Source: an uncultured Alphaproteobacteria bacterium (GTDB lineage Bacteria; Pseudomonadota; Alphaproteobacteria; Rhizobiales; Rhizobiaceae). From it: DNA of 64,000 nt. The stretch spans positions 168,871-232,870 of the forward strand of contig CAWBWL010000008.1 in assembly GCA_963792485.1 (NCBI GenBank), given 5' to 3'. Positions 1 through 64,000 of this stretch are shown piece after piece. Position numbers and translations under genes: made by a program. The notes beneath the pieces are model-generated. The model was given only the letters and a program-made list of their open reading frames with translations. It had not been told where the DNA came from and did no database searches. How positions within the stretch are numbered: position 1 is the stretch's first letter; each line of letters begins with the position of its first letter.

Positions 1-312
1 CATGTCATTGGAGCAGAACCGCACTTTGCGGATCACCGGCACCGGCCGGTAGACATGCAGCGGACGGTAATAGTCGTGGCGCGGATGCACATTGCCGAAG
101 CGGAACTCAAAGCCGATGCGCGGGCCGCCATGATAGCGCGGATGACCTTGAAATACATGGCCGCGCGGATGATGGCCAATGCGCGGGCCGCAATGAACGC
201 CGCCCGGATGGCCGCATTTCACGTAGCTGCCAGCTTGGGCGGATATGCTGCCAAAGCCCAGCGTAAGTCCGATAACAGCGGCAATTGCCGCAAGTTTGGA
301 GAAAAATCTCAT
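1..312 (-). CDS. Secreted His/Gly/Pro/Arg-rich hypothetical protein, partial (runs off the window start)
   Basis: Minus-strand ATG at 310-312 with RBS GGGAGG 7 nt upstream. N-terminus MRFFSKLAAIAAVIGLTLGFGSISAQA is a signal peptide. The plus-strand ORF 55..360 is its mirror image. Confidence 0.4.
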   Translation of the reverse strand, partial: MRFFSKLAAIAAVIGLTLGFGSISAQAGSYVKCGHPGGVHCGPRIGHHPRGHVFQGHPRYHGGPRIGFEFRFGNVHPRHDYYRPLHVYRPVPVIRKVRFCSNDM

Positions 313-401
313 GAGGAGCCTCCCTGTGATGAGACAGACAACATAGTTAACCTAACATGAATGGCGCAGAAAAGCGCTGTTCATTTTCGGTTCATATCAG
401 C

Positions 402-860
402 TCACAGCGGCTTTTTGAGAAGGTGCAGAAGGTAGTCGTCGGTCCCCGGTAGATCATCCTCGAACGCCGTCACCCTGCCGCGAACCGACGCGCCTGCCGC
501 GTGCACGGAATTCTTGTCGCCCGACACCAGCGGATGCCAGTCAAACAAATCACGGCCTTCATGGATCAGCCGGTAAGCGCAGGTTTTCGGCAGCCATGCG
601 ATGGTCCCGACATTGTCCGGCGTCAGCTGCACGCAGTCGTGAACTTTTCGGGTGCGGTTGGCATAATCTCGGCAGGAGCACGCGCCGGAATCAAACAGCC
701 GGCAGGCAACGCTCGTCCAGACAATCTCGCCCGTGTCCTCATCCTCAAGCTTTGACATGCAGCATTTGCCGCAGCCGTCGCACAGCGATTCCCATTCGGC
801 CGGACTCATCTCGGTCAGGCCTTTGGTTTTCCAGAAGGGCAGCGTGCTCATGCCTTCCAT
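402..860 (-). CDS. ycgN: YcgN/UPF0260 family cysteine-cluster protein
   Basis: Full-length similarity to E. coli YcgN, including CDGCGKCC and the WLPxTCAYRL motif. Confidence 0.85.
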
Positions 861-1012
861 TTAACCCGATGAACCGCAAATGAATACGGTTTTCAGCGGA
901 ACTTCAGAACAGGCGCGATAGTTGTGCGCAATCCCGGTGCGGTTCTCGCCCAAACCCGATTTTCGACGCATTTTGCCCGATAGTTGGGTCAACTAGAAAC
1001 ATAAGGGAGTGC

Positions 1013-3154
1013 ATGATGCGCTTGAACAGATCACTTTTGGCCCGGACGCTTTTGGCAAGTGTAGCCGCCGCTGCCTTGCTTGCAGCTGTCCCGGCAAGCG
1101 CCTTTCAACCCCTGCCGCGTCCGGACGGCCCGTCATTGATTGTCCGCGTCCAAGCCAGCGCCGCCGACGCCGAGGCCGCGCTGAACGATGCGATCGCCAA
1201 GCTCGAGGCGGCAAAGGCTGAAGGCGCAGATACCTCTCAACTGGAGGCCGCTGTAGAGGCCGCCAAAGCCAACCTGGCCGCCGCCCGGGAAGCAGAAGCA
1301 GGCGCGGCTAAAGCTGCCGAAGAAGCCGCTGCCGCGAAAGCCGCCGAAGATGCAGCTGCGGCCAAAGCTGCAGAAGAGGCTGCCGCAGCCAAAGCTGCCG
1401 AGGAAGCCGCTGCCGCGAAAGCCGCCGAAGATGCAGCTGCAGCCAAAGCTGCCGAGGAAGCCGCCGCGGCCAAAGCTGCCGAGGAAGCCGCTGCCGCGAA
1501 AGCCGCCGAAGATGCAGCTGCAGCCAAAGCTGCCGAGGAAGCCGCCGCCGCGAAAGCCGCCGAAGACGCAGCCGCGGCCAAAGGCGCCGAAGACGCAGCC
1601 GCAGCAAAAGCTGCCGAAGATGCGGCGGCTGCAAAGGCCGCTGAGGACGCAGCTGCTGCGAAAGCTGCCGAGGATGCTGCCGCCGCGAAGGCCGCTGAGG
1701 ATGCCGCTGCAGCAAAGGCAGCAGAGGAGGCTGCAGCCAAAGCTGCCGCTGACGCAGAAGCGGCAAAAGCTGCGGGCGATGCCGAGGCCATTAAAGCGGC
1801 TGAGGAAGCTGCGGCCAAGGCCGCTCAGGACGCGGAGGCTGCAAAAGCCGCCAGCGACGCCGCCGCCGCTAAAGCAGCGGAAGAAGCGGCTGCCGCAAAG
1901 GCGGCTGAGGATGCCGCTGCTGCGGCAAAGGCCGCAGAGCCAGCGCCCGCAGATCCCGCCGCGCCCGCACCTGTTGAGCCGGCGGCAACGCCCGCCGAGC
2001 CTGCCCCGGCCCCGGTGCTGGAGCAATTGCCGGAGGCCCAGATGCAAGATGCGGCCCCCATGCTCGACAGCGCCAAGGAGGTGTTGGCGCCCCCGCCGCC
2101 GCCAGCCGAAGGTCAACCTGCCCTGCCCGCGCCTGCGCCTGTCGATCCTGCCCTTGCAACAGCGCCGCCGCCGACGGACGACAATAATGCCCGCGAAGCG
2201 CTTGAATCCATCGTCATCCAGGCGATAACCCAGGAGACTGGCGAGCGCATTAACGAGTTCCCGCCCGCCCCTCCCCCGCCGCCGCAGGAGGAAGTGGTCA
2301 AAGTCATCGACAACCGCACGATCTTCACTATCAACAACATCACCTATGTCGAAGCGCCGGAAACCCAGCGCCTCGTGCGCCAGGACGATGAGGTCATCAT
2401 CGAGCGCCTGCCGCGTCAGCGCACGCGTGAGACGATTGTGCGCGAAAACGGCGTGCAGGTCGTGACCATCAAAAACCGCTGGGGCGATGTCATCCAGCGC
2501 TCGCGCATTCTGCCGGATGGCCGCGAGGTGATCCTCGCCTATACGCCGGAGAATGACCGCGAGGAGTATGTCGAATGGCGCGACCCGGTCTATGACCTGC
2601 CGCCGCTGCGCCTGCGAATTGATGTGCGCGACTACACGCTGGACGCCCGCACTGTCGAAGAAGACGATGACGAGGAAGTCTATTACCGCTTCCTCGAACA
2701 GCCTCCGGTCGAACGCGTCGAGCGCGTCTATTCGGTGCTCGACGTCAAGCGCTCCGCCCGCGTGCGCGACAAGGCGCGGCGCATCGAGATGGGCAACATA
2801 ACCTTCGGCTTCGGCACCGCCGATATTGAAGAAGACCAGATCGACAAGCTGCAGGGCATGGCCGACGCCATGCTGAAGCTGATCAAGAAAAACCCGGCGG
2901 AAACCTTCCTGATCGAAGGCCACACTGACGCGGTCGGCTCCGAGAATGCCAATCTCGCTTTGTCCGACAAACGCGCCGAAAGCGTCGCCATCGCGCTCGC
3001 CAACGTCTTCGACGTGCCCTCGGAAAATCTGACCACACAGGGCTATGGCGAACGTTATCTGAAAGTGAAAACGGACACGAAAGAGCCGCTCAACCGCCGC
3101 GTCGTGTTCAGACGCATCACGCCGCTGGTGACGCCGGTCGCGAGCGCGCAGTAG
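1013..3154 (+). CDS. OmpA-family protein with signal peptide, long Ala/Glu/Lys-rich tandem-repeat region, Pro-rich linker and C-terminal OmpA domain
   Basis: RBS AAGGGAG before the ATG. N-terminal signal peptide. C-terminal TFLIEGHTDAVGSENANLALSDKRAESV...RRVVF is a classical OmpA_C peptidoglycan-binding domain. Confidence 0.85.
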   Translation: MMRLNRSLLARTLLASVAAAALLAAVPASAFQPLPRPDGPSLIVRVQASAADAEAALNDAIAKLEAAKAEGADTSQLEAAVEAAKANLAAAREAEAGAAKAAEEAAAAKAAEDAAAAKAAEEAAAAKAAEEAAAAKAAEDAAAAKAAEEAAAAKAAEEAAAAKAAEDAAAAKAAEEAAAAKAAEDAAAAKGAEDAAAAKAAEDAAAAKAAEDAAAAKAAEDAAAAKAAEDAAAAKAAEEAAAKAAADAEAAKAAGDAEAIKAAEEAAAKAAQDAEAAKAASDAAAAKAAEEAAAAKAAEDAAAAAKAAEPAPADPAAPAPVEPAATPAEPAPAPVLEQLPEAQMQDAAPMLDSAKEVLAPPPPPAEGQPALPAPAPVDPALATAPPPTDDNNAREALESIVIQAITQETGERINEFPPAPPPPPQEEVVKVIDNRTIFTINNITYVEAPETQRLVRQDDEVIIERLPRQRTRETIVRENGVQVVTIKNRWGDVIQRSRILPDGREVILAYTPENDREEYVEWRDPVYDLPPLRLRIDVRDYTLDARTVEEDDDEEVYYRFLEQPPVERVERVYSVLDVKRSARVRDKARRIEMGNITFGFGTADIEEDQIDKLQGMADAMLKLIKKNPAETFLIEGHTDAVGSENANLALSDKRAESVAIALANVFDVPSENLTTQGYGERYLKVKTDTKEPLNRRVVFRRITPLVTPVASAQ
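1290..1925 (+). repeat. Imperfect tandem array inside the OmpA-family gene (about 54-bp unit encoding AAKAAEEAAAAKAAEDAA, more than 10 copies)
   Basis: Visible periodicity in both DNA and the translated protein. It also generates spurious long ORFs in the other frames. Confidence 0.8.
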
Positions 3155-3193
3155 GCAACACAACTAAGGAAGGGCCGGACCAGCTCCGGCCCT

Positions 3194-3556
3194 TCAATCC
3201 TCCTCCTCCTCCACATGAAACCGGTGCAGCACCCTGTGCAACACCGGCGCCAATATCAGCCCCGCCACCGCAAATATCAGCAGCCCGCAGAAAATCGCAT
3301 ACACCCCCGCGAAAATCTTCGCGCCGTCGCTGGTCAGCTCCCCGACCGGCCCCATGCCCGATAGGATCATCGCCGAATTGAGAAAGGCGTCCACCGGCTC
3401 CATCCCGGCGAAATAGACATAGCCGGCCATGCCGATGGCGAGCGCCGCTGCGACCGTCAGCGACCCGGCGGTGATGTTGAAGGCGAGGCGCGAGCGGAAC
3501 TTCGCCTTGGGCGCCAAAGCCTCGCCACGTTTTTCGAAATGAAACAGATTTCGCAT
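3194..3556 (-). CDS. Small integral membrane protein, possibly ion-channel (Ion_trans_2)-like
   Basis: Two predicted TM helices flank a pore-helix-like segment DAFLNSAMILSGMGPVG, and the tail is acidic. The family assignment is tentative. Confidence 0.35.
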   Translation of the reverse strand: MRNLFHFEKRGEALAPKAKFRSRLAFNITAGSLTVAAALAIGMAGYVYFAGMEPVDAFLNSAMILSGMGPVGELTSDGAKIFAGVYAIFCGLLIFAVAGLILAPVLHRVLHRFHVEEEED

Positions 3557-3639
3557 GCCGCCTCCATCTTGCCGGGTCTGCGCCGTAGCGTTTAAGTGCC
3601 TTCAGCATTTCACAAAACCAAATCAGGCACAAAACATCC

Positions 3640-4161
3640 ATGAAACGTTTGGAACTCGCCGTTGAATCCCTGCTTCTCGCCTCGCGCTGGCTGCTGGTCG
3701 TTTTCTATCTCGGCCTCGCTTTGGCGCTCGCCGTCTACGCGCTCACCTTCGCCAAGAAACTTTACGCCTTCATGCTCAGCGCCCTGACACTGGACGAGGC
3801 GGACTCGATCCTGTCGATGCTCTCGCTCATCGACGCCGCGCTGGTCGCGAGCCTTGTCGTGATGGTGATGATCTCGGGCTATGAGAGTTTCGTGTCGCAG
3901 TTTGACGCCGAGGACGATGTCCACTGGCTCGGCACAATCGATTCCGGTTCGCTGAAAATCAAAGTCGCATCGACCATCGTCGCCATCTCCTCCATCGACC
4001 TTCTGCAAATCTTCCTCGACATCACAAAATATGAAAACGACAAGATGATGTGGGCGACGCTCATGCACCTCGCCTTTGTGTTTTCGGCGCTGATCCTTGC
4101 TTATGTCGACCGGCTGACGAATGCCGGGAAAGCGGCGAAGAAGGGGCAGGAGACGATCTGA
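3640..4161 (+). CDS. yqhA: YqhA/UPF0114 family membrane protein
   Basis: Strong similarity to E. coli YqhA (SRWLLxPVYxGL ... SGYENFVSQ ... WLGK ... LTFVLSA). Confidence 0.8.
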   Translation: MKRLELAVESLLLASRWLLVVFYLGLALALAVYALTFAKKLYAFMLSALTLDEADSILSMLSLIDAALVASLVVMVMISGYESFVSQFDAEDDVHWLGTIDSGSLKIKVASTIVAISSIDLLQIFLDITKYENDKMMWATLMHLAFVFSALILAYVDRLTNAGKAAKKGQETI

Positions 4162-4170
4162 CCACCAGAG

Positions 4171-4533
4171 ATGCAGCGCATGGCAAAACACAGAATCTAT
4201 ACGATGAGCTTCGCAAGCGTTTATCCCCATTATGTCGCAAAAGCCGAAAAAAGGGGGCGCACAAAAGCGGAGGTCGATCAGATCATTTCCTGGCTGACCG
4301 GCTATGGCCCGAAAGAGCTTGAGACCCAGCTGCAAACGCGCACGGACTTCGAGACATTCTTCTCAGACGCCCCGGTCATGAATCCCGCGCGCGCCTTGAT
4401 CAAGGGCGTCATTTGCGGCGTGAGGGTCGAGGACATCGAAGAGCCGGTCATGCGGGAAATCCGCTATCTCGACAAGCTTGTTGACGAGCTGGCGAAGGGC
4501 AAGGCGATGGAGAAGATTTTGCGGCAGGGGTGA
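4171..4533 (+). CDS. DUF2200 domain-containing protein
   Basis: [34 protein letters not shown] matches the conserved DUF2200 N-terminus. Confidence 0.7.
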
Positions 4534-4552
4534 CTGCTGGGCGGCCTGCCGC

Positions 4553-4831
4553 CTACTGAAAAATCCCCTCCCCGCTCTGATCAATAATCAGCTGCGCCTT
4601 CACAAACGCAAACTGCTCGGCCTCATCCTTCGACGAAAACAAATCCGCGCGCACGAATTTGTGCTCTTTGGTCACGCCGCCAATCTCCTTTGTGATCAGT
4701 CCGGCAAGCCGCCACTGCCCGCCTTCCTTGATCGGCGTGGCGACAATGGAATAGCCCTTATACTCCTGCGCCGCGCCGGCTTTGACACCCGCGCCATCTC
4801 CGCCGCCAAAAATCTTCTTGAGCCAGGACAT
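4553..4831 (-). CDS. HlyU-like small protein (Rhizobiales 'transcriptional activator HlyU' family)
   Basis: 92 aa with MSWLKKIFGGG N-terminus and a conserved central/C-terminal pattern, as recalled for HlyU-type proteins. Confidence 0.5.
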   Translation of the reverse strand: MSWLKKIFGGGDGAGVKAGAAQEYKGYSIVATPIKEGGQWRLAGLITKEIGGVTKEHKFVRADLFSSKDEAEQFAFVKAQLIIDQSGEGIFQ

Positions 4832-4948
4832 CAGTCTCTCCGCCGTTCACGAACTGTTGACAGACTAAAGCCTGATAGGACGGGGAAGCAAGCGGCGTTG
4901 CTGTGCTAGTCTGATTCCGCGGGGGCGCAAATTAAGGAGACTGGTCCA

Positions 4949-5902
4949 ATGTTCAGCCCTTCAACGCCTCAATCCAACTTGATTTTTCTCGACCGGCGCA
5001 AGTTTCTGGCGCTCGCCGCCACGCTCACTGCTGCAGGCCTTCTGCCGGACAGTGTGCTGGCGCTCGCCGGTCCATATGCGTTCAAGCAGGGCGCCTATGA
5101 CGTCACTGTTGTTACCGACGGCACGCTGAAGCTCAACATTGCGCAGGTCTTTCCCGGCGCCCCCGTTGAGGATGTAAAGAAACTTCTCGGTCCCGCCGTC
5201 GCAGGTGACGAGGCGAGCGTCGAGGTCAATGTCCTGCTGCTCAAATCCGGCAGCGACGCAATCCTAATCGACACCGGCGCAGGCGGGGCCATGTCGCCGA
5301 CGGCTGGTAAACTGCTCGAAAGCCTGAAAGCGGCAGGCACGGAAGCCTCCGCCATCACCAAGGTGATCTACACCCACGCCCACCCGGACCATCTGTGGGG
5401 ATCCGTCGGCAAGGACGGCGCATTGACCTTCCCCAACGCCTCGTTCCACATGGCCGAGACCGAGCACAATTTCTGGGCCGCGCCGGACCTCGTCTCCAAA
5501 ATGCCGAAGGAAATGCAAGGCATGGTACAGGGCATTCAGGGGCAATTGACCGCCATCAAGGACAAGCTGACCTTCTTCAAGCCCGGCGCGGAAGTGGTCC
5601 CCGGCGTCATGGCGCTCGACACGGCGGGCCACACGCCCGGCCATGTCTCGTTTGAACTGGCAGGCGGCGACGGCCTCATCCTGACCGGCGACTGCATCAC
5701 CGCTGCCCTCGTTTTCTTCGCCCATCCCGACTGGAAATTCGGCTTCGACGCCGACCCGGACATGGCCATCGCCGCCCGCAAAAAGCTGCTTGGCATGGCG
5801 GCATCCGGCAAAAAGAAAATGCTCGGCTACCACTGGCCCTATCCGGGGCTGGCGATGGCGGAGGCAAAGGACGGCGCGTTTGTCTATGTGCCTGCGAGTT
5901 GA
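4949..5902 (+). CDS. MBL-fold metallo-hydrolase with Tat signal peptide
   Basis: RRKFLALAATLTAAGLL twin-arginine signal; HAHPDH metallo-beta-lactamase motif. Confidence 0.8.
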   Translation: MFSPSTPQSNLIFLDRRKFLALAATLTAAGLLPDSVLALAGPYAFKQGAYDVTVVTDGTLKLNIAQVFPGAPVEDVKKLLGPAVAGDEASVEVNVLLLKSGSDAILIDTGAGGAMSPTAGKLLESLKAAGTEASAITKVIYTHAHPDHLWGSVGKDGALTFPNASFHMAETEHNFWAAPDLVSKMPKEMQGMVQGIQGQLTAIKDKLTFFKPGAEVVPGVMALDTAGHTPGHVSFELAGGDGLILTGDCITAALVFFAHPDWKFGFDADPDMAIAARKKLLGMAASGKKKMLGYHWPYPGLAMAEAKDGAFVYVPAS

Positions 5903-6100
5903 TTTCGTTGACCGGGTGTCCCTCTGGGTGCCCGGTCAAATGAAGGAACATTGACGCAGCTGCCGGTTCGCGGCCCCCTCGAGTTTGGGTCAGACAAACT
6001 GTGCATGCCTGCGATATCCCATTGAAAAATAATGTGTTTGGGCGCAATATGCGCAGAACGCGATTTGCACTGGAGCAGACAGATAGTGGTATCGGAATCC

Positions 6101-6955
6101 ATGAGTAACCTTTCCCGCGCACTCCACGTTTGCGGGTTGGCAGCGATTTGTCTACTCGCCTTTGCGGCACCGTCCGCCGCCGCTGATGACAATCTGAACG
6201 CTGAGGACAAGCTGAAACTGAGAATGGGATTGGGCGTGGGAACCGCGCCGGATTATATCGGATCTGACGACTACACAGTGATCCCTTTTCCAAATTTTGA
6301 ACTCAGCTATGCAGGCTACGCCTTGCGCTCCAGCCGCCTCGGCGTTGAAGCCGATCTCGTCGGCATAACCGGCCTTGATGCAGGCCCCATCATTCGCTAC
6401 GACCGGGGCCGCTCTTCGAGCGTGGATGACAGTGTGGTCGCGCTTCTCCCGGAGGTGGATGGTTCGATCGAACTCGGCGGCTTCGTTGGCGCAGGCCTGC
6501 CTTTGAGCGTCATCGGCCTTGACAACTCGTCCATCATTACCGGGCGTGTCGAGTATTTGCAGGGCCTTGGTGGAGGCCATGAAGGCGCAACGATTGGGGC
6601 ATCCGTCGGCTTGGTCTCCCCGGTAACAGACTCCCTGACGCTGATCAGTTCGCTGTCCACCACCTACATGTCCGGCAGTTATGCCGACAGCTATTTTGAT
6701 ATTTCCGCCGCTGGCAGTGCGGCGAGCGGCCTGTCTGTCTTTGACGCTGACAATGGCTTCCGTGACGTCGGGATAACCTTTGTGGCCAATTACGAATTGA
6801 ATGAAAACTGGTCCGTCAACGGCGTCGGAAGCTTCACCCGCCTCATCGGCGACGCCGCCGCAAGCCCGATCGTCGCAGAGCGCGGCTCAAGCAACCAGTT
6901 CCTCGGCGGGCTTGGATTTCAGCTATACGTTCAAGTGAAGCGGCAGGCGGCCTGA
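6101..6955 (+). CDS. MipA/OmpV family outer-membrane protein
   Basis: Signal peptide, then LKLRMGLGVGTAPDYIGSDDY and an alternating beta-strand pattern typical of MipA/OmpV. Confidence 0.6.
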   Translation: MSNLSRALHVCGLAAICLLAFAAPSAAADDNLNAEDKLKLRMGLGVGTAPDYIGSDDYTVIPFPNFELSYAGYALRSSRLGVEADLVGITGLDAGPIIRYDRGRSSSVDDSVVALLPEVDGSIELGGFVGAGLPLSVIGLDNSSIITGRVEYLQGLGGGHEGATIGASVGLVSPVTDSLTLISSLSTTYMSGSYADSYFDISAAGSAASGLSVFDADNGFRDVGITFVANYELNENWSVNGVGSFTRLIGDAAASPIVAERGSSNQFLGGLGFQLYVQVKRQAA

Positions 6956-7040
6956 ACAGAGGCTCAGGTGACAAAAACCGCGCCCGCGCCCGCCAGTGAA
7001 CCTTCAGAAAAAACCCGGCATCGCTGCCGGGCTTGATGTC

Positions 7041-9092
7041 TCAACTATCCAAAAAGCTCCGCAGCTTCCTGCGACCTGCTCGGATGCTTCAGCTTCCTGC
7101 AGCGCCTTCGCCTCGATCTGCCGTATCCGCTCGCGCGTCACGCAGAACTGCTGGCCGACTTCTTCCAGCGTGTGGTCGGTGTTCATGCCGATGCCGAAGC
7201 GCATGCGCAGGACGCGCTCTTCGCGCGGGGTGAGCGAGGCGAGGACGCGGGTTGTGGTTTCGCGCAAGTTCGCCTGGATGGCGGCGTCGATGGGCAGCAG
7301 CGCGTTTTTGTCTTCGATGAAATCGCCGAGATGCGAATCCTCCTCGTCGCCCACCGGCGTTTCGAGGCTGATCGGCTCCTTGGCGATTTTGAGAACCTTG
7401 CGCACTTTCTCAAGCGGCATGGCGAGCTTTTCGGCCAGCTCTTCCGGCGTCGGCTCGCGGCCGATTTCGTGCAGCATCTGGCGGCAGGTGCGCACGATCT
7501 TGTTGATCGTCTCGATCATGTGCACCGGAATGCGGATGGTGCGCGCTTGGTCGGCAATCGAGCGCGTGATCGCCTGGCGTATCCACCAGGTCGCATAGGT
7601 CGAGAATTTGTAGCCGCGGCGGTATTCGAATTTGTCGACCGCCTTCATCAGGCCGATATTGCCTTCCTGGATGAGGTCGAGGAACTGCAGGCCGCGGTTG
7701 GTGTATTTCTTGGCGATGGAAATGACGAGGCGCAGGTTGGCCTCGACCATTTCCTTCTTGGCGATGCCCGCTTCGCGCTCGCCCTTCTGCACCTGATTGA
7801 CGATCTTGCGGAATTCGAGAACCGGAATGGCCGTTTCCTGCGCGATTTCCTGAATCTCGGCGCGGATGCCCTTGATCGTCTCTTTCTCGGACTTGGTGAA
7901 TTCCTTCCAGCCGCGCCCGGCCAGGTTTGACACCGACTGCATCCAGTTCGGATCGAGCTCGGAGCCGGAATATTCCTTGAGGAAATCCTCGCGCTTGACG
8001 CCATAGCTCTCGGCAAGACGCAGCAGGCGGCCTTCGTTCTGCACGAGCCGCTTGTTGATGTCATACAGATGCAGCACCAGCGCCTCGATGCGGGCATTGT
8101 TGAGCGACAGCGACTTGACGGCGGTGACCAGCTCATCCTTCAGCTGCTTGTAGCGGCGCTCCTGGCTGGTCGACAGATTGCCGGTGGCCGCCATGCGGTT
8201 CTCGACCTGCTGGTCCTGCAGCTTGCGCAGCTTCTTGTAGGTGTCGGCGATCGTGTCAAGGATTTCCATGACCTGCGGGCGGATTTCCGCTTCCATCGCC
8301 GCGAGCGACAGGTTGACCTCGTCCTCTTCTTCTTCCTCTTCCTCGATCTGGATGCCTTCGCCGCCGACATTGGTGATGTCTTCTTCGTCGCGCCGCGCAT
8401 TGTAGCGCTTGGTGCGCTCGTCAATGCGCGCCGCGCACTTCTTCGGCCGGCCGCTCCACCTGCGGCGCAGCCTTGGCTTCCGGGCCGGCATAGGTGGTTT
8501 CGAGATCAATGATCTCGCGCAGCAGCGTGCGGCCTTCGTTCAGCTCATCGCGCCAGATGATGATCGCCTGGAATGTCAGCGGGCTTTCGCAAAGGCCCGC
8601 AATCATCGTCTCGCGGCCGGCCTCGATGCGCTTGGCAATGGCGATTTCGCCTTCGCGCGACAGCAGCTCGACCGCGCCCATTTCGCGCAAATACATGCGC
8701 ACCGGATCGTCCGTGCGGTCGGTCGGCTCTTTCTTGGTGGTGACGGCGACAACGGCCGAGCCGGTCGCCTCGACAATGTCGCCGACTTCCTGCTCTTCCT
8801 CCTGCGCCTCTTCCTTCTCTTCTTCCGCGCCCTCTTCCTCTTCGACGACATTAATGCCCATGTCGGAGAGCATGGACATGGTGTCCTCGAGCTGGTCGGA
8901 GGTCACTTCCTCCTGCGGCAGCACGGTGTTGAGTTCGTCAAGCGTCACATAGCCGCGCTTCTTGGCGGCCTTGATCATCTTCTTGACCGCATCATCCGAA
9001 AGGTCGAGAAGCGGACCATCCGTCGTGGTTTCACGCTCGGTCTCGGCTTCTTCTTTTTCTTTCGTCTTCGTTGCCATGAAAGAATTCTCCAA
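7041..9092 (-). pseudogene. rpoD: RNA polymerase sigma-70 factor RpoD, interrupted by at least two 1-bp indels (about 7085 and 8430-8500)
   Basis: N-terminal regions 1.1/1.2 (ORF 8421..9092) and regions 2-4 (ORF 7004..8509: [38 protein letters not shown] ...) lie in different frames. The C-terminus [18 protein letters not shown] is readable only after removing one base near 7085. Confidence 0.9.
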
Positions 9093-9333
9093 TCGAGCGC
9101 GCGGACAGGGGCGGAAAACGGCCCGCCTGCCTTTAGCCGGTTATGACCCTTGACCTGTTAAAGCGCGATTAACCTTGATTTTCCCCCGCCGCAGCCAGGG
9201 GCATGCCTATAGAAATGTGGTTTCAAACCTGTTTTTCAACCGGCGGACCGGGATTCTTGGCGCCGGGCGGCGTGATTCCCTCATTTTGCCCGCGCGTCAA
9301 GGCCGATTCCATGATTCGGGGGTAAAAAGCGAA

Positions 9334-11259
9334 TCAATTCGCGGACTTGGACCCCACCCGCCCGGACATGACGCCGAACCCGTCGAGCAAAGCTTCGGTG
9401 GCGTTGGCGTTGTGCATTTGCGCGCGAATGTCGAGAAGCCGCTCGAAATTCTCGTCATTTGCCTCTGCCGCAAGCGCTGCTTCGGCAAAGCGCAGCTCCT
9501 TGTTGAGGTTGCGCGTCAAATGGTGCAGGTGCAGCGCCTGCCGCCACGCTTCGCGCACATCTTCAATCGCCGCGTCAGGCATGGCCACCCAAAGCTGCGA
9601 GCGCGCCACGAGCCCGGCGAGTATGTCAAGCGTCGGCCCCTGCCCTGCGCCGCTGAGCAGCTTCTCCAGTCCGCCATTAGAGCTGAGATCGGCAACAGCA
9701 AGCACCGATAGCATGGCGCTGTGCAGACTTTGCAGATCACCGTTGGGCAGTTCGATGTCGGTAAAAGCCGCAAAATCCTCTTCAATCAGCGCCGGATGAT
9801 GCACCGCCATCATCAGGATCGCCGCCTCGCGCAGCGCCACGCCCGCTTGCGGCCCGCGCACCAGCGCCGAGCGCGTCGAGATTTTCCGATACCGCGAACC
9901 GCCCCTTGGCCTGTCCCGGTTTCGAATAGCCTGAAGATGCGGCGCGCTCGCCGGCATTGCGCGGCCGCTCATTGGTGCCAAAGAACGAGCGCATGCGCTC
10001 GCGCAAATCCTGCGCATAATGGCGGCGGATGCTTTCGTCCCCAATCGGCGCAGTCACAGCCCGCAGCCGCTGTTCCAGCTCCGCGCGCCGCTCGGGTGTA
10101 TCAAAGCTTGCCAGCCGACGTTTCGCGCGACCAGATCATGTCGATCAGCGGCCGCGCTTCACTCGAGAACTTGCGCAAACGTCTCCGGCCCGCCGGACTT
10201 GACAAGATCATCCGGGTCCTTGCCGTCCGGCAACAGCGCAAAGCGCAGCGACTTGCCGGGCTTCAAAAGCGGCAGCGCCATATCCGCCGCCCGCAGCGCC
10301 GCGCGCATGCCCGCCTGATCGCCGTCAAAACACATCACCGGTTCAGGCGCCATGCGCCACAACAGCTCAAGCTGGTTTTCCGTCAGCGCCGTGCCAAGCG
10401 GCGCAACCGCGTGATGGAATCCCGCCTGCGCCAGCGCGATCACGTCCATATAGCCTTCAACCGCAATAACGAGGCTCTTCTCCTGCACGGCTTTGCGGGC
10501 GCGGGCAAAATTGTAGAGTATCTGCCCCTTGTGAAACAGCTCGGTCTCCGGCGAGTTGAGATATTTGGCAGGCGCGTCCGCCGCCATTGCCCGCCCGCCA
10601 AACGCGATCACGCGCCCGCGCGAATCTTCAATGGGATACATGATCCGGTCGCGGAAGCGGTCATAGGAGACGGGTATATCATCGCCAAACACGACAAGCC
10701 CGCAGGCTTCGATCTGGTCCTTTGCAATGCCTCTTCCAGCCAGGAATTCTTTCAGGCCCGACCGGGTCTCCGGCGCATATCCAATATGAAACGCGCTCTG
10801 CGTCTGCGCCGTCAGCCCGCGCCCGCGCAAATAGGCCCGCGCTTTCGCCCCCTCCGGCGCTTGCAATTTCTCCAGAAACCAGCCCGTGGCAAGCTTCATC
10901 ACATCATGCAGGCTCGCCCGCTCCTGCTCGCGCTTTTCGGCGTCCGGATCCCGGTCCGGCAGCGGCACGCCTGCCATGATGGCGATCTGCTCGACAGCTT
11001 CTGGAAAGTTCAAACCCTCAAGCTCAACCAGAAAACGGAAATGATCGCCGGACACGCCGCAGCCGAAGCAATGATAGCGCCCTTTGCGGTCCTCGCAGTG
11101 AAAGCTCGGCGACTTCTCGCCATGAAACGGACAGCAAGCCCAATGATCGCCGCGCCCCGGGTTCGACTTTTTCTTGTCAAACGTCACCCGCTTGCCGATG
11201 ACCGATGATATCGGCACCCGGTCACGGATTTCCTCCAGAAATGTAGGCGTAAAGCGCAT
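9334..11259 (-). pseudogene. dnaG: DNA primase DnaG, frameshifted around 10044-10160
   Basis: Zn-finger CPFHGEKSPSF, the TOPRIM region and the C-terminal helicase-binding domain are present but in two frames. dnaG-rpoD is the classical operon order. Confidence 0.85.
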
Positions 11260-11504
11260 GTTGCTCCAATAGCGGCGCCGGGACCCGGCTTCGGCTAAAT
11301 GTGTCTGCTACAGACAAATACATCCCCTGTCGCGAGAAAGCGACCTTGCAAGCTGTCCGAATCCCCCAGTTTATTTCGCCCGGCGACACCGCCGGTAACC
11401 ATTCATCCCGATTATTCACGTGACGTGATTATTGCTTCTTGCAACTTACTTGGCCTGCTGCCACAACCACTGCGGCACATCTCATGCAAATTCAGGGGCA
11501 GTTC

Positions 11505-13367
11505 ATGGCAATACGCATCGGCACTAACGGCGCCAACACGATCAGCGGCACAAACCAAAGCGACATAGTCTTCGCATTTGGGGGTGACGACCTCATCAGC
11601 ACCGGTGCTGGCAATGACTGGGTTTTCGCCGGCGCAGGCAATGACCAGATTTTCGCGGGCGACGGCAATGACTGGGTGTTTGCCGGGACCGGCAATGACG
11701 TTGCATCTGGCGGCAATGGCAATGACTTTCTTTATGGCGAAGCCGGAAACGACGTGCTCGACGGCGGCCGCGGCAGCGACATTGTCGATGGCGGCTCAGG
11801 CAGCGACACATTGATTTTCACCGATGCCGAACGCGGCGGCCTTGACCGCTACATCGGCGGCAGCGGCCAGGACTCGCTTGTGCTGGAGTTCGCAGCAGGG
11901 CGCTGGGCGGATGCTGCCGTGAAGGCGGAAGTCATTGCCTATCTCGACTTTCTCGCAGCGGGCGGCGCCGGCAATTTCACCTTCACGACCATGAACCTAA
12001 TCGTCAGCAGCGTAGAAGCGCTCGTCGTAAAGGTTGACGGCATCATCATCGACCCGCGCGCAGGCGGCAACACAGCGCCAACCGGCGTCGCCGACAGCTA
12101 CAGCACCGGCGAAAACGGCATTCTCACCGTCTCCCCCGCCACGGAGCGCGGCACGCTTGTTGACAATGACAACACTGGCACCGGCGCTTTCACGGTCGAG
12201 CTGGTCACAGGTCCGGCCGACGGTGCGCTGACGCTCAATGCCGATGGCACGTTCAGCTTCAATCCCGGCGCCGCGTTCGACTACCTGAATGCGGGCCAGT
12301 CTGCGATTGAGACTTTCACCTACCGGATCATCAACAACGCGGGCGCGTCCGGTCCAATTGCCGTGACGCTCAATATCACTGGCGCAAATGATGCGGCGGC
12401 AATCACCGGTAACTTGTCGGGAGCCATGAAAGAGGACAGTGTCGAAGAAGACAACGAAACCTATATTCTGACCACAAGCGGTCAAATCAACGTCGCGGAC
12501 GCCGATGCCGGACAGGCAGGCGTTGGCAATGCTGGCACATATGAAGGCGATTACGGTACACTGGTCCTCGCGTCTGACGGCAGCTGGGAGTACACGCTGA
12601 ACAACAGCTCGCCCGCCGTGCAGTCACTGGGCGAAGGCGTCACAGTCACGGACTCGTTCGAAGTAACCTCCATCGACGGCTCGGCAACACAGTCCATCAG
12701 CATAACGGTCGAAGGCACAAACGATTATCCAAGCCTGTACGGCGAAATGACAGGCACTGTGAACGAGGATGGGTCCACGGAGACCAATGAAGCCGGGACT
12801 TTGACGGCAACCGGACAGATCATTGTTTTTGACGACGATACCGGTGAATCGGGAGTTGCCGGAGCTGACGATCATCGTAGCTTATACGGCACGCTGGCTG
12901 TCGCTGAGGACGGAAGCTGGACCTATACTTTGGACAGCAACCTAGCCGAAATTCAGGCCCTCAGGGGTGGGGAAATCGTTGTCGACGCTATAATCGTCCC
13001 GACAGTCGACGGAACGGGAGCCACGGTCGCCATTATCATTGAAGGCGAGAACGATGCCGCGTTTGTTGATGGAATTTTCTCCGACACAATCACGCTGGCC
13101 TTTGAGGACACAAGCGCCGAAGGCTTCGTCACAGTTTCAGACGTGGACACAGGTGAAAGCGGCGTCGTGGCTGGCACCTATGCAGGCCTCTATGGCGATC
13201 TCACAATGGATGCCGACGGGCTCTGGATCTACCAGATTACCAATTTCGATCTTCCATTCGACGAAGCGACGACGTCGGTTTACGAAGGCTTCGCGGTTGA
13301 GACGCTGGGCGGCGACGTATTCAGCATCGACATCACAATCCAGCAAGACGGCTTCATCCTCGGCTAA
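11505..13367 (+). CDS. RTX calcium-binding repeat / VCBS-repeat protein, probable type I secretion substrate
   Basis: N-terminal GGxGxDxxx nonapeptide repeats (GNDWVFAGAGNDQIFAGDGND...). Downstream are repeated xDxDxGESG ... YGTLxxxxDGSWxYTL blocks typical of VCBS domains. No signal peptide. Confidence 0.7.
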   Translation: MAIRIGTNGANTISGTNQSDIVFAFGGDDLISTGAGNDWVFAGAGNDQIFAGDGNDWVFAGTGNDVASGGNGNDFLYGEAGNDVLDGGRGSDIVDGGSGSDTLIFTDAERGGLDRYIGGSGQDSLVLEFAAGRWADAAVKAEVIAYLDFLAAGGAGNFTFTTMNLIVSSVEALVVKVDGIIIDPRAGGNTAPTGVADSYSTGENGILTVSPATERGTLVDNDNTGTGAFTVELVTGPADGALTLNADGTFSFNPGAAFDYLNAGQSAIETFTYRIINNAGASGPIAVTLNITGANDAAAITGNLSGAMKEDSVEEDNETYILTTSGQINVADADAGQAGVGNAGTYEGDYGTLVLASDGSWEYTLNNSSPAVQSLGEGVTVTDSFEVTSIDGSATQSISITVEGTNDYPSLYGEMTGTVNEDGSTETNEAGTLTATGQIIVFDDDTGESGVAGADDHRSLYGTLAVAEDGSWTYTLDSNLAEIQALRGGEIVVDAIIVPTVDGTGATVAIIIEGENDAAFVDGIFSDTITLAFEDTSAEGFVTVSDVDTGESGVVAGTYAGLYGDLTMDADGLWIYQITNFDLPFDEATTSVYEGFAVETLGGDVFSIDITIQQDGFILG

Positions 13368-13418
13368 TCGCGCTGCGACTTGCATTGATCTAAAGCGCCG
13401 CCTGCGGGCGGCGTTTCT

Positions 13419-13877
13419 TTATCCGAGCAACGCTTTGATAACCCCGCTCGCTTTGCCAAAATCCATCTGCCCGGAAAACTGCGCCCGCAGTTCCGCCATA
13501 ACCTTGCCCATATCCTTGATCGAGGCCGCGCCTGTCTCCTTGATGATGGCGGCGATGGCTGCCTTCGTTTCCTCATCCGACAATTGCCTGGGCATATATC
13601 CCTGAATGATCACAATCTCGGCCCGCTCCTTGGCAGCGAGTTCGGGCCGGCCGGCCTTGTCATAGATCGCCGCTGATTCTTCGCGCTGCTTCACCATTTT
13701 GGTGAAAAGCTGCAACAGTTCATCATCGCTCGCAGCTTCCTTGCCAGTGCCCCGGTTGGCGATGTCGCGGTCCTTGATCGCCGCCTGCATCATGCGCAGC
13801 GTCGAAAGCCGGTCTTTCTCGCCAGCCTTCATGGCAGTCTTCACGTCCTCGGTAATTTTCTCGCGCATATCCGGCAT
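13419..13877 (-). CDS. GatB/YqeY domain-containing protein
   Basis: Full-length similarity to the YqeY family. Confidence 0.85.
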   Translation of the reverse strand: MPDMREKITEDVKTAMKAGEKDRLSTLRMMQAAIKDRDIANRGTGKEAASDDELLQLFTKMVKQREESAAIYDKAGRPELAAKERAEIVIIQGYMPRQLSDEETKAAIAAIIKETGAASIKDMGKVMAELRAQFSGQMDFGKASGVIKALLG

Positions 13878-14026
13878 CCTCTTTTCGCCGCGTGCAATAA
13901 CATGGTTGACATTAAGCGCAAGGAATTGACCCCTTCCCTCTGCTCCACTATGGGATCGGCCTTAGCCAGACAGATTCCGGAAAAGAGCGCCGCTGCGATC
14001 CTTCGCGCGCGCCAGATGAAAGCCGC

Positions 14027-15238
14027 ATGATGAGCGAGACACAGGCAAAGACCGAAGGATGGACCGCGCACAAGCCGACCGCTCTGCTTGTGCTGGCGGA
14101 CGGCACGGTCATCGAGGGCAAGGGCGCAGGCGCGACAGGTTCGGTCGCCGCCGAGGTCTGTTTCAACACTGCGCTGACTGGCTATCAGGAAATTCTCACT
14201 GATCCCTCCTATGCCAGCCAGATCGTCACTTTCACCTTCCCGCATATCGGCAATATCGGCGCCAATGACGAGGACATTGAGGATTTGCACCCGGCCCGCC
14301 GCTCCGGCGCGGTGGGGGCTATTTTCAAGGCGGATATCACCAATCCATCCAGCTACCGCTCCGCCCAGCACTTTAATGACTGGCTGAAGAAGCGCGGCAT
14401 CATCGCACTGAGCGGTATCGATACCCGTGCGTTGACGACGCTGATCCGCGAAAAAGGCATGCCCAACGCCGTCATCGCGCATGACCCGTCCGGCAAATTT
14501 GACGTGGACGCACTCAGGAAACAGGCGCGGGCGTGGTCAGGCCTTCTCGATTTGGACCTGGCCAAGGACGTCACCTCTGGCCAGAGCCAGAGCTGGAGCG
14601 AAGGCGCATGGGTCTGGAACGAAGGCTTTGCCGCTGCTGATGACACGGGCATCCACATTGTGGCGCTCGATTATGGCGTCAAGCGCAACATATTGCGGCT
14701 CATGGCAGGTCTCGGTGCGAAGGTCACCATTTTGCCCGCTTCGTCTAGCGCCGAAGACGTATTGGCGCACAAGCCCGACGGCGTGTTCCTCTCCAATGGC
14801 CCAGGCGACCCAGCTGCGACCGGCGCATACGCCGTGCCTGAAATCCGCAAATTGGTTGAAAGCGGCATTCCACTGTTTGGTATCTGCCTCGGCCACCAGA
14901 TGCTGGCGCTGGCGCTGGGCGGAACAACCCTGAAAATGCATCAGGGCCATCACGGCGCCAATCATCCGGTGAAGGATTTCACCACCGGCAAGGTCGAAAT
15001 CGTCTCAATGAACCACGGCTTTGCGGTCGATAGAAAGTCGCTGCCAAAGGGCGTCGAGGAAACCCATGTCTCGCTGTTTGACGGCTCCAACTGCGGTTTG
15101 CGCTTGACTGGCAAGCCGGTCTTCTCTGTCCAGCACCACCCCGAGGCGTCGCCCGGTCCGCAGGATTCGCACTACCTCTTCCGCCGCTTCTTCAACATGA
15201 TCCGCGAAAAGCGCGGCGAGCCAGTGCTGGCGGAGTGA
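14027..15238 (+). CDS. carA: Carbamoyl-phosphate synthase small subunit
   Basis: Canonical CarA N-terminus, and a glutamine amidotransferase domain with GICLGHQ and HHPE motifs. Confidence 0.9.
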   Translation: MMSETQAKTEGWTAHKPTALLVLADGTVIEGKGAGATGSVAAEVCFNTALTGYQEILTDPSYASQIVTFTFPHIGNIGANDEDIEDLHPARRSGAVGAIFKADITNPSSYRSAQHFNDWLKKRGIIALSGIDTRALTTLIREKGMPNAVIAHDPSGKFDVDALRKQARAWSGLLDLDLAKDVTSGQSQSWSEGAWVWNEGFAAADDTGIHIVALDYGVKRNILRLMAGLGAKVTILPASSSAEDVLAHKPDGVFLSNGPGDPAATGAYAVPEIRKLVESGIPLFGICLGHQMLALALGGTTLKMHQGHHGANHPVKDFTTGKVEIVSMNHGFAVDRKSLPKGVEETHVSLFDGSNCGLRLTGKPVFSVQHHPEASPGPQDSHYLFRRFFNMIREKRGEPVLAE

Positions 15239-16850
15239 TCAGGACGACAGCCGGATCAGCGAAATCTTGTCGGCGATCTTGGCAAATGCATCATCCAGCA
15301 GCGCGCGGTTGGGCACGTCAATATAGTGATCAGCGTCGCTCGCGCAGTCTTTGAGCATATTGCCGGTTGTGACATTCGGCTCTTCCAGGCGGATCGTGTA
15401 GATCTCCACGCCGTCATTCTTGGCGTTCGTGCAGGCCTGCAGCGTCTTGTCGTTCATCGCATTGGTCACCTGCGAAGACGAGCCGCCAGACAGGCCAAGC
15501 CGGCCATCGGCGAGATATCCGAAACTCGTATAGGCTGAGCCGAGCGAGTTGGAGATCTGCCCAAGATTATTGGTGCCGTCGGTCAGCAGAACGAGAATTT
15601 TTCGCACACCCGGGTTATTTTCCGGTTGCCCCTCTTTGAACGGCGCGCGGGAGGAAAGCACGCGCCAGCCCCAGGCAGCGCCCTTCGATAATGTTGGTGT
15701 AGCCAAGCGCCTGCAGGGAGTCCACCTTGGATTTCAGCGCGCTGAAATTTGTGCTCAGAGGCACAATCGGCTGCACGTCGCAGCCGAAATTCGGACCCTT
15801 GCCGACTGGATAGCCACCGTAAAATGTCTGATTGCTAAGGTCAGGCGTAACTGCGCTCCAAGCTGAGCGACTCCTCGATCTGGCTGGAAAAGTGAGGCTC
15901 TTGAAGCTGGCGGCGTACACCGCGCCATAGCGCTCCATCCGCTCAGTGGCGGTTCCCTGCGCGATTGCCGCCGCGCCATCCGGCAGATAGGAGTTGGGAA
16001 AGCTTCCGGTGTCCGGCTCATCATTGGCAAAGGCTGGAATGAACAGCGTCTCGGGATCTGCGGCGTTCGGTTCTTCGTCATTTACGTCATAAGGGTCTGC
16101 CGCCGTTGACGCCCGCGCTTCGACGCAACCTTCCCATTTCACGCCCATATTGCGCATGAGTGCAAACCGGCTCACGCCCGGATCGAGGTCGCTCTGGTCT
16201 ATTGGGCTCTTGGCAAGGGCGTCGATCCAGTCGGCCGGGTCGCGCTTTACTTTCCCGTCGCCATCATACTCCGGTCCGAACTGCGCGCCCACATTTACTT
16301 TGCTGGAGAACGGCACAAGCGCAAACTTGAGTGAGCCGGCGCGTGTGTTTTGTGCGGCCATTGTGTCAATCAAACCGTTGACCGCGTCTTTCATCGCCGC
16401 AAGCTTGCCGCCCGACATGGAGCCGGTCGTGTCGAGAGCCAGGGCAATCTCATAGTTTGCATAGATGATCTCGGTCGATGCGGTGCTGGTAAGATCGACG
16501 GTGGAGACACCGAGCACGCCGCCGAAATGCACAGGCGCGACAGCATTGACCGAAATGCTGACGGTTTTTCCAGAGCGCACAACTGACAGGTTCGAGAAGC
16601 TGATCGAGAGATTGGCGCGCAGAAACTTCTCTGCGATTTCATCTGCCTGCGCGTCGGTTATCTTGTCAGCCTCATGCGCAACGGCAAGAACCGCGCTATC
16701 CACTGCTGTCTGCAGATCAGACTTGAGGCGCAGAATGTTGGAGTAATCAACTGCAAGACCGACGCCCATGAGCAGCGGCACAGAAATGACAGCAGCCATA
16801 ATGGCGAACTGACCGCTTGTGTCACGCAGAAACCGCCTGATTGCCTTCAC
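15239..16850 (-). pseudogene. TadE/TadG-like Flp-pilus-associated protein with vWA domain, frameshifted near 15690
   Basis: N-terminal TadE-like segment (RRFLRDTSGQFAIMAAVISVPLLM), then a vWA domain (ALDTTGSMSG ... ILVLLTDGTNN) that continues in a second frame. Confidence 0.7.
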
Positions 16851-16973
16851 CTTGATCCGCTCCGCCTGAATAATTCCGGCAGGCTAGCGCGAAAACGCGA
16901 AGAGAAGCCTAATTCAGGTCAGAAACAGCCGAAAAATCATGCCGATCGGTAAACAAATCCTGAAGATCAACCG

Positions 16974-17912
16974 TCAAATGTCGGCGTTAAACGTGTCACA
17001 CGCCTCAAGCTTGCCCGATTGAATGCCGCGCTTGAGCCACTCAACACGCTGTGCAGACGTGCCATGGTTGAACGCGTCCGGCACAACATAGCCCTGCGTG
17101 CGCCGCTGCAGCGTGTCATCGCCGATCTGTTGCGCGGCATTCAGCGCCTCTTCAAGATCGCCGTCTTCGAGCAAGCCCTTCTGTGCGGTGGACCGCGCCC
17201 AGATGCCCGCAAAACAATCCGCCTGAAGCTCGACGCGGATTGACATTGCATTGGCCTCGCTCTGCCCCATCTGCTGGCGCATCTGGTTGAACTTCGGCAA
17301 AACGCCGGTGATGTTCTGCACGTGATGGCCCACTTCGTGCGCCAGCACATAGGCGCGGGCAAAATCGCCCTTCGCGCCGAACTGCCGCGACAGCTGGTCA
17401 TAGAACGACAGGTCAATATAAAGCTTCTGGTCGCCCGGACAGTAGAAAGGCCCGGAGGCCGCGCTCGCAAAGCCGCAGGCCGAGCGCACCTGCCCGTCGA
17501 AGAGCACCAGCGTCGGCTCGGGATAGTCTTCGCCGAGCGATTGGAAAACACCGGACCAGACGTCCTCGGTTTCGGCAAGAACCACGCCGACGAATTTCTT
17601 CATCTCGTCCGCCCGCGCCGGATCAACGGGCGCTCTCGGTTCGCTCTCCGTCACCGAACCGCCGCCATCCTGCCCGACCAGCACTTGCAGCGGATCAATG
17701 CCGCAGGCTTTCAGGGCGAAAAACAGGATAACCAGCATCACAATGCCGGAAATGCCGCCGCCGCGCGCCGAGCGCATGCCCGAGCCGCCGCTGGGCAGGC
17801 GGAACCCGCCACGCCCGATGCCGCCGGAAGACCCGGACCCATCGCGCTGGTCCTCCACATTCTGGCTCTCACGCCGGCCTTTCCAAAGCATTGCATGCAC
17901 TCCCGAATTCAA
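16974..17912 (-). CDS. ypfJ: YpfJ-family putative neutral zinc metallopeptidase
   Basis: TM anchor, then the conserved YpfJ core including HEVGHH. Confidence 0.8.
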   Translation of the reverse strand: MNSGVHAMLWKGRRESQNVEDQRDGSGSSGGIGRGGFRLPSGGSGMRSARGGGISGIVMLVILFFALKACGIDPLQVLVGQDGGGSVTESEPRAPVDPARADEMKKFVGVVLAETEDVWSGVFQSLGEDYPEPTLVLFDGQVRSACGFASAASGPFYCPGDQKLYIDLSFYDQLSRQFGAKGDFARAYVLAHEVGHHVQNITGVLPKFNQMRQQMGQSEANAMSIRVELQADCFAGIWARSTAQKGLLEDGDLEEALNAAQQIGDDTLQRRTQGYVVPDAFNHGTSAQRVEWLKRGIQSGKLEACDTFNADI

Positions 17913-18097
17913 TTCCTTGGCCTGACTTATGGCAGGAATTGGGGAGCAAGTTCAATAGGCCGCGATCTGGACAGGGCCAGACGAAATCACGGCGGGCGGG
18001 CCTCTGGAGAGAACCCGCCCGCCGCGCCCCGCGCCGCAACACCTGAACTGACAGCTCGCCTCAGTTGGCCATCGAGGCGATGCTGCCGGTCAGGATA

Positions 18098-18652
18098 TCA
18101 CTTCGGCAGCAGAACCTTGTTGACGACATGAATGACGCCGTTCGACTGGTTGACGTCGCCGATGGTCACTTTCGACGCGCCGCCGCTTTCATCAAGGATC
18201 AGGATTGAATTGCCGCGCATTGTCGCCGTCAGCGCGTCGCCGCTGACCGCACTGAAATTGTACTTGCCGCCATTTGCCTTGATGCGCTTCTTCAGCGTCG
18301 CCGCCGACAGCTTACCGGCAACCACATGCGCGGTGAGAACCTTGGTCAAAGTTCCCTTGTTCTCCGCCTTCAACAGCGTGTCAACGGTTCCGGCGGGCAG
18401 CGCGGCAAAACCGGCATTGACCGGCGCGAACACGGTGAAGGGACCCGCGCCCTGGAGCGTCTCGACCAGGCCCGCAGCCTTGACGGCGGCAACCAGCGTT
18501 GTGTGGTCCTTCGAATTCACGGCGTTCTCAATGATGTTCTTTTCCGAGAACATCGGCGCGCCGCCGACTTCGACCATCGCGGCGAAAGCGGGCGCGGCGA
18601 GAGAGGCTGCAATGGCGAGCGCCGCAGTGGTGCGAACGAGTGATTTGATCAT
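18098..18652 (-). CDS. Fasciclin (FAS1) domain protein with signal peptide
   Basis: TVFAPVNAGFAALPAGTVDTLL ... GVIHVVNKVLLP are fasciclin H1/H2 motifs. Confidence 0.85.
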   Translation of the reverse strand: MIKSLVRTTAALAIAASLAAPAFAAMVEVGGAPMFSEKNIIENAVNSKDHTTLVAAVKAAGLVETLQGAGPFTVFAPVNAGFAALPAGTVDTLLKAENKGTLTKVLTAHVVAGKLSAATLKKRIKANGGKYNFSAVSGDALTATMRGNSILILDESGGASKVTIGDVNQSNGVIHVVNKVLLPK

Positions 18653-18949
18653 GGAATATGTCCCTGTGTGAGAGTTGAAAAGGTGAACTGAAAGCCCCAT
18701 CCTCGTGCGGCTCAAAAGGGCAAACGGAACAGCGCTTGATCAAGTTTCAAAACCGCGGACACGCTTGCATCACGAAACCGTGTCCTCGAAACTGCCCGCC
18801 GCTTGCCCTGAAATTGAACGATGAGATCGTCTCAACGGGCATATCTGGGAATATATGTGGATGGATCCGGGGCATGTGATGGGGTGAGAGGCGGTTTGGC
18901 GAAGCCACTCTCCACCTGACTTCCCCCCTCCGCCGCGCAAGAGCGCGGC

Positions 18950-19006
18950 CCCTCCCCCACAAGGGGGGAGGTTAAGCGCCGCGCCCATTCTCCCCCCTTG
19001 TGGGGG
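18950..19006. repeat. Pair of oppositely oriented GC-rich hairpin units (CCTCCCCCACAAGGGGGGAGG / CTCCCCCCTTGTGGGGGAG), REP-like
   Basis: The two units are reverse complements of each other. A related unit (CTCCCTCCCCCTTGTGGGGAGGGAG) recurs at 36670-36695. Confidence 0.6.
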
Positions 19007-19743
19007 AGACGGCTGCGAAGCAGCCAGAGGGGGGAAGTCAATCCAGACAGCACTTGAATTTTTCTGCATTTTCCCCCATCCTCACACGCAGGGATTGGGG
19101 AACGGCGGTGAAAACACCATCTGCCAAAACGCGAAAACCCAGAGCGGCAAAACCCGCCGCGCCTTCCCCCGCGCCCGCCGCGAACGCCGAGGCTCCCATC
19201 GACGAGCCGCTCACCTTCGACGATGACGGCATCAAGCGCGTGCAGGACATTATCCGCAACGCCCGCGCCACATGGTTTGCCCTGCTCGGCGCGCTGGTCT
19301 TCGCCTCGGTGACGCTGGCGAGCGTCAAGGATATTTCCTTCTTTGTGGACACGGTGGAAACCAAGCTGCCCATCGTCGGCATTTCCGTGCCGGTCGTCTC
19401 GTTCTTCTGGGCCGGCTCGCTGCTGATCGCCGCGCTCTACGCTTACTTTCACCTCTATCTGGAGCTGCTCTGGCAGGCGCTGGGCGATTTTCCGGCGCGT
19501 GACAAAACCGGCGCGCTGCTCGCCGACCGGATCGAGCCGCGGATCGTCGCCGATACGGCCATGTTCAGGGGTGAAGCGCGTTTTGGCGAAGCCAAACGAA
19601 GGTTCTGCGATTTGGCTTTTCCAGCGAGTGAGGACAAATGGTCTATGGTCAACAAATCGTGCCAGTCGCAGGTTTTGAAGTCCGAACGCGTGGAGCCATT
19701 ACAAAGGGCGGGGCGACGGATGAGGCGATCCTTTACCGCTTGA
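19000..19743 (+). CDS. Hypothetical membrane protein; true start probably downstream (about 19108)
   Basis: Long ORF with a Pro/Ala-rich N-terminal region and two hydrophobic helices (ATWFALLGALVFASV..., VVSFFWAGSLLIAALYAYF). No homolog recognised. Confidence 0.35.
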   Translation: MGETAAKQPEGGSQSRQHLNFSAFSPILTRRDWGTAVKTPSAKTRKPRAAKPAAPSPAPAANAEAPIDEPLTFDDDGIKRVQDIIRNARATWFALLGALVFASVTLASVKDISFFVDTVETKLPIVGISVPVVSFFWAGSLLIAALYAYFHLYLELLWQALGDFPARDKTGALLADRIEPRIVADTAMFRGEARFGEAKRRFCDLAFPASEDKWSMVNKSCQSQVLKSERVEPLQRAGRRMRRSFTA

Positions 19744-20347
19744 CCTTGAGATAATTCTGGCAAGCCTCCGCCCGGTTCTTGGCTGACAAGCGGCTCAAAA
19801 TGGCGTCGACATGCGAATTGACCGTCGACGGCGCAACAGCGAGGCGAAGCGCGATTTCCTTGTTGGAGAGCCCTTCGAGAATGAGCCCCATCACCCTGTC
19901 CTGCTGCTCGGTCAGCAGACTCGCTGCCTGCCAATTGTTTGAGGCCTGCATAGCGTAGGCCGCAACCTCCTGCGGCAGGTAAGTTCCCCCGGCGAGCACA
20001 AGAGCTATGGCCGCCTCAATGGTCTCGCTGGCAAGCGACTTTGGAATGATGCCGCAGACATTCATCGCAAGCAGCTTGAGAACCGTCTGCTTGTCGTGCG
20101 TTCCTGTCAGAACCACCAGCGGCATGCCAGGATGCTGCTCCAAAAGGGTCCGTATCCCGGCAAACGGTTCCGACCCCGGCATGTTCAAATCACAAATACA
20201 AACGTCAAATTCCTTACCGGCGCATGCAAAGGCTTTCGCGTAATCCTCACACAGTGTGACATCCGACCCCGGCCAGCACCGCTCGATTGTCGCTGCGAGC
20301 GCCGCGCGCATCAGCGAGTGATCGTCGCAGACAAGGAAGGATTTCAT
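19733..20347 (-). CDS. Two-component response regulator, receiver plus LuxR/FixJ HTH
   Basis: Receiver domain with DD ... D ... K pattern. C-terminal LTEQQDRVMGLILEGLSNKEIALRLAVAPSTVNSHV is a LuxR-type HTH. Confidence 0.85.
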   Translation of the reverse strand: MKSFLVCDDHSLMRAALAATIERCWPGSDVTLCEDYAKAFACAGKEFDVCICDLNMPGSEPFAGIRTLLEQHPGMPLVVLTGTHDKQTVLKLLAMNVCGIIPKSLASETIEAAIALVLAGGTYLPQEVAAYAMQASNNWQAASLLTEQQDRVMGLILEGLSNKEIALRLAVAPSTVNSHVDAILSRLSAKNRAEACQNYLKVKR

Positions 20348-21691
20348 TTCGGCATCTCGATGTAAAACGCCGAACCATTTGCCCATCTCTCGTCGAGACC
20401 GGCGGTTCCGCCATGAAGGAGCGCGATGCGGCGCACGGAGGCGAGGCCAAGGCCAAACCCGCCCGGGGCTGCGCCGGACCCTTGAAAATAGTCTTCAAAA
20501 AGCGACAGCCGGTCAGCTTCGGATATGCCTTTGCCGTCGTCAATTACCCATATTCGGAAGCCTTTTGCTCCGGCCGATTTGATTCCCACCAAAACTCGCT
20601 CAGCGTTTGCATGCTTGACCGCGTTTGAGATCAAATTCGAAACAGCTCGCACCAGAAGCCCGCTATCGACCAGCGCCGCTCGGGAGGATGCGACCACACG
20701 TAGGTCCACCGGCGTATCGCATTCAGACTGCTGAGCTGCCCGTGCAAGAATTGGCCCCAGAGACTGCATCACCAAATCGGCGCGAACCGCGTCTGATTCA
20801 AGCCGCAGATAATTTGTCATGTGCGAAACGAGCCCGCGCGCCGACGACAATGCGCTGTCTATCGCCTCGGCCGCCTTCTCCTGCTCAGGCGCGAGCGGCT
20901 TGACCTTCAATTGTCTCACAAACAGGCTGGCCGCTTGCAAAGGCTGGCCGAGATCGTGCGACGCGCTTGCGATGAAGCGGGTCTTGGCGTCCCGCGAAGC
21001 CGTCACCTCGTCATGCGCCGCCTTCACCAAAATCATGTCGCGTTCGCTTCGCCTGCGGCCCTTGATGGACTCAACTACGGCTTTGCGGAAGACCCCCGCC
21101 CCGTAGATCAGCATCAGGCCATAAATCAGAAACATTGCCGACAAGATCGGCCATGCCGGATTACCGGACAGATACAGCTGGATCGCGAATGCGCTCAAGA
21201 ATGACAATGACGCTGATCCTGTTCGCCGACACGTTGTCGGGGTCCACAACAAGCTGAAGCGGGCCGTAGCCGACACAAAACGCCAGCGCCACCAATTGGT
21301 GGGTCTGCGTCCCGTATGGGAACAACAAAAAGATTGCGCCGACAGCCACTGCGTCGAACACATGCGTGAAACGCTTGTCCATCCGCCGCCAGACGCGGAT
21401 TGTCTCATCCGGTCCCGGTCGGCGAATGAAAAAGGCGATGCAAAACAGCGCCGACATTGAGAAGGCGACTGCTGTCAGCCAAATCCAAATTTGCATCCTG
21501 CCGGCCGGCGCGAGGTCGCGATACGAAAAGTAAATGACGATTACCACCAGCCAGTAGGCCGAATGGCCAATAAGCGTCATCGCCGGATTGAAGATCGCCA
21601 AATGCGCTTCAGTCTCGACCTTCTGCCCAGCTGTGATTGTATCGGTCCCCGCCATCGCGGTCAGGATGAAATCATATGCGCGCGAGGTCAA
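20344..21691 (-). pseudogene. Sensor histidine kinase (membrane), frameshifted near 21200. Its stop overlaps the response-regulator start.
   Basis: HisKA H-box FIASASHDLGQPL and HATPase_c G-boxes (DDGKGI, GGFGLGL). The N-terminal membrane segment lies in another frame (ORF 21161..21691). Confidence 0.75.
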
Positions 21692-21825
21692 GCTCTGACC
21701 AAACGGCCTCCCCCGGACTTATCCCCCAAAATCGCACCAGCTTCTCCCCCGTTCGGGGAATACTTTGAGCGGCGGCGGAATGTAAATTCGGTTCTCGAGT
21801 GGGCTAACTCAAAAGGAACCGGAAA

Positions 21826-22983
21826 ATGAAACACGTCAAAATCAAACTGGTCGGCCTGATGACCGCCATCCTGCTTTGCTCGGGCCAAGCCCATTCTGCG
21901 AGCCTTCAATCCGTGCCGGATGTTTCCGGAAGTGAAGGATTTTACGGGGACGCCGCCCAGAAAATGGCTTGCGGAAACATCCCCACATCGGGATATGGAC
22001 TTGGCTTCGGCTTCCGGAGGTTTCAATGGGGCGCAGCCGACGTCCTGAAGGCAAACCACTACCAAACAACGACCACGGGAATAAATTCCACTGTGGCACC
22101 ACATCCTGACCTGCAGCGCGGCATGTATGGTTTTGCGGTTGTTGGAATGGCGCCATACGACCCGCATGGAAGAGTTTTTGTTCTGGGCGGGATTGGCAGT
22201 TCCGGATTTGTCGGAGAGTATTTCAAGTACGATTCCTCCGGATTTACTACGCCATCAAATTTGGCTGTTCCGGCTGCCCCGGATGCAACTACCAAGTTCG
22301 CGGCAGGTCTTGTCTCCGGGCGCACCGGCCTAGGCGCGTCGGTCATTGATGGAACCAATTTTCTTCTGTTTGGCGGCTACGATTCCGGTGGAATGCGATC
22401 CGAAGTTTATTCAGTTAATGTCGGCAACTCACTCACCACACCTCATACTTGGACTGCAAAAGCGGCAATGCCAATCCCGCTCAAAAGCCCCAGAGCCTTA
22501 CCATCCGGCGCGTCTGGGACGATAAACTTGGTATACGTCGTTGGCGGCGGGACTGCGCCGGGGATAGACAACAATAACCGGAGAATATTCCGCTACAATG
22601 TCACCGGTCCCTATGCAGACCAATGGTTTGCAGTGAAAGATTCCGCCGGAAATGACTTGATCATTCCCGGCACGAGACAAGTCGAGATCGCCAGCGTTCA
22701 AGGGGCAATCATGATCCTGACCCAATCGGAAGATGAGCAAGGTATGGTGGCTTTTCGGGTAACACACCCAAACAACGAAGTCGCCGCCGGGCCTGGCATG
22801 CTTGGCTCAGCAAAAGGAGCAACTTTGACTGCAACAAATTTTCCTGTTCCGCTTCGTTCACGCAGTGGGTTCGGTTTGCTGCGCTGCAGTCCTGACGCAT
22901 GGGTCGTGGGAGGGGCCACGGGACATGGTTCAACCTTCAGCAATCGCGGAAAACATTTGGACAAACTGAGGCGTTTTCCGTGA
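21826..22983 (+). CDS. Secreted hypothetical protein, possibly a beta-propeller (Kelch-like)
   Basis: Signal peptide MKHVKIKLVGLMTAILLCSGQAHS. Repeated GG-containing blocks (VLGGIGSSGF, LLFGGYDSGG, VYVVGGGTAPG). Local GC is clearly below the flanks. The fold assignment is weak. Confidence 0.45.
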   Translation: MKHVKIKLVGLMTAILLCSGQAHSASLQSVPDVSGSEGFYGDAAQKMACGNIPTSGYGLGFGFRRFQWGAADVLKANHYQTTTTGINSTVAPHPDLQRGMYGFAVVGMAPYDPHGRVFVLGGIGSSGFVGEYFKYDSSGFTTPSNLAVPAAPDATTKFAAGLVSGRTGLGASVIDGTNFLLFGGYDSGGMRSEVYSVNVGNSLTTPHTWTAKAAMPIPLKSPRALPSGASGTINLVYVVGGGTAPGIDNNNRRIFRYNVTGPYADQWFAVKDSAGNDLIIPGTRQVEIASVQGAIMILTQSEDEQGMVAFRVTHPNNEVAAGPGMLGSAKGATLTATNFPVPLRSRSGFGLLRCSPDAWVVGGATGHGSTFSNRGKHLDKLRRFP

Positions 22984-23029
22984 ATGCTGCAATGTTTTGA
23001 TTACGGCTGCAAACAAGACATTTGAACCA

Positions 23030-23054
23030 AGGGCGGCGTCTTTACATCGCCGCC
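23030..23054 (+). terminator. GC hairpin (GGGCGGCG-9nt-CGCCGCCC) downstream of the secreted-protein gene
   Basis: Perfect 8-bp stem. The trailing T-tract is weak. Confidence 0.35.
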
Positions 23055-23199
23055 CTATCCCCTGTAAATTCCATTCCGCTCAGGGCCCCTTCCCCTCCCC
23101 GCCCCCTTCCCCTATACGGCCCGCTTAGCCCATAGAATCCTTTCGCGAACCCGACCGGTCCTCCCCGGTGCGGGCTCTTGCCATAACGAAAGTCGCAAT

Positions 23200-26100
23200 A
23201 TGCCCAAGCGGACAGACATCAAGTCGATCCTCATCATCGGCGCGGGGCCGATCATTATTGGTCAGGCCTGCGAGTTTGATTATTCGGGCACGCAGGCGTG
23301 CAAGGCGCTGAAAGCGGAGGGCTACCGGGTCATTCTGGTCAATTCCAATCCGGCGACCATCATGACCGATCCGGAGCTGGCGGACGCGACTTATATTGAG
23401 CCGATCACGCCGGAGATTGTCGCCAAGATCATAGCGAAAGAGCGGCCCGACGCGCTGCTGCCGACCATGGGCGGGCAGACGGCGCTGAACACGGCTTTGT
23501 CGCTGCGCCGCATGGGCGTTTTGGAGCGCTATAATGTCGAGATGATCGGCGCGAACGCCGAGGCCATCGACATGGCCGAGGACCGGGCTTTGTTCCGCGA
23601 GGCGATGAAGCGGATCGGGCTGGAGACGCCGCGCTCCATGCTCGCCAACGCCACGGATGTGAAGGACCTTGACCGGCAGGCGCACAAGGCCAAGCGCGCC
23701 GCGCTGAAGGACACGCTGTCCGGCGAGGCGCTGGACGCGGCGCTTGACCGGCTGGAGAATGAATGGAACCTTGGCGAGAGCGACCGCAAGCAGCGCTATA
23801 TCAGCCATGCCATGGCCATCGCCGCCCGCGCCATTGACGAGATCGGGCTTCCCCTGATCATCCGCCCCTCCTTCACCATGGGCGGCACCGGCGGCGGCAT
23901 CGCCTATAACCGCTCGGAGTTTTTCGACATCATTGGAAGCGGCCTCGACGCCTCGCCGACCACCGAAGTGCTGATCGAGGAATCGGTGCTCGGCTGGAAG
24001 GAATATGAGATGGAAGTGGTCCGCGACAAGGCGGACAATTGCATCATCATCTGCTCCATCGAAAACCTCGACCCGATGGGCGTGCACACCGGCAACTCGA
24101 TCACCGTCGCCCCGGCGCTGACGCTGACCGACAAGGAATACCAGATCATGCGCAACGCCTCCATCGCGGTGCTGCGCGAGATTGGCGTCGAGACCGGCGG
24201 CTCGAATGTGCAGTTCGCGGTCAACCCGGCGGACGGGCGGCTCGTCGTCATCGAGATGAACCCGCGCGTCTCGCGCTCGTCCGCTTTGGCGTCGAAAGCC
24301 ACCGGCTTTCCCATCGCCAAGATCGCCGCGAAGCTCTCGGTCGGCTACACGCTGGATGAGCTGGAGAACGACATTACCGGCGGCGCGACGCCGGCCTCGT
24401 TCGAGCCGTCGATTGACTATGTCGTCACCAAAATCCCGCGCTTCGCCTTCGAAAAATTCCCCGGCGCGTCGAATGTTCTGACCACGGCGATGAAGTCGGT
24501 CGGCGAAGTCATGGCGATTGGCCGCACCTTCCAGGAGAGCCTGCAGAAAGCTCTGCGCGGCCTCGAAACCGGCCTCACCGGATTGGATGAAATCGAAATC
24601 CCCGGCATCGGCACGGGCGACGACCGCAACGCCATCCGCGCCGCATTAGGCACGCCGACGCCGGACCGGCTGCGCATGGTGACGCAGGCGATGCGGCTCG
24701 GCCTCACCAATGAGGCGATCCACGATTCAGCTGCAAGATCGACCCCTGGTTCCTCGAGCAGCTGCGCGAAATCATCGACATGGAAGCGCGCATCCGCGAG
24801 CATGGCCTGCCGCGAAGACGCGGAAAATCTGCGCATGCTCAAATCCATGGGCTTTTCCGACGCCCGCCTCGCCGCGCTCACCGGCAAGCGCGGCTCGGAA
24901 GTCGCCAAGCTGCGCAACAGCCTGAAAGTGCATCCGGTCTACAAGCGCATCGACACCTGCGCCGCCGAATTCGCCTCGCCGACCGCCTATATGTATTCGA
25001 CCTACGAGACGCCGTTTGTCGGCGAAACGCAGCTCTGAAGCCAAGGTCTCGGATCGGAAGAAAGTCGTCATTCTCGGCGGCGGTCCCAATAGAATTGGCC
25101 AGGGCATCGAGTTCGATTATTGCTGCTGCCATGCCTCTTTCGCGCTGCGCGAGGCGGGCTATGAATCGATCATGATCAACTGCAATCCGGAAACCGTGTC
25201 CACCGATTACGACACGAGCGACCGGCTGTATTTCGACCCGCTGACCGCCGAAGACGTGCTCGAAATTCTGCGCGTCGAGCGGGAGGCGGGAACGCTGCAC
25301 GGCGTCATCGTCCAGTTCGGCGGCCAGACGCCGCTGAAGCTCGCCGACGCGCTGGAGCGCGCCGGCATTCCGATCCTCGGCACCACGCCGGACGCGATTG
25401 ACTTGCCGAAGACCGCGACCGGTTCCAGAAACTACTCGTCAAGCTCGACCTCACCCAGCCGCAGAACGGCATCGCCTATTCGGTCGAACAGTCGCGCACC
25501 ATCGCCTCCGAGCTCGGCTTCCCGCTCGTCGTGCGCCCGTCCTATGTCTTGGGCGGCCGCGCCATGCAGATCATCAATGATGAAGGCATGCTGCAAAGCT
25601 ATCTGCTCGACACCGTGCCGGGCCTTGTCACCGAGGACATCAAGGCGAAATATCCGAACGACAAGACCGGCCAGATCAACACGCTGCTTGGCAAAAACCC
25701 GCTGCTGTTCGACCGCTATCTCACCGACGCCGTCGAGGTCGATGTCGATTGCCTGTGCGACGGCGAGGATGTCTATATTTCCGGCATCATGGAGCATATC
25801 GAAGAGGCCGGCATCCATTCCGGCGACTCGCGCCTGCTCGCTGCCGATCCACACGCTCTCCGACAAGGTCGTCGCCGAGCTTGAGGAGCAGACCGCCGCG
25901 CTCGCCCGCGCCCTGAAAGTCGGCGGGCTGATGAATGTGCAATACGCCATCAAGGACGAGCAGGTCTACGTTCTCGAAGTGAACCCCCGCGCCTCGCGCA
26001 CCGTGCCGTTCGTCGCCAAGGCCATCGGCCTTCCGATCGCCAAAATCGCCGCCCGCGTCATGGCCGGTGAAAAGCTCAACGAAGCCATCGCCCATTACGG

Positions 26101-26688
26101 CGAGCGCGTCGACCAGAAGAAGATGAAACATGTCGCGGTGAAGGAAGCCGTCTTCCCCTTCGCCCGCTTCCCCGGCGTTGACATCCTGCTCGGCCCCGAA
26201 ATGCGCTCCACGGGCGAGGTCATGGGCCTCGACCGCGACTTCGCCATGGCCTATGCCAAAGCCCAGCTCGGCGCCGGCGTGGACCTGCCGCGCTCCGGCA
26301 CGCTGTTCGTCTCGGTCAAGGACTAGCGACAAGCCCCGCATCCTGCCCGCCGTGGACACGCTGGCCAAGCTCGGCTTCAAAATCATGGCCACCACCGGCA
26401 CGGCGAATTTCCTGAAGGAAAACGGCATCGCAGGCCGAGAAAATCAACAAGGTCCTCGAAGGCCGCCCCCACATAGAAGACGCCATCCGCAACCGCCAGG
26501 TCCAGCTCGTGTTCAACACGACGGACGGCGCGAAAGCCGAGAGCGACAGCAAATCCCTGCGCCGCGCGACGCTGATGCAGAAGGTGCCCTATTCAACAAC
26601 CCTCTCCGGCGCGCTGGCGGCGGTGGAGGCGATTGCGGCGCTGAAGGCGGGGAATTTTGAGGTGCGGCCGCTGCAGGATTATGTGTGA
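23200..26688 (+). pseudogene. carB: Carbamoyl-phosphate synthase large subunit, interrupted by at least six 1-bp indels
   Basis: Colinear with CarB along the whole length (both ATP-grasp domains, oligomerisation domain, MGS-like domain). The frame changes near 24730/24795, 25030, 25415, 25845 and 26320. The stop TGA is at 26686-26688. Confidence 0.9.
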
Positions 26689-26692
26689 GGCG
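26625..26692 (+). repeat. Direct repeat, left copy (3-prime end of carB)
   Basis: About 68 bp, GTGGAGGCGATTGCGGCGCTGAAGGCGGGGAATTTTGAGGTGCGGCCGCTGCAGGATTATGTGTGAGGCGG. It matches 30000-30067 with about 6 mismatches. Confidence 0.85.
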
Positions 26693-26773
26693 GCGCTTCG
26701 CCGCTATTTCTACCAAACGACTTAAGCCACCTTTAATTCTTCAACGCTACGTAGGCGCTGGGGGAGGCTGACT

Positions 26774-27163
26774 ATGTCACTCAATATCCGCATCAAGGAT
26801 TTCGTCAACGCCCGCGAAGTTGACAGCGGGATTGTGCTCGATTGGATGAGCGGCGTGCCGATGACGCTTGAAGTTCTCATCTGCGAACGTGTCAGCGCCG
26901 AATTTGAACGTTTGCGCAATTACCCGGATCAAGGGCTTCCGGACTTCCATCCGCTGGTCGCGTGGGTCAAATCAGCGGATTTTGCGGCACTTCACGACAA
27001 AAGGCTGAAAGACGCGCAAGAAGTCGCGCTCGCGGGATTCATCTCGGGCTCCTTTTTCGTTGTCGTTGACGGAAAGCAGATTGAGGATCTGGGCAGCGAG
27101 CTGCGCCTTACGCCAACCTCCAATGTTCGCTTCATCCGCCTTGTTCAGTTAAAGGGAGGCTGA
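26774..27163 (+). CDS. Hypothetical 129-aa protein, first gene of the inserted cassette
   Basis: RBS GGGGGAGG before the ATG. No recognisable family. Its stop lies 3 nt before the next start, whose GGAGG RBS sits inside this gene's 3-prime end (translational coupling). Confidence 0.55.
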   Translation: MSLNIRIKDFVNAREVDSGIVLDWMSGVPMTLEVLICERVSAEFERLRNYPDQGLPDFHPLVAWVKSADFAALHDKRLKDAQEVALAGFISGSFFVVVDGKQIEDLGSELRLTPTSNVRFIRLVQLKGG

Positions 27164-27166
27164 GTA

Positions 27167-29806
27167 ATGTTCGGCAAGCTCAAGAACGCGCTCTTCGGCA
27201 CGCAAAGAGAAGAGCCGCGCTTCAGCGCAGCGCCCCCCGTGAGGAAAGCCTTCGGCATGGCATCCGTGCCGGTGGTTGCCCGCGCCGCTGTCACGCCTCA
27301 GGTCGAAGCACTGAACATTGGGCCAGTTTCTCAGGCCCTCTATCCGGGCAAGCGTGAAGATGCGCTGTTTCTGGAATGGGTTGACGCGGTTAACGCCCAT
27401 TTGCGGCAGATAAAGGATCGCGCCCCGGACCCGGATGCCCATGTCATTCGCTGGATTGCAGTCAGATTTTTGGGCAACAAGACGGCGGATTTGACAGAAT
27501 CGAACCAGACGCTTTTCGGGAGCGCACAAGAGCCGGCATGGGTTCGAAAAGCCATTGAGACAATCAATTCGGTAACGCCAAAGGGTCTGGGCTTCGGCAA
27601 TTACATGGGCCCCGATATCGTCACCGGCAAGAAGAAGTTGCTTTCCCGCGGCGAAGCCGAAAGGCTGTTGAAACTGCTCGACCGACCGCCGCTGGTCATT
27701 GAGGCTTGGAACGGCCTCTCGCCGCCGCTGGCTGAACTGCTGCGCTTTGACACGCTGGACGATGCCGCGTCGCTTCTCGCGCATCTCGGCACGGCCACTT
27801 CGGCCAGTCCGTCGGGGACTTGGGAGAAAACGGCGCAGGCGCTTGCCAAGAAGGCGGGAGCCGACGTCGTAAGAGAGCGTTTGACGCAATGGCTGTCGCT
27901 GCTTGCGGACAAAAGCCCTTCGCCAAAAGACGTGCGCGACGCCTCACTGCTTTGGCACATCGGATACCAGATGACGTTGCTTGCCAGGCTGCGCGACAAC
28001 GGCGTTTCGCCGACACATGCGGCGGCGCTGGCTTTCCTTGAATATGACTTCAAACCGGTTGCGCCCGTCATGCACCCCGATATGGCAAATGCCTTCCCCG
28101 CCAGCGACGGGCAGCCGATGGTGCTGTCCAAGGAAAATGCCAACCGGGCGCGCGGCGCAGTCTGGCTGCTGTCCGGTTTGGGAGGAACACAGCCGGCCCT
28201 GTTCGAGCGCCTCGCGCTTGCAAGTTTGAACAAGTATGACTTGGGCGGCACTTATAACACACGGCAATTCTGCTCGCAGGCGCTGGCGAATGCCTGCATT
28301 TTTGCGCTGGGCCGTGACGGTTCGCCGGACGCAATCATGGCGCTTGGCCGCATCCGCCGCCGCATCCGCGATGCCCGCATCGCCGCGCAGGTTGACAAGA
28401 CAATGCAGGCGGCGGCTGCCGCCGTTGGCATGTCGGCAATTGATCTTGAAGAGACGGCATTGCCGGATTTCGACATCGGACCTGAGGGCTGGACCGAATG
28501 CATCGACGGCAACGAACTGACGTTGGAGATCAAAACAGGCGGCGCTGAGATCATTTGCACATCCCCATCCGGCAAAGCGCTGAAAAGCCTGCCGGCGGCA
28601 GTCAAATCCACGGAAGCCTGCAAGGACATGAAGGCGGCGGCGGACGAGATTGACGCCTTGCTGCCATTGATCCGCTGGCGGCTTGAATCCTCGTGGCTCG
28701 GGCATCGCAAATGGTCGCTTGAGAACTGGCGCGAGCGCTATGGCGAGCATCCTGTTGCCCGCGCGGTGGCCGCCCCGTTGATTTGGTGGATCGAGCGCGA
28801 AGGCCGGATGACTTCCGCAATGTGGCGCGAAGGAAAGTTTTCCGATGTCGGCGGCGGCGAAGTGGCGACCGGTGGCGCCACCGTCCATCTGTGGCATCCA
28901 ATTGAGGACATAGCGGGCAATGTTATGGCCTGGCGGCGGCATCTGGTCAAAAACCGCATCGTGCAGCCATTCAAGCAGGCCCATCGCGAGGTTTATCCCT
29001 TGACCGATGCCGAGCGCGAAACCGGAACATTCTCCAACCGCTATGCGGCGCACATCCTCAAGCAGCACCAATATATGGCGCTGGCGAAATCACGCGGGTG
29101 GAAGGCGAGCCATCGCATGAATGTGGATGCGCCCAACGATGCGCCGGTGATGATCGATCTTCCGGCTTGGAAAATCTGGGCTGAGATATTCATAGAAGGC
29201 GCGGGCGGTGATGATCCAGAAACCGTTGACTCCGGCGCCTATGTCTATGTCTCGACCGACCAGGTCCGCTTCCATGGCGCTTCGGGCCGCTTGAACCTTG
29301 CCGAGGTTCCGCCACTGGCATTCTCGGAAGTGATGCGGGATTGCGACCTGTTCGTCGGGGTCGCCTCCATCGGCGCTGATCCGAACTGGAATAACGGCGG
29401 CGCTGATGCGCGCCGGCCGAACCAATGGGAGCGCCACGCAGCGGACTATTGGCACCGCATGTCGTTTGAGACCCTCTCCGAAAGCGCCAAACTGCGCAAG
29501 GAGCTGGTTGCCGAGTTGCTGCCGTCCATGACAATCGCGCCTCTGTGCGAAATCCATGACAAATATCTGCGCGTGAGGGGCAAGTTGCGGACCTACCGGA
29601 TTCACTTCAATTCCGGAAACATTCTGATGGAGCCAAACGACGCCTATCTTTGCATCGTTCCAGCCAATGTCGCGCCTTCCGGCGACAAAATCTACGTGCC
29701 GTTCGAAGGGGACCGGCTTCTGTCAATCATCCTGTCCAAAGCGATCATGCTGGCAAATGACAGCGCAATTCGAGAACAGCATATAATGAACCAGATTTCA
29801 CGCTGA
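27167..29806 (+). CDS. Large (879-aa) DUF4132-like protein (MolR C-terminal-domain family)
   Basis: C-terminal half carries motifs I recall as DUF4132 hallmarks: HLWHPIE ... IVQPFKQAHREVYPLTDAER ... FSEVMRDCDLFVGVASIGADPNWNNGG. The N-terminal 450 aa has no recognised domain and no WGR motif. Confidence 0.55.
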   Translation: MFGKLKNALFGTQREEPRFSAAPPVRKAFGMASVPVVARAAVTPQVEALNIGPVSQALYPGKREDALFLEWVDAVNAHLRQIKDRAPDPDAHVIRWIAVRFLGNKTADLTESNQTLFGSAQEPAWVRKAIETINSVTPKGLGFGNYMGPDIVTGKKKLLSRGEAERLLKLLDRPPLVIEAWNGLSPPLAELLRFDTLDDAASLLAHLGTATSASPSGTWEKTAQALAKKAGADVVRERLTQWLSLLADKSPSPKDVRDASLLWHIGYQMTLLARLRDNGVSPTHAAALAFLEYDFKPVAPVMHPDMANAFPASDGQPMVLSKENANRARGAVWLLSGLGGTQPALFERLALASLNKYDLGGTYNTRQFCSQALANACIFALGRDGSPDAIMALGRIRRRIRDARIAAQVDKTMQAAAAAVGMSAIDLEETALPDFDIGPEGWTECIDGNELTLEIKTGGAEIICTSPSGKALKSLPAAVKSTEACKDMKAAADEIDALLPLIRWRLESSWLGHRKWSLENWRERYGEHPVARAVAAPLIWWIEREGRMTSAMWREGKFSDVGGGEVATGGATVHLWHPIEDIAGNVMAWRRHLVKNRIVQPFKQAHREVYPLTDAERETGTFSNRYAAHILKQHQYMALAKSRGWKASHRMNVDAPNDAPVMIDLPAWKIWAEIFIEGAGGDDPETVDSGAYVYVSTDQVRFHGASGRLNLAEVPPLAFSEVMRDCDLFVGVASIGADPNWNNGGADARRPNQWERHAADYWHRMSFETLSESAKLRKELVAELLPSMTIAPLCEIHDKYLRVRGKLRTYRIHFNSGNILMEPNDAYLCIVPANVAPSGDKIYVPFEGDRLLSIILSKAIMLANDSAIREQHIMNQISR

Positions 29807-29999
29807 TCGGCGTCTCGCTGATACGAACACTGTGGCGGAAGCCGGCGCACTGCTTCACCGCACTTCCGCCTGCCATTCCCGCTGCATCCGCACTTTGCCG
29901 CCCAGCGTCACCGTCACGATCCCCTCACACGTCCACGCCGGCCAGCCGCCATTCGGGCGCATTTTGCCGGTGAACAGGAGATATTGCGCCTTGCTGCAG

Positions 30000-30067
30000 T
30001 GGAGGTGATTGCGGCGCTGAAGGCGGGGAATTTCGAAGTGCGGCCGCTGCGGGATTATGTGTGAAGG
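30000..30067 (+). repeat. Direct repeat, right copy (degenerate carB 3-prime terminus, non-coding here)
   Basis: GTGGAGGTGATTGCGGCGCTGAAGGCGGGGAATTTCGAAGTGCGGCCGCTGCGGGATTATGTGTGAAGGCGG. Confidence 0.85.
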
Positions 30068-30074
30068 CGGACGG

Positions 30075-30377
30075 CTACCCCGCCCGCGCCTCAATCCGCT
30101 GCATGCCCTCTTCCGAGACCGTCGCCAGATCATAGTTCGCCTGCAAATTCATCCAGAACTGCGGCGTGGTGCCAAAATAGCGCGCCAGACGCTTGGCTGT
30201 GTCGGCGGTGACTTCGCGCTTCTCACGGATGATTTTTTCAATTCTGTCGCGCGGCACAAACAGCGCTCTGGCCAGCGAACCGGCGGTCAGCTGGTAGTCG
30301 GGAAGAAAGTCCTCCCGCAGAATTTCTCCGGGATGCACCGGGCGGGGTGACAGCTCATCCATGCGCGTTCCCCTCAA
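30075..30377 (-). CDS. higA: HigA-family antitoxin (XRE-type HTH)
   Basis: HPGEILREDFL ... LARALFVPRDRIEKIIREKREVTADTAKRLARYFGTTPQFWMNLQ is the canonical HigA/VapI HTH. Confidence 0.85.
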   Translation of the reverse strand: MRGTRMDELSPRPVHPGEILREDFLPDYQLTAGSLARALFVPRDRIEKIIREKREVTADTAKRLARYFGTTPQFWMNLQANYDLATVSEEGMQRIEARAG

Positions 30378-30658
30378 TGGTAATCAACAATTTCAACGTC
30401 ATAGGCATCATTGTCCTTCCAGACAAAGCATATCCGCCAATGGATATTGATTCTGATCGAATATTGTCCGTCTCTGTCGCCGCTCAATCCCTCCAGATGA
30501 TTTGAGGGCGGAACCCGCAAGTCTGAGATATCAGCGGCGGCATCCAGCTGGGCCAAACGCCGCTGCGCCCGCGCCACAATGTCGCCGGGAAATCCTTTGA
30601 CATGCCGGCCTGCCCGCAGGGCTTGTACTCGCTTGTCCTTGATATTTCTGATCAATGC
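30374..30658 (-). CDS. higB: HigB-family toxin (RelE/ParE superfamily, plasmid-maintenance killer type). Probable TTG start; overlaps higA by 4 nt.
   Basis: C-terminal LEGLSGDRDGQYSIRINIHWRICFVWKDNDAYDVEIVDYH closely resembles Proteus HigB. The N-terminus IRNIKDKRVQALRAG aligns with HigB MIKSFKHKGLKLLF. No in-frame ATG at this position, so a TTG start is assumed. Confidence 0.7.
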   Translation of the reverse strand, partial: ALIRNIKDKRVQALRAGRHVKGFPGDIVARAQRRLAQLDAAADISDLRVPPSNHLEGLSGDRDGQYSIRINIHWRICFVWKDNDAYDVEIVDYH

Positions 30659-30912
30659 AACGTATCCTAATAAGATACAAAAATCAAGTCCGAATTTTCT
30701 AACTTTCAGTTGCCCATTTGTTGCCAAAATACAACTCCCCTCTCCCGCCTTCAACCTCCCCGCACATTCCCCTTGCGTCACCATGCCGTTGCGCCTATCC
30801 GCCCGCCTCCCGGATGACACCGTCCGAGCCGAACGCGGTTCAAGCTCGTGAGCTTGGCCGACGCGCCCCCGCTGGGTGAGCGTGTGTTGAGGCCGGAAGA
30901 GGACGTTTGGGA

Positions 30913-30987
30913 TTGGCATGTAGCTCAATGGTTAGAGCGCTGGCTTCAGGTGCCAGAGGTAATAGGTTCGAATCCTGTCATGCTGCC
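30913..30987 (+). tRNA. tRNA-like sequence 1 (canonical D-arm and T-arm, anticodon-loop TTCAGGT = CAG, short variable loop, imperfect acceptor)
   Basis: TAGCTCAATGGTTAGAGC D-arm; CTGGC/GCCAG anticodon stem; GGTTCGAATCC T-arm; CCA present at 30985-30987. A CAG anticodon on a class I scaffold is abnormal. Possibly a pseudo-tRNA, or a tRNA hit by the same indel problem. Confidence 0.35.
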
Positions 30988-30988
30988 A

Positions 30989-31062
30989 CTGCGAAATAGC
31001 TCAGTTGGTTAGAGCAACAGATTAAGGTTCTGTCGGTCGAAGGTTCGATTCCTTCTACGCAC
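30989..31062 (+). tRNA. tRNA-like sequence 2 (canonical D- and T-arms, anticodon-loop TTAAGGT, acceptor stem not pairable)
   Basis: TAGCTCAGTTGGTTAGAGC; ACAGA/TCTGT anticodon stem; GAAGGTTCGATTCCTTC T-arm. The 5-prime TGCGAAA cannot pair with the 3-prime TACGCAC. Confidence 0.3.
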
Positions 31063-31414
31063 TCCGCAGTCTGAAAAACTGCAATCAGCCTATGAAGCTG
31101 ACTTACCAAATGAGCCCTTCGGGGAAGTTTGTTCCAGACTTGGAACCATCTGCGGGCTTCGGCTCAAGGGCGGGAAAAAGAAAGGAACAGCGGCGGCTTT
31201 GCCAGCGTTTTGGCGGAAGCGGCGCGCGCATTCAGGTCCGGCTTTGGGCGCGCCCATAGCTTCGCCTTTATCGCCCGCGCCGGTGAACTCTTAACCCGCA
31301 AGGCCCCCGTCACGGCTTTCCCGAAGGGTGTTCGCGCTCCGATCAACCCTTAACCCCAACAACACAGGAAACACACGACCCATGCCATGAGCTGACGTGC
31401 ATATTGAAAGGACC

Positions 31415-32581
31415 ATGACGATGACCGAGACAAAGAAGATTTTCACCCGCACCCGCATCACCGTGCCGGAAGGCGAGCGCGCGCTTGTGCTGGTCAACGG
31501 CAGGTTCGACGCGATCCTGCGCCCGGGCCGCCACGCAATCCCGTCTCTGTTCTCCTCCGTCAAGGTCGAGGCCTTTCAGCTCGTCAACGCGGCGTTCGTG
31601 AGCCCGTATGAGCAGGCGCTTGTGGCAAGCCGTCCGGATCTGGTCTCCGAGCACTTCACGGATGTGCGCACGTCGGCGGACGAGGTCGGCGTGATCTACC
31701 GCGACGGCAAGTTCCTTGTCGTGCAGAAGCCGGATGCGCGCCAGCTGTTCTGGACAGATGCCGGGCCGTGGAAGGCTGAGCTGATCGACGTGTCGGTCTC
31801 GCTCGAAGTGCCTGCGAAACTGGCGCAGCGCATCGGCGTGAGCGACCGCGTCAAGCGCTTCAGCGTCGAGGACGGTCAGGCGGGCCTGCTCTACATCGAC
31901 AACGCCTATGTGCGTTTGCTCGATGCGGGCGCCTACGCGTTCTGGAACGTTGGCCGCACGGTCTCGGTCAAGATCGTCGACACGCGCCAGCATGCGCTGG
32001 ATGTGACGGGGCAGGAAGTCTTGACCCGCGACAAAGTCTCGCTGCGTGTCAACCTGGTGGCCAAATACGCCGTGGTTGATGTGGTCAAGGCCGTGTCGAG
32101 CGTGAAGGATTATGCGGATGCGCTTTACCGCGCCTTGCAGCATGCCTTCCGCCAGTCGCTGTCGGCAAAGTCTTTGGATGAAATCCTCTCCCGCAAGGGC
32201 GAGGTCGATCTGGAGGCTGCAAAGCAGGTGCGCGATGAGATGGCGGCCATCGGTCTGGAGGTCGGCGACATCTCGATCAAGGACGTCATCCTGCCGGGCG
32301 ACATGCGCGACATGCTGAACAAGGTCGTGAACGCGGAGAAGGAGGCGGAAGCCAACGTCATCCGCCGCCGCGAGGAGACCAACGCGACGCGCTCCCTGCT
32401 CAACACGGCGAAGATCATGGCCGAAAACCCGGTCATGCTGCGCCTGAAGGAGCTGGAAGCGCTCGAAAAGATCGCCGACAAGGTCCAGACGCTGACCGTT
32501 CACAACGGCACGCAGGGCCTGCTCAACGATCTGGTCAGCCTCGGCGCGCCCAAGCCTTTGAAGCGCGCTGGCGCCAAGTGA
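31415..32581 (+). CDS. SPFH/band-7 (stomatin-prohibitin-flotillin-HflK/C) domain protein
   Basis: Central SPFH-like region followed by a long coiled-coil / Ala-Glu-rich C-terminus. RBS AAGGA before ATGACCGAG. Confidence 0.7.
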   Translation: MTMTETKKIFTRTRITVPEGERALVLVNGRFDAILRPGRHAIPSLFSSVKVEAFQLVNAAFVSPYEQALVASRPDLVSEHFTDVRTSADEVGVIYRDGKFLVVQKPDARQLFWTDAGPWKAELIDVSVSLEVPAKLAQRIGVSDRVKRFSVEDGQAGLLYIDNAYVRLLDAGAYAFWNVGRTVSVKIVDTRQHALDVTGQEVLTRDKVSLRVNLVAKYAVVDVVKAVSSVKDYADALYRALQHAFRQSLSAKSLDEILSRKGEVDLEAAKQVRDEMAAIGLEVGDISIKDVILPGDMRDMLNKVVNAEKEAEANVIRRREETNATRSLLNTAKIMAENPVMLRLKELEALEKIADKVQTLTVHNGTQGLLNDLVSLGAPKPLKRAGAK

Positions 32582-32790
32582 AACGACCCGCCCCGGCCGG
32601 AATTGGCCGGGGCGGCACCCATCTTGCCGCATTCCGACTTTTGCGTTAATACTTTCGTATCGAATTTGAAGACCGAACGAGATGCCCCGCGATTATTCGC
32701 AAGCTGACGCTTCCCTCAAAATTTCGATCCAACCGCTGGTCAGACCTTGTGTGGCCGGCACGTCAACTGCGAAAAAGGAAATAAAATCAA

Positions 32791-33000
32791 ATGGCTACAG
32801 GAACCGTAAAATGGTTTAACGGTCAAAAAGGCTTCGGCTTCATTCAGCCGGACGCCGGCGGCGCGGATGTGTTTGTGCACGTCTCGGCCGTCGAGCGCTC
32901 AGGTCTTGGACAGCTCAATGAAGGCCAGAAAGTCAATTATGAGCTGGTGCAGGACAAGCGCACCGGCAAGACTTCGGCAGGCGAACTTTCCGCCGCCTGA
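32791..33000 (+). CDS. cspA: Cold-shock protein, CspA family
   Basis: [18 protein letters not shown] ... DVFVH are the RNP1/RNP2 motifs. Confidence 0.9.
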
Positions 33001-33020
33001 TCTGATAACGCGGCGCGCGG

Positions 33021-35182
<2,162 letters not shown>

Positions 35183-35195
35183 TCGAAAGGGTGCG

Positions 35196-35275
35196 ACGGC
35201 GGTGTGTGGGTCGGCGTTTGGGCTGGGGCCTAATTTCCGGATCAGCTATGCCACGAGCGCCAACCTATCCTGCGA
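35196..35275 (+). repeat. Degenerate duplicate of the aatA 3-prime coding end (would encode ...[17 protein letters not shown]...), directly abutting low-GC DNA
   Basis: Compare 35057-35128 with 35196-35263. GC content drops sharply from about 35264. Confidence 0.75.
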
Positions 35276-35380
35276 ATAATTATCGTATGAATAAATATGT
35301 CATTATCCAACTTGCCTCAATGGCATAATTTCCAGTGCAAATAAGTGTTGTTAAAGCGCAAGAGAATAAATAGCGGTTCT

Positions 35381-36424
35381 TCATTCTAATATCTCGTGAC
35401 AAGCTTCAATCTTGCTTGCATTCGTTTTTGGTTGATCCGATAGTTGCATCTGCATACTGTCTGTTGACTTGTAGCCATGCTCGGCGAAAGCCATTTTGGC
35501 TTTCGTCGTTTTACAAGAGAGCCGCTCGCTGCCGCCCGCCAAAAACCAAGATGTGGTCCATGTGTCCCATGACGGGATGAGGCCTTTATAGCCGATTGTT
35601 TTGAGTTTGCGGGCTCTCTTGTGCGCATGCATCGTCAGTTCATCACTCCCTATGGATGCGACCATTCCCGGGCTGATCATTCGTTGGCCTACTCCCGTTT
35701 TGTAGGTTACGGTCCAGACCTTGTTTGGGTGATGATCGAGAAGATATTTCACTGCCATGCGATCTTCCGCAACGTTCATATCTCTGAAAGCGAATGGCAA
35801 ATATCTGTTCTGACTGAATTGCTCACCCTTAGACCTTCCGCCTACAGTGAGTATCTTGATTACCTCTTTGCTCTCTATGAGGCCCGATTTCAGGAGGATT
35901 GCCGAAACAGTGACAGGGCCAAGTTCGGCGATCACAACCTTCCCGTTGATCTTGATTACGTCGGCTATCTCAGAAAGCATCTTGATGTCATTTGCATCAA
36001 CTTTCGATGCCGCATCAAATGGCATACGCCGCTTCGGCCCGTGGTAAACAGGCCAAGCTCCCAAGTTCAGCTCTTTAAGCCTTACTTTCAAATTAGCATG
36101 AACTTGGCTGGTGCTTGAGCCGCCATTGCCAAAAATAGAGACGATTCCAATGACTTTAATACAGCCCAATTTTTCTAGCCGTGAATACATGTAGAGCGAA
36201 ATTGAGTCATCAATCTCCCCCATACGGGTTGCATCAGAGACTATGAGAGTTGGTAATGTCAGCGCACTTGCACAGCTTGGCTTTGATCCGAAGAAGTGCT
36301 CTTCAAGACCATTTGCGAACGCAAATCCTACATTCCCCGCAAGCATCGCAGCGATAAACAATTTGATTCTGATCACCGGCAAGCCCCCGCTTTGGCGGAG
36401 AAATATCAGCGCCGTCTCATTCAA
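35381..36424 (-). CDS. Secreted hypothetical protein in low-GC islet, possibly nucleoside hydrolase (IUNH)-like
   Basis: Signal-peptide-like N-terminus. LIVSDATRMGEIDD and VIGIVSIFGNGGS loosely resemble the IU-nucleoside hydrolase Asp-cluster and GN motifs. Low GC. Confidence 0.4.
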   Translation of the reverse strand: MNETALIFLRQSGGLPVIRIKLFIAAMLAGNVGFAFANGLEEHFFGSKPSCASALTLPTLIVSDATRMGEIDDSISLYMYSRLEKLGCIKVIGIVSIFGNGGSSTSQVHANLKVRLKELNLGAWPVYHGPKRRMPFDAASKVDANDIKMLSEIADVIKINGKVVIAELGPVTVSAILLKSGLIESKEVIKILTVGGRSKGEQFSQNRYLPFAFRDMNVAEDRMAVKYLLDHHPNKVWTVTYKTGVGQRMISPGMVASIGSDELTMHAHKRARKLKTIGYKGLIPSWDTWTTSWFLAGGSERLSCKTTKAKMAFAEHGYKSTDSMQMQLSDQPKTNASKIEACHEILE

Positions 36425-36537
36425 TCAATGCCAAGTATTACAGAATCACGGCGATGCACCAGCCGCCGCCCGCCAGCGGCATTGATGTGCCAGGATGGGT
36501 CCGTTGTTAAATGGATCATCAGCGGAGCCATCCACCA

Positions 36538-36594
36538 TGGACACGATCACCGCAATCGGACTTGATATCGTAAAGAACAGTTTTGCGGCGGGGC
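36538..36594 (+). mobile_element. IS110-family transposase N-terminal stub (about 18 codons only)
   Basis: MDTITAIGLDIVKNSF matches the hallmark IS110 N-terminus (M..ITxIGIDLAKNxFQVHG). Similarity ends where the repeat block begins. Confidence 0.4.
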
Positions 36595-36595
36595 T

Positions 36596-36900
36596 GTGTG
36601 CATCCTTCGAGACGGCCCCAAGCGGGGCCTCCTCAGGATGAGGACGTTGGGTGGGTTTTGATCTCAGCAGGCGGAGCGCGTCTCCCTCCCCCTTGTGGGG
36701 AGGGAGGAGCGCGGCGGAGTGCGTCCTTCGAGACGGCCCCAAGAGGGGCCTCCTCAGGATGAGGGAACTTGGGTGGCGCTTCGCCGGTGGTTAGGGGTGT
36801 TGCCAAATCATAATTCCCCAAGCTCCCCTTCCTTGATGCGCCACCGCCCTCCCTCATCCTGAGGAGCGGGCAAAGCCCGCGTCTCGAAGGACGCACCCCG
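36596..36900. repeat. Composite REP/MITE-like repeat block: one 46-bp unit present twice direct (36601-36646, 36721-36766) and once inverted (36848-36894), plus a GC hairpin (36670-36695)
   Basis: The unit is CGTCCTTCGAGACGGCCCCAAG(C/A)GGGGCCTCCTCAGGATGAGG. The hairpin is CTCCCTCCCC-CTTGT-GGGGAGGGAG. Confidence 0.75.
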
Positions 36901-36902
36901 CT

Positions 36903-37229
36903 TCACCCGCCCTCCATGGCCGTAATCAACTCCGGCACTTTCACCGAGACAATGTCCCACAATATTGCATCGTCTATGCCGAAATAGGCGTGGGCGACGA
37001 TATCGCGGAAGCCGATGATGCGACGCCAGTCCACATCGGCAAGCCCGGCGCGGGCAGCGGGCGGAATATGCTTGGCCGCCTCGCCGATGATTTCAAGATT
37101 GCGCAAGACCGCATCGCGGACCAGTTCATTGCCGGCGAAATCGGGTCTGTCCATGCCAAATGTGAAGCGGACGACTTTTGCCGCCGCCGCGCGCATGTCG
37201 TCCTGGTACAGCTGCCACTCACGCGACAA
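36903..37229 (-). CDS. hepT: HepT-type toxin (DUF86 / HEPN nucleotidyltransferase-substrate-binding family)
   Basis: Rx4HxY HEPN motif in RDIVAHAYFGID. Gene is 108 aa and overlaps the upstream gene by 11 nt. Confidence 0.8.
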   Translation of the reverse strand: MSREWQLYQDDMRAAAAKVVRFTFGMDRPDFAGNELVRDAVLRNLEIIGEAAKHIPPAARAGLADVDWRRIIGFRDIVAHAYFGIDDAILWDIVSVKVPELITAMEGG

Positions 37230-37506
37230 ACAGCGCGTCCCTCTCGACGCTGTGGCGCATCTGTGGCCGCAGCGCGTCTTCGGTCACCAGATCAACCGGA
37301 ACGCCGAGCGCGTCTTCCAGATGCAGCTTCAAATCCATGTAGCGGTCATAGGTGGCAGCGCCCTCGAACCGCACCAGAAAATCCACATCGCTCCCTGCCC
37401 CTGCCACATTGCGGGCCGCAGAGCCAAACAGCCGCAGCGAGGCGACGCCAAGCCGCGCAAAGGCGGCATCGTTTTTGAGTTTGGACAAGATGAGCGCGCT
37501 GTTCAT
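37219..37506 (-). CDS. mntA: MntA-type nucleotidyltransferase antitoxin (minimal NTase)
   Basis: GSAAR ... DVDFLV is the GSx9-13DxD NTase motif. Gene is 95 aa and lies immediately upstream of hepT. Confidence 0.8.
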   Translation of the reverse strand: MNSALILSKLKNDAAFARLGVASLRLFGSAARNVAGAGSDVDFLVRFEGAATYDRYMDLKLHLEDALGVPVDLVTEDALRPQMRHSVERDALFVA

Positions 37507-37854
37507 GAGAGAAGTGTAGCAAAACTTGGGCGTAGAAACAAATGCCGGGCCAATGGCTTCAAAGGGGCTTCACGCGCCCCTGCCGCGTAAACCTTTCCCC
37601 GCCTTCCGCCGCCTTTCCCTGCACCGGTATCCCCCACACAGCGGCTTCCTCACTCTCCCTCACCGACATCGCGGATCAAGGCTGGTGCGGGATTTGACCT
37701 CTGTCCGGGGGATGAGATTTCAGCCAACGAAAATCTCTCGAATTTTTTATCCCAATCTTTTCAATGCCTTGTCAGATTTTTGGCTTCTTTCTTTGGAAAT
37801 TTCATCCCCGCCCTCAAAACCTCTCCCATACTCATGCCAGGAAAGGAGCGCGCG

Positions 37855-38274
37855 ATGAGAGAAGAACGCCATGACATACTGCCCCGCATCATCGCGCTGC
37901 TGCTGAGCCTCGCCATGATCGCAGAGCGCGTTGCGCGCCACCCGCTCGCCCTGCGGCTTACTCTTTGCGATATCCTTCTGCCGGCCCAATTCGCCGCGCT
38001 CACTCTTCTCGATTTCCCGGATGACGATGGCCGCTCGCATACCTTGCAGCAGACGCCCAATGTGCCGGAAACCGGCGGCAGCGCCACAACCCTCATCCAT
38101 CTCGCAATGGTCTTTCGCGCCATCGCCGCCGTGCTCATGCATGCCTGCCTCACCAGCGGCACGCCGCGATCCGCCAAGCCGCGCTATGCGCTCGCGCTTT
38201 CACTGAACCTTCCCGCGCGCCCGGTGCGGCGCTGCTTGCCGAACTCACTCGGCTTCGTCCACGACACCTCTTGA
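37855..38274 (+). CDS. Hypothetical protein
   Basis: ORF with a hydrophobic N-terminal segment. No homolog recognised. Coding status uncertain. Confidence 0.25.
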   Translation: MREERHDILPRIIALLLSLAMIAERVARHPLALRLTLCDILLPAQFAALTLLDFPDDDGRSHTLQQTPNVPETGGSATTLIHLAMVFRAIAAVLMHACLTSGTPRSAKPRYALALSLNLPARPVRRCLPNSLGFVHDTS

Positions 38275-38601
38275 CGAAGCCGCGGCCCCGGCATTGAAAT
38301 TCTGAAGCAATCCGCCCGGCATCCCGCGCGGCAACGATCCCGCATGAATTACGGCGGCAGAAACCGAGTCCCGCAAAGCGGGAAACATATTTTGCGCGAA
38401 GGACGTTGGCAAATGGCAGGCGGACGCATTCGACCTCATGGCGCGGGGCGGCAGGCATCGCAACGGGAAATCGCGGGCGACACTTGCATCCCTAGCCGCA
38501 TAATGAAACGATAGACCTTGCCGCCCGGGAGAGGCGGCAGATGCGACGGCTGCACGCCGGCCGCCGCTCCTGTTTCAACACGAAAATGGGAGGTCACAAT
38601 C

Positions 38602-40652
38602 ATGGGAAAACGCGCCGGAGGACGAGCTTCGGGTCCGAAATGCATCGCCATTGTCGGGCCCTTCGCATCAGGCAAAACCTCGCTGTTCGAGGCGATACTT
38701 GAGCGCACCAAAGCGATAGCGAAAGCCGCCAAGGCCGGGTCCGGCAACACGGTCGGCGACAATTCTCCCGAAGCCAAAGCCCATCAGATGAGCGTCGAGG
38801 CCGCCGTTGCGACGACCTCCTATATGGGCGAAAGCCTGACCTTCATCGATTGCCCCGGCTCGGTCGAATTCGCGTTTGAAGCCGAACCCGTCCTCGCCGC
38901 CGCCGATATGGCCATTGTCGTCGCCGAGCCCGACGAGAAGAAAATCCCCGCGCTGCAATTGGTCCTGCGCCGCCTCGAAGACCTCGGCCTGCCGCACATG
39001 CTATTTTTGAACAAGATCGACAAGGCGTCCGGCTCCGTGCGCGACATATTGAAACTCCTGCAGCCGGCCTCCAAAACCCCGCTGCTTTTGCGCCAGATCC
39101 CGATCTGGAAGGACGGCATCGCCATCGGCACGATCGACCTTGCCTCCGAGCGCGCCTATGTCTTCCGCGAACACGCCGAAAGCGAAGTCATCGCCATTCC
39201 CGACGCGGACAAGGCGCGCGAGGTGGAAGCCCGCTATTCCATGCTCGAGCGCCTCTCCGACCATGACGATGCGCTGATGGAACAGCTGCTCGAAGACATC
39301 CCCCCGCCCATGGACGAGGTGTTCGACGATCTGGCGGCGGATTTGCGCGATGGCTCCGTCGTGCCGGTATTTATCGGCGCCGCCGAAAACGGCAATGGCA
39401 TCACGCGCCTCTTGAAAGCCATCCGCCATGACGGCCCTGACGCCGCGATGACCGCCAAGCGCCTCGGCGTCAAAGCCAACGGCCCGGTCCTGCAGGTGAT
39501 GAAGACAATCCACACTTCGCATGCCGGAAAATTGTCCGTCGCCCGCGTTTTGTCGGGATCGGTCTCGGACAGCATGGAAGTTATGGGCGGCGGCGCATCG
39601 GGCAAAGTCTCCGGCCTGTTCACGCTGATGGGCAAGGACGCAAAGAAAATCTCCAGCGCCCAGACCGGCGACACGGTAGCGCTCGGCAAGCTCGACGCAA
39701 TTGCCACCGGCGCAACGCTTGGCTCGGCCAAGGAACTTGCAACCGCGCTCAACGGCACCGCCAAACCCGCGCCAGTCATGTCCATCGCCGTCCGGGCCAA
39801 AGAGCGCAAGGACGAGGTCAAACTCTCCGCCGCCCTGCACCGCATCGCCGACGAGGACCCCTCGCTCTCTGTCGAGCATAATCAGGTCACCGCCGAAACG
39901 ATCATTGGCGGCCAAGGCGAAATGCATCTGCGCGTGGCCTTGGAAAGACTGTCCGGCCGCTACGGCGTGGCGATTGACACGCACGAGCCGCTCGTCGCCT
40001 GGCGCGAGACGATCAAAGGATCAACCCAAGTGCGCGGCCGCCACAAGAAACAGTCCGGCGGCCATGGCCAGTTCGGCGACGTCGTCATCGAGATCAAGCC
40101 GCTGCCGCGCGGCGACGGCTTCGTCTTCACCGACACAGTGACCGGCGGCGTGGTGCCGAAACAGTATATCCCTCGGTCGAGGAAGGCGTGCGCGACTATC
40201 TGAAGAGCGGCCCGCTCGGTTTCCCGCTGGTCGATCTGGCGGTGAACCTCTCGGAAGGCTCGTACCACACGGTCGACTCCTCCGACATGGCGTTCCAGCT
40301 GGCGGCGAAAATCGCCATGAAAGAGGGTCTGTCCGCCTGCGGCTCGGTTCTACTGGAACCTGTCATGAAAGTGACGGTCACAACCCCCGAAAGCGCCATG
40401 GCGAGCGTGACCACGATTCTGACCCAGCGCCGCGGGCAGATATTGGGCTTCAACCCGCGCGAGGGCTGGGACAATTGGAACATCATCGAAACGCTGATGC
40501 CGCAATCGGAACTCAAGGGTCTGATCGTCGAACTGCGCTCGGCAACCTCCGGCGTCGCCGGCTATACTGCGGTGTTCGACCATATGGCGGAACTGTCGGG
40601 GCGTCTGGCGGACGAGGTGATCAAGGGGCACGGAGCAAGAGCTGCGGCCTGA
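38602..40652 (+). pseudogene. Elongation factor G-like GTPase paralog, frameshifted near 40175
   Basis: P-loop GPFASGKTS. EF-G domain II-V similarity (RGRHKKQSGGHGQFGDVVIEIKPLPRGDGFVFTDTVTGG ... YLKSGPLGFPLVDLAV ... EPVMKVTVTTPE). The C-terminal 154 aa are in another frame. RBS GGGAGG. Confidence 0.7.
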
Positions 40653-43056
40653 TCAGGCGCGGCGGGCCTTGTTCACGGCATCACGCCTGGACTTGGCTTC
40701 GCTGAGCGCTTCCTGGCCCTTCAGCCGCCGGCTGGTCTCGCTGAGCAGGAACGCCGGAATCTGAGCCGACGGGATCGGGCGGCCGAAATGGAACCCCTGC
40801 ATCTGGCTGCAGGCCATGGTCGACAGATACAGCGCCTGATCGGCGTTCTCGACGCCCTCAGCCGTGACGGAGAGGTTGAGGATTTTGCCGAGCCGCGCAA
40901 TGGTCTCAAGGATATCACGCGCCGTCTTGTCCTTCTCAATGGAGCGGATGAACGACTGGTCGATCTTCAATTTGTCGAACGGGAATTTGAGGAGATAGGA
41001 CAAGCTCGAATAACCCGTGCCGAAATCGTCGAGCGAGGTCATCACGCCGAGCGCTTTGAGATCGTTCAGCGCCGTCAGCGCCTCCTCGGTGTTGTCGACA
41101 AACAGGCCTTCGGTGATTTCGAGCTCAAGCCGGGCGGGCGTGAGGCCAGTGGCCTTCAGCGCATGTTTGGCCGAATTGACGATCCGGCGGTTTGTGGAAC
41201 TGCTGCGGCGACAGATTGACCGAAATCGTCATATGCTCCGGCCAGGCCGACGCCGTGCGGCACGCCTCCATCAGCACCCAGTCGCCAATCTCGCAGATCA
41301 GCCCGGTCTTTTCGGCAAGCGGAATGAAATCCGAAGGCGGCACCTGGCCGCGGGTCGGGTGGTTCCAGCGGATCAGCGCCTCAAAGCCGCTGGTCGTGTC
41401 GTCAAGCGCCGAGACAAGCGGCTGAAAATGCAGCTCGAACTGATTTGCCGCCAGCGCCCCGCGCAATTCCTGCTCAAGAATTCGGCGGTCGCGCACAATA
41501 TCGTCCATCTTGGTTTCAAAGAAGCGGAACGTGCCCTTCCCTTCTTCCTTCGCGCGGTAGAGTCCGAGATCAGCGCTGTTAAGCAGCGCTTCAACGCCGG
41601 CTCCGTCCTGCGGCGCGATGGCTATGCCGATCGAGACGCCGACCGAGACGACATGGGCATCAATTTCAAAAGGCTTGTTGATCGCCTCAATGATCTTGTC
41701 TGCCAATGCCGACAAAGAGCGGACCGAAATTTCATTGCGCAAAAGCACGCCAAACTCGTCTCCGCCGAGTCGGGCCACCACGTCGGAGTCGCGCAATGCC
41801 TTCTTCAGGCGCGCGCCGACTTCAACGAGCAGTTCGTCGCCAACCTTGTGCCCTTTGGTGTCATTGATCAGCTTAAAGCCGTCGAGATCGAGATAGAACA
41901 CCGAAAACTGAACGCCATCCGACAGGCGGCGGCTTTCAAAGCAGCGCTCAATGGCTTGTGAAAAATGCGTGCGGTTGACGAGGCCCGTCAGCGCGTCATT
42001 ATGGGCGAGATAGGCGATGCGCTCATTGGACTGCTTGTCATGCGTGATATCAGATGCGACGCCCCGATAGCCGGTGAACTTTCCATCCTTGTCGACGAGT
42101 GGCTTGCCGCTAAGCGCAAACCAGACTTCGCTGCCATTGCCCTTGGCGACATTCAATTCCAAGCCATTGAACGGCTTCCTGGTCTGAATGGATTGCAGGA
42201 ATTTGGCAAAACCCTTACTCCGGACATGTGCAGATTTCCGCAAGTCCAGCAGCTTTTCGGCGTTAGCCGCCATCTTGATGACGTCTTGCTCAATGCCTGT
42301 GGCTTGGTGAAACCGCTGCGAGCCGCGTGTCATCGTGCCGCTGGCTTCTGTTTCCCAAAGCCAGTCGCTGGCGCCTTCCTCAAAATCATTGAGAAGAAGG
42401 CCAATGATCGATGCTTGCTCCTCGACCTTTAAGGCGGAAATCTTGCTTGCGGCAAACATTCGCGCCACCGTCAAACTGGCTGTCAGCAATGAGCCGTAAT
42501 ACATCAAAAGCAGCGCGCCGACGGTAATATCCCCGGGGCCGCGGCTCATGGTCAAAGCGACCAAAAAGCTGCCGAAAATCCCTGACAAATAACCCACCAG
42601 CGCGTGCGGCACCATGTAAAGCGCGAAACATCCGCCGCCCATCATGCCCCCGACAAAGCCCACAATGATAAGCTTGGTGGCCAGATCACCGCCCGGATAA
42701 GCCAAAAGTGGAACGGCGCCCCAGAGGAGACCCAAGAGCGTTGAATTGATCGCCACTTTACTGATCGTGCGTTCGGAAACGCGGTTTGGAAACGGCCTTG
42801 CCTTGGACTTGCGCCACGAATGATAGCCGCTGAACGCCATGGCGTAGATTAAGGCGGTCCAGACAAACACGCCAAACGCGAACGGCATTCCGGAGAAGGC
42901 CATGCAGATGATCGTAGCATTGACTGCGTTTCCCGCCATCATCAATGGAGTTACGCCGATCACAGCTTTTAGCTGATGCGCGCGGAACTCCGCCGGATCC
43001 TTGGCCTCACTGCCAGCTGACAACGAAAACCGGTCCCTCAAATGTTGAAAAATCAT
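40653..43056 (-). pseudogene. Membrane-anchored PAS-GGDEF-EAL c-di-GMP signalling protein, frameshifted in the EAL domain (about 41050-41230)
   Basis: Multiple TM helices. GGDEF domain (RLGGDEFGVLL). EAL domain split across ORFs 41125..43056 and 40653..41045 (EALIRW ... DDFGTGYSSLSYL). Confidence 0.8.
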
Positions 43057-43401
43057 TCCAAACGCGTCCCGCCTGCCGCTTCCCCAAGCGGTTGAGGCGA
43101 TTTTGCACGCGCATATTTAACCCATGGTAATGCGAGAGCTTCAGATTTGGCTCGTGGTTAGCGCGGGATTAACAAACGTCAGGCTGTGATATCGGACAGC
43201 TGCGAAAAAAAGCCCGGCGCAAAGCCGGGCTTAAAGTTTTGGGGGCGCCGTTTCCAGCAAAACCTCCAGAGGGGAACACTCACGGAGCGCGGTGGGAGGA
43301 GGAGATGCGCTCCTGAGATCATTGTCAGGTATTTGTCCAGCTGCCTGTTTTCAATGCACGCTTTCGCATTTCAGCATTGCAAATTTGCCGAGGCTATGCC
43401 C

Positions 43402-44298
43402 CTAAAACGACCAGCTGCGCGCTTTTGAGAACAGGAAGTCGCGGAAAACGTTGAGCTTGGCCGCCGATTTCATCGCTTCGGGGTAGCAGAAATAGGTGTC
43501 GAAGGAAGGCTGCTCCATTTCGGGCAGGACCTGCACGAGCCCGGACTCCTTGTCGACCAGATAGTCCGGCAACAGGCCAATCCCGATGCCGCGCTGGACG
43601 GCGCCTTTGACCGAAAGGAGATTGTTGATCTGAAAATGCACCGGGCGCGGCTCGTTGTCGGGGCGGCCAATAGTCTCTAGCGCATTGATATCCTTCAGAT
43701 AAGTCGGCGCGGGTTCGCCGAAATTTACGATCCGGTGTTTGTCGAGTTCGCCGACGCTTTCCGGCTTGCCATAGCGTGCGATGTAAGACGGAGCGGCGTA
43801 GGCGTGGAAATGCACTGTGAAAAGCCGTCGCTGAATGAGGTCCGGCTGTTGCGGCTGGCGCAGGCGGATGGCGCAGTCGGCCTGGCGCATGTTGAGATCA
43901 AGCTCCTCATTGTCGAGAATTAGCTGGACCTGAATGTCTGGATATTGCTCGACGAACTCTTGCGCCCGCGCCGCCAGCCAGCCTGTGCCAAGTCCGACCG
44001 TGGTGGTCACCCGCAACTTGCCGGTTGGTTTTTCCTTGCTCTCGGTGAGGAGCGCAGTCGCATTTTCAAGCTTCATCAACACGTCATGCGCCGTGCGGAA
44101 CAGAATCTCGCCCTGTTCGGTCAGGATCAGCCCGCGCGCATGGCGGTTGAACAGCGAAACGCCGACATCTTGTTCCAACGAGGAGACTTGCCGCGAGATC
44201 GCCGACTGCGACAAATGCAGCTTATCGGCGGCATGGGTGAACGAGCCAGCCTCGGCTGCGGCGTGAAAAATCCGCAGCTTGTCCCAATCGAGTGGCAT
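43402..44298 (-). CDS. LysR-family transcriptional regulator
   Basis: N-terminal HTH (LRIFHAAAEAGSFTHAADKLHLSQSAISRQVSSLE) plus the LysR substrate-binding domain. RBS GGGAGGGA. Confidence 0.85.
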   Translation of the reverse strand: MPLDWDKLRIFHAAAEAGSFTHAADKLHLSQSAISRQVSSLEQDVGVSLFNRHARGLILTEQGEILFRTAHDVLMKLENATALLTESKEKPTGKLRVTTTVGLGTGWLAARAQEFVEQYPDIQVQLILDNEELDLNMRQADCAIRLRQPQQPDLIQRRLFTVHFHAYAAPSYIARYGKPESVGELDKHRIVNFGEPAPTYLKDINALETIGRPDNEPRPVHFQINNLLSVKGAVQRGIGIGLLPDYLVDKESGLVQVLPEMEQPSFDTYFCYPEAMKSAAKLNVFRDFLFSKARSWSF

Positions 44299-44329
44299 GG
44301 TCCCTCCCAGGCGCGGCGCGGCCGCAGTG

Positions 44330-45298
<969 letters not shown>

Positions 45299-45440
45299 TT
45301 ACTCTTTAGGGGCGGGCTTTTTCCATGCCTTTGTCCGGCCTGAAATATTGTCCGGCAGATAGCGTTACAAGGGTGAGCCCCGCAAGAAAGATTGTTCGAT
45401 CCTTCGCCAGACATCACAGAATAGAATGCTCAAGGGGCGG

Positions 45441-46493
45441 TTACCTCATCAGCTTTCGGTAAATCGCATTGAGCGCCGCTGCCTCGCCTTCCAGCGGAAA
45501 GTTCTGCTCAACATGCTCCCGCGCTGCCTGTCCGAAGCGATTGGCATGGCCAATATCCTTCAAAAAGAGCTCGATTGCCGCCGTTAACGCCGCAAGATCA
45601 CCAGCGGGGGTGACTATTCCCGTTTCTGGTGTCACCATTTCCGCATACGCCCCGGCGTCACTGGTGACCACAGGCGTCCCGGACGCCATGGCCTCAAGCG
45701 GCGTCAGGCCAAAGCCCTCGTTGCGCGACGGCGCGACAAAGAGCGAGAAGTGCCGATACCAAAGCTTCATGTCTGAAACTTCGCCAAGGAACCGGATGCG
45801 CTCGCCGAGTCCCTCGTCCTCGATACGGCGCTTCAACTCAGCTTCAAACGATTGATGCCCTGCAGTCGCTCGGCCGGTGATGATTGCCGTCCAGTCCGGA
45901 TATTTTGGAAGGAGCGCAATCATCGACTGCACGAATAGATCGGTGCCCTTCTGATGCCGGATGCGACCCGCGCACCCAATGGAGTATTTGCCCGGTAAGC
46001 CCGAGGCTGCGTAGTGATCGCCAGCCGTCACCGGCGGATGGAACGCCGCCGCGTCAATGCCGTGCATGACCACGTCATGCGGCACATCAAGGAACCTGCC
46101 GGAGCGAGCGCTGGTGGCGACGACATGATCCATCCTGCGGATCAGCCATTTCGTGAAGGACTTGTGCTGGCGCTGCGCCGCTGAGGTGAACATGACCTTG
46201 AGCGGCATTCGCAAGACATCGCGGGCAATGATTCCGCCGATCATCTCAACATTGCGGCGGGCATGCCAGACTCTGAACCTTTCCGGCCTCGGCCGCCGCC
46301 AAAGCCTCCAAATGTCGCGAAATCTCACATGCGGAAGATCTGCCGGAAGCCCCGGACCCAATGCGGCAATCTGGCAGTCTAATGCGCGCTGCGCAGGGAT
46401 AAGCTGGACGATTGTTGATGTGACGCCCGAAAGTCGCCGCTTGAAATTCGGTGCGATGACCTCGATGCCTTCAATATCCAGTTCGGAAGTCAT
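45441..46493 (-). CDS. Glycosyltransferase family 4 (group 1), LpcC-like
   Basis: GT-B C-terminal domain with the EGFGLTPLEAMASGTPVV motif. Confidence 0.75.
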   Translation of the reverse strand: MTSELDIEGIEVIAPNFKRRLSGVTSTIVQLIPAQRALDCQIAALGPGLPADLPHVRFRDIWRLWRRPRPERFRVWHARRNVEMIGGIIARDVLRMPLKVMFTSAAQRQHKSFTKWLIRRMDHVVATSARSGRFLDVPHDVVMHGIDAAAFHPPVTAGDHYAASGLPGKYSIGCAGRIRHQKGTDLFVQSMIALLPKYPDWTAIITGRATAGHQSFEAELKRRIEDEGLGERIRFLGEVSDMKLWYRHFSLFVAPSRNEGFGLTPLEAMASGTPVVTSDAGAYAEMVTPETGIVTPAGDLAALTAAIELFLKDIGHANRFGQAAREHVEQNFPLEGEAAALNAIYRKLMR

Positions 46494-46966
46494 TAAATAA
46501 ACTTGACGTTCTCGATCTCATACGCTCGCGCTCCGCCCGGGGCCTGAACTTCGATCACATCGCCCTTGGATTTGCCGATCAGGGCACGCGAGATGGGTGA
46601 CGAAATGGATATGCGCCCAGCCTTCACATCCGCTTCCTGATCACCGACGATTTGATAGACCTTCTTCTCTTCCGTCTCATCGTCAATCAGCGTGACCGTC
46701 GCGCCAAACACGATCCGGCTGCCGGTCAGTTTGCTCACGTCGATGATCTCCGACCGCGCAAGCAGGCTCTCGAGCTCGCTGACACGGCCTTCGTTGAGGG
46801 ACTGCTGCTCCTTCGCGGCATGATATTCCGCGTTTTCCGACAAATCGCCATGCGCTCGCGCCTCGGCGATCGCCTCGATGATGCGTGGACGCTCATCCTG
46901 CTGACGCCTGCGCAGTTCTTCCTTGAGCTTTGCATAACCACCGACGGTCATTGGCACCATTTCCAT
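46493..46966 (-). CDS. greA: Transcription elongation factor GreA
   Basis: [18 protein letters not shown] ... [17 protein letters not shown] ... canonical GreA. Confidence 0.9.
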
Positions 46967-47115
46967 CGAACACGTCCCTAAAAGCCCGTTTTCAGACGGG
47001 AAAATCACAAAAAGAAACGGCCCGGACTTGCAAGGTTCGGGGCCGTTACTGACAAATCAGATGTTTTATAGCACTCGCCAAGCGGATTTCACAAGAAATT
47101 CCGCAGTGAAGCCTG

Positions 47116-47688
47116 TCAGTTGTGCGCGCTTAACAGCTTGGCCAGTTCCGCATATTCCGGGCATTCGCCTTTGCAGCGGGCCTTGATTTCCAAAAGCTGA
47201 CCCTTAGCGCCGGAAATGTCGCCCATTTGAATGAGCGCTTCGCCGAGATATTCGCGCACCAGGGTGTAGTCCGGGTCGACCTCCAGCGCCTGCTTATAAT
47301 AGGCCAGACCGACCTCGATCTGGCCGGATTTGCGGTAGGAATAGCCGAGATAGTTCAAAACGCGCTTGTCACGCGGGTTGGAGACATAGTTCAGCGTGGT
47401 GATTGCCTCATCATAACGGCCGTCAAGCGCATATTCCCGTCCGGCATTGTAAAGGCTCTCGTCATCCAGCGAGCCTTGCTGCGCATCCTGGCAAGCCTTC
47501 TTTGAGATGTTCCAGACGCGCCCGTCTTTCTTGCATTTCGCCTTGGCCTCCACCTGCTTTTTCGTCAGCGGCTCTTCGGTTGCCGCAGGTTCAGAAGACC
47601 CGCCGCTCGCCGCCGCCAAGGCCATTGGAGCAGAGAATACCGTTGAAATCAGCGCGGCGAGCATGATTGTTCTGACCTGAGTGATCAT
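47116..47688 (-). CDS. Secreted tetratricopeptide-repeat protein
   Basis: Signal peptide, TPR-like helical repeats, two Cys pairs. Confidence 0.65.
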   Translation of the reverse strand: MITQVRTIMLAALISTVFSAPMALAAASGGSSEPAATEEPLTKKQVEAKAKCKKDGRVWNISKKACQDAQQGSLDDESLYNAGREYALDGRYDEAITTLNYVSNPRDKRVLNYLGYSYRKSGQIEVGLAYYKQALEVDPDYTLVREYLGEALIQMGDISGAKGQLLEIKARCKGECPEYAELAKLLSAHN

Positions 47689-47774
47689 TGATCGATTCCT
47701 CGTCTAAAGCCCTTCTCCTCCTCAAAATAACGGTTGCGGACCCAATAGCCAGTCACGTTAGGGTGAAGTTTCTT

Positions 47775-48206
47775 TCAGAGCGCTGACCGCAACTCTTTGC
47801 GCCACATGAATTTCAGCCCGGACCAGATGTCATCCACAGCGCAGACTTTGACGTCGACAAGGCCCATGGGGAGAATGACTTCGCGCAAAACGTCTTCGGT
47901 GATGTCAGTCGGAACTTTCGAGGACTTTTTCGGCCAAGATATCCAGAGCATGCCGTCAGGAAGCAATTGTGCGGCAATCGGCGCAAGAAAATCCTCAAGC
48001 CTGGCGCGGCTGGTTTCGAACCAGTGGATGACGTCGATCCGGCGAAGTCCTGTTGATTGGGCGGGGGCGTCGAAGGCGGTCACCTCCGCAAAGCTGGGGA
48101 AATGGGTGATCTCGATCAGAACTTGCGGGACAGCGACAAGAATGGCCGATTGGCCGTCTTTGAAGCCGAGCTTTTTTACAAGTGGATTGGGCGAGTATCC
48201 GGCCAT
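47775..48206 (-). CDS. DUF3052 domain-containing protein
   Basis: MAGYSPNPLVKKLGFKDGQ ... matches the DUF3052 N-terminal pattern. Confidence 0.65.
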   Translation of the reverse strand: MAGYSPNPLVKKLGFKDGQSAILVAVPQVLIEITHFPSFAEVTAFDAPAQSTGLRRIDVIHWFETSRARLEDFLAPIAAQLLPDGMLWISWPKKSSKVPTDITEDVLREVILPMGLVDVKVCAVDDIWSGLKFMWRKELRSAL

Positions 48207-48210
48207 GGCG

Positions 48211-49467
48211 TCAGGCCGGCGATGTCAGCGCGTTACGCGGCCCGCTTCGAAGCCCGAACGACAGCACAACCGCCAAAGCGATCAACAGCGATGCGGCGTA
48301 GAACGGAAGGCCGGGAAGGTTCAGGCCTTTCGACGGATCAATGGCGAAGGCGAAGGCGAACGCAAAGGCCCAAGGCGCGACCATGCCCGACAAGCCCATC
48401 AGGCTGGCATTGGCGCCCTGCAGCCTGCCTTGCTCATCCGCATCAACCTCCAGCGTCATCAGCGCGGTCGCCGCAGGCTGCGCCAGACCCCAGAGCGCCA
48501 TAACCGGAACGCCGAAGAGGAACAGCCAGCCGGTTGGGGCAGCGCCGTAAATCCAGAAACCGGCAGCGCCCATCAGAAGCCCGAGCGCCAGGGCGCGTTT
48601 TTCTCCGAGCATTTTGACCACGGGCCGCACCAGTCCCGCCTGGACAATCATCGACGTCACGCCAACGCCTGCGAGCACCAATCCAACCTCGCGCTCCTGC
48701 CAGTTATAGCGGAAGCCCATGTAGAGCACGGCGCAGGCGGGCAGGACGTGATGCGAGAACTGGAAGATGAAGTTGATCGCGCCGAGGCGCGCGAGCTGGC
48801 TGGTGCGCGAGAGGAGTTTCAGGGAAGCGAAAGGATGCGCGGATTTGAGTTTGAACGGGACGCGCAAATGTCTGGGCAAGGATTCCGGCAGGACAAAATA
48901 GCCATATAGAAAGTTCGCAAAACTCATGGCGGCGGCGGCAAAGAACGGCAGGCGCAGATCATAATGACCCAGCACCCCGCCCAGCGCCGGGCCGAGCACG
49001 AAGCCGAGGCCGAAAGCCGCGCCAAGCATGCCGAACGCCCCTGCCCGCTTGTCGGGTTCGGTGATGTCAGAGATATAGGCCTGCGCGGTTGAGACAGTTG
49101 CGGAGAATACGCCGGCAAACACGCGCCCGATGAAGAGCACCCATAGCGCAGGCGCGAGCGCCATGATGAGATAGTCCACACCAAGGCCGAGATTGGACAT
49201 CAGGATGACCGGCCGCCGTCCATAAGTGTCGGCGAGCGCCCCCATGACGGGAGAGGCGATGAACTGCATCAGCGCCCAAATCGACATGAAAATGCCAACC
49301 ATCTGCGCCGCGCTGTAATAGGCCCCGCCCATCAGTGTCAGGATCAGCTTCGGCAGCACCGGGATGATGATGCCGATCGACAGCATGTCGAGGAGCACGG
49401 TGATGAAGATGAAGACAAAGGCGGGCGAACGGGCTGCGCGGCCTGAAGGCGCGGAAGAGTCGGACAT
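48211..49467 (-). CDS. MFS transporter (TetA/TCR-like, 12 TM)
   Basis: LDMLSIGIIIPVLP ... and GALADTYGRRPV are MFS motif A-like. Confidence 0.85.
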   Translation of the reverse strand: MSDSSAPSGRAARSPAFVFIFITVLLDMLSIGIIIPVLPKLILTLMGGAYYSAAQMVGIFMSIWALMQFIASPVMGALADTYGRRPVILMSNLGLGVDYLIMALAPALWVLFIGRVFAGVFSATVSTAQAYISDITEPDKRAGAFGMLGAAFGLGFVLGPALGGVLGHYDLRLPFFAAAAMSFANFLYGYFVLPESLPRHLRVPFKLKSAHPFASLKLLSRTSQLARLGAINFIFQFSHHVLPACAVLYMGFRYNWQEREVGLVLAGVGVTSMIVQAGLVRPVVKMLGEKRALALGLLMGAAGFWIYGAAPTGWLFLFGVPVMALWGLAQPAATALMTLEVDADEQGRLQGANASLMGLSGMVAPWAFAFAFAFAIDPSKGLNLPGLPFYAASLLIALAVVLSFGLRSGPRNALTSPA

Positions 49468-49605
49468 GAAAAGCTTTCTGCATTAAGCACGTGAAACTAA
49501 CCGCCGCCTGCGAAAAAACAACTGCCGGCAGCCCCTGATCCTGACATGCCTTGTCCGCAGCATCGCCTTGACTTAGACAAACCTCCCGTTCCCGGAAATC
49601 TTGAC

Positions 49606-50547
49606 ATGACCCATGCCCGCGCCAATTTGCTGCTGCTGACCGCAGGCGCCATCTGGGGCATGGGCTTTGTCTCGCAGCAAACCGCGATGGATCATGTCGG
49701 ACCCTGGTTTTTCATTGCCATCCGGTTTGCCATTGCCGCGCTCGCCATGCTGCCGCTGGCGCTGCGCGAACTTGCCGGCGCCGGACGGCGGGTGACGGGC
49801 GATGAGTATGGAAAATTCGCACTGATCGGCCTGTTTTTCTTTTTTGGCAACGGCGCGCAGCAGATCGCCTTGATGACGACGTCGGTAACGAATGCCGGTT
49901 TCCTGACAGCGCTTTACATCATCCTCGTGCCGATCCTTGGCATAGTGATTTTCCGCCAGCTGCCGCACTGGGTCATCTGGCCAGCGTCAGCGCTCGCTTT
50001 GTCTGGCATCTTTCTGCTGTCAGGCGGCAAGCTTGACGCGCTGAGCGCCGGGGATTTGCTGACCATTTTGTGTGCGGCCTTTTGGGCGGTGCAGATCATG
50101 CTTGTTGGCCGGTTTGGACAGGCCAGCCGACTGCCGGTGGCGCTGACTGTCGTGCAATTTGCAGTGACAGCGCTGATGGCCGGCATTGTGACGATTTTCA
50201 TGGAGCGGGTTGAACTTAACGCCGCGCTGCTCGCAGCGCCGGAAATCCTGTTTTCCGGCGTGGTGGCGGGCGGCATCGCATTTACACTGCAAACCGTCGG
50301 CCAACAGCACACGAGCGCGCCGCAAGCGGCGATATTCCTGTCATCGGAAGCCCTGTTCGCGGCGTTTTTTGGCGTCTTGCTGGTTGGAGACCGCCTTGTG
50401 CCAATAGCTTGGCTCGGCTGCGCGCTGATTTTCGCAGCGATACTGGCGACCGAGCTTGTGCCCGGATGGCTCGCCAGACGGGAGGACAATCAGGCCCGGA
50501 AAAAGAACGCTGCGCCAGGGGCGGTCAGCACAAAACCGACCAGTTGA
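49606..50547 (+). CDS. DMT-superfamily (EamA) transporter
   Basis: Two EamA repeats, 10 TM helices. Confidence 0.8.
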   Translation: MTHARANLLLLTAGAIWGMGFVSQQTAMDHVGPWFFIAIRFAIAALAMLPLALRELAGAGRRVTGDEYGKFALIGLFFFFGNGAQQIALMTTSVTNAGFLTALYIILVPILGIVIFRQLPHWVIWPASALALSGIFLLSGGKLDALSAGDLLTILCAAFWAVQIMLVGRFGQASRLPVALTVVQFAVTALMAGIVTIFMERVELNAALLAAPEILFSGVVAGGIAFTLQTVGQQHTSAPQAAIFLSSEALFAAFFGVLLVGDRLVPIAWLGCALIFAAILATELVPGWLARREDNQARKKNAAPGAVSTKPTS

Positions 50548-50655
50548 ACTGCCCGGCTGCCCGCCCCGCCTCCAAATCACCACAGCAATTAAAACAATTG
50601 ATGAGGTTCCGTTTACGATTTGCGAATATTCTAACGGCTGTTTTGGGGATGTACC

Positions 50656-51567
50656 ATGTACCGGACCGCCTTGGCGCTGACGCTGACAAGCGCCTTCATT
50701 CTCGCAGCCTGCACGACCGACAGCGTGATGCGCCCGGATGTGGACCTCGGCGCACAGACCTCTGCAATGCCGCGCCCTGCCGGGCCCGAAGAGTTTCAGG
50801 GCGCTGACCCGGACCCCGACCAGATCGAAGAGCCGCAGGATTATGCGATGAGCGTGCCGCAGGAGCCGGAGTATTCTTCGCCCGCCCAGATCGAGCCGGT
50901 GCCAGTGGAGCCAGAATATGTTGAACCCGCGCAGCCGAAGCGCAAAGGCTTCATCGCGGCGGGTTTCTCGCGCATGATCGATCCGCTCAGCCGCAGCGAA
51001 GAGCGCGATGGGCTTCCGGCAGAAGAAGTGCAGTGCCGCAAAAAGCTTGACCGCATGGGCGTAGTCTATCGCGACCTGCCAACAATTCACGGCAACGGCG
51101 ATTGCGGTATTGCTCACCCGGTCGAAGTCTCGCGGCTTGGCGGGGGGGTCAAGATGCAGCCATCGGCGACGCTCACCTGCGAAATGGCCGAGACGCTGGC
51201 GCGCTGGTCGAAGAAGGAACTGGTCCCCGCCGCGCGTGGCCGTTATCTGTCGGGCATTGACACCATTCATCAGGCCTCCAGCTATTCCTGCCGCTGGGTG
51301 AAAGGCCGCGTTGGCGGCACATTGTCAGAACACGGCAAGGGCCAGGCCATCGACATCGGCAAGATCACGCTGAACAATGGCAAGCAGATTGCGGTGCGAA
51401 AGAAGGCATTCTGGAAGTTCCGTGAGAAAGGCCTGCTGCAAAGCGTGCGCTCCGACGGTTGCGACTATTTCACGACCGTGCTTGGGCCGGGGTATGATGC
51501 TGACCATAAGGACCATTTCCATTTTGACATCAAGGAACGGCGCAATGGCGGCCAATACTGCCGTTAA
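50656..51567 (+). CDS. Extensin-like C-terminal-domain lipoprotein
   Basis: Lipobox LAAC. Pro/Glu-rich linker. Conserved C-terminal domain (CGIAHPVEVS ... CRW ... DHFHFD). Confidence 0.8.
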   Translation: MYRTALALTLTSAFILAACTTDSVMRPDVDLGAQTSAMPRPAGPEEFQGADPDPDQIEEPQDYAMSVPQEPEYSSPAQIEPVPVEPEYVEPAQPKRKGFIAAGFSRMIDPLSRSEERDGLPAEEVQCRKKLDRMGVVYRDLPTIHGNGDCGIAHPVEVSRLGGGVKMQPSATLTCEMAETLARWSKKELVPAARGRYLSGIDTIHQASSYSCRWVKGRVGGTLSEHGKGQAIDIGKITLNNGKQIAVRKKAFWKFREKGLLQSVRSDGCDYFTTVLGPGYDADHKDHFHFDIKERRNGGQYCR

Positions 51568-51661
51568 AGACGCTTTTGCTTGCCTGGCTGTCGCCGAAGC
51601 TACCTTCCCTTTTGCCTTTCAGAAGCTAGCATGCGCTCAATGAGCACGTGAAGGAACGCGC

Positions 51662-52861
51662 ATGATAGTCAAGGACGCACGCACATTTGTCGTCGGGACA
51701 CCCGACGGCATCGGCGGCAAATACTTCATCTTTGTGAAGCTTGTGACCGACGGCAATGTCGTTGGTTACGGCGAGGCCTATAACGGCGCGTTTGATCCGC
51801 ATTTGACATCGAAGCTGATCGAAGATGTCGCGGCGCGGTATTTGATTGGCCATGACCCGCACGACATCGAAATGTTCTTCCGCCGCGCCTACTCGTCCGG
51901 ATTTACCCAGCGGCCTGACACCACGATGATGGGTTGTGTGTCGGCGCTGGAAATGGCCTGCTGGGACATTGTCGGCAAGGAAGCGGGCCAGCCCGTGCAT
52001 AAGCTGTTGGGCGGGCGCGTGCATGAGTCGCTGCGCTGCTATACATATCTCTATCCGAAATCCGGACCGGTATATCCCAAAGAGCCGGTGAATGTTTACA
52101 ACGATCCGGACATGGCCGCCGAAGCCGCTCTCGCCTGCCTCGCGCAAGGGTTTGACGCAGTGAAGTTCGACCCCGCCGGCGCCTACACAGCCTTTGATCC
52201 GCATCAGCCGCGTCTTGACGACGTTGACCTTTCGGCTCGCATGGTCGGCGCCGTGCGTGCCGCTGTCGGGACAAAGGCCGACATTCTGTTCGGCACGCAC
52301 GGCCAGTTCACTCCGTCCGGCGCCGCACGCCTTGCGCGCGCCATCGAGCCGTTCGACCCGCTCTGGTTCGAGGAACCGGTGCCGCCGGACAATATGGAGG
52401 CCATGGCCGAGATCGCGCGCAAGACTTCCATCCCGATCGCCGCAGGCGAGCGGCTGACAACGAGGTTCGAATTCGCCCGCCTCATCGAGCTGCGCGCCGC
52501 CTCAATCCTGCAGCCGAACGCTGGCCGCTGCGGCGGCATATTGGAAATGAAGAAAATCGCCGCCATGGCCGAGGCGCATCACATCCAGATCGCACCGCAT
52601 TGCTATTGCGGCCCAATAGAAGCCGCCGCCAATATCCAGGCGGCGCTGACCATGCCGAACTTCCTCATCCTTGAGGCGATCAAGACTTTTGACGGCTTTC
52701 ATGCGCAGCTTCTAGAAAAGAAGCTGTCCCTTGAAAACGGAAGGCTGATCCCTTCGCAGGAACCGGGGCTCGGCGTGACGCTGAATGAGATAGTGGCCGA
52801 AGCGCATCCCTACACGGACAATGACCTGCATCTGACAATGCAGCAGACGCCTCAATCTTGA
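51662..52861 (+). CDS. Mandelate racemase/muconate lactonising enzyme family dehydratase (enolase superfamily)
   Basis: Capping domain plus TIM-barrel with the metal-ligand pattern (KFDP ... EEP ... ERL). Substrate unknown. Confidence 0.85.
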   Translation: MIVKDARTFVVGTPDGIGGKYFIFVKLVTDGNVVGYGEAYNGAFDPHLTSKLIEDVAARYLIGHDPHDIEMFFRRAYSSGFTQRPDTTMMGCVSALEMACWDIVGKEAGQPVHKLLGGRVHESLRCYTYLYPKSGPVYPKEPVNVYNDPDMAAEAALACLAQGFDAVKFDPAGAYTAFDPHQPRLDDVDLSARMVGAVRAAVGTKADILFGTHGQFTPSGAARLARAIEPFDPLWFEEPVPPDNMEAMAEIARKTSIPIAAGERLTTRFEFARLIELRAASILQPNAGRCGGILEMKKIAAMAEAHHIQIAPHCYCGPIEAAANIQAALTMPNFLILEAIKTFDGFHAQLLEKKLSLENGRLIPSQEPGLGVTLNEIVAEAHPYTDNDLHLTMQQTPQS

Positions 52862-52872
52862 AACTGGATATC

Positions 52873-53796
52873 ATGCAACAGCAAAAATACGCCTTTATCG
52901 GACTTGGACATCTCGGCGCAAACTTGGCCGGCAGTCTGCTGCGCGGCGGCTTTGACGTCACCGTCTATGACCGGGACGGTCAGGCCTTGGAACGCCTTGC
53001 CACGCTCGGCGCGAAAACCGCGGCCTCTCCATCAGAGGCGGCCAGCTACGCCGGAAACGCCATCACCTGCCTGCCTTCTCCCACTGTTTCCGAGCTTGTG
53101 CTCGCCGGACCCGGCGGCTTGCTCGAAGGCCTGCCGCAAGGCGGAACATGGATCGAGATGTCCACCAATGGCCGCGACGAGATCCTGCGACTCGCCGCGC
53201 TCGCTGCATCCAAGGGCATCCATACGCTGGAGTGCCCCGTAACGGGCGGCGTCCACCGCGCGGCGGCCGGTGAGATCACCGCGCTGGTCGGTGGTGACAA
53301 AGCGCTGTACGAGGTCCATCTGCCCGCTGTTTCCGCCATGACGGGCCGATCGTTTCATATGGGAGAGATCGGCTCGGCTGCTGTCATCAAAGTCATCACC
53401 AACATGCTCGCCTTCATCCATCTGGCGGCGGCGGGCGAAGCGATGATGCTGGCCAAGAAAGGCGGGCTGGACCTTGCCCAGGCCTTCCACGCAATCGCCG
53501 CGTCCTCGGGCAATTCCTTTGTCCACGAAACCGAGACGCAGCTGGTCCTTTCGGGCTCCTACAATATTGGCTTCACAATGGACCTTGCCCTCAAGGATCT
53601 GGGCTTTGCGCTCGGCATGGGCAAAGAGTTCGGCGTGCCGCTTGATCTCGCCGCGATAGTGACCCAGGCGTTCATACGCGGCAAGGCCGCTTATGGCGGC
53701 GACGCGTGGTCGACCAAGCTGATCAAACTTTTGGAAGACGTCACAGACACGCCGCTGCGGGCGGAGGGCTTTCCGGAAACCTTAGCCCCGGCCTAA
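52873..53796 (+). CDS. NAD(P)-dependent 3-hydroxyacid dehydrogenase (HIBADH / 2-hydroxy-3-oxopropionate reductase family)
   Basis: FIGLGHLGANLA Rossmann motif plus the NAD-binding_11 C-terminal domain. Overlaps the stop of the upstream dehydratase. Confidence 0.85.
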   Translation: MQQQKYAFIGLGHLGANLAGSLLRGGFDVTVYDRDGQALERLATLGAKTAASPSEAASYAGNAITCLPSPTVSELVLAGPGGLLEGLPQGGTWIEMSTNGRDEILRLAALAASKGIHTLECPVTGGVHRAAAGEITALVGGDKALYEVHLPAVSAMTGRSFHMGEIGSAAVIKVITNMLAFIHLAAAGEAMMLAKKGGLDLAQAFHAIAASSGNSFVHETETQLVLSGSYNIGFTMDLALKDLGFALGMGKEFGVPLDLAAIVTQAFIRGKAAYGGDAWSTKLIKLLEDVTDTPLRAEGFPETLAPA

Positions 53797-54516
53797 GCCA
53801 CGACAATTGGCGAACCTTTGCTGACTCGGCGATAGAGATCGACCACGTCCTGATTGATCATGCGCACGCAGCCGGAGGACATGGCCTGGCCGATTGTCCA
53901 CCATTCGGGCGAACCGTGCACGCGGTAGCCGGTGTCGGCGCCGTTTTTGTAGATATACATGGCGCGCGCGCCGAGCGGGTTTTCAAGGCCGCCGGGCTGG
54001 CCGCCTGCCCATTTGGCGACTTCCGGCTTGCGGGCGATCATTTCCTTTCGGCGGTGTCCAGACTGGCCATTCCTTGCCGTGATTGATTAGAGCGCGGCCT
54101 TGCCATTCAAACCCGGCCTTGCCGATGCCGACCCCATAACGGATCGCATCACCGCCTTCCTGCACGAGATACAGGAACTTCTCCGCCGTGATAACAACGA
54201 TGGTGCCCGGCGCTTCTCCGGTCGGGTCGACCACAACTTGCCGCCGCCATTTCGGGTCGACCTTCTGGTACGGGATCGCTGGAAGCGTGAAGCCGCCATC
54301 GACGAAAGAAGCATACATGGCTTTCGGATTCTGGACATAGGGATCAACAGAGATCTTCGGACGCACGGTGCCCGTCGGCATCATGTCCTGCATGCCTTCC
54401 GGATCAAAAGCGACTTCGCGCCCGCCGACAACGCAGCCGGACAAAGCGAGCGAACCCAGACCCAAAAGCGCCTTGCGACGCGATATGCCGTTATGCCACG
54501 CGAATTTCTCAGACAT
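53793..54516 (-). pseudogene. L,D-transpeptidase (YkuD domain) lipoprotein, frameshifted near 54030
   Basis: Lipoprotein signal LLGLGSLALSGC. Catalytic HGSPEWWTIGQAMSSGCVRM is in the second frame (ORF 53793..54041). Confidence 0.8.
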
Positions 54517-54713
54517 TTGTCCCATTCCCAACCAGCCGACCCAAAAACACTTATCGGCCATTATGGTTTCCGAAGTGTGAAACCCTTTGACGGCAGAACG
54601 CGGCTATTTTGCGGTTTCAACACCAATCCGGCGCCTCCCTGTCCGAAGGGAGACGCCGGTTTTACGGCGGTCAGGAGTGGGGCGCTGAACTGGCCGCCGG
54701 TATGGGGCAAACC

Positions 54714-55031
54714 CTAGAGGCGGCAGCGGCGCTCGTAGCCGTTACGATTAATGTAGGTGTCGGAATGCGGGTCGTAGCTGCGATAGCGGGCAAGACAGCG
54801 GGCCACATGCGCATCCCATGAGTCGACATAGATCACCTGGCCGTGGCGGCGGTGACCGTGGTGGCCATGGCTGCCAACAATGGCGCCGAGGACGAAGCCG
54901 CCCGCGCCGGCGAGAATGGCGGCTTCTTCACGCGACAGACCTGCGGCGCTGGCTTGATTGACGGAGCCGAAGCCTGTGGCCAGAACCGCGGCGGCGAGGA
55001 GCGAGACGGAGAGTTTTTTCGTGATCGACAT
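54714..55031 (-). CDS. BA14K-family secreted protein
   Basis: Signal peptide. C-terminal RCLARYRSYDPHSDTYINRNGYERRC is the BA14K signature. Confidence 0.7.
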   Translation of the reverse strand: MSITKKLSVSLLAAAVLATGFGSVNQASAAGLSREEAAILAGAGGFVLGAIVGSHGHHGHRRHGQVIYVDSWDAHVARCLARYRSYDPHSDTYINRNGYERRCRL

Positions 55032-55123
55032 GACAGACTTTCCTTTTGAACCCTGGAAGGAACGGCTCATCCGCGCCTATGATGTTAAGTCGCGGGGAGG
55101 GTCGGAATGGTTCGAAAGAAAGT

Positions 55124-56071
55124 TCAGATTTTTTCTGTGACGCCTTCGGGGAGCCTCGAGCGCCGGGTTGAACCCCGCGTCAGCAGGGCGATCAGCCCGG
55201 CGGCGACGATCAGCAGCGCGCCGCCAATCGTGGTTGTCTTTGGTGTTTCATTGAAGATCAGCCAGCCCCAGAGGGTCAGCCAGATGAGGCCCGTATACTC
55301 AAACGAGGCGGCAGTGTTGGCGGCGGCGTAGCGATAGCCGTTGGCGAGAAGCACCGTGCCCGCTGCGGCGACGATCCCGCACGAAGCCATGAGAACGCCA
55401 TCCACTGGGTTCGGCCAAACCCACGCCCGCACGAGGAATTTTAGCGAAGGATGGTCCGGCACCGGCAGGTCCGCAAATTGAAACAGCAGCGCCATGGCGG
55501 CCGCAGCGAGGAAGAACACGCCGTTCTGGTACAGCGACAGAACCGGCCCTGACGCCGAAGCGCCCACCTTTCGGGCCATGAGCTGCGAGAAGGCGTAGGT
55601 GGCGCCAGCCAGAAGTGACAACAATGCGGCGGGCTCGAATACGCCTCTGCCGGGGCGCAGCATGATCAGAACACCGAGAAGCCCGATGGCGACGGCTAAC
55701 CAGACTTTCCAGTTGGAGTGTTCGCCGAGATAGGGCCCGGCCATGATGACAACAAACAGCGGGACAGTGAAATATAGCGCCGTTGCGTCGGCCAGCGGAA
55801 GCGCCGGAAAGGCGAGATAATAGACCGCATAGGAGACGAACAGGATCAGCGCGCGCGTGGTCAAAAAGCCTACATTGCGGGTGAGCGCGGCAAGATCGCC
55901 AGCATGCAAGACCAGAGCGAAAAGGATCGGCACGGCGATGATCGTTCGCAGGACGATGACTTCGCTGAGCGGATAGGAGCCGGACACATATTTCAGCAGC
56001 ACGTCCTGCAGCGTGAAAACGAACGCCCCGGCGCACAGCGAAACCACACCTTTGAGCGTCGTGCCCGCCAT
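55124..56071 (-). CDS. DMT-superfamily (EamA) transporter
   Basis: 10 TM helices, two EamA repeats. Confidence 0.8.
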   Translation of the reverse strand: MAGTTLKGVVSLCAGAFVFTLQDVLLKYVSGSYPLSEVIVLRTIIAVPILFALVLHAGDLAALTRNVGFLTTRALILFVSYAVYYLAFPALPLADATALYFTVPLFVVIMAGPYLGEHSNWKVWLAVAIGLLGVLIMLRPGRGVFEPAALLSLLAGATYAFSQLMARKVGASASGPVLSLYQNGVFFLAAAAMALLFQFADLPVPDHPSLKFLVRAWVWPNPVDGVLMASCGIVAAAGTVLLANGYRYAAANTAASFEYTGLIWLTLWGWLIFNETPKTTTIGGALLIVAAGLIALLTRGSTRRSRLPEGVTEKI

Positions 56072-56223
56072 TTCAAACCCCTGCCCTATATGCGAAGCTT
56101 AGCCGGTTCGCGGCGCATTATAGCGTGGTACTCGCGACGGCGGCGGCCGCAAAAACGGCGCGAACTTGCACTCGGGGGCAAGTGGGGTATGGTTCCAAGG
56201 GCGCAATGACACGGGAGACTGCC

Positions 56224-56622
56224 ATGAACATGGGCCGGCTGATCGCATCTTCGTTTGTTCTCGCACTGACATCCTGCACCGTCGTGGTCGACGAGCCCGC
56301 GCCCGGCCCCGGCGTTTATCCGCCCCCGCCCGGCCCGCGCCCCGGAATCTGCACGCGCGAATACCGCCCGGTCTGCGCCGTGCGCCCCGGCGAGCGGCAA
56401 ACTTTTCCGAATGCGTGCGCAGCCGAAGCGCAAGGGTTCCGCATTGTCAACAGTGGCGAGTGCCGCCCGATCCGTCCGCCGCAATACGATGAAGGCCCGG
56501 TCGCATGCCCGCAAAACTACAGACCTGTCTGCGCGCGGCAGGGCAATCTGCTGCGCACCTTCCCGAATGAATGCCAGGCGGAAGGCTCGGGCTTCAGGGT
56601 GATTGACGATGGGGAGTGCTGA
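56224..56622 (+). CDS. Lipoprotein with two tandem Kazal-like domains
   Basis: Lipobox LALTSC. Two copies of C-x3-YRPVCA-x6-7-TFPN-x-C-x-AE-x-GFR-x5-GEC, which is the Kazal Cys spacing. Confidence 0.65.
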   Translation: MNMGRLIASSFVLALTSCTVVVDEPAPGPGVYPPPPGPRPGICTREYRPVCAVRPGERQTFPNACAAEAQGFRIVNSGECRPIRPPQYDEGPVACPQNYRPVCARQGNLLRTFPNECQAEGSGFRVIDDGEC

Positions 56623-57291
56623 ATCCGCCTGACAGTCATGGCGCATCCAGCAAATCCTGTTTGCGCACAATCGTCCGCAGTCCATCGACTCTTTGCGCGA
56701 CCGGCACAGACTGACCGACCTGGCAAGCCTTCCCCGTTACCACGCCCCGTTTCCGGTCTGGTCATTGAGGGGTAGTTGCAGGAAACAGGGTGTGTGGTCC
56801 TGCCTTCTGTAATTTTTGTATGTGGCATCGCCACACACCCTGCCAGTGTGCTTGCCCGGGGTGAGGGAACGCCGCACGCCGAAGACGGTGGGTTGACTGG
56901 GCGGCCGCACGAAGTGCCGCGCACTGGCCTCAGCTTGTCAAAGCTGAGACGGGCGCCCCGGCTGTGGAAGCCAAAACGCGCCAACCCGGATTCCGTCCTC
57001 AGGGCTGACCTACGCCCGTCCTCACCGGGGCCTGGTCTTGTGGCTCATCGCCAGCGGGACTGCCGACCTAATCCCGCTCACCAGCACCGCCGCCCTCCAC
57101 GACGCCCGGTTCGCGAACCGTGTCCCGCCAAGAGCGATGGGGCAAGTATCCATCAGATTTGGAGGCTGGGTATGAGATTTCGCAGACCACTTTATAAGCC
57201 ATTGAAAAGGCGTGGACTTATTTTTTCTGAGTGGATTTTTATCCCCCAATATTGAAGAAGCGGCACTGCGCGAGGAAACACGCGCCAAGTC

Positions 57292-57495
57292 TTAATCCAT
57301 CAGAATAAACGTCACCTTCAGATTGACGCGGTATTCGATGACCTTGCCGTCCCGGATCGACATTTTCTGGTCCTTGACCCAGGCGCTTTCGACATTTTTC
57401 AACGTCTTCACCGCCCGCGCCACGCCCTGCGCAATGGCATCGTCAAAGCTCTTGGTCGAAGCGGAAATGATTTCGGTGACGCGTGCGACTGACAT
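57292..57495 (-). CDS. Dodecin-family flavin-binding protein
   Basis: MSVARVTEIISASTKSFDDAIAQGVARAVKTLKN ... canonical dodecin. Confidence 0.85.
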   Translation of the reverse strand: MSVARVTEIISASTKSFDDAIAQGVARAVKTLKNVESAWVKDQKMSIRDGKVIEYRVNLKVTFILMD

Positions 57496-57701
57496 GATGT
57501 CCTCCCTTGGGTTGCAATGGAGAAAGTGTCAGCCGCGAATGGGGCGGGAATGTGGGGATCAACGCCCCGGATCACCGGCCTTGCGGAACAGCTGCCAAAC
57601 ATTGCGCAGAATTCCGCCGACGACCTAGCCGGCGCCGGTAGCCAGCAAGGTCAGCGCGATGCCGTTTGCGGTCCGGAAGCCGCGCAAGAGGGGTTTCGTG
57701 G

Positions 57702-58094
57702 CTATGAAAGTTTTGCTCCAAGTTCGGTGCTTACTTCGACGGCGGCGTCGTCATCTGCTTCGCCATAACGCCGCGTGCAGGACGCGCCTTTCATAAACGG
57801 ATATCTCAGCAGGACCGGAGCCACCATTTTCAAAAGCGCGTCCGCATCCGGGCCGTAAAAATAGAAGGAGCCATCGCTGTTATCCATGGCGATTTCGTGG
57901 CCGTCATACTCGGCGGGAAAGGCTTCATGGAGAGCTTCGTCCAACTCAAAAAACGGGTCATCCGAAGGTAAGCCGTAACCGAACCGCACAATGAGCGCCT
58001 GCTTTGGTATATTCCGGATATCCGTCTCGCTTTGCCTCGATGACACTTCGGAGTCCGGGCCAAACCGGCCAAAAAGCTTAGATAAAATGCTCAT
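57702..58094 (-). CDS. Hypothetical protein
   Basis: Last gene of a three-gene minus-strand operon. No homolog recognised. Confidence 0.45.
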   Translation of the reverse strand: MSILSKLFGRFGPDSEVSSRQSETDIRNIPKQALIVRFGYGLPSDDPFFELDEALHEAFPAEYDGHEIAMDNSDGSFYFYGPDADALLKMVAPVLLRYPFMKGASCTRRYGEADDDAAVEVSTELGAKLS

Positions 58095-58168
58095 ACCCCA
58101 CCCGCCCCGCAACAGAATGCTTCGTCTCTATCAGAGCGTCAGCGCAGAACACAACTGCGAATTGGCCC

Positions 58169-58759
58169 TCACCGCCCGTTGACCAGCCCCAATATCAGCC
58201 GGTGCACAGCGCCGCCGTCGGACATTTCGACCTTATCAAAGGCGCGGGACTTGGCTTTATAAGCCTCGTTCGCCGCCTTGACGCGGTTCAGAACTTCAGT
58301 GCGGATCAGCCTGCAGCCGGGGTCGTTTTCGATGCGCAGGCCGGTGGTGGCGGTAATGATGTCTTCCGTCATGGAAAGGATGTCCGCGCCGTGGACCTTC
58401 TCATGCGCGGTGATGCCTGAAATGAAAGTCTTCCACAGCCGGGCAGTGTCGCCATCAAGTTTCGCCTTGGGCCTTGGCACCGTGGTAGTGATGGTGAGGA
58501 ACGGGATGGCGGATTTCAGCACGCAGGCGCTGCCATCGGGCTGGTAATCCCGACGCCATTTCAGATCCCAGTTTGTATGCGCAATAGCGCGGACCTTGCC
58601 GATCAGAGGGCCGCGCTCGCCGATGGAAGTGTAGAGGTCGATGGGGGCGGAGCCGGAGACGGCGTAGGTTTTGGTGACGAATTTCGGCTGCCATTCGGCG
58701 GCGTGGGCGGGGGTGAGAAGCAGGAGGAGAAAAGGGATGATCGAATGGCGGAGCTTCAT
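58169..58759 (-). CDS. DUF922-like secreted protein with HExxH motif (putative Zn-dependent peptidase)
   Basis: Signal peptide. ITAHEKVHG HExxH motif. The DUF922 assignment is from memory. Confidence 0.55.
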   Translation of the reverse strand: MKLRHSIIPFLLLLLTPAHAAEWQPKFVTKTYAVSGSAPIDLYTSIGERGPLIGKVRAIAHTNWDLKWRRDYQPDGSACVLKSAIPFLTITTTVPRPKAKLDGDTARLWKTFISGITAHEKVHGADILSMTEDIITATTGLRIENDPGCRLIRTEVLNRVKAANEAYKAKSRAFDKVEMSDGGAVHRLILGLVNGR

Positions 58760-58845
58760 GCGCCATGAAGTAACATGAAGCATCGGGCATGTCGCGTGCT
58801 CCGGCTTTCCTTTGGACGAGATAAGTCGCGGGGCGTCACACCACT

Positions 58846-59868
58846 TTACCCTGCTGACTTTATCGGCGCGCCAATCGCAATCGCGTAAATCGGCGCGCAG
58901 GTGATGCGGCTCGGAAGTTCGAGCAAGTCGAACAGCGGCTCGTGACTCAAGGCGGCAGTGGGACAGGCAGCCAGCCCGGCATCGGTCGCCGCAAGCAGCA
59001 TGTTCTGTCCGATGTGGCCAGCCTCGATCAAAACGACGCGATATGCATTCGGGTCGTCATATTTCCACATCGTCCGTTCAAAAAATGCGGCGAGGACAAT
59101 CAAGCAGGACATTTCGCCGGCCCAATCCTGATTGCCGATCACATCGCCAAGTTTCTCCGGCAGTTCACCCGCCAGACGGCCCAGAGTGTGGTCTATGGCT
59201 GAATAGTGATAAATTCCTGGGGCAAGGCCGTCGACCTTGCGCGCGAAGAGATAGGCTTCATAGGGGTTCCGGCCACCGCCCGATGGCGTCATCGACAGCG
59301 GCAGCTCCGTCACCGCGTTCTTGACCGATCCCGTAATGCCCATTCCGGAAAAGAGAATGTCCGACACGGCTTGCAGCGGAACGGCCGCGCCGGAAGGCTC
59401 CCGGTCTGACCGGCGGCGCGCCATGAGTCGAATGAGTTCCGATCTTTCGGAGGATTTGGCAAGCGCCGGTCCCGGCTCCAAGCCCGAATTGTCCGCGTAC
59501 AAATCAGGGAAGCCGAGACGAGTGGCACTCGCCATCTGTTTGGCCTCGCCCTGTTCGAGCGATTGATAGGAATTGCCCTGAACGCTGAAATGGAAAAGGG
59601 CGGCGGGCAGGCCCCATGCCCATTTCTCCTGAAACTCCCGCTCGGCTGCATCTTCCTTCGAGTCTGCGGCGACCATTGCCCCAAGCTCGACATATGCCCG
59701 CGCGTCGTCTGTCGCCAGCCCATCGGCCTCGGTCCATTCCTTGTTGTCGTTCAGCACGTCCAGCAGCGCGCCCGAACTTTCAAAGGCGGACTTCTGCAAA
59801 AAGTTGAAGCCCGCGACGCTGGTGTCGGCGAGGCTGAAAACCAGGGCGGACGAGGTTCGGTTTTTCAT
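58846..59868 (-). CDS. SagB/ThcOx-family (nitroreductase-fold) dehydrogenase
   Basis: TPSGGGRNPYEAYLF and the C-terminal nitroreductase-like region match the SagB-type dehydrogenase signature. There is an about 150-aa N-terminal extension. Confidence 0.7.
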   Translation of the reverse strand: MKNRTSSALVFSLADTSVAGFNFLQKSAFESSGALLDVLNDNKEWTEADGLATDDARAYVELGAMVAADSKEDAAEREFQEKWAWGLPAALFHFSVQGNSYQSLEQGEAKQMASATRLGFPDLYADNSGLEPGPALAKSSERSELIRLMARRRSDREPSGAAVPLQAVSDILFSGMGITGSVKNAVTELPLSMTPSGGGRNPYEAYLFARKVDGLAPGIYHYSAIDHTLGRLAGELPEKLGDVIGNQDWAGEMSCLIVLAAFFERTMWKYDDPNAYRVVLIEAGHIGQNMLLAATDAGLAACPTAALSHEPLFDLLELPSRITCAPIYAIAIGAPIKSAG

Positions 59869-59900
59869 GGCACGTTCGAATCAGCTTCTGGAGGAAAAAT

Positions 59901-59930
59901 GCCTCCCCCGTGCGGGCACGGGGGAGGCAG
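59901..59930 (-). terminator. Intrinsic terminator (on minus strand: CCTCCCCCGTGC-CCGC-ACGGGGGAGG followed by CATTTTTCC) between the small ORF and the SagB-like gene
   Basis: Perfect 12-bp GC stem followed by a T-tract in the direction of transcription. Confidence 0.6.
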
Positions 59931-59935
59931 GCGGG

Positions 59936-60031
59936 TCAGACCTTGTTGAACCTCATGCCGGGCTTCACGAAAATGGACAGGGACCTGCCCGCAGCAGGAG
60001 CGATCTTTGGGAGATGAATGGTCTTGGTCAT
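59936..60031 (-). CDS. Candidate 31-aa ORF (MTKTIHLPKIAPAAGRSLSIFVKPGMRFNKV) upstream of the SagB-like gene
   Basis: ATG preceded by an AAAAGG-type RBS. It is followed by the intrinsic terminator, then the SagB-like gene starts 68 nt after the stop. No Cys/Ser/Thr enrichment. Coding status unproven. Confidence 0.2.
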   Translation of the reverse strand: MTKTIHLPKIAPAAGRSLSIFVKPGMRFNKV

Positions 60032-60243
60032 TTTTTTGCCTTTTCTGGGTTGGGTTAACAACGACCTTTTTTAGTTGTGTATCTGCAATAGTTGCAACTT
60101 GAAATTGCTTCTTTACGTAAGGAAAATTTGCGCACGATCAGCGGCTCGTGTGCTGAATTCGCTTATTTCAGCGGTCAGTAGAATCGGTGCAAATACCAAA
60201 TTCGTAGAAGGGGAGAACTTCTATGAACAAGGGGTTAAAAAGA

Positions 60244-60455
60244 TGATTAACACAAATGCAAGAGAGCTAAAAGTCAACATATTCCCTTCGCCTAGCCTAT
60301 CGTCGAGCGTAATCCTGCAAGATATTGTTCGTGGCTTGAATGAAGCGAAAAAGTTCGCCGAAATGCATTCTGATCGGGAAATACTATATTTTATATCAAT
60401 GGCACTTCATTGCACCAAAGAGAAACTATTACTCTCTATATATGATAGTAATTGA
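60244..60455 (+). CDS. Hypothetical 70-aa protein in AT-rich islet
   Basis: GC about 35% in a roughly 62% GC background. RBS AAGGGG before ATGATTAAC. Divergent from the XRE regulator gene. Confidence 0.3.
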
Positions 60456-60483
60456 GTGCATGATCAAAGTATTAGGAGATTTT

Positions 60484-61218
60484 TTATGGAAACGCAAGAA
60501 CTTCTGAAGCCTGATGAAATTTTACCTTGCGCATTGCTTTCCAGACCTTTGTTCTCTTTGGCACGGCAGTAATATAGAAACTCACTTTGCCATATTCGCT
60601 ATCAGGAGAAACATCGGCCAAACCTGCGTAGATGATATCTGAAGACGCCACCACACGCCCGACAAGGAAGGTGGGTGGCGTATTTTTTTTCAAATCGACG
60701 CCGATAAAGAACGCCAAGCCATCCCGGAAAACTATGATTCCCGAATGCACGCCCCGCCCACGCGGATGTAGGACGCCAGCAACGCCTCCCGGCCTTGTTA
60801 TCCGCCTAAAACTAGTAACACCTCCCTCACGCTTTACCGCCATCAATGAGCAAGCAACGAGATTTGGATCTTCGGGCACAGAAAAGTTGACGTAATACAA
60901 CCCATCGATTAGCGCCGGCCGGGTTGACAACCTCTCAGCTGAAACCACGCGTTCGATGAACTTCCTCTGCCGGTCCGTCAGCGCCTCAATATTCCGAAAA
61001 TCCGTTTCAGGATCCGCCTCCCGAAACAGCGTTCCGACATCCACCTGAAAATACGCGCAGATATTGTCGATCACCCGCTCGTTTGGCAGGTTCTTGCCGG
61101 TCACATAGCTGTTGAACTGCTGCCTGTTCAGCCCAAGCTCGCGCGCAACGTGGGCGTGGCTTTTCTCTTTCGCACACAGCCGGCGAAGATTGCCCGAGAA
61201 AATAGCGCGTATCGACAT
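60484..61218 (-). CDS. XRE-family HTH transcriptional regulator with an uncharacterised C-terminal domain of about 150 aa
   Basis: LRRLCAKEKSHAHVARELGLNRQQFNSYVTGKNLPN is a HTH_3 motif. The C-terminal domain is not recognised and has no S24 peptidase motif. Confidence 0.7.
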   Translation of the reverse strand: MSIRAIFSGNLRRLCAKEKSHAHVARELGLNRQQFNSYVTGKNLPNERVIDNICAYFQVDVGTLFREADPETDFRNIEALTDRQRKFIERVVSAERLSTRPALIDGLYYVNFSVPEDPNLVACSLMAVKREGGVTSFRRITRPGGVAGVLHPRGRGVHSGIIVFRDGLAFFIGVDLKKNTPPTFLVGRVVASSDIIYAGLADVSPDSEYGKVSFYITAVPKRTKVWKAMRKVKFHQASEVLAFP

Positions 61219-61391
61219 TGACTGTCTGGGATAGTGCCCGCCCCTGTGAGAACTTGTCCGGCCAGGACTCTTTTGATTTTATAGTCTGGCCTGCCCTTGG
61301 GGAACTATAATCCACAAAAAACGTTCCCGAAAACCGGACTTAGGTTGCATTTTTTGCGAATCAAGTTTGCGGCGCGCGCATCTGGCGAGCA

Positions 61392-64000
61392 TTAACGCCC
61401 CGGCCTTCCCGTCTTCCCCGGCCGCCGCTTCGCCCGCTTCGCATCCCCCGCATCCTCATACGACCCCGCCCCGGCCCGCTCGCGCCGCACCGGCCTGACA
61501 TCCGAACCCAGCGGAACTTCCGTCCGCCCGACCGTCATCTCGTCCAGCTTGTTCTTGCGGAACAGCCCGCCGCCCTGCGAGCCGGCCGTCCGGCCGCGTG
61601 ACGGGCTGCCGGTTTCCATCTCCCGCGCCATCGGGTCATCGGCGATCGCAAGTTCCGTCTCCCTCAGCCGCTTGATCTCGTCGCGCAGCCTTGCGGCGGT
61701 TTCGAAGTCGAGGTCGGTGGCGGCGAGGCGCATTTGTTTTTCGAGATGCTCGATATGGGTCTTGAGGTTCGCCCCCATCATCGCGCCCTGTTCGGCGAAG
61801 CCGGAAATGTCGGCGCGCACATGGTCGCGCTCGTAGACCGAGCCGAGAATGTCGCCGATATTCTTCTTGATGCTTTCCGGCGTGATGCCGTTTTCGAGAT
61901 TGAACTGCGCCTGCTTCTCGCGGCGGCGGCTGGTCTCGGCCATCGCCCGCTCCATCGAGCCGGTGATATGGTCGGCATAGAGAATGACCTTGCCGTCAAC
62001 ATTGCGCGCCGCGCGGCCGATGGTCTGGATCAGCGAGGTTTCCGAGCGCAGGAAGCCCTCCTTGTCGGCGTCGAGAATGGCGACCAGCGCGCATTCGGGA
62101 ATGTCGAGCCCTTCGCGCAAAAGGTTGATGCCGACCAGCACGTCGAATGTGCCGAGCCGCAGGTCGCGCAGGATTTCGATGCGCTCCAGCGTGTCAATGT
62201 CCGAATGCATATAGCGCACCCGCACGCCATGCTCATGCAGATATTCGGTGAGGTCCTCGGCCATGCGCTTGGTCAGCACCGTGACGAGCGTGCGGTAGCC
62301 CTTGGCCGTCGTTTCGCGGATTTCGCCGAGCACATCATCGACCTGCGCCTTGGCGGGGCGCACCTCGACCGGCGGATCGATCAGGCCGGTCGGGCGGATC
62401 ACCTGTTCGGCGAACACGCCGCCGGACTGCTCCAGCTCCCACTTGCCTGGCGTGGCGGAGACGGCCACGGTCAAAGGCCGCATCGCGTCCCATTCCTCGA
62501 AGCGCAGCGGGCGGTTGTCCATGCAGGACGGCAGGCGGAAGCCGTATTCGGCCAGCGTCGCCTTGCGGCGGAAATCGCCCCGGTACATCGCGCCGATCTG
62601 CGGGAATGGTCACATGGCTCTCGTCGATGAACACCAGCGCATTGTCCGGCACATATTCAAACAGCGTCGGCGGCGGCTCGCCGGGCTTGCGGCCGGTCAG
62701 ATAGCGCGAATAATTTTCGATGCCGGCGCAGGAGCCGGTCGCTTCCAGCATTTCAATGTCGAACGTGCAGCGCTGCTCCAGCCGCTGCGCTTCAAGCAGA
62801 CGCCCGGCGCGGTTCAGCTCCTCCAGCCGCATTTTCAGCTCGGCCTTGATGCTCTTCACCGCCTGCTGCAGCGTCGGGCGCGGCGTGACATAATGCGAGT
62901 TGGCGTAGATCTTCACCTGCTTGAGGTCGTCGGTCTTCTGGCCGGTCAGCGGGTCGAACTCGGTGATGCTTTCGATCTCGTCGCCAAACAGGGTGATGCG
63001 CCAGGCCCGGTCTTCCAGATGCGCCGGGAACAGTTCGAGCGTGTCGCCGCGCACCCGGAATGAGCCGCGGGTGAAATCCATGTCGCGGCGCTTGTATTGC
63101 TGCGCCACCAGATCGGCGAGCAGCTGCCGCTGGTCGATCCGGTCGCCGACCTTCATCTGGAAGGTCATGGCCGTGTAGGTTTCAACCGAGCCGATGCCGT
63201 AAATGCACGAGACTGAGGCGACGATGATGACATCGTCCCGCTCCATCAGCGAGCGCGTCGCGGAATGGCGCATCCGGTCGATCTGCTCGTTGATCGAGCT
63301 TTCCTTCTCGATGAACGTGTCGGTGCGCGGCACATAGGCTTCCGGCTGGTAATAATCGTAATAGGAGACGAAATATTCGACCGCATTGTTCGGAAACAGC
63401 TGCTTCATCTCGCCATAAAGCTGCGCCGCCAGCGTCTTGTTCGGCGCGAGGATAATGGCCGGCCGCTGCGTCTCCTGGATCACCTGCGCGGCGGTGAAGG
63501 TCTTGCCCGAGCCGGTGACGCCGAGCAGCACCTGGGTGCGGTCGTCATTGGCGATGCCCTCGACCAGATCCCGGATCGCCGTCGGCTGGTCGCCGGACGG
63601 GTGTGAACTCGGTGACCATCTCGAACCGCACGTCGCCTTCGGATTTCTCCGGACGCGCGGGCCGGTGCGGCGTCCACTTCTTGCCGTTCTTGAACAGCGG
63701 ATTGCCGGACTCGATCAGGGCGGCCAGCGCCTCGACGGTGGCCGTCACGCCGGACGGCAGCCTCGCGGCGTCCTCAAGCGAAATATCCAGGCCGGCGACC
63801 GGATTAAGTCCGGCGGCGGCGCGGGTTTTCGGATCGGACGAGCCGCCAATGGACGTGCCGCGCGAGGTGCGCAGATTGCCCGTCGCCTTCTTGATATTGT
63901 CCGCCCGCGCCGCGTCATTCGGATCAACCGGCTTTTCCCGCTGCGCAGCCTTCTCCGCCTTGACCCGGTGCGTGCCAGCCTTGGAGCGGATCTCGCGCGT
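61392..64000 (-). pseudogene. uvrB: Excinuclease ABC subunit B, at least two frameshifts (about 62340-62590 and 63530-63600). The N-terminal extension may continue past the window end.
   Basis: [10 protein letters not shown] Walker A, helicase motifs, the beta-hairpin region and the C-terminal UvrB/UvrC interaction domain ([11 protein letters not shown]) are spread over three frames. Confidence 0.9.

Follow-up and report, generated by a model that had tools for sequence, protein, structure and literature searches.

Frame Breaks in Conserved and Accessory Genes

The window, which is the whole stretch of 64,000 nt of DNA that was analyzed, has ~55 genes, and 12 of them are broken by a total of 22 changes in reading frame. 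Each change was checked by tracing homologues across frames, and the evidence consists of Pfam domains split over frames, pairs of blastx hits in different frames, and frameshift-aware protein-to-DNA alignments. A Pfam domain carries over into another frame in rpoD, uvrB, carB, and aatA, as well as in the genes for an EF-G-like GTPase, a GGDEF-EAL protein, a tadG-like protein, a glutathione S-transferase (GST), and a YkuD L,D-transpeptidase. At identical places, blastx searches against the ORFs of ~80 related loci yielded collinear pairs of hits in different frames. The preliminary description of this DNA had claimed at least 20 frame changes, which is borne out as a slight undercount. The four motifs it gave as examples coincide exactly with sites that we located independently: GCCGCCGAAG at 34210–34219 in aatA, TTGCCGAAG at 25403–25411 and TCGCGCCTG at 25828–25836 in carB, and CTGCAGGAAGCTG at 7090–7102 on the minus strand in rpoD.

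The sigma-70 gene rpoD (7045–9077, minus strand) has three +1 insertions and is split over three frames. Pfam regions 1.1 and 1.2 are in one frame, the nonessential region and regions 2–4 are in another, and blastx comparisons to 20+ relatives place the switch at 8430–8449. Frameshift-aware alignment to a 679-aa homologue (P0121) puts the events at 8432, 7099, and 7071. At the first insertion (8430–8434, minus strand; GTGCGC[G]GCGCGC), the extra base is absent from two related contigs, L084 and L085. The second (7090–7102, minus strand; CTGC[A]GGAAGCTG) is the one marked by the example motif, and the third (7062–7074, minus strand; TCGC[A]GGAAGCTG) lies 28 nt away in the same 10-mer context. 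CAGGAAGCTG is found at just two places in the window, which are these two insertions, and the conserved C-terminus of the protein is read in three frames. The primase gene dnaG (9352–11265, minus strand) likewise has three +1 insertions, at ~10164, ~10109, and ~9877. Its zinc ribbon, DNAG_N, and Toprim domains are in one frame and DnaB_bind is in another, blastx gives the frame series −2/−3/−1/−2, and alignment to DnaG of L084, which is intact at 642 aa, confirmed the sites.

In uvrB (61395–64000, minus strand), +1 insertions are located at ~62604 and ~63604, the latter on weaker evidence. Pfam domains are divided between frames and both sites are supported by alignment to UvrB of E. coli. The NCBIfam UvrB model begins at residue 38 of the ORF, with no start codon in the same frame upstream of there.

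Seven other genes have a single event each. The tadG-like Tad/VWA gene (15242–16883, minus strand) has a +1 insertion at ~15683 that splits the VWA profile over two frames, on which blastx and alignment to a 535-aa homologue from sister contig L003 agree. In a sensor histidine kinase gene (20347–21718, minus strand; +1 insertion at ~21199), the N-terminal fragment matches residues 16–155 of 442-aa kinases and the whole aligns to one homologue (P0253) through one skipped base at 21199. GST_N and GST_C are in separate frames of the GST gene (33024–33711, minus strand), and alignment to a homologue from Paracoccus places a +1 insertion at ~33390. The aatA-type aminotransferase gene (33990–35179, plus strand) has a +1 insertion at ~34213, within GCCGCCGAAG; positions 1–55 and 55–361 of the Aminotran_1_2 profile are in two frames, blastx agrees, and the site also follows from alignment to a homologue from Sinorhizobium with 76% identity. 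The EF-G-like GTPase gene (38518–40649, plus strand) has a 1-nt deletion at ~40175, with positions 1–68 and 61–119 of the EFG_IV profile in two frames and the site placed by alignment to EF-G of Sphingobium. In the PAS-GGDEF-EAL gene (40656–43116, minus strand), a +1 insertion at ~41193 puts EAL profile positions 2–100 and 95–236 in two frames, and blastx and alignment agree. The YkuD L,D-transpeptidase gene (53796–54603, minus strand) has a +1 insertion at ~54048, placed by alignment to a homologue from Ensifer, with profile positions 3–66 and 65–146 in two frames.

Four candidate junctions were rejected as frameshifts. HigB/HigA (30078–30931), HepT/MNT (36906–37569), LysR/TrxB, and the response regulator adjoining the kinase are ordinary gene pairs.

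Hybrid Alleles in carB

The most heavily affected gene is carB (23200–26688, plus strand), which has seven indel events and, when repaired, encodes 1160 aa with one stop, at its end. The events emerge from the tblastn frame series 1/2/1/2/3/1 and from nucleotide alignment to L003. The preliminary description was correct that carB is broken, but its count of six is replaced by seven events, including a compensating pair.

In a three-way alignment of the window with L003 and L091, which carry two observed sister haplotypes, five of the seven indels are hybrids of the two alleles. At the +2 insertion (24726–24727), the window reads GA-TT-CA-GC, which is TT of L091 (GA-TT-GC) and then CA of L003 (GA-CA-GC). 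At the +1 insertion at 24813, it reads CCG-C-G-AA, which is C of L091 (CCG-C-AA) and then G of L003 (CCG-G-AG). The two events compensate for each other and leave 29 residues garbled out of frame. The −1 deletion at 25404–25405 is the overlap of both alleles (GACTTGCC in the window versus GACTTGGCC in L003 and GATCTTGCC in L091). The +1 insertion at 26325 is a merge of TGC (L003) and GAG (L091) into TAGC, which creates a TAG codon, and that at 26430 is a merge of CAG (L003) and GCC (L091) into GCAG. Neither of the remaining two sites can be read as a simple union of the known alleles. The +1 insertion at 25031 (ACGC[A]GCTC), unexplained by the alleles of L003 and L091, creates the stop that terminates a 612-aa fragment (P0001), and the +1 insertion at 25831 (TCG[C]GCC) is 2 nt from a difference between the two haplotypes.

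Six of the seven carB indels are within 2 nt of an L003/L091 difference, compared with 0.23 as background (P = 8e-4). The indels of the window are absent from both L003 and L091 at all seven sites. This demonstration of hybrid alleles is confined to carB; at the other 15 sites relatives are only ~85% identical, a level that in rpoD and dnaG leaves the test for coincidence with polymorphism without power.

Direction, Context, and Distribution of Events

Events are strongly biased in direction, with 20 of 22 being insertions (P = 6e-5); the two deletions are those at 25404 in carB and 40175 in the EF-G-like gene. The earlier statement that both insertions and deletions occur is thus literally true, but the ratio is heavily skewed at 20:2. 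None of the 22 sites is within any of the 692 runs of four or more identical bases in the window. In ~8 of 11 cases, versus ~50% expected, the extra base would be a synonymous alternative to the one next to it, which is not significant. Overall density is ~1 indel per 2.9 kb and the distribution is uneven. Together, rpoD (three events), dnaG (three), carB (seven), and uvrB (two) make up 16% of the window, yet have 15 of the 22 events (P = 5e-8).

Repair and Selection

After 1–2 bases are skipped, rpoD, dnaG, uvrB, aatA, the kinase gene, and the other genes can be aligned to homologues over their full length. Relative to L003, which is 95% identical in this gene, repaired carB has 133 synonymous and 11 nonsynonymous codon differences. 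Upstream of the first break their ratio is 58:4, and downstream of it 75:7. The ratio is the same on both sides, and the sequence downstream has not drifted neutrally.

Sister Contigs and the Public Record

The 612-aa CarB fragment, TrxB, and the DUF4132 protein of the window are exact entries from one NCBI/ENA contig of 239,479 bp. Since proteins of the window match public entries exactly, the indels were not introduced after deposition. L003, L090, and L091 belong to one ENA assembly (ERZ25039524) and are 95–96% identical to the window. Genes that are broken in the window are either broken elsewhere or intact in sister contigs. In L003, carB is present as ORFs of 955 and 208 aa; in L091, carB is in four ORFs and the DUF4132 gene, which is unbroken in the window and L090, is in two. 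L090 has a PAD_porph gene in four ORFs, L085 has dnaG as 563 and 83 aa, and L084, a JGI contig, has dnaG and rpoD intact.

Gapless matches to the window at 99.8–100% come from two independent Logan contigs, which cover only 43222–49398, a part that is free of frameshifts; independent contigs spanning the frameshift sites were looked up and none were found. Among the database matches, long contigs repeatedly carry RpoD and CarB in truncated form. The cases of truncated RpoD among these matches are all on ENA-only contigs, and entries of named isolates are full length, except for ones labeled as partial.

Origin of the Frame Breaks

The deposited sequence truly contains the breaks, the bacterium almost certainly does not, and the breaks are therefore read as artifacts. 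The reasons are that repair restores full-length proteins, that the ratio of synonymous to nonsynonymous differences in carB is unchanged across the breaks, that nearly all events are insertions and none is in a homopolymer, that most events are in four housekeeping genes, and that sister contigs have these genes broken at other positions. The preliminary description had argued that simultaneous inactivation of sigma-70, primase, and UvrB is not credible, and this is upheld by the full length of the repaired genes and the evidence for purifying selection. It considered the breaks to be probable uncorrected assembly or sequencing errors, possibly from a metagenome, which is supported by repair, selection, the distribution among genes, the sister contigs, and the carB hybrids. 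We retain that reading and refine the type of error: most are probably one-base insertions from merged strains that are ~95% identical, rather than random read or homopolymer errors.

The strongest pointer to the cause is carB, in which two sister alleles stand in series or merged at five of the seven indels. The breaks are very probably errors that arose in the consensus when a metagenome assembly merged closely related, co-occurring strains, and not mutations in the organism. A long-read assembly is the probable source of the contig, judging solely from the Flye-style names of sister contigs. The sample would have had several closely related Hyphomicrobiales populations, one with ~95–96% nucleotide identity to the window in shared regions and a more distant one that is still 95% identical in carB. 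Reads of these populations may have been stacked on one contig at the consensus or polishing step. Wherever adjacent bases differ between haplotypes, the aligner would open gaps and the consensus would retain bases of both alleles. Such double alleles would usually add one base and occasionally lose one, and each event would shift the frame. We infer that the same process made the other 15 events and that the reads lack the extra bases.

Errors of this general kind have precedents. The characteristic defect of long-read (meta)genomes is the frameshift (10.1101/2021.08.23.457338), and many apparent pseudogenes are assembly artifacts (PMC11017572). In the indel errors of long-read metagenomes that IDEEL scoring and proovframe address, conserved genes are likewise split over frames, full length is likewise regained by homologue-guided deletion or insertion of 1–2 bases, and bins from complex communities are affected (10.1101/2021.08.23.457338, PMC9262707). 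The classical picture, however, is one of homopolymer indels and deletions, whereas the window has 20 insertions and no site in a run of four or more. Another likeness is to metaFlye-type polishing under strain heterogeneity as described in the myloasm preprint (PMC12424758), in which co-occurring genomes of ~95% identity collapse and consensus quality falls sharply; the window, with sister contigs at 95–96% identity, resembles that case. The preprint gives only a genome-wide Q score, whereas the window exhibits a base-level signature of alleles in series, and the assembler or polisher behind the window may differ. Cooley and Wright 2024 (PMC11017572) likewise found that frameshift pseudogenes follow platform, assembler, and coverage instead of biology, but in isolate genomes, whereas the predicted cause in the window is a mixed population in a metagenome.

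Alternative Explanations

The breaks could also be artifacts of another kind, namely ordinary random read errors left by low coverage or incomplete polishing, without mixing of haplotypes. We consider this unlikely. Weakly polished long-read bins typically have indels at about this density, and nanopore bins with less than 40-fold coverage need polishing (PMC9262707); sites 25031 and 25831 of carB and all sites outside carB are without a demonstrated hybrid origin. But random errors are expected to be spread evenly rather than concentrated in four conserved genes, and those of nanopore reads should favor homopolymers and deletions, the opposite of the bias observed here. Nor are random errors expected to reproduce two known alleles exactly at five carB sites or to place two rpoD insertions in one 10-mer context. 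A homopolymer-type platform error (454, Ion Torrent, or nanopore R9) is rejected by the absence of events from the 692 runs and the excess of insertions.

It is much less likely that the indels are real and the organism, or one of its strains, is in early genome decay with these genes as recent pseudogenes. The indels are present in the deposited sequence, and genes that are dispensable are among those hit (GGDEF-EAL, tadG-like, GST, the EF-G paralogue, and one L,D-transpeptidase gene). However, the most affected genes, those for sigma-70, primase, CarB, and UvrB, are present only once in the window, and carB has seven indels yet only 7 nonsynonymous versus 75 synonymous differences downstream of the first. 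The excess of insertions runs against the deletion bias of bacterial mutation, a bias that Mira, Ochman and Moran reportedly described in 2001. Neither in-frame nonsense mutations nor larger deletions were seen, concatenated alleles have no mutational mechanism, and the breaks of relatives in these genes are at other positions. Pseudogene-rich genomes, such as those of Mycobacterium leprae, Sodalis, and recent host-restricted symbionts, have many frameshifted genes per unit length, but they spare core genes of replication and transcription and are characterized by relaxed selection, deletions, and nonsense mutations. In the window, by contrast, the core genes are hit most, and selection on the repaired frame is intact.

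It is scarcely credible that the genes are functional and that programmed ribosomal frameshifting or slippage during transcription circumvents the breaks. Nearly all events need one identical correction, the skipping of one base, and the shifts in rpoD, dnaG, and carB each total a multiple of three, but the probability that three genes have this net-zero pattern by chance is ~1/27, and in nine other genes there is one shift that nothing compensates. A comparison of 16 site contexts revealed no common slippery or shifty motif, no homopolymer, and no constant spacing to a stop or rare codon. The frameshifts are conserved in no relative, all of which are in frame at these sites, and 22 sites per 64 kb would be unprecedented in bacteria. 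In prfB, programmed +1 frameshifting skips one base at a shifty site that combines an in-frame stop with a Shine-Dalgarno-like stimulator and is conserved across bacteria; the sites in the window have neither these elements nor conservation. The narrowest version, in which the extra bases are real in one strain that makes sigma-70, primase, CarB, and UvrB by motif-independent +1 skipping at ~20 unrelated sites, is the least credible of all, and if true it would mean that a free-living bacterium of the Hyphomicrobiales uses +1 recoding pervasively and independently of any motif.

Implications for Annotation

The frame breaks are of no biological importance, but they have consequences for the use of the sequence. 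ORF boundaries, pseudogene calls, and estimates of gene content and completeness for the contig are unreliable until it is repolished, and this presumably extends to the whole bin. Fragments of genes, such as the 612-aa piece of CarB, are already separate entries in public protein databases. The truncation of RpoD and CarB in other long contigs suggests that the defect is common in assemblies of this kind. Its base-level signature consists of insertions outside homopolymers that set two alleles in series and that cluster in conserved genes. This signature may flag errors of haplotype collapse from sequence alone, where checks that center on homopolymers would miss them.

Frame Breaks in the Window

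The window has a G+C content of ∼60% and carries a Hyphomicrobiales-type gene set that includes an OmpA-family gene, rpoD, dnaG, an RTX/cadherin adhesin gene, carA, a tadG-like gene, carB, aatA, an EF-G paralogue, trxB, greA, and uvrB, among others. The nearest named relatives are Mesorhizobium and Rhizobiaceae (RpoD ∼85% and CarB 79–84% identical), and a scan of RpoD across GTDB genomes found relatives of at most 86% identity.

Frame-changing indels of one or two bases were located in four mutually independent ways: Pfam and NCBIfam profiles that run on into another frame of the same strand, blastx of the window against all open reading frames (ORFs) of ∼80 related loci, nucleotide alignment to close relatives, which yielded the individual inserted or missing bases, and frameshift-aware protein-to-DNA alignment against full-length homologues, which yielded positions. 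In total, there are 22 events in 12 genes. These are at 8432, 7099, and 7071 in rpoD; 10164, 10109, and 9877 in dnaG; 15683 in the tadG-like gene; 21199 in a histidine kinase gene; 24726–7 (two bases), 24813, 25031, 25404 (deletion), 25831, 26325, and 26430 in carB; 33390 in a GST gene; 34213 in aatA; 40175 (deletion) in the EF-G-like gene; 41193 in a GGDEF-EAL gene; 54048 in a YkuD gene; and 62604 and 63604 in uvrB. Profiles continue across frames in rpoD, uvrB, carB, aatA, and the EF-G-like, GGDEF-EAL, tadG-like, GST, and YkuD transpeptidase genes, and blastx returned collinear match pairs in differing frames at these same sites. In carB, the first event is offset by the second, such that the ORF stays unbroken but 29 residues of a conserved segment are garbled. 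At the 3′ end of rpoD, two insertions 28 nt apart spread the final 17 codons over three frames. A preliminary description had reported at least 20 frame changes, a slight undercount, and each of the four motifs it quoted falls exactly on one of the 22 sites.

Composition was a poor guide to frame. A plain GC3 frame plot was too noisy for frame calling. A codon-usage Viterbi caller was usable but flagged ordinary gene junctions and the wrong strand for the OmpA-family gene, and homology was therefore used to verify each candidate. Opposite the OmpA-family gene (713 aa, + strand, 1013–3163) lies a 676-aa antisense shadow ORF whose third-position G+C is just as high, which explains the miscall; homology alone settled the strand. 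Candidate frameshifts at the HigB/HigA, HepT/MNT, LysR/TrxB, and response regulator/kinase junctions were rejected as merely neighboring genes. The N-terminus of the kinase had no match in a tblastn search against plasmids and was resolved by a search of 1.84 billion proteins.

The 612-aa CarB fragment, TrxB, and the 879-aa DUF4132 protein encoded in the window have exact public protein entries, all from one 239,479-bp contig in NCBI and ENA. The frame breaks are thus part of the deposited sequence, and introduction of indels after deposition is excluded. Two independent Logan contigs, found via TrxB, match the window at 99.8–100% without gaps and cover a frameshift-free stretch only. Runs ERR14374323 and ERR14374474 share sequence of 99.8–100% identity, and a literature search for the run and assembly accessions returned nothing. 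Exact-protein look-ups with the CarB fragment, the 129-aa ORF downstream of carB, the response regulator, CarA, and the N-terminal RpoD fragment yielded no independent same-strain contig over any frameshift site.

Frame Breaks in Related Assemblies

The nearest relatives are four contigs of ENA assembly ERZ25039524, which has Flye-style contig names, and these are themselves broken at other positions. In L003, carB is split into 955 + 208 aa; in L091, carB is in four ORFs and the DUF4132 gene in two; in L085, dnaG is split into 563 + 83 aa; and in L090, a PAD_porph gene is in four ORFs. By contrast, both the window and L090 have an unbroken DUF4132 gene, and intact copies of dnaG (642 aa) and rpoD (679 aa) occur on a JGI contig. 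Among the four sister contigs, there is also a LysR gene without its HTH, and in their carB genes insertions again outnumber deletions.

Matches in protein databases include truncated RpoD (468–583 aa vs. ∼675 aa) from at least seven long contigs of 44 kb to 2.9 Mb, all in ENA only, and truncated CarB (728–1122 aa vs. ∼1143–1160 aa) from long contigs in ENA and NCBI. Entries of named isolates are full length, except those labeled partial. Assemblies of this kind appear to contain frameshifted core genes frequently. Frameshifted genes are the recognized defect of such data (10.1101/2021.08.23.457338; PMC11017572), and nanopore bins below 40-fold depth need extra polishing (PMC9262707).

Hybrid Alleles in carB

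The carB genes of L003 and L091 allow the window's indels to be compared with two alleles. That of L003 is 95% identical to the window's, and L091 shares the local gene order (carB, 129-aa ORF, DUF4132) at 96% identity. In a three-way alignment, the window has both alleles in series or merged at four insertion sites: 24726 (GA-TT-CA-GC in the window, GA-CA-GC in L003, and GA-TT-GC in L091), 24813 (CCG-C-G-AA, CCG-G-AG, and CCG-C-AA, respectively), 26325 (TAGC, TGC, and GAG), and 26430 (GCAG, CAG, and GCC). At 25404, the sole carB deletion, the window (GACTTGCC) has the overlap of L003 (GACTTGGCC) and L091 (GATCTTGCC). Of the seven carB sites, six have a difference between L003 and L091 no more than 2 nt away, compared with a background frequency of 23% (P = 8e-4). 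Certain indels of L091 show the reverse pattern (e.g., GCGCTTGG from GCG-CTGG and GCT-TTGG). Hybrid alleles are demonstrated at five of the seven carB sites; the other two, 25031 and 25831, have polymorphisms nearby but are not simple unions, and may involve a third haplotype or plain read error.

Judged from these sequence patterns, the frame breaks are very probably an artefact of collapsed haplotypes. Reads of mixed haplotypes would have entered one consensus, in which differences at adjacent bases would be aligned with gaps and columns of both alleles would be kept. Reads of distant relatives would still be similar enough in conserved genes to be recruited there, which would concentrate events in such genes. 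A consensus of mixed reads would also explain the bias toward insertions and the nonhomopolymer contexts, and would account for the local clustering of sites, as 4 of 21 gaps between neighboring sites are shorter than 110 nt against a mean of ∼2.7 kb. We infer the same mechanism for the 15 events outside carB, where relatives are ∼85% identical and too distant for the hybrid-allele test. The source data are probably long-read, as judged solely by the Flye-style names given to contigs in the sister assembly. The breaks are of the same class as the known frameshift errors of long-read metagenome assemblies, but would represent a less familiar variant that stems from collapsed strains rather than homopolymers.

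Plain read error at low coverage, likewise an artefact, is the next candidate and is unlikely. It may have contributed to the two carB sites that are not simple unions. None of the 22 events, however, is within any of the window's 692 runs of at least four bases. Insertions account for 20 of the 22 events (P = 6e-5). Bacterial mutation is biased toward deletions. Thus, neither this deletional bias nor classical homopolymer sequencing error fits the data. A systematic error at CGGAAGCTG was also considered; the only other copy of this motif is at 12911. Two further regularities were discarded: the inserted base is not always a synonymous alternative of its neighbor (∼8 of 11 vs. ∼50% expected, not significant), and a net shift of zero modulo 3, seen in rpoD, dnaG, and carB, has a chance of ∼1/27 and is contradicted as a rule by nine single-shift genes.

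Selection, Location, and Conservation

Genuine recent pseudogenes are very improbable and would amount to a few accessory genes at most; selection, direction, and target all speak against a pseudogene-rich genome. Removal of the seven inserted bases and restoration of the missing one give a carB of 1160 aa with a single terminal stop. Relative to the carB of L003, the repaired gene has 133 synonymous and 11 nonsynonymous codon differences, in a ratio of 58:4 upstream of the first break and 75:7 downstream. A carB with seven indels from decay should differ mostly at nonsynonymous positions downstream, but no excess was found. Moreover, rpoD, dnaG, carB, and uvrB make up 16% of the window and hold 15 of the 22 events (P = 5e-8), yet these are just the genes that decay would spare. 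Two long stretches, 1–7000 and 43–53 kb, are free of events. Programmed recoding has a negligible probability, as all relatives compared are in frame at the window's sites and the site contexts compared share no slippery motif.

Selection, direction, location, conservation, and the sister contigs therefore bear out the preliminary attribution of the breaks to assembly or sequencing error, and these five lines of sequence evidence argue that the breaks are not biological. The frame breaks are not a real biological feature; their practical use is as a warning on ORF calls for the source contig and as a signature of haplotype-collapse errors that can be recognized from sequence alone.

Other Features of the Window

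The carB region (23086–26694) is 95.4% identical to that of L003, and flanks at 13059–19554 and 30720–31332 are just 77–88% identical. Within carB, the window alternates in blocks between L003-like (100 sites) and L091-like (105 sites) sequence, with 60 private sites; this pattern could reflect either interlineage recombination or a chimeric consensus. Upstream of carB is a variable accessory cassette. Between conserved flanks, the window (19550–23052) has a LuxR-type response regulator, a histidine kinase, and a Kelch-like ORF, and L091, which is 96% identical, instead has a 471-aa ORF and a BrnT toxin gene in the same place (697–2923).

The 3′-terminal 75 nt of carB, stop codon included, are present as a direct repeat (26614–26688 and 29990–30064; 91% identical). 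The repeats flank a 3.4-kb insertion with the 129-aa ORF and the 879-aa DUF4132/DUF7737 gene, which is absent in L003 and present in L091 and L090 and looks like a site-specific insertion that duplicates the carB 3′ end. Two type II toxin–antitoxin pairs are at 30078–30931 (HigB-like toxin and HTH antitoxin) and 36906–37569 (HepT ribonuclease and MNT nucleotidyltransferase). Adjoining the first are two tandem tRNA-like genes (30914–30987 and 30989–31065, +), 1–3 nt apart. Both are of class-I size, yet the anticodons are CAG and AAG (both Leu). Rfam scores reach no more than 59 and 50 bits, and nonstandard acceptor pairs and a deletion are present in the second gene. Of their counterparts in L003 (13875–14021), one has a 6-nt anticodon loop (resembling Trp CCA that has lost one C) and the other an ATG anticodon (like His GTG with one change). 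These are either consensus errors in RNA genes as well or unusual or decayed tRNAs.

An alphaproteobacterial sRNA, ar15 (RF02345, 45 bits), is intergenic at 43205–43319 (−) and adjoins the LysR gene. Just below uvrB, G+C falls to 0.53 in 60001–62000 around an RstR-like repressor ORF (60487–61278), and this region may be a small foreign insert. Lastly, an aatA-type aminotransferase homologue with 81% identity is encoded by PLSDB entry NZ_CP104135.1, which lists only six features and is named "plasmid pC101a" of Sinorhizobium sp. C101; at 3.52 Mb, this replicon resembles a chromosome or chromid that was deposited as a plasmid.

Follow-up and report, generated by a model that had tools for sequence, protein, structure and literature searches.

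The window, that is the whole 64,000-nt stretch of DNA analysed here, contains carB, encoding the large subunit of carbamoyl-phosphate synthase, followed by a two-gene operon, a spacer and a second copy of the carB 3' end (Table 1). The downstream neighbour is a HigBA type II toxin-antitoxin module, and the higA stop lies 10 nt past the TGA of the right-hand copy. HigA was assigned by TIGR02607 (101.3 bits against an NCBIfam cut-off of 47.7) and HigB by a PF05015 match to residues 111-184 of a 184-aa ORF (57 bits against 27). Two tRNA-type genes follow higBA at 30914-30987 and 30989-31065. The HigA and HigB matches and the tRNA-type genes (30914-31065) agree with the initial annotation, which had placed a higBA module and two tRNA-like sequences downstream.

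Table 1. Features at the carB 3' end and in the adjoining slot (positions counted from the first nucleotide of the window)
Feature	Position	Strand	Basis
carB, carbamoyl-phosphate synthase large subunit	23200..26688	+	Frame analysis; 92-96% nt identity to L171/L172/L173
Left repeat copy, functional carB terminus (24 codons + TGA)	26614..26688	+	Repeat search, frame analysis
Terminator-like hairpin with T-rich tail directly 3' of the carB stop	26685..26702	+	Consensus scan only
129-aa small protein, ending ...LVQLKGG	26774..27163	+	Homologue comparison
879-aa protein, DUF4132 (residues 469-645) and DUF7737 (774-877)	27167..29806	+	Pfam, E 4e-45 and 8e-34
Spacer between operon and second copy	29807..29989	.	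Sequence comparison
Right repeat copy, displaced and non-functional carB terminus	29990..30064	+	Repeat search, frame analysis, relatives
higA, antitoxin	30075..30377	-	TIGR02607, E 1.9e-29; HTH_3
higB, toxin; start approximate (listed ORF runs to 30928)	30374..30652	-	PF05015, E 2.7e-15
Conserved non-coding segment, ~190 nt, right-hand slot boundary	30720..30912	+	Shared by L003, L171, L172 (two copies) and L173

The carB gene is open throughout only once three +1 frame changes are corrected; in comparison with relatives, single-base insertions at five positions in it (24814, 25031, 25829, 26325 and 26432) are specific to the window. A repeat search returned the carB end as the single outstanding direct repeat, 75 nt long with 68 identical positions (91%) and a spacing of 3376 nt between the copies. 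With gaps, BLAST within the flanks extended the copies to 26609-26693 and 29986-30070 (86 columns, 89.5%, E 2.5e-26), and local alignment of the upstream against the downstream flank scored 58.5, against a mean of 10.4 and a maximum of 16 in 600 mismatched flank pairs. The repeat described initially, 68 bp at 26625-26692 and 30000-30067 with about 6 mismatches, falls in both copies inside the 75-nt repeat thus confirmed. The 64-kb window contains two copies only, with no third one marking a tandem array.

Both copies are in frame and encode a peptide that begins with LAAVE(A/V) and, after 14 further residues, ends with (Q/R)DYV*. The peptide of the left copy is that of the carB ends of the relatives L002, L171, L172 and L173, and its nucleotide sequence is 1 nt off that of L172. 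A genuine repeat with both copies derived from coding sequence favours an origin by homology-driven recombination. All functional carB ends compared encode one peptide, from which the second copies deviate, and this favours the same origin; the right copy in the window carries A to V and Q to R changes relative to all of them, and the equivalent copy in locus L001 (3304-3378) a K to E change. L001 comes from an independent assembly; at 96% identity it repeats the operon, the spacer and the second copy, with ParDE in place of higBA. Its second copy and ParDE (3300-3990) are collinear with the carB end and ParD of L173 (3421-4133), which argues for the same origin and shows the second copy to be a displaced carB terminus, dead and decaying. 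The proposal that one of the repeats restores the gene end is borne out, the left copy completing carB and the other being the displaced remnant. That the second copy might instead be a conserved carB terminator or regulatory element does not hold, since it is in frame, has amino-acid changes of its own and is missing from cassette-free relatives.

Three differences are common to the second copies of the window and L001, all of them synonymous (p about 0.02), and the two repeat copies were therefore probably not identical at their origin. A comparison of the window with L001 gives 6 differences in 75 positions for the second copies and 8 in 268 for the non-coding DNA of the operon. The direction of this excess is that expected of a partly host-derived second copy and favours homology-driven recombination; that it is not significant (p = 0.09) counts against it.

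The repeats bracket exactly the 129-aa and 879-aa ORFs, as initially reported, and the lower GC content ascribed to the cassette proved to be marginal only (0.555-0.63 vs 0.59-0.66 in carB). The hairpin downstream of the carB stop lies in the left edge of the inserted segment, and its sequence is common to L001. The spacer has its only homologue in L001 (177/183 identical), and its junction with the second copy shows 4-5 nt of GCGC microhomology to the bases before the left copy, a further point in favour of homology-driven recombination. Searches against Pfam, NCBIfam, PADLOC and PHROGs detected no recombinase in the two cassette genes and the spacer ORF, and no conjugation or mobilisation genes between the repeats. 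No integrase or transposase domain was found from 26.7 to 47 kb in the ORFs that were tested, in line with the earlier remark that the locus lacks both, and the cassette ends carry no terminal inverted repeats; both results favour homology-driven recombination. A transposon or IS was rejected on the missing transposase domain and inverted ends and on the 75-nt duplication, probably not identical at its origin. An integron cassette array was likewise rejected, the ORFs tested showing no integrase and a general repeat search no repeated attC-like inverted structures between the units.

The operon is a widespread two-gene module, in which a GG-ended small protein is followed by a DUF4132/DUF7737 protein; metagenomes contain it at hundreds of loci, and plasmids from several phyla carry it too. 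At 89 loci carrying it the recurrent neighbours are the operon's two genes only, with no recurrent integrase, which again favours homology-driven recombination. In the large protein DUF4132 (PF13569) scored 154.3 bits and DUF7737 (PF24879) 116.1 bits, both against a Pfam cut-off of 27; its N-terminal region consists of helical repeats, its AF2 model has a pLDDT of 62, and the only matches found are of the HEAT/ARM type. The 129-aa protein matches no Pfam, NCBIfam, PADLOC or PHROG family. Its own family comprises 275 cluster representatives matching at E<=1e-3, the C-terminal GG stands directly before the stop in 63/63 homologues, and G128 and G129 are invariant in the alignment. A free invariant C-terminal Gly-Gly is also found in ThiS, MoaD and ubiquitin, and the modelled order of strands and helices could fit a beta-grasp fold with an insert. 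Foldseek with the AF2 model (pLDDT 61, from a 4-sequence alignment) returned nothing significant, the best match being ubiquitin at E 1.6, and a PDB profile search of the small protein gave no matches. One of 49 members matched ThiS (E 0.028), hhalign of the family against ThiS/MoaD gave a probability of 1%, and Pfam detected no E1-like (ThiF/MoeB) adenylating domain in the 879-aa partner.

In Deinococcus radiodurans, the gene upstream of DRA0166 matches the small-protein profile (probability 98%, E 7.6e-14), and the drA0165-drA0166 operon belongs to the same two-gene family. This operon is strongly induced on DdrO depletion, i.e. as part of the DNA-damage response (PMC8533742). As in the window, a small protein (~134 aa, ending ...LAGG) is encoded directly upstream of a DUF4132 protein; unlike the 879-aa protein, DRA0166 has about 1,626 aa, and the two share only 25% identity, measured over the C-terminal half. 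It is tempting to speculate that the GG protein and its DUF4132/DUF7737 partner form a ubiquitin-like, DNA-damage-linked system, whose two-gene unit would land preferentially at the 3' ends of housekeeping genes and bring along a copy of the target end, but we consider this improbable. If true, it would mean either an insertion mechanism specific to the module or a novel route, independent of recombinases, for the spread of small gene cassettes. Duplication of a gene end beside the module was seen at carB in the window and at an aminotransferase gene in locus L123.

Comparison with relatives revealed very different contents downstream of carB. In L171, L172 and L173 the last 83 aa of carB are identical to those of the window, and each has a single carB end, no cassette and other DNA directly after the stop, namely HicAB in L172, a HicB remnant in L171 and ParD in L173. 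All relatives part from the window right after the carB TGA and rejoin it at 30719-30720. Both observations favour homology-driven recombination. The stretch from the carB stop to position 30720 is shown by its alleles to be a hypervariable slot before the tRNA-like pair, with operon A, the second copy and higBA in the window, operon B in L003, HicAB and a GGT gene in L172, the HicB remnant in L171 and ParD in L173. The two-gene pair is thus accessory, an insertion relative to the closest relatives. The initial annotation had predicted a single-copy empty site, with carB followed directly by higA. Empty sites were found in L171-L173, the carB-ParD arrangement of L173 being collinear with L001, but the carB-higA version was not found among the relatives compared, which weighs against homology-driven recombination.

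At least three diverged lineages (window/L001, L170 and L002/L003) have the cassette immediately behind carB. In L002 and L003 the gene pair is without a second copy. The same pair without a repeat in relatives had been named beforehand as an observation that would speak against insertion, and these two loci come only part of the way to it, their pair being diverged (large protein 68% aa). The repeat may consequently stem from a replacement rather than from the initial arrival, a further point against homology-driven recombination. The small proteins of the window and L170 are 81% identical and their carB ends 77%; for the window and L002 the corresponding values are 44.5% and 97.5%. This disagreement between operon and carB similarities indicates a likely exchange between lineages, in favour of homology-driven recombination. 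The same can be said of L172. There the local boundary segment is present as direct repeats of ~200 nt on either side of the unrelated GGT gene; this type of flanking-duplication footprint thus occurs around a gene without the operon, which points to a generic recombination route.

We propose, with a probability of roughly 0.55, that the accessory operon was gained by homology-driven (RecA-type) recombination anchored in carB, and not by a dedicated integrase. The 3,376-bp unit is an accessory two-gene operon that entered by recombination at the carB 3' end, and the incoming DNA would have brought along a copy of the final ~70-75 nt of carB. Of the two copies, the one fused to the carB body keeps the gene whole, and the displaced one is dead and decaying. 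At entry, a circularised fragment may have integrated by a single (Campbell-type) crossover, or one-sided homologous recombination may have been closed by a GCGC microhomology join. With carB homology on both sides, the operon could later be transferred by double crossover into any strain with a similar carB end, and could be lost by recombination between the repeats independently of the downstream content. An operon flanked by carB homology and movable by ordinary crossover would account for the presence of the same operon and second copy before higBA in the window and parDE in L001. Exchange by homologous recombination in the slot flanks is also inferred from the incongruent operon and carB similarities. 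Against this proposal, the nearest relative along carB does not change towards the 3' end, so that a donor-derived carB tail is not seen, and no recombination breakpoint was resolved within carB.

Site-specific integration, as put forward in the initial annotation, is possible but on balance doubtful. The cassette would in that case be a small integrative element or a decayed remnant like a cis-mobilizable element (CIME), with the carB 3' end as attachment site and the repeats as attL and attR; the tyrosine or serine recombinase responsible would since have been lost or would act in trans from elsewhere in the genome. Such events classically leave direct repeats of a housekeeping 3' end and a restored gene, and close relatives do have empty sites. 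The identical cassette and junction before two downstream contexts, the occurrence after carB in at least three diverged lineages, and the break of every relative exactly at the carB stop, as if at a recombination hot spot, would also fit. However, the cassette, the ORFs tested across 20 kb downstream of it and the upstream side in syntenic relatives yielded no recombinase, none is recurrent beside the operon in the 89 loci, there is no third copy or tandem array, and L002/L003 are without the second copy. The GGT gene of L172 has the same footprint with another repeat sequence, making a carB-specific att unnecessary. The empty sites of L171-L173 therefore uphold the insertion as such, whereas its site-specificity is not supported, given the lack of a recombinase, L002/L003 and the GGT footprint. 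It is unlikely that the operon is ancestral at this position and that the second copy arrived downstream of it with the toxin-antitoxin module, as a foreign fragment of carB 3' end and TA. The operon versions directly after carB in L002, L003 and L170, those of L002/L003 lacking the repeat, are in agreement with such a history; TA modules also abut the carB stop in the cassette-free L172 (HicAB) and L173 (ParD), so that an excised fragment would include the carB end. Yet the window and L001 share an identical spacer/second-copy junction with different TAs, which would take either a later TA swap or a repeated insertion at one nucleotide; the operon is absent from the three relatives closest in carB and thus itself variable, and L173 and L001 come near to the predicted difference of the operon plus one repeat only.

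The gene-end duplication of L123, at a different gene, could instead reflect a property of the operon itself, which counts against homology-driven recombination. On one such reading, which we hold to be very improbable, the DUF4132/DUF7737 protein and its Gly-Gly partner are or recruit the insertion machinery, target gene 3' ends and duplicate 55-75 nt. No other mobility gene is present, and the very distant L123 module (~36% identity) has in its flanks a duplicated convergent aminotransferase 3' end of ~55-60 nt (flank score 32 vs a null maximum of 16); but such repeats occur at only 2 of 36 testable loci, the copies in the window were probably not identical at birth given their shared synonymous differences, and the footprint recurs around the unrelated gene of L172. 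An assembly artefact, with sequence from two strains fused at the carB end into an artificial duplication, has next to no credibility and was rejected. The window and its relatives do come from error-prone assemblies with many split genes, and the L001 contig begins precisely at the carB stop. However, no overlap that might produce a false join exists at the spacer/second-copy junction, which recurs at 96-97% identity in a different strain, in the independent ENA contig of L001.

The acquisition of the operon is gene gain of an ordinary kind at a hypervariable spot, with no sign of a new mobile-element mechanism, and neither the slot nor the cargo overturns current understanding. The locus offers a well-documented natural example of a small accessory operon acquired behind an essential gene with no mobile-element machinery, with filled, empty and alternatively filled alleles all present in close relatives. 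In this Hyphomicrobiales group the hypervariable slot is sharply bounded at the nucleotide following the carB stop, and the findings suggest that a duplicated gene end can serve as a portable homology arm. The cargo is noteworthy in being widespread, in its GG-ended small subunit and in the DNA-damage induction of its Deinococcus counterpart, all of which provide testable leads.

Islands targeting the 3' ends of housekeeping genes include SGI1 at trmE and the dusA-targeting islands (PMC8409611, PMC6531882). Like these, the insert in the window lies between direct repeats of the target 3' end, leaves the gene intact and has empty sites in relatives. Unlike them, it has no integrase, excisionase or mobilisation gene and is only 3.4 kb long with two cargo genes, and its 75-nt repeat is imperfect and gives no sign of att function. 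CIMEs of the ICESt1/ICESt3 family of streptococci consist of a segment between att-like repeats, the att sites being recognised by the integrase of the cognate ICE. The segment in the window resembles them in lying between att-like repeats without recombination or transfer genes of its own, but differs in that neither the window nor the loci examined show an ICE or integrase of matching specificity.

The minimal mobile elements known from Neisseria (Saunders & Snyder 2002, cited in PMC1797815; see also PMC3787668) share with the window a fixed slot with conserved flanks and alternative small gene sets without mobility genes. Alternative gene sets of this kind imply exchange by homologous recombination in the flanks. 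In the window, unlike in Neisseria, the carB flank is duplicated inside the slot and forms a private second homology arm. A further difference is that, to our knowledge, natural transformation is not known for the organism of the window. Campbell-type insertion-duplication and homology-facilitated illegitimate recombination have reportedly been obtained experimentally in transformable bacteria, by de Vries and Wackernagel and by Prudhomme et al., both in 2002. Judged from its footprint only, the insert in the window would be akin to the products of these mechanisms, with duplicated anchoring homology and/or a GCGC microhomology junction.

The DNA between 25 and 32 kb contains one outstanding direct repeat, with 68 of 75 nt identical and a spacing of 3,376 nt, and both copies read in frame as the last 24 codons of carB and its stop. 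A gapped alignment widens the repeat to 26609-26693 and 29986-30070 (E 2.5e-26). Alignment of the two flanks of the cassette against each other scored 58.5, whereas 600 mismatched flank pairs averaged 10.4 and did not exceed 16. The repeat of the carB 3' terminus described in the initial annotation is real, and its copies flank exactly the gene pair named there, encoding proteins of 129 and 879 aa. The independent ENA contig L001 matches window positions 26687-30065 with 96% identity, and because this match includes both the spacer behind the operon and the second copy, an assembly artefact is ruled out as the source of the structure. A third copy of the carB end, which would mark a tandem island array, was found neither in the whole window nor in L001 using blastn-short and tblastn. 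Between a short stretch of the spacer and part of the right copy there is 84% complementarity, possibly by chance in this GC-rich DNA.

The functional carB ends, i.e. the left copy of the window and those of the related loci L002, L171, L172 and L173, encode one identical peptide. Replacements unique to the right copies are A to V and Q to R in the window, and K to E in L001. Furthermore, the right copy and ParD-ParE of L001 are collinear with the genuine carB end and ParD of L173. This collinearity identifies the right copy and the DNA downstream of it as the original arrangement, so that the operon, together with a new carB end, has been placed ahead of it. Of the site-specific insertion initially proposed, with one repeat restoring carB, the insertion and the restoration are thus confirmed by the copy peptides and the collinearity, whereas the site-specific mechanism is not, no recombinase having been found. 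The alternative considered there, in which a conserved terminator or regulatory element accounts for the second copy, is ruled out by the same collinearity and by the replacements unique to the right copies.

Three differences (CTT, GCT and TTC) are common to both right copies, and two of these sites adjoin the junction. Since all three are synonymous (p about 0.02) and TTC is also the state of the functional L173 allele, they suggest that two different functional alleles of carB, as opposed to a staggered-cut duplication, gave rise to the left and right copies, though only weakly because of the two sites next to the junction.

Among GTDB species representatives, the best carB C-terminal identity was 78-80% (Chelativorans, Aliihoeflea). 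The cassette was found within 10 kb of carB in none of 80 such loci, these genomes being too far removed for use as empty sites. Closer relatives were drawn from metagenome assemblies and are listed in the table. L171, L172 and L173 have one carB end each, are identical to the window over the last 83 aa of carB, and contain no remnants of the cassette detectable by tblastn. In every comparison homology ends within 2 bases of the carB TGA, and in contigs that extend far enough it starts again at window position 30719-30720. The interval is therefore a hypervariable slot, the conserved edges of which are sharply defined. The similarities of the operon and of carB disagree between loci, which indicates exchange between lineages. 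L172 has an intact hicA-hicB pair in the slot, of which L171 keeps no more than the hicB 3' end, a case of toxin-antitoxin decay. The non-coding segment at the right edge has a mean column identity of 87% over six copies and no Rfam family, and could be a promoter or leader, or an unannotated RNA.

Coordinates of features in the window and in other loci
Locus	Position	Feature	Remarks
Window	23200-26688	carB	Three +1 frame changes; single-base insertions at 24814, 25031, 25829, 26325, 26432
Window	26614-26688	Left copy, functional carB end	75 nt
Window	26774-27163	Small gene	129 aa
Window	27167-29806	Large gene	879 aa
Window	29807-29989	Spacer	19-nt stretch 29877-29895, complementary to 30036-30054
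Window	29990-30064	Right copy, displaced carB end	75 nt
Window	30720-30912	Right-edge segment	~190 nt, ahead of tRNA-like pair
Window	30914-30987, 30989-31065	Tandem tRNA-type genes	1 nt apart; Rfam tRNA 59 and 50 bits
Window	33496-35182	Aminotransferase	Split/truncated
Window	35200-36400	Low-GC island	0.465-0.515, surroundings about 0.60-0.65
Window	38518-40203	EF-G-like GTPase (38589-39351)	Split/truncated
Window	41125-43056	GGDEF-EAL protein	Split/truncated
Window	43400-47008	LysR-to-greA block	About 17-20 kb from carB
L001	3300-3990	Right copy, ParD-ParE	Collinear with L173 3421-4133
L001	5059-7201	PAD_porph	Split/truncated
L171		HicB remnant, conserved segment after carB stop	carB 93.7% nt
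L171	11622-11701	hicB	3' end only
L172		HicA-HicB, segment, GGT, second segment copy after carB stop	carB 95.7% nt
L172	11116-11196	Counterpart of L171 11622-11701, hicA-hicB pair	Intact
L172	11191-11389, 13378-13577	Right-edge segment	Both sides of GGT
L173		ParD, then window 30720-33652 (tRNA-like pair, SPFH, GST)	carB 91-92% nt
L173	3421-4133	Genuine carB end, ParD	
L173	4341-4490	tRNA-type pair	
L002, L003		Diverged operon (large 68% aa, small 44% aa), no second carB copy	carB 90% nt (L002), last 29 nt only (L003)
L003	3444-3593	tRNA-type pair	
L170		Operon, small protein 81% identical to window's	carB 77% aa, last 159 residues
L123	4835-4894, 8109-8166	Aminotransferase-end repeat	Last ~15 codons and stop
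L123	4962-5351	Small gene	Gly-Gly end
L175	1024-1428	Small gene	Gly-Gly end
L152	4183-4297, 8264-8377	Direct repeat	117 nt, 79% identity

The initial annotation also held that the locus lacks an integrase or transposase, and no such domain was found in the cassette, in the spacer or among the tested ORFs as far as greA at 47 kb; the DNA upstream of carB is core synteny common to L171 and L172. This counts against a dedicated integrase or transposase, as does the lack of any recurrent integrase next to the module across 89 loci. An integrase acting in trans is still a serious rival explanation. The cassette ends lack terminal inverted repeats. In L002 and L003 the operon occupies the same place without the repeat, and L172 has an unrelated gene, GGT, between ~200-nt direct repeats of the segment bounding the slot on the right. 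That the footprint recurs there around another insert, and with another sequence repeated, speaks for a generic route. Moreover, the joint of the spacer and the right copy has a GCGC microhomology with the bases ahead of the left copy. Taken together with the missing third copy and the synonymous differences, these observations lead us to favour a homology-anchored founding event over a dedicated integrase or transposase. It could have been a single crossover of the Campbell type involving a circularised fragment or, alternatively, a one-sided homologous recombination closed at the microhomology. Afterwards, carB homology on both sides of the operon would allow transfer or deletion by ordinary recombination, which would account for the presence of the same operon, with its spacer and junction, ahead of higBA in the window and of parDE in L001. 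Between these two the right copy differs at 6 of 75 positions and the non-coding DNA of the operon at 8 of 268, which is the direction expected for a right copy of partly host origin, but not significant (p = 0.09). Homologues of the spacer were found in L001 only (blastn and tblastx, all loci), and the minus-strand ORF of the spacer matched nothing in Pfam or PHROGs. No recombination breakpoint in carB emerged when identity to L171, L172, L173 and L002 was followed in sliding windows, L172 being nearest throughout.

A more exotic reading is an insertion mechanism specific to the module. It draws on L123, where a module only ~36% identical, from an unrelated organism, has on both sides a 55-60-nt duplicated 3' end, stop included, of a convergent aminotransferase gene, a second and independent case of the footprint. 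However, flanking gene-end repeats were present in only 2 of 36 testable loci. The direct repeat in L152, flanking another module and one extra ORF, was discounted as an insertion scar, because it is AT-rich and contains GCGATCGC, which probably mark it as a dispersed cyanobacterial repeat.

The 879-aa protein contains DUF4132 and DUF7737, two domains for which literature searches gave incidental mentions only. The 129-aa protein has no match in Pfam, NCBIfam, PADLOC or PHROGs, and its family as a whole lacks a Pfam entry. Searches of defence-system, phage and NCBIfam libraries with both proteins gave nothing informative, the sole match being PHROG 20839, of unknown function. Homologues of the large protein from other genomes and metagenomes (33-47% identity) lie in unrelated neighbourhoods, and each has a small gene that abuts its start. 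A small-protein homologue was detectable in 67 of 85 further metagenome loci, directly upstream in 57 of these. Across 89 loci only the two operon genes recur, and they are therefore a self-contained two-gene module. Large plasmids of several phyla carry members as well, with none in phage records. All 63 small proteins have Gly-Gly directly before the stop, typically as ...LVPLVGG; a profile comparison with ThiS/MoaD was negative. A shallow profile of the small family picks up 275 cluster representatives (E<=1e-3). The family profile matches, with a probability of 98% (E 7.6e-14), the 134-aa protein ending in ...LAGG that is encoded directly upstream of DRA0166 (DUF4132) in D. radiodurans. 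The drA0165-drA0166 operon is reported to be strongly induced on depletion of DdrO, the DNA-damage repressor (PMC8533742). This uncharacterised Gly-Gly/DUF4132 module is a more promising lead than the repeat. Divergence of the operon is mosaic, with 92% identity for the small and 75% for the large protein between L002 and L003, and ~81% for the small protein and 48-53% for the large-protein N-terminus between the window and L169/L170. This suggests recombination inside the operon or fast evolution of that N-terminal region.

Downstream of the slot, the tandem tRNA-type genes share conserved bodies with their counterparts in L003 and L173 but differ from them in the anticodon stem-loops. The first gene shows CAG in the window and 6-nt loops with compensatory stem changes in L003 and L173; the second has AAG (Leu) in the window and TGG (Pro) in the other two. 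L171 and L172 have degenerate or truncated forms of the two. These genes may be tRNA-like elements of an unusual kind, or indel errors may account for the differences. The 347-aa ORF in the low-GC island matches nucleoside hydrolases below threshold, and the island may be another horizontally acquired segment. In Rhizobium and Ensifer greA is directly 3' of carB, and the order of the LysR-to-greA block is inverted relative to them; in Aliihoeflea the EF-G-like gene follows 1.4 kb after carB. Given this position and the distance and inversion of the block, the whole region downstream of carB has been rearranged in this lineage. The single-base insertions in carB occur in the window only, compared with L171, L172 and L173. 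Like the frame breaks, they probably reflect indel errors in the assembly as opposed to a pseudogene. The other split or truncated genes, including carB of L171 and L172, fit error-prone long-read metagenome assemblies, which bears on any pseudogene call in the window.

Islands integrating in gene 3' ends have the same footprint as the cassette, but their defining recombinase is absent from it. The cassette is formally like a CIME; to our knowledge there is no ICE cognate to it. In its overall behaviour the carB locus resembles the minimal mobile elements of Neisseria (PMC1797815), except for the internal duplicated flank. We class the finding as an accessory cassette that lacks an integrase, occupies a hypervariable slot and probably arose by insertion-duplication.

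What the first reader, a model, noticed from the sequence alone, without database searches (positions are those of the whole stretch)
26774..29806. Translationally coupled pair: a 129-aa protein of unknown family plus an 879-aa DUF4132-like protein, a candidate uncharacterised system
The large protein carries what I recognise as the DUF4132 core (HLWHPIE ... QPFKQAHREVYPLT ... SEVMRDCDLFVGVASIGADPNWNNGG). This domain is known from E. coli MolR and many uncharacterised proteins and has no assigned biochemical function. Here it lacks the WGR partner domain and is instead preceded by a small protein with no recognisable family. The two genes are coupled (the RBS of gene 2 lies inside the stop region of gene 1). 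As an inserted cargo next to a toxin-antitoxin module, the pair is a plausible accessory (defence or stress) module that is undescribed as a unit.
Basis: partly seen in the sequence, partly recalled or inferred. Interest (0 to 1): 0.75.

Follow-up and report, generated by a model that had tools for sequence, protein, structure and literature searches.

The report
Ubiquitin-like protein paired with DUF4132 enzyme
The small "unknown" gene encodes an undescribed bacterial ubiquitin-like protein ending in a free Gly-Gly, and it is almost always paired with a large DUF4132/DUF7737 protein and never with the usual E1/E2 enzymes, so the pair may handle a ubiquitin-like tag in a new way.

Summary
Both ORFs are real, intact and coupled: 26774-27163 (129 aa) and 27167-29806 (879 aa), 3 nt apart. 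The GGAGG ribosome-binding site of gene 2 is formed by the Gly-Gly codons of gene 1.

The large protein is a HEAT/ARM-like solenoid followed by DUF4132 (E 4e-45), a conserved unannotated segment and DUF7737 (E 8e-34). It has no WGR domain.

The pairing is near-obligate. 76 of 78 assessable loci chosen by the Ubl hold the DUF4132-DUF7737 gene, and 51 of 53 loci chosen by DUF7737 hold the Ubl. This spans more than 10 phyla. No third gene is conserved nearby: no E1, E2 or JAB.

Neighbourhoods are ordinary, not defence islands, and no phage copies were found. The Deinococcus radiodurans member (DRA0165/DRA0166) is induced by DNA damage and oxidative stress in published work.

Best reading: a self-contained Ubl plus dedicated partner-enzyme stress module whose chemistry is unknown and possibly non-canonical. 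In this window it sits in a variable spot after carB, flanked by a 75-bp repeat.

The parts
26614..26688 (+). Direct repeat copy 1: the last 75 nt of carB, including its TGA stop
   Evidence: the repeat finder D1. It is 91% identical to 29990-30064. L001 and L002 align to both copies.
26685..26702 (+). Terminator-like hairpin straight after carB. The pair therefore probably has its own, unidentified promoter in 26703-26773.
   Evidence: Consensus scan. The scan found no more hairpins than expected by chance, so this is only suggestive. No sigma-70 consensus promoter was found.
26774..27163 (+). Gene for a 129-aa ubiquitin-like (beta-grasp) protein ending ...FIRLVQLKGG-stop
27155..27159 (+). 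GGAGG ribosome-binding site of the large gene, formed by the Gly-Gly codons of the small gene, 7 nt before the ATG at 27167
   Evidence: Read directly from the sequence. The same tight coupling (-4 to +14 nt) holds in 55 of 64 related loci.
27167..28570 (+). Large gene, residues 1-468: variable alpha-helical (HEAT/ARM-like) solenoid, with a low-confidence and probably disordered N-terminus
28571..29101 (+). Large gene, residues 469-645: DUF4132 domain, with motifs LWHP and QPFKQAHREVY
   Evidence: Pfam PF13569, E 4.2e-45. Best-modelled part of the protein (pLDDT 82-92). Invariant residues: R505, W540, W576, P578, R590, Q600, P601, Q604, R607, E608, Y610, T613, A615, E616, S623, N624, R625, H629, W645.
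29102..29485 (+). Large gene, residues 646-773: conserved segment with no Pfam model (TDQVRF, SEVMRDxDLFVGV, DPxW)
   Evidence: Invariant D654, E721, R724, D727, F729, D738, W741, Y761, W762, L770 across 56 sequences. No Pfam hit even at E<=10. Absent from E. coli YehI.
29486..29806 (+). Large gene, residues 774-879: DUF7737 domain with invariant H813, S816, C829 and K858 (IHxGSGN...YLCIVP...SK), then the stop codon
   Evidence: Pfam PF24879, E 8.3e-34. Invariants. The Cys motif is lost in the Ubl-less Acetobacter homologue.
29990..30064 (+). Direct repeat copy 2: a stray copy of the carB 3' end. It marks the right edge of the ~3.3-kb stretch that holds the pair.
   Evidence: The 96%-identical relative L001 diverges from the window immediately after this repeat.
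30075..30655 (-). higA (30075-30377) and higB (30374-~30655) toxin-antitoxin pair. It is a neighbour, not part of the module.
   Evidence: Pfam HTH_3 E 1.9e-5 and HigB-like_toxin E 2.7e-15. Replaced by ParD/ParE in L001 and absent in L002.

Best explanation
The locus is a self-contained two-gene operon. Gene 1 makes a ubiquitin-like beta-grasp protein whose mature C-terminus is a free Gly-Gly. Gene 2, translated in step with it, makes its dedicated partner. That partner has a variable HEAT/ARM-type solenoid (a likely binding platform) fused to a conserved DUF4132 / middle / DUF7737 module rich in invariant polar residues, including one invariant Cys and one invariant His.

I propose that the large protein binds the Ubl and acts chemically on its terminal glycine. 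It would activate the glycine and pass the Ubl to itself or to proteins held by the solenoid, doing in one polypeptide the job that E1/E2(/E3) enzymes do in the known systems. I also propose that the module is used in stress responses (DNA damage, oxidative stress) rather than as a classical anti-phage system.

Shown here:
- the Ubl fold and the GG terminus;
- the near-obligate pairing and translational coupling;
- the absence of E1/E2/JAB neighbours;
- a natural Ubl-enzyme fusion;
- stress induction of the Deinococcus orthologues (published).

Inferred: physical binding; any catalysis on the GG tail; which residues are catalytic; what the targets are.

My confidence that this is a Ubl plus a dedicated partner is about 0.85. 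My confidence in the conjugation-type mechanism is about 0.35. The figure given blends the two.
For: Ubl identity:
- C-terminal ...[FV]xRLxPLxGG-stop in 90 of 98 library representatives, in all 80 genome loci and in all 51 Ubl ORFs found in the metagenome loci.
- AF2 model at pLDDT 75 with a flexible tail.

Obligate pairing:
- Loci chosen by the Ubl: a DUF4132-DUF7737 gene lies immediately downstream in 64, plus 4 cut off by a contig end. It lies within 1.2 kb in 2, is degenerate in 1 and lies upstream in 5. Two are orphans and 2 cannot be assessed.
- Loci chosen by the DUF7737 module: 51 of 53 assessable loci carry the Ubl.
- All 8 lookups of close and distant homologues show it.
- DUF4132-only proteins (E. 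coli YehI, P0011) have no Ubl.

Other points:
- Coupling: the spacing is -4 to +14 nt in 55 of 64 loci.
- No third partner: clustering of neighbour ORFs finds nothing conserved, and a Pfam scan of 135 neighbours shows no ThiF, UQ_con or JAB among the listed recurrent families.
- Rosetta-stone fusion: in L038 a Ubl domain that has lost its GG is fused to the N-terminus of the enzyme, and a free GG-Ubl gene follows.
- Enzyme-like conservation: 44 invariant positions in 56 sequences, including E721, R724, D727, H813, S816, C829 and K858. A divergent homologue without a Ubl has lost the Cys motif.
- Stress link: DRA0165 is a family member (E 2e-26, ends LAGG) directly upstream of DRA0166. An RDRM palindrome lies 80 nt upstream. 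Induction is DdrO/IrrE-dependent and mitomycin-inducible (PMC8533742). The DR_A0165 product rises after H2O2 and gamma rays, and its knockout is viable and more resistant to oxidative stress (PMC9650054).
Against: - There is no nucleotide-binding motif and no sequence or profile link to E1, E2, JAB, PafA or ATP-grasp families.
- The invariant Cys is modelled at the end of a beta-strand, not in a classical nucleophile setting.
- Housekeeping MoeB/ThiF-type enzymes elsewhere in the genome could activate the Ubl.
- In D. radiodurans, co-IP with C-terminally tagged protein (which should block conjugation) recovered much the same partners as N-terminally tagged protein, and the text and supplements do not name DR_A0166 among them (PMC9650054).
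- The fusion that lacks GG shows the Ubl can work without conjugation, at least in cis.
Confidence: 0.45

Rival explanations
1. Non-covalent partner. The Ubl is a regulatory or chaperone-like subunit, or a removable plug, that simply binds the large protein, much as UBL domains bind receptors. The GG tail is conserved because it fits a pocket, and the large protein's real activity is directed at something else, for example a damaged nucleic acid or protein.
Against: A purely structural contact rarely demands that the protein stop exactly after GG in about 95% of members across more than 10 phyla. In known biology that pattern marks a C-terminal carboxylate that reacts (ubiquitin, ThiS, MoaD). 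In L038 a free GG-Ubl is kept alongside the fused copy.
Confidence: 0.25
2. Sulfur carrier. The Ubl works like ThiS or MoaD. It is adenylated and thiocarboxylated by a housekeeping MoeB/ThiF-type enzyme plus a sulfurtransferase, and the DUF4132-DUF7737 protein is the 'synthase' that uses the thiocarboxylate to put sulfur into a cofactor, nucleoside or metabolite.
For: The best structural match is the molybdopterin-synthase sulfur carrier MOCS2A, and ThiS/MoaD proteins are among the hits. There is no E2 or DUB, as in sulfur-carrier systems. The founding DUF4132 gene, molR, was named for a molybdate-utilisation phenotype (Lee et al. 1990, as cited in PMC8533742). In D. radiodurans the pair lies near trxC, a YeeE/YedE gene, modA, thiD and a thiazole synthase gene.
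Against: No sulfur, molybdenum or thiamine gene recurs among the neighbours of 80 loci. There is no match to the Pfam ThiS/MoaD model. At 125-135 aa with a long helical insert, the Ubl is unlike the compact 66-90-aa carriers. moeA and moeB were not co-regulated in Deinococcus (PMC8533742). E. coli MolR/YehI lacks both the Ubl and the DUF7737 module, so the molR phenotype does not transfer.
Confidence: 0.15
3. Anti-phage or anti-mobile-element defence system. The Ubl would be attached to, or released against, invader proteins, as in the Bil and Bub systems.
For: Distribution is sporadic and cross-phylum, including plasmids and chromids. In this window the pair sits in a variable stretch beside HigBA. 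The allele in a close relative is far more diverged (68% aa) than its flanks (90% nt). The known bacterial Ubl conjugation systems are defence- or stress-related (PMC11601603).
Against: No PADLOC match. The neighbours are mostly metabolic and housekeeping genes, with only scattered generic PADLOC hits. No copies were found in 2.9 million viral contigs or 50,697 phage genomes. The only experimental data point to DNA-damage and oxidative-stress regulation. This reading is about biological role, so it does not exclude the best explanation.
Confidence: 0.12
4. Toxin-antitoxin-like pair. The small upstream protein neutralises a toxic large protein.
For: A small upstream gene is translationally coupled to a larger downstream gene. 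The pair sits next to genuine TA modules here and on an Acetobacter plasmid.
Against: Deletion of DR_A0165 in D. radiodurans, with DR_A0166 transcript levels unchanged, is viable and even more stress-resistant (PMC9650054). No toxin domain was detected. Nothing in TA biology explains a GG-stop on a beta-grasp protein. The gene order is reversed in some lineages.
Confidence: 0.03

Closest known systems
ThiS/MoaD sulfur-carrier proteins with their partner enzymes (ThiF/ThiG, MoeB/MoaE)
   Different: No match to the ThiS/MoaD sequence family. The protein is about 50 residues longer, with a helical insert. No E1-type adenylating enzyme or sulfur, molybdenum or thiamine gene is conserved nearby. 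The partner is a ~800-1,650-aa HEAT/DUF4132/DUF7737 protein unrelated to ThiG or MoaE.
Bacterial ubiquitination-like systems: type II CBASS Cap2/Cap3, Bil (BilA-D) and Bub (6E/DUF6527) operons (PMC11601603, PMC11601596, PMC10557695)
   Same: A bacterial Ubl with a reactive-looking Gly terminus, encoded in a compact, sporadically distributed operon. These systems are linked to stress or conflict.
   Different: All of those operons encode recognisable E1 and E2 homologues and usually a JAB or other peptidase. This pair has none. Its only partner has no detectable relation to E1 or E2. It has two genes rather than three to five.
E. coli MolR (YehH) / YehI and the yehF-yehQ cluster, the founding DUF4132 proteins
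   Same: They share the DUF4132 domain (YehI matches profile positions 311-561, E 3e-35). They are DNA-damage regulated: a LexA-type box AACTGGATAAAATTACAGGG lies before yehF, and molR is cited as a member of the LexA regulon in PMC8533742. This parallels the DdrO control of DRA0165/0166.
   Different: YehI lacks the conserved middle segment and DUF7737. It comes with WGR (YehF, MolR), MoxR ATPase, VWA and SWIM genes. It has no Ubl gene: YehK does not match the Ubl profile.
Deinococcus radiodurans DR_A0165 (SEP068184) / DR_A0166
   Same: True members of the same two families in the same order, 3 nt apart. These are the only members with experimental data (PMC8533742, PMC9650054).
   Different: DR_A0166 is the long form (1,626 aa). 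The closely related ~1,650-aa proteins carry DUF5724/HEAT at the N-terminus, but DR_A0166 itself was not scanned here. The published work treated DR_A0165 as a Deinococcus-specific small peptide and DR_A0166 as a DUF4132 protein. It did not note the ubiquitin-like fold, the GG terminus or the wide distribution of the pair.
Pup / PafA-Dop pupylation
   Same: A bacterial protein tag with a Gly-Gly-containing C-terminus, handled by a single non-E1 ligase family. It sets a precedent for E1-independent tagging.
   Different: Pup is intrinsically disordered and ends GGQ/GGE, and PafA is a glutamine-synthetase-like ligase. Here the tag is a folded beta-grasp protein ending GG, and the partner shows no such fold or motif.

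Membership tests
DUF4132 superfamily (Pfam PF13569) | Significant match to the PF13569 profile over its full length | tested here: met
   E 4.2e-45, 154 bits against a cut-off of 27, profile positions 1-179 of 179, residues 469-645.
DUF4132-DUF7737 subfamily | C-terminal DUF7737 (PF24879) plus the conserved middle segment with SEVMRDxDLFVGV | tested here: met
   PF24879 E 8.3e-34, residues 774-877. The invariant residues are shared with 55 other members.
MolR/YehI-type DUF4132 proteins of E. coli | WGR domain in the same protein or operon, and the MoxR/VWA/SWIM gene context | tested here: not met
   No WGR hit in either protein. No such genes recur around the pair in related loci. YehI lacks the C-terminal half present here.
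Ubiquitin-like (beta-grasp) modifier/carrier proteins | Beta-grasp fold | tested here: met
Ubiquitin-like (beta-grasp) modifier/carrier proteins | Exposed C-terminal Gly-Gly as the last two residues of the mature protein | tested here: met
   The window protein ends LKGG-stop. So do 90 of 98, 80 of 80 and 51 of 51 family members. The tail is modelled as flexible (pLDDT <50 for residues 127-129).
Ubiquitin-like (beta-grasp) modifier/carrier proteins | C-terminal carboxylate is activated (acyl-adenylate) and forms a covalent product (thioester, isopeptide or thiocarboxylate) | not testable with these tools
   This needs biochemistry or mass spectrometry. The published co-IP data on DR_A0165 do not address it (PMC9650054).
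ThiS/MoaD sulfur carriers | Match to the ThiS/MoaD sequence family, and linkage to ThiF/MoeB plus ThiG/MoaE or other sulfur-metabolism genes | tested here: not met
   No Pfam ThiS hit at E<=0.1. No PDB sequence relative. No recurrent sulfur, molybdenum or thiamine neighbours in 80 loci.
Bacterial ubiquitination-like systems (CBASS type II, Bil, Bub) | E1 (ThiF-like adenylation) and E2 (UBC-like) domains encoded in the operon, usually with a JAB or DUF6527 peptidase | tested here: not met
   PADLOC, which includes CBASS models, gives no hit for either protein. Pfam finds only DUF4132 and DUF7737. No conserved third gene.
Known anti-phage defence systems (PADLOC-DB v2) | Protein match to a catalogued defence family, or consistent location in defence islands | tested here: not met
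   No hits. Among 135 neighbouring proteins only scattered generic PADLOC matches appear, and Pfam shows mostly housekeeping functions.
Type II toxin-antitoxin modules | The small protein neutralises a growth-arresting partner, so loss of the small gene alone is deleterious | tested here: not met
   Not tested on this locus. For the orthologue, the DR_A0165 knockout is viable and more stress-resistant with DR_A0166 transcript levels unchanged (PMC9650054).

The most novel reading that the evidence does not exclude
DUF4132-DUF7737 proteins are a new class of single-polypeptide enzymes that activate and conjugate a ubiquitin-like protein. They would take a dedicated GG-terminated beta-grasp protein and attach it, via the invariant Cys829/His813 site, to targets held by their HEAT solenoid, without any E1 or E2. 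That would be a third, independent route to ubiquitin-like tagging in bacteria (after E1/E2-type systems and pupylation), switched on by DNA damage or oxidative stress.
Probability: 0.25. Interest if true: 0.9.

Novelty: new variant of a known kind. Interest (0 to 1): 0.75.

Why it matters
Bacterial ubiquitin-like systems have become an active topic (CBASS Cap2, Bil, Bub). Every system described so far was found by looking for E1/E2 homologues, and a search of that kind cannot find this family.

Here a diglycine beta-grasp protein family has at least 2,487 clusters at 90% identity and spans Actinomycetota, Acidobacteriota, Planctomycetota, Armatimonadota, Cyanobacteria, Bacteroidota, Myxococcota, Deinococcota and Pseudomonadota. 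It is locked to a single large partner of unknown fold.

If the partner acts on the GG tail, this is new enzymology for protein or cofactor tagging. It would also give a first handle on DUF4132, a domain with no assigned function since the 1990 molR report.

The finding also re-reads two published Deinococcus results. The 'species-specific stress peptide' SEP068184 and the DdrO-regulated DRA0165-DRA0166 operon become one ubiquitin-like system in a genetically tractable organism, so the hypothesis can be tested directly.

If the Ubl turns out to be only a binding subunit, the result is more modest. It would still annotate thousands of hypothetical proteins.

Tried and rejected
- **Sequence-family searches of the small protein** (Pfam, NCBIfam, PADLOC) and a profile search of PDB sequences found nothing. 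A word-indexed homology search with the single sequence found only 3 relatives. The exhaustive HMMER scan and a profile search were needed.
- **E2-like idea for DUF7737.** The topology (helix, beta-meander, H-x-G-S-G-N ... C loop, helices) suggested it. The model could not be compared with E2 structures alone.
- **Known DNA-damage operators upstream of the Ubl genes.** I scanned for LexA boxes of several phyla, RDRM and RecA-NDp. Only the Deinococcus RDRM and a single actinobacterial RecA-NDp-like site were found. There is nothing in this window, so DNA-damage control cannot be generalised.
- **YehK of E. coli as a hidden Ubl:** no match.
- **Conserved third gene:** none. The top clusters were shadow ORFs of the pair itself.
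- **Phage or viral copies:** none.
- **Source record of the window:** Relatives and flanking genes indicate a Rhizobiales-like alphaproteobacterium, probably from a metagenome assembly.
- **One literature search (YehI/YehH)** was wasted on unrelated words.


Full report
**1. The observation**

The window holds two intact, same-strand ORFs exactly where stated: 26774-27163 (129 aa) and 27167-29806 (879 aa). The small ORF ends ...TTA AAG GGA GGC TGA. Three bases later comes the ATG of the large ORF. The GGAGG ribosome-binding site of gene 2 is therefore made by the two glycine codons that end gene 1.

Pfam confirms DUF4132 (residues 469-645, E 4.2e-45) and adds DUF7737 (774-877, E 8.3e-34). There is no WGR domain. 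The third (SEVMRDCDLFVGV..., residues 720-745) lies in a conserved stretch between the two Pfam domains. The small protein has no hit in Pfam, NCBIfam or PADLOC. HigA and HigB downstream are confirmed.

**2. What the small protein is**

A single-sequence word-indexed search found only three close relatives. An exhaustive HMMER scan of 1.84 billion cluster representatives found 96. A profile search then found at least 2,487 clusters, all unnamed.

Their common feature is the C-terminus. 90 of 98 sequences stop exactly after ...[FV]-x-R-L-x-P-L-x-G-G. This resembles the ...LVLRLRGG end of ubiquitin (the ubiquitin sequence is from my own knowledge).

The '129-aa protein of unknown family' is thus an uncurated family of ubiquitin-like proteins (Ubl) with a ready-made diglycine end.

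**3. The pair is a module**

Every homologue of the large protein that I looked up has a 124-150-aa gene directly upstream, in unrelated genomic contexts. This holds from 96% down to about 35% identity. These small proteins align with the window's and all end in GG.

*Survey from the Ubl side.* I took 80 loci from species-representative genomes. They cover Actinomycetota, Acidobacteriota, Armatimonadota, Planctomycetota, Cyanobacteria, Bacteroidota, Myxococcota, Chloroflexota, Deinococcota, Gemmatimonadota and Pseudomonadota. All 80 Ubl ORFs end in GG.

| Position of the DUF4132-DUF7737 gene | Loci |
|---|---|
| Immediately downstream | 64 |
| Downstream, cut off by the contig end | 4 |
| Within 1.2 kb | 2 |
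| Degenerate | 1 |
| Immediately upstream | 5 |
| Absent (orphan Ubl) | 2 |
| Not assessable | 2 |

*Survey from the enzyme side.* I took 80 metagenome loci chosen by the C-terminal module. Of the 53 where the relevant flank is present, 51 carry the Ubl, again always ending in GG.

The spacing between the Ubl stop and the enzyme start is -4 to +14 nt in 55 of 64 loci. No other gene recurs nearby. The only large clusters were shadow ORFs of the pair itself, and a Pfam scan of 135 flanking proteins listed ordinary, heterogeneous functions with no E1, E2 or JAB.

DUF4132 proteins that lack DUF7737 have no Ubl. These include E. coli YehI, which matches only the DUF4132 part of the profile, and P0011. 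The Ubl therefore goes with the C-terminal module, not with DUF4132 in general.

**4. Anatomy of the large protein**

The N-terminal half is helical and poorly conserved. The model's only structural matches are HEAT/ARM solenoids. In cyanobacterial and Deinococcota relatives it is replaced by a ~1,200-residue DUF5724/HEAT region. It looks like an exchangeable binding platform.

The C-terminal ~410 residues are highly conserved. 44 positions are invariant in 56 sequences from many phyla, among them R607, E608, Y610, R625, H629, E721, R724, D727, D738, H813, S816, C829 and K858. This is the conservation pattern of an enzyme.

I could not assign a fold:

- No PDB sequence relative.
- No Foldseek hit below E 0.1.
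- No weak Pfam hits in 56 members.
- An E2-like reading of DUF7737, prompted by its topology and the H-x-G-S-G-N...C motif, got no support from hhalign.

The negative fold result is therefore weak.

Two natural variants are informative:

- In L038 a Ubl domain that has lost its GG is fused to the N-terminus of the enzyme, and a free GG-Ubl gene follows. This argues for physical association.
- An Acetobacter plasmid homologue with no Ubl nearby has lost the Cys motif, PFEGD and SK.

**5. Functional clues from other organisms**

The Deinococcus radiodurans genes DRA0165 and DRA0166 are members of the two families. DRA0165 matches the Ubl profile at E 2e-26 and ends LTALAGG. It lies 3 nt before the 1,626-aa DUF4132 protein DRA0166.

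Published work gives the following:

- The operon is a direct DdrO target.
- It is strongly induced when DdrO is depleted.
- DRA0166 protein rises after mitomycin C in an IrrE-dependent way (PMC8533742).

I see the RDRM palindrome TTATGCTATTTACATAA 80 nt upstream, and a similar one in D. ficus.

A second paper detected the DR_A0165 product as 'SEP068184' (PMC9650054). It found:

- The product is up-regulated by H2O2 and gamma irradiation.
- Its knockout is viable and more resistant to oxidative stress.
- It pulls down many cytoplasmic proteins.

That paper called it Deinococcus-specific and did not note the fold or the GG end.

The E. coli DUF4132 cluster yehF-yehH(molR)-yehI carries a LexA-type box just before yehF, and molR is cited as a LexA-regulon member (PMC8533742). 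DNA-damage control is therefore seen twice in the wider superfamily. I found no known operator upstream of the pair in this window, nor consistently in other phyla.

**6. Defence or cargo?**

Neither protein matches PADLOC. The neighbours are mostly housekeeping genes with only scattered generic PADLOC hits. No copy exists in 2.9 million viral contigs or 50,697 phage genomes. Copies do occur on large plasmids or chromids of Deinococcus, Novosphingobium and Fulvitalea.

In this window the pair lies directly after carB. It is bracketed by a 75-bp, 91%-identical direct repeat of the carB 3' end (26614-26688 and 29990-30064).

Two relatives can be compared with the window:

- A metagenome contig that is 96% identical across the pair (L001) diverges from the window immediately after the second repeat copy. 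It carries ParDE where the window has HigBA.
- A relative whose flanks are 90% identical (L002) has carB-Ubl-enzyme-csp. Its enzyme is only 68% identical, and it lacks the window's 2.8-kb HigBA / tRNA / SPFH segment.

The pair is therefore accessory and sits in a recombination-active spot. The evidence for a defence role is thin.

**7. How it most likely works**

Established here:

- A folded Ubl with a free GG.
- A dedicated, co-translated partner with enzyme-like conservation.
- No E1, E2 or DUB.
- Stress induction in one lineage.

The strict GG-stop is the signature of a C-terminal carboxylate that undergoes chemistry, as in ubiquitin, ThiS and MoaD. The module travels as two genes across phyla. 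The most economical reading is therefore that the large protein itself handles the tail: it would activate the tail and transfer the Ubl to itself or to proteins bound by the solenoid. This step is inferred, not shown. I put it at about 0.35, and the broader 'Ubl plus dedicated partner' statement at about 0.85.

The rival readings are:

| Rival | Confidence | Main points |
|---|---|---|
| Non-covalent regulatory subunit | 0.25 | Favoured by the GG-less fusion and the lack of any recognisable activating fold |
| ThiS/MoaD-like sulfur carrier using a housekeeping E1 | 0.15 | Favoured by the MoaD-like fold and the old molR phenotype; disfavoured by the neighbourhoods |
| Defence role | 0.12 | Not exclusive of the best explanation |
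| Toxin-antitoxin pair | 0.03 | Contradicted by the viable DR_A0165 knockout |

**8. Comparison with what is known, and novelty**

The closest known things are ThiS/MoaD with their enzymes and the Bil, Bub and CBASS-type bacterial ubiquitination-like operons. The pair shares the Ubl with them but fails their defining features: E1 and E2 domains, a ThiS-family match and sulfur-gene linkage (see the membership table).

The full-text library holds no paper with DUF7737, DUF5724 or PF13569. Only four papers mention DUF4132, none in a Ubl context. The 2006 census of prokaryotic Ubl neighbourhoods does not mention MolR, WGR or YehI. The library is incomplete, so an earlier description elsewhere cannot be excluded.

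I class it as a new variant of a known kind: a bacterial Ubl system with an unprecedented partner. There is a real chance (about 0.25) that the chemistry is categorically new.

**9. Verdict**

Interest 0.75.

Noticed in passing
window 23200-26688 and ~33960-35182: carB is split over at least three reading frames, with an out-of-frame stretch inside ORF 25016-26326. The aspartate aminotransferase gene is split over two frames. These are either indel errors of a long-read or metagenome assembly, or pseudogenes. The 96%-identical contig L001 also has a PAD_porph gene in four pieces. The Ubl and DUF4132 ORFs are intact.
   Followed up: partly
window 30914-30986 and 30990-31062 (+): Two tandem ~73-nt tRNAs (Rfam 59 and 50 bits). 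ARAGORN reads their anticodons as CAG and AAG (Leu). They have the short class-I length, whereas bacterial tRNA-Leu normally has a long variable arm. They lie between higB and an SPFH-domain gene in a 2.8-kb segment (29807-32618) that is absent from the close relative L002.
   Followed up: partly
window 26614-26688 and 29990-30064: A 75-bp direct repeat (91% identical) of the carB 3' end, including its stop codon, brackets the Ubl-DUF4132 pair. Strain-to-strain divergence starts right after the second copy. It looks like an att-type scar of insertion at the carB 3' end, but no integrase is present.
   Followed up: yes
L038:2788-6138: In an actinobacterial MAG, a Ubl domain that has lost its Gly-Gly (...LVQLVEADE...) is fused to the N-terminus of the DUF4132-DUF7737 protein (971 aa). 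A separate free Ubl-GG gene follows.
   Followed up: yes
L069, L075, L084 (Actinomadura, Spirillospora): A variant arrangement: two tandem DUF4132-DUF7737 genes followed by a single Ubl gene.
   Followed up: no
L094:1261-1734 (-), Fulvitalea axinellae plasmid pFA1: A second, divergent pair next to a canonical one. Its Ubl-like ORF ends ...FVRLTFLAGSTY instead of GG, and it sits beside a DUF5724 protein.
   Followed up: no
L090:~725 (D. radiodurans, 80 nt upstream of DR_A0165): PMC9650054 states that no RDRM lies upstream of DR_A0165. The palindrome TTATGCTATTTACATAA is there, in agreement with PMC8533742. D. ficus has TTCTGCTATTTACAGAA at the equivalent place.
   Followed up: yes
L017, 27 nt before the Ubl start (Peterkaempfera griseoplana): An exact RecA-NDp-type (PafBC-dependent DNA-damage) promoter motif, TGTCGGTG-N8-TACGAT. 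None was found in 23 other actinobacterial loci. The background rate is about 0.002 per upstream region.
   Followed up: partly
L089:6450-6465 (E. coli K-12, before yehF): A LexA-type box AACTGGATAAAATTACAGGG lies about 10 nt before the start of yehF, the WGR gene heading the yehF-yehH(molR)-yehI cluster.
   Followed up: partly
window 35001-36000 and 60001-61000: These 1-kb blocks have markedly lower G+C (0.51 and 0.45) than the window average of about 0.60. They may be further acquired DNA.
   Followed up: no

What the first reader, a model, noticed from the sequence alone, without database searches (positions are those of the whole stretch)
30913..31062. Tandem pair of aberrant tRNA-like sequences
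Both have textbook D-arms (TAGCTCARTGGTTAGAGC) and T-arms (GGTTCGAWTCC) and perfect 5-bp anticodon stems. Their anticodon loops read CAG and AAG on class I (short variable arm) scaffolds, which is incompatible with tRNA-Leu. The second copy cannot form an acceptor stem. They may be pseudo-tRNAs, att-site remnants of an integrative element (they lie between the higBA/cassette region and the SPFH gene), tRNA mimics, or genuine tRNAs damaged by the indels that affect this sequence.
Basis: seen in the sequence. Interest (0 to 1): 0.55.

Follow-up and report, generated by a model that had tools for sequence, protein, structure and literature searches.

The report
Band-7-associated tRNA-like RNA pair
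The two odd "tRNA-Leu" genes are not decoding tRNAs but a conserved pair of tRNA-shaped non-coding RNAs that sits in front of one subfamily of slipin (SPFH/Band-7) genes in Proteobacteria; this class was predicted by comparative genomics in 2016, and I found no report of an experimental test.

Summary
Window 30914-30986 and 30989-31063 are tRNA-shaped: Rfam tRNA scores 59.3 and 50.1 bits. ARAGORN calls them tRNA-Leu(CAG) and tRNA-Leu(AAG) despite their 5-nt variable loops.

They are not Leu tRNAs, decayed pseudogenes, att remnants or assembly damage. I fetched 13 alphaproteobacterial loci through homologues of the downstream slipin gene (57-92% identity, different flanking genes). Every locus has the same tandem pair, on the same strand, 330-470 nt upstream of the gene. 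Two gamma/beta loci also carry it. The cloverleaf stems covary: 91-94% of cells are paired, and 15-17 of 21 pairs show changes on both sides. The "anticodon" differs in almost every locus, and stop anticodons occur. The copy-1 loop is often only 4-6 nt.

In Photobacterium and Burkholderia the same module lies inside an RtcR / slipin / RtcB (/ RlaP) RNA-repair operon. [quoted passage not shown] The class is absent from Rfam 15.

The alphaproteobacterial form stands alone, with no RtcB, RtcR or RlaP in 64 kb. It is embedded in a conserved structured leader of about 600 nt. Mechanism is inferred: a tRNA-mimic partner or decoy of the SPFH scaffold, or a cis processing element.

The parts
30720..30735 (+). 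Inverted repeat GTTGC-N6-ACAAC; family consensus TGTTGC-N6-GCAACA. Putative operator upstream of the promoter-like element.
   Evidence: Conserved columns in the 12-locus alignment. Function is inferred.
30772..30800 (+). Promoter-like element CTTGCG-N17-CTATCC.
   Evidence: Conserved CTTGC...N17...CTAT block at the same position in 11-12 alphaproteobacterial loci. The E. coli-type consensus scan did not pick it up. Function is inferred.
30809..30913 (+). Structured 5' domain (three-way junction) that abuts tRNA-like 1.
   Evidence: RNAalifold on 12 loci predicts 27 pairs, 18 of them with compensatory changes. Single-sequence folds agree in most loci.
30914..30986 (+). tRNA-like element 1 (b7a-tRNA copy 1). 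Cloverleaf with pseudo-anticodon CAG, followed by CCA-C.
   Evidence: Rfam tRNA 59.3 bits; ARAGORN; MFE cloverleaf. In 12 loci 94% of cells are paired and 17 of 21 pairs change on both sides. Anticodon-loop length across loci is 4-7 nt.
30989..31063 (+). tRNA-like element 2 (b7a-tRNA copy 2). Pseudo-anticodon AAG and a weakened acceptor stem.
   Evidence: Rfam tRNA 50.1 bits; ARAGORN. In 14 loci 90.8% of cells are paired and 15 of 21 pairs change on both sides. It is 93% identical to L006, and 3 of the 5 differences lie in the anticodon loop.
31066..31101 (+). Two small hairpins (31066-31082 and 31085-31101) after copy 2. They are not followed by a U-run.
   Evidence: Fold z-score -3.0. Stem sequences differ between loci while pairing is kept (by eye, in the alignment). 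No + strand terminator-like site.
31114..31129 (+). 5' strand of a 16-bp long-range helix that closes a domain of about 185 nt.
   Evidence: An uninterrupted helix of 14-17 bp is the longest one found at this position in 12 of 13 loci; L013 has it only with a 1-nt bulge (read by eye). Shuffles give a mean of about 9.5. 95.5% of cells are paired and 9 of 14 pairs change on both sides.
31314..31329 (+). 3' strand of the long-range helix.
31382..31390 (+). Two-codon upstream ORF ATG-CCA-TGA, preceded by AGGAA (31367-31371).
   Evidence: ATG or GTG, then NNN, then a stop codon is conserved in register in 10-11 of 12 alphaproteobacterial loci. Sequence read. Function is inferred.
31415..32581 (+). 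Slipin (SPFH/Band-7) gene, 388 aa. It belongs to the subfamily that lies in rtc RNA-repair operons of beta- and gammaproteobacteria.
   Evidence: Pfam Band_7. 5692 homologues at E<=1e-30. 38-40% identity over 94-96% of its length to the Photobacterium, Burkholderia and E. coli proteins, which sit next to RtcR, RtcB and RlaP. No TM-like segment.

Best explanation
The two elements are a tandem pair of 'band 7-associated tRNA-like' RNAs (b7a-tRNA). They keep the tRNA cloverleaf and elbow: D arm, T arm, anticodon stem and usually the acceptor. Their anticodon carries no coding meaning.

They are probably transcribed together with the slipin (SPFH/Band-7) gene downstream, from a conserved promoter-like element. 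The precursor would be about 600 nt long and made of several structured domains.

The most likely mechanism is inferred by analogy with Ro60 and the tRNA-like Y RNA YrlA, and from the rtc operon context of the beta- and gammaproteobacterial homologues. tRNA-processing enzymes would recognise the tRNA-shaped modules and release them. The released RNAs would then partner the slipin assembly. There they would act as a tRNA mimic in the response to tRNA or RNA damage: as bait, decoy or inhibitor for tRNA-targeting nucleases, or as an adaptor that brings damaged tRNA or repair enzymes to the scaffold.

Shown here: the fold, its conservation and covariation, the anticodon variability, the strict linkage to this slipin subfamily, and the rtc context in other classes.

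Inferred: co-transcription, processing, binding to slipin, and any role in RNA repair.
For: (1) Both elements are tRNA-shaped.

(2) In all 13 alphaproteobacterial loci reached through slipin homologues of 57-92% identity, a tandem tRNA-like pair lies on the same strand 330-470 nt upstream of the slipin start. The flanking genes differ: carB-hicAB, DAO/GCV_T, ferrochelatase, PhzF, LysR and others.

(3) ARAGORN's anticodon calls differ from locus to locus: CAG/AAG, ca/TGG, none/TAG, TCA/gt, GCG/none, AAA/GAT, none/TGT, none/ACG, TTA/TTA, tc/CAT, TAA/CTT, ca/TTT and none/AAG. The copy-1 loop lengths are 7,6,5,5,5,7,7,6,5,4,6,5 nt.

(4) The stems covary. Copy 2 has 90.8% of cells paired and 15 of 21 pairs changed on both sides, against 33-51% in slid controls. 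Copy 1 has 94% and 17 of 21.

(5) The same module occurs in other classes. Photobacterium carries RtcR(-), two tRNA-likes, slipin, RtcB. Burkholderia carries RtcR(-), a tRNA-like, slipin, RtcB, RlaP. E. coli carries slipin plus RlaP behind a sigma54-like motif.

(6) Literature. Wang et al. [quoted passage not shown] A 2026 paper places a P. aeruginosa SPFH gene inside the rtc locus and does not mention the RNA (PMC13086221).

(7) No + strand terminator-like site lies between copy 2 and the slipin start. The spacer shows no codon periodicity in window-versus-L006 differences (15/17/23, against 26/15/74 in the CDS).
Against: There are no expression, processing or binding data, so the trans-acting role is pure inference.

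No RtcB, RtcR or RlaP lies in the 64-kb window or within 3-4 kb of the alphaproteobacterial loci (tblastn). The link to RNA repair therefore rests on distant homologues of 38-40% identity.

The acceptor stem of copy 2 is weak in the window's clade and absent in Nitratireductor (L010) and Photobacterium copy 2. A 3' CCA is present in only some lineages. Release as a tRNA-sized RNA is therefore uncertain for that copy.

The copy-1 alignment (A6) and the long-helix alignment (A8) were segmented by hand to fit the structure, so their pair counts lean towards it.

I could not read the primary 2016 paper. I cannot say whether tandem or stand-alone forms were already described there.
Confidence: 0.72

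Rival explanations
1. The elements act purely in cis. The tRNA-like modules, with the 5' three-way junction, the 16-bp stalk and the 2-codon uORF, serve as processing, stability or translational-control signals of the slipin mRNA leader. They would resemble the RNase P / RNase Z 't-elements' of plant mitochondria or tRNA punctuation. The released RNAs would have no function of their own. This reading does not exclude the best explanation.
For: The elements lie on the same strand as slipin, with no terminator before it. The whole 600-nt leader is conserved and structured. A 16-bp perfect helix is the kind of duplex RNase III cuts (my own knowledge). A conserved mini-uORF with its own SD sits 25 nt before the slipin start. 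The copy-2 acceptor and CCA are dispensable in several lineages.
Against: A processing signal would not obviously need two complete cloverleaves. Nor would it need anticodon stems kept by compensatory change, or a canonical CU-NNN-AA loop frame in copy 2. The beta and gamma versions have much shorter, different leaders but keep the tRNA-like units. The published parallel for rtc operons is a trans-acting tRNA-like Y RNA.
Confidence: 0.2
2. They are genuine decoding tRNAs. Either they are unusual class-I tRNA-Leu species, or they are mistranslating or suppressor tRNAs charged by another synthetase.
For: ARAGORN calls both tRNA-Leu. Copy 2 has a canonical 7-nt loop in most loci. In L015 it is a 76-bit tRNA with a perfect acceptor stem.
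Against: There is no long variable arm, and position 73 is not A in either copy; bacterial tRNA-Leu is class II with A73 (my own knowledge). Orthologous copies carry unrelated anticodons, including UUA and UCA stop anticodons. Copy-1 loops of 4-6 nt cannot present an anticodon. The window-clade copy 2 has only 4-5 acceptor pairs. No single acceptor identity feature is conserved: G3.U70 occurs in only 4 of 12 copy-1 sequences.
Confidence: 0.03
3. They are decaying pseudo-tRNAs, or the remnant of a tRNA attachment site left by an integrative element between the toxin-antitoxin region and the slipin gene.
For: Toxin-antitoxin-like genes lie just upstream: an HTH gene in the window and hicAB in L006. 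The acceptor of copy 2 is imperfect.
Against: Stems are kept by compensatory substitutions over large distances. The pair is linked to slipin, not to the variable upstream genes. No repeated 3' half occurs in the window. No integrase was found among the neighbouring ORFs scanned.
Confidence: 0.02
4. They are ordinary tRNA genes corrupted by the indel errors of this assembly.
For: The window has split genes: carB at 23200-25038 / 25016-26326 and an aminotransferase at 33496-34242 / 34106-35182. Copy 2 has one extra A (30994) that the two closest relatives lack.
Against: Independent assemblies show the same non-canonical features: JGI and ENA metagenome contigs, NCBI MAGs and an isolate genome. 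L023 has the identical UUAAGGU loop. No single indel restores a standard anticodon or a class-II arm.
Confidence: 0.02

Closest known systems
b7a-tRNA (band 7-associated tRNA-like ncRNA), predicted by Burroughs & Aravind, Nucleic Acids Res 2016 (PMC5062991, not readable here); summarised in Wang et al. 2018, bioRxiv 10.1101/312249
   Same: It is a predicted ncRNA that strongly resembles a tRNA and is encoded next to a Band-7/SPFH gene. The slipin here is homologous over its full length to the Band-7 proteins inside RtcR-RtcB(-RlaP) operons, which carry the same upstream tRNA-like units.
   Different: In this window and in all 13 alphaproteobacterial loci no RtcB, RtcR or RlaP is adjacent. The unit is a tandem pair. 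It is embedded in a conserved structured leader of about 600 nt, with a sigma70-type promoter-like element rather than a sigma54 one. I could not check whether the 2016 paper already covers these forms.
YrlA / bacterial Y RNAs with Ro60 (Rsr) in rsr-yrlBA-rtcBA operons
   Same: YrlA is a tRNA-mimicking ncRNA encoded beside a putative scaffold protein in rtc-type RNA-repair loci. According, b7a-tRNA and YrlA are predicted to swap partners occasionally.
   Different: No Ro60 gene was seen near the element, although the window was not scanned exhaustively. The Rfam YrlA model scores only 19.9 bits against a gathering score of 69. YrlA has a Ro-binding helix formed by its 5' and 3' ends and a partial tRNA-like domain. 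The present elements are two complete cloverleaves.
tRNA-like processing signals in mRNAs: plant mitochondrial t-elements, mascRNA/MALAT1, and tRNA genes co-transcribed with tufB in E. coli (own knowledge)
   Same: These are tRNA-shaped modules on the same transcript as a protein-coding gene, and they are plausible RNase P / 3'-end processing sites.
   Different: The t-elements are usually single and partial, and they are not tied to one protein family across bacterial classes. The tufB-operon tRNAs are genuine decoders.
Canonical bacterial tRNA-Leu (class II)
   Same: The NAG anticodon triplets and G37 in the window's two copies match. This is why ARAGORN labels them Leu.
   Different: The variable loop is 5 nt instead of a long arm. 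Position 73 is not A in either copy. The anticodon is not conserved in orthologous copies.

Membership tests
b7a-tRNA (band 7-associated tRNA-like RNA) | Sequence folds as a tRNA-like cloverleaf with D and T arms | tested here: met
   Rfam tRNA 59.3 and 50.1 bits. MFE cloverleaf. Covariation in 12-14 loci.
b7a-tRNA (band 7-associated tRNA-like RNA) | Encoded immediately upstream of, and on the same strand as, a Band-7/SPFH gene; the linkage is conserved across genomes | tested here: met
   The pair is present in 13 of 13 alphaproteobacterial loci; Photobacterium has a pair and Burkholderia one full unit plus a T-arm remnant.
b7a-tRNA (band 7-associated tRNA-like RNA) | Located in an RNA-repair operon with RtcB (and RtcR or RlaP) | tested here: not met
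   tblastn with RtcB, RtcR and RlaP finds nothing in the 64-kb window or in the alphaproteobacterial flanks. The feature is met only in the homologous Photobacterium and Burkholderia loci. The name as quoted requires association with Band-7, so this failure marks a variant and does not exclude membership.
b7a-tRNA (band 7-associated tRNA-like RNA) | Expressed as a stable RNA that works with the Band-7 protein | not testable with these tools
   It had not been validated experimentally even for the original prediction as of 2018. No later paper was found.
Bacterial tRNA-Leu | Class-II long variable arm | tested here: not met
   The variable loops AGGUA and CGGUC are 5 nt.
Bacterial tRNA-Leu | Anticodon conserved among orthologous genes | tested here: not met
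   Anticodon calls differ between loci, include stop anticodons, and some loops are only 4-6 nt.
YrlA / Y RNA | Match to the Rfam YrlA model | tested here: not met
   YrlA scores 19.9 bits against a gathering score of 69.
YrlA / Y RNA | Adjacent Ro60 (TROVE) gene | not tested
   No TROVE-domain hit appeared among the ORFs scanned from 23200 to 36424, but the rest of the window was not scanned.
tmRNA (including two-piece alphaproteobacterial form) | Detected by ARAGORN or Rfam as tmRNA with a tag ORF | tested here: not met
   ARAGORN and Rfam report no tmRNA in the window.
tRNA att-site remnant of an integrative element | Duplicated tRNA 3' segment bounding an island | tested here: not met
   The 3' halves of both copies are unique in the window at up to 3 mismatches.
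tRNA att-site remnant of an integrative element | Integrase gene bounding the island | tested here: inconclusive
   No integrase domain was found among the ORFs scanned from 23200 to 36424. The rest of the window was not scanned.

The most novel reading that the evidence does not exclude
The pair is only the most visible part of an undescribed multi-domain RNA of about 600 nt. In order, the RNA comprises a 5' three-way junction, two tRNA mimics, two hairpins, a 16-bp stalk that closes a domain of about 185 nt, a 2-codon uORF (Met-Pro/Arg/His-stop) and the slipin start.

In Alphaproteobacteria this RNA would have become an RtcB-independent sensor of tRNA damage or translation stress. The tRNA mimics would serve as bait for tRNA-targeting nucleases, and their freely changing anticodons would track the nucleases encountered. 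The uORF and stalk would convert that signal into slipin expression.
Probability: 0.15. Interest if true: 0.75.

Novelty: new member of a known kind. Interest (0 to 1): 0.42.

Why it matters
There is a practical consequence. Standard tRNA callers label these elements as tRNA-Leu, tRNA-Pro, tRNA-Lys, and even 'tRNA-Stop' or 'tRNA-SeC'. They can therefore create false reports of suppressor tRNAs, recoding or extra isoacceptors in proteobacterial genomes and MAGs. No Rfam family captures them.

There is also a biological consequence. The b7a-tRNA prediction of 2016 had not been tested as of 2018, and I found no later test. The strict linkage shown here across three proteobacterial classes supports it, and so does the strong covariation. 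The linkage also points to tractable carriers. About 30% of complete E. coli genomes carry the slipin-RlaP island, P. aeruginosa has PaFlo8 in its rtc locus, and Nitratireductor is an isolate.

If the RNA really partners an SPFH assembly, it would be a second case, after Ro60 and Y RNA, of a tRNA mimic paired with a putative scaffold protein in RNA-damage responses.

Tried and rejected
- **Strict genome and metagenome pattern scans** for class-I tRNAs with NAG anticodons. They found only one true relative (L001). The other hits were unrelated single tRNAs: L002 (Latescibacterota), whose acceptor stem does not pair, and L003-L005, His-like tRNAs with a GAG anticodon.
- **Viral-contig scan with the conserved copy-2 core**. 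It hit at least 120 contigs, but 93 of 120 are ordinary phage tRNA-Arg(UCU). The pattern is not specific and gives no evidence for phage carriage.
- **PADLOC** on the slipin and RlaP proteins: no defence-system match.
- **Plasmid tblastn** found no close alphaproteobacterial relatives. It did give the informative Photobacterium, Burkholderia and E. coli loci.
- **Reading the spacer as a protein.** The apparent conservation 'PEGVRA' falls on the 3' strand of the long-range helix. It is interrupted by a stop codon in the window, and window-versus-L006 differences show no codon periodicity. I rejected this reading.
- **MAFFT alignment of copy 1** mis-aligned the variable-length anticodon loops. 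I replaced it with a hand-segmented, N-padded alignment, which leans towards the structure.
- **The primary paper** (PMC5062991 / 10.1093/nar/gkw722) is not held in the library.
- **P0001**, the window's own slipin, is not on record in the contig index. The source genome was not identified.
Full report
**1. The observation**

Window 30914-30986 and 30989/30990-31062/63 are the only tRNA-like sequences in the 64 kb.
- ARAGORN calls them tRNA-Leu(cag) and tRNA-Leu(aag).
- The Rfam tRNA model scores 59.3 and 50.1 bits against a gathering score of 29.
- Read directly, copy 1 is UGGCAUG-UA-GCUC-AAUGGUUA-GAGC-G-CUGGC-UUCAGGU-GCCAG-AGGUA-AUAGG-UUCGAAU-CCUGU-CAUGCUG-C. Its minimum-free-energy fold is a cloverleaf.
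- Copy 2 has the same arms, with ACAGA-UUAAGGU-UCUGU and the variable loop CGGUC. Its acceptor forms only 4-5 of 7 pairs.
- Both variable loops are 5 nt, which makes both scaffolds class I.

'Cannot form an acceptor stem' overstates a weakened stem.

**2. The window is indel-prone, but that does not explain the elements**

carB is split into two ORFs (23200-25038 and 25016-26326). An aminotransferase is split as well (33496-34242 and 34106-35182). A relative whose slipin is 92% identical (L006) has an intact 1160-aa carB.

I aligned window 30700-32590 to L006. The tRNA-like pair, the spacer and the slipin CDS differ by only four single-base indels. One is the extra A at 30994 in the 5' acceptor strand of copy 2. 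L023, another close relative, also has GAA rather than GAAA there, and it carries the identical UUAAGGU loop. So at most one base of the finding is a possible assembly error.

**3. The elements belong to a conserved family tied to the slipin gene**

The ORF downstream (31415-32581) is an SPFH/Band-7 'slipin' protein. I used its homologues (57-92% identity) to fetch contigs from JGI, ENA, NCBI and Logan assemblies.
- Every alphaproteobacterial locus has two adjacent Rfam- or ARAGORN-detectable tRNA-like units on the slipin strand, 330-470 nt upstream of its start. The loci are L001, L006, L008/L009, L010, L011, L012, L013/L014, L015, L016, L017/L018, L019 and L023.
- In L012 and L013 copy 1 is too divergent for the callers but is visible in the alignment.
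- The genes flanking the module are unrelated from locus to locus. They include carB-hicAB, a DAO/GCV_T oxidase, ferrochelatase, PhzF, a LysR regulator and a PLP decarboxylase.

The conserved unit is therefore the tRNA-like pair, the spacer and slipin together.

**4. They are not decoders**

ARAGORN's anticodon calls for the pair are:

| Locus | Copy 1 / copy 2 |
|---|---|
| window | CAG / AAG |
| L006 | ca / TGG |
| L001 | none / TAG |
| L008 | TCA ('SeC') / gt |
| L010 | GCG / none |
| L011 | AAA / GAT |
| L012 | none / TGT |
| L013 | none / ACG |
| L015 | TTA / TTA ('Stop') |
| L016 | tc / CAT |
| L017 | TAA / CTT |
| L019 | ca / TTT |
| L023 | none / AAG |

Sources.

- The copy-1 loop is 7, 6, 5, 5, 5, 7, 7, 6, 5, 4, 6 and 5 nt in the twelve copy-1 sequences that I segmented (eleven alphaproteobacterial loci plus Photobacterium copy 1).
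- Copy 2 usually keeps a 7-nt loop framed CU-NNN-AA, but the triplet varies.
- Between the window and L006, copy 2 differs at 5 of 74 positions. Three of them lie in the loop. That fits relaxed constraint; it is not significantly faster than the roughly 19% divergence at third codon positions.

**5. The fold is under selection**

- On the MAFFT alignment of copy 2 (14 loci, A4), the cloverleaf gives 90.8% paired cells and 15 of 21 pairs with changes on both sides. The covariation score is 0.47, against 0.07-0.16 when partners are slid. No shuffle in 500 reaches the observed values.
- The D stem is invariant. The T and anticodon stems covary. The acceptor is the weakest helix (73.5% paired), with recurrent mismatches at 1:72 and 6:67.
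- For copy 1, MAFFT mis-aligned the variable loops. I segmented the sequences by hand and padded the loops with N. This gives 94% paired cells and 17 of 21 pairs with changes on both sides. The alignment leans towards the structure, but slid controls give only 37-48%.
- Several deeper-branching loci have fully canonical acceptors followed by N73-CCA. These are copy 1 in L008, L011 and L019, and copy 2 in L016, L017 and L019. L012 copy 1 also has A73-CCA, but with an A1.C72 mismatch and one extra base next to the T stem.

**6. What the family is**

A tblastn of the slipin against plasmid and chromid records found full-length homologues of 38-40% identity in Photobacterium, Burkholderia and E. 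coli.
- Photobacterium (L022): a divergent RtcR gene, then two tRNA-like units (Rfam 54.1 and 46.4 bits), then slipin, then RtcB.
- Burkholderia (L021): RtcR, one full tRNA-like unit plus a T-arm remnant, slipin, RtcB, RlaP.
- E. coli (L020): slipin is followed by an RlaP nucleotidyltransferase (Pfam PF10127, 'RNA repair pathway DNA polymerase beta family'). The upstream region has a sigma54-like TGGCACG-N4-TCGCA motif and keeps only a recognisable T arm.

I recalled a possible match from the literature and then checked it. Wang et al. 2018 (bioRxiv 10.1101/312249) state that in certain bacteria RtcB is encoded next to a Band-7 domain protein and a predicted ncRNA. [quoted passage not shown] The RlaP preprint confirms the origin of the RlaP name in the same 2016 study (PMC12776372).

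The 2016 paper itself is not held in the library. Searches for 'b7a-tRNA', 'band 7-associated', tRNA-like + SPFH/slipin and RtcB + SPFH found no later work on the RNA. A 2026 study of P. aeruginosa SPFH proteins notes that PaFlo8 lies inside the rtc locus and does not mention an RNA (PMC13086221). Rfam 15 has no family for the element; only the generic tRNA model hits, and YrlA scores 19.9 bits against a gathering score of 69.

**7. What is particular about the alphaproteobacterial form**

(a) No RtcB, RtcR or RlaP is detectable in the 64-kb window or in the fetched flanks.

(b) The pair sits in a conserved non-coding region of about 600-700 nt. Its parts, in order:
- An inverted repeat (window 30720-30735) and a CTTGCG-N17-CTATCC promoter-like element (30772-30800) are conserved in the 12-locus alignment.
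- The roughly 105 nt between this element and copy 1 fold into a three-way junction. RNAalifold predicts 27 pairs, 18 with compensatory changes.
- After copy 2 come two small hairpins.
- Next is a long-range helix (31114-31129 with 31314-31329). An uninterrupted helix of 14-17 bp is the longest found at this position in 12 of 13 loci. Shuffled spacers give a mean of about 9.5 and a maximum of 11-15. In L013, by eye, the corresponding helix has a 1-nt bulge. The helix sequence differs between lineages while pairing is kept: 95.5% of cells are paired and 9 of 14 pairs change on both sides (the strands were chosen by the helix search, so this count also leans towards the structure).
- About 25 nt before the slipin start there is a 2-codon ORF with its own AGGAA. 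It reads ATG-CCA-TGA in the window (31382-31390). In relatives it reads ATG-CGA-TGA, ATG-CAC-TGA, ATG-CCT-TGA, ATG-CGG-TAG or GTG-TAT-TAG.

(c) No + strand terminator-like site separates the pair from slipin. The spacer evolves without codon periodicity.

(d) The slipin subfamily has no TM-like hydrophobic segment. The maximum Kyte-Doolittle 19-residue mean is 1.0-1.44.

**8. Mechanism**

Shown:
- a tRNA-shaped pair maintained by selection;
- an anticodon that is not conserved;
- obligate linkage to one slipin subfamily in three proteobacterial classes;
- an rtc operon context in two of those classes.

Inferred, best-supported first:
- The pair is transcribed with slipin.
- Its cloverleaf and elbow make it a substrate for tRNA-processing enzymes.
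- The released RNAs act as tRNA mimics together with the slipin assembly in a response to tRNA or RNA damage. This follows the role proposed for Ro60 and YrlA in rsr-yrlBA-rtcBA operons.

Whether they act as decoy, bait, inhibitor or adaptor cannot be decided here. A purely cis-acting role, in processing, stability or translational control of the slipin mRNA, is the main rival and is not exclusive. I put about 0.9 on the identity (a b7a-type tRNA-like RNA that does not decode) and about 0.4 on the trans-acting partner mechanism.

**9. Novelty and scores**

The kind is known as a computational prediction from 2016. This is a new member in an RtcB-less, tandem, long-leader alphaproteobacterial form. 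I could not establish whether that form has been described before. I score interest as moderate, at 0.42. The result explains away an apparent genetic-code oddity, flags an annotation hazard, and gives covariation and linkage support to a prediction that, as far as I could find, has not been tested.

Noticed in passing
window 31382-31390 (SD-like AGGAA at 31367-31371): A two-codon upstream ORF (ATG-CCA-TGA) lies about 25 nt before the slipin start. It is conserved as start-NNN-stop (Pro, Arg, His or Tyr codon) in 10-11 of 12 alphaproteobacterial loci. It is absent from the Photobacterium and Burkholderia leaders.
   Followed up: partly
window 31114-31129 with 31314-31329: A perfect 16-bp long-range helix closes a GC-rich domain of about 185 nt in the leader. 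It covaries between lineages and is long enough to be an RNase III substrate.
   Followed up: yes
window 30809-30913: A conserved three-way-junction RNA domain lies directly upstream of tRNA-like 1 (27 predicted pairs, 18 with compensatory changes). It matches no Rfam family.
   Followed up: partly
window 30720-30735 and 30772-30800: A conserved inverted repeat (family consensus TGTTGC-N6-GCAACA) lies about 35 nt upstream of a conserved CTTGCG-N17-CTAT promoter-like element. The regulator is unknown. The beta and gamma homologues have sigma54-like TGGCAC-N5-TYGC motifs instead.
   Followed up: no
window 23200-26326; 33021-35182: carB is split into two overlapping ORFs. An aminotransferase is split too, and a GST is truncated (158 aa against 205 aa in L006). 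These are either assembly indels or pseudogenes.
   Followed up: partly
window 43205-43319 (-): Rfam hit to the alphaproteobacterial sRNA ar15 (RF02345, 45.3 bits, gathering score 40). This is consistent with an alphaproteobacterial origin of the window.
   Followed up: no
L003 982-1056 (-), L004 639-713, L005 1049-1090 (-): These are single class-I tRNAs with a GAG (Leu) anticodon. In L003 (a Bacteroidetes MAG) and L004 (a metagenome contig) the acceptor ends look like tRNA-His (G-1, C73). L005 is a copy truncated at its 5' end. They are unrelated to the slipin module and could be His-type tRNAs with a Leu anticodon.
   Followed up: no
L002 5261-5336: A single class-I tRNA with a GAG anticodon in a Latescibacterota MAG. 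Its acceptor stem does not pair.
   Followed up: no
L015 2383-2532; L008 3515-3586: ARAGORN labels the slipin-linked tRNA-likes as two 'tRNA-Stop(tta)' in L015 and as 'tRNA-SeC(tca)' in L008. L015 copy 2 is a 76-bit tRNA with a perfect acceptor stem. Such elements could be mistaken for suppressor tRNAs in genome annotation.
   Followed up: partly
L020 (E. coli CP061233.1 609323-615432): A slipin + RlaP two-gene island lies between a DUF3811 gene and lysC. Its 529-nt upstream region is present at >=80% coverage in 1629 of 5426 complete E. coli genomes, with nothing annotated in the listed records. Only a T-arm-like GGGTTCGATTCCC remains recognisable.
   Followed up: partly
L008 2983-3225 and 5212-5451; L011 1958-2200; L013 4188-4427: A small 79-80 aa gene lies next to the slipin module on the opposite strand in several Aestuariivirga-like loci. 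It matches PF27144 (PA14_33160 family) in L008 and L011; the L013 copy has no Pfam hit on record.
   Followed up: no
window 31415-32581 and homologues: This slipin subfamily has no TM-like hydrophobic segment (maximum KD19 1.0-1.44). Its first ~150 residues are an extension N-terminal to the Pfam Band_7 match, so it may be a soluble SPFH assembly.
   Followed up: partly
viral contigs L024-L143: The D-arm and anticodon-stem sequence of copy 2 (GAGCAACAGAYU...UCUGU) is shared with ordinary phage tRNA-Arg(UCU) genes (93 of 120 pattern hits). This hints at the tRNA type from which copy 2 derives.
   Followed up: partly
window 35001-36000 and 60001-61000: These are local low-GC stretches (0.51 and 0.45) against a window background of about 0.60.
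   Followed up: no
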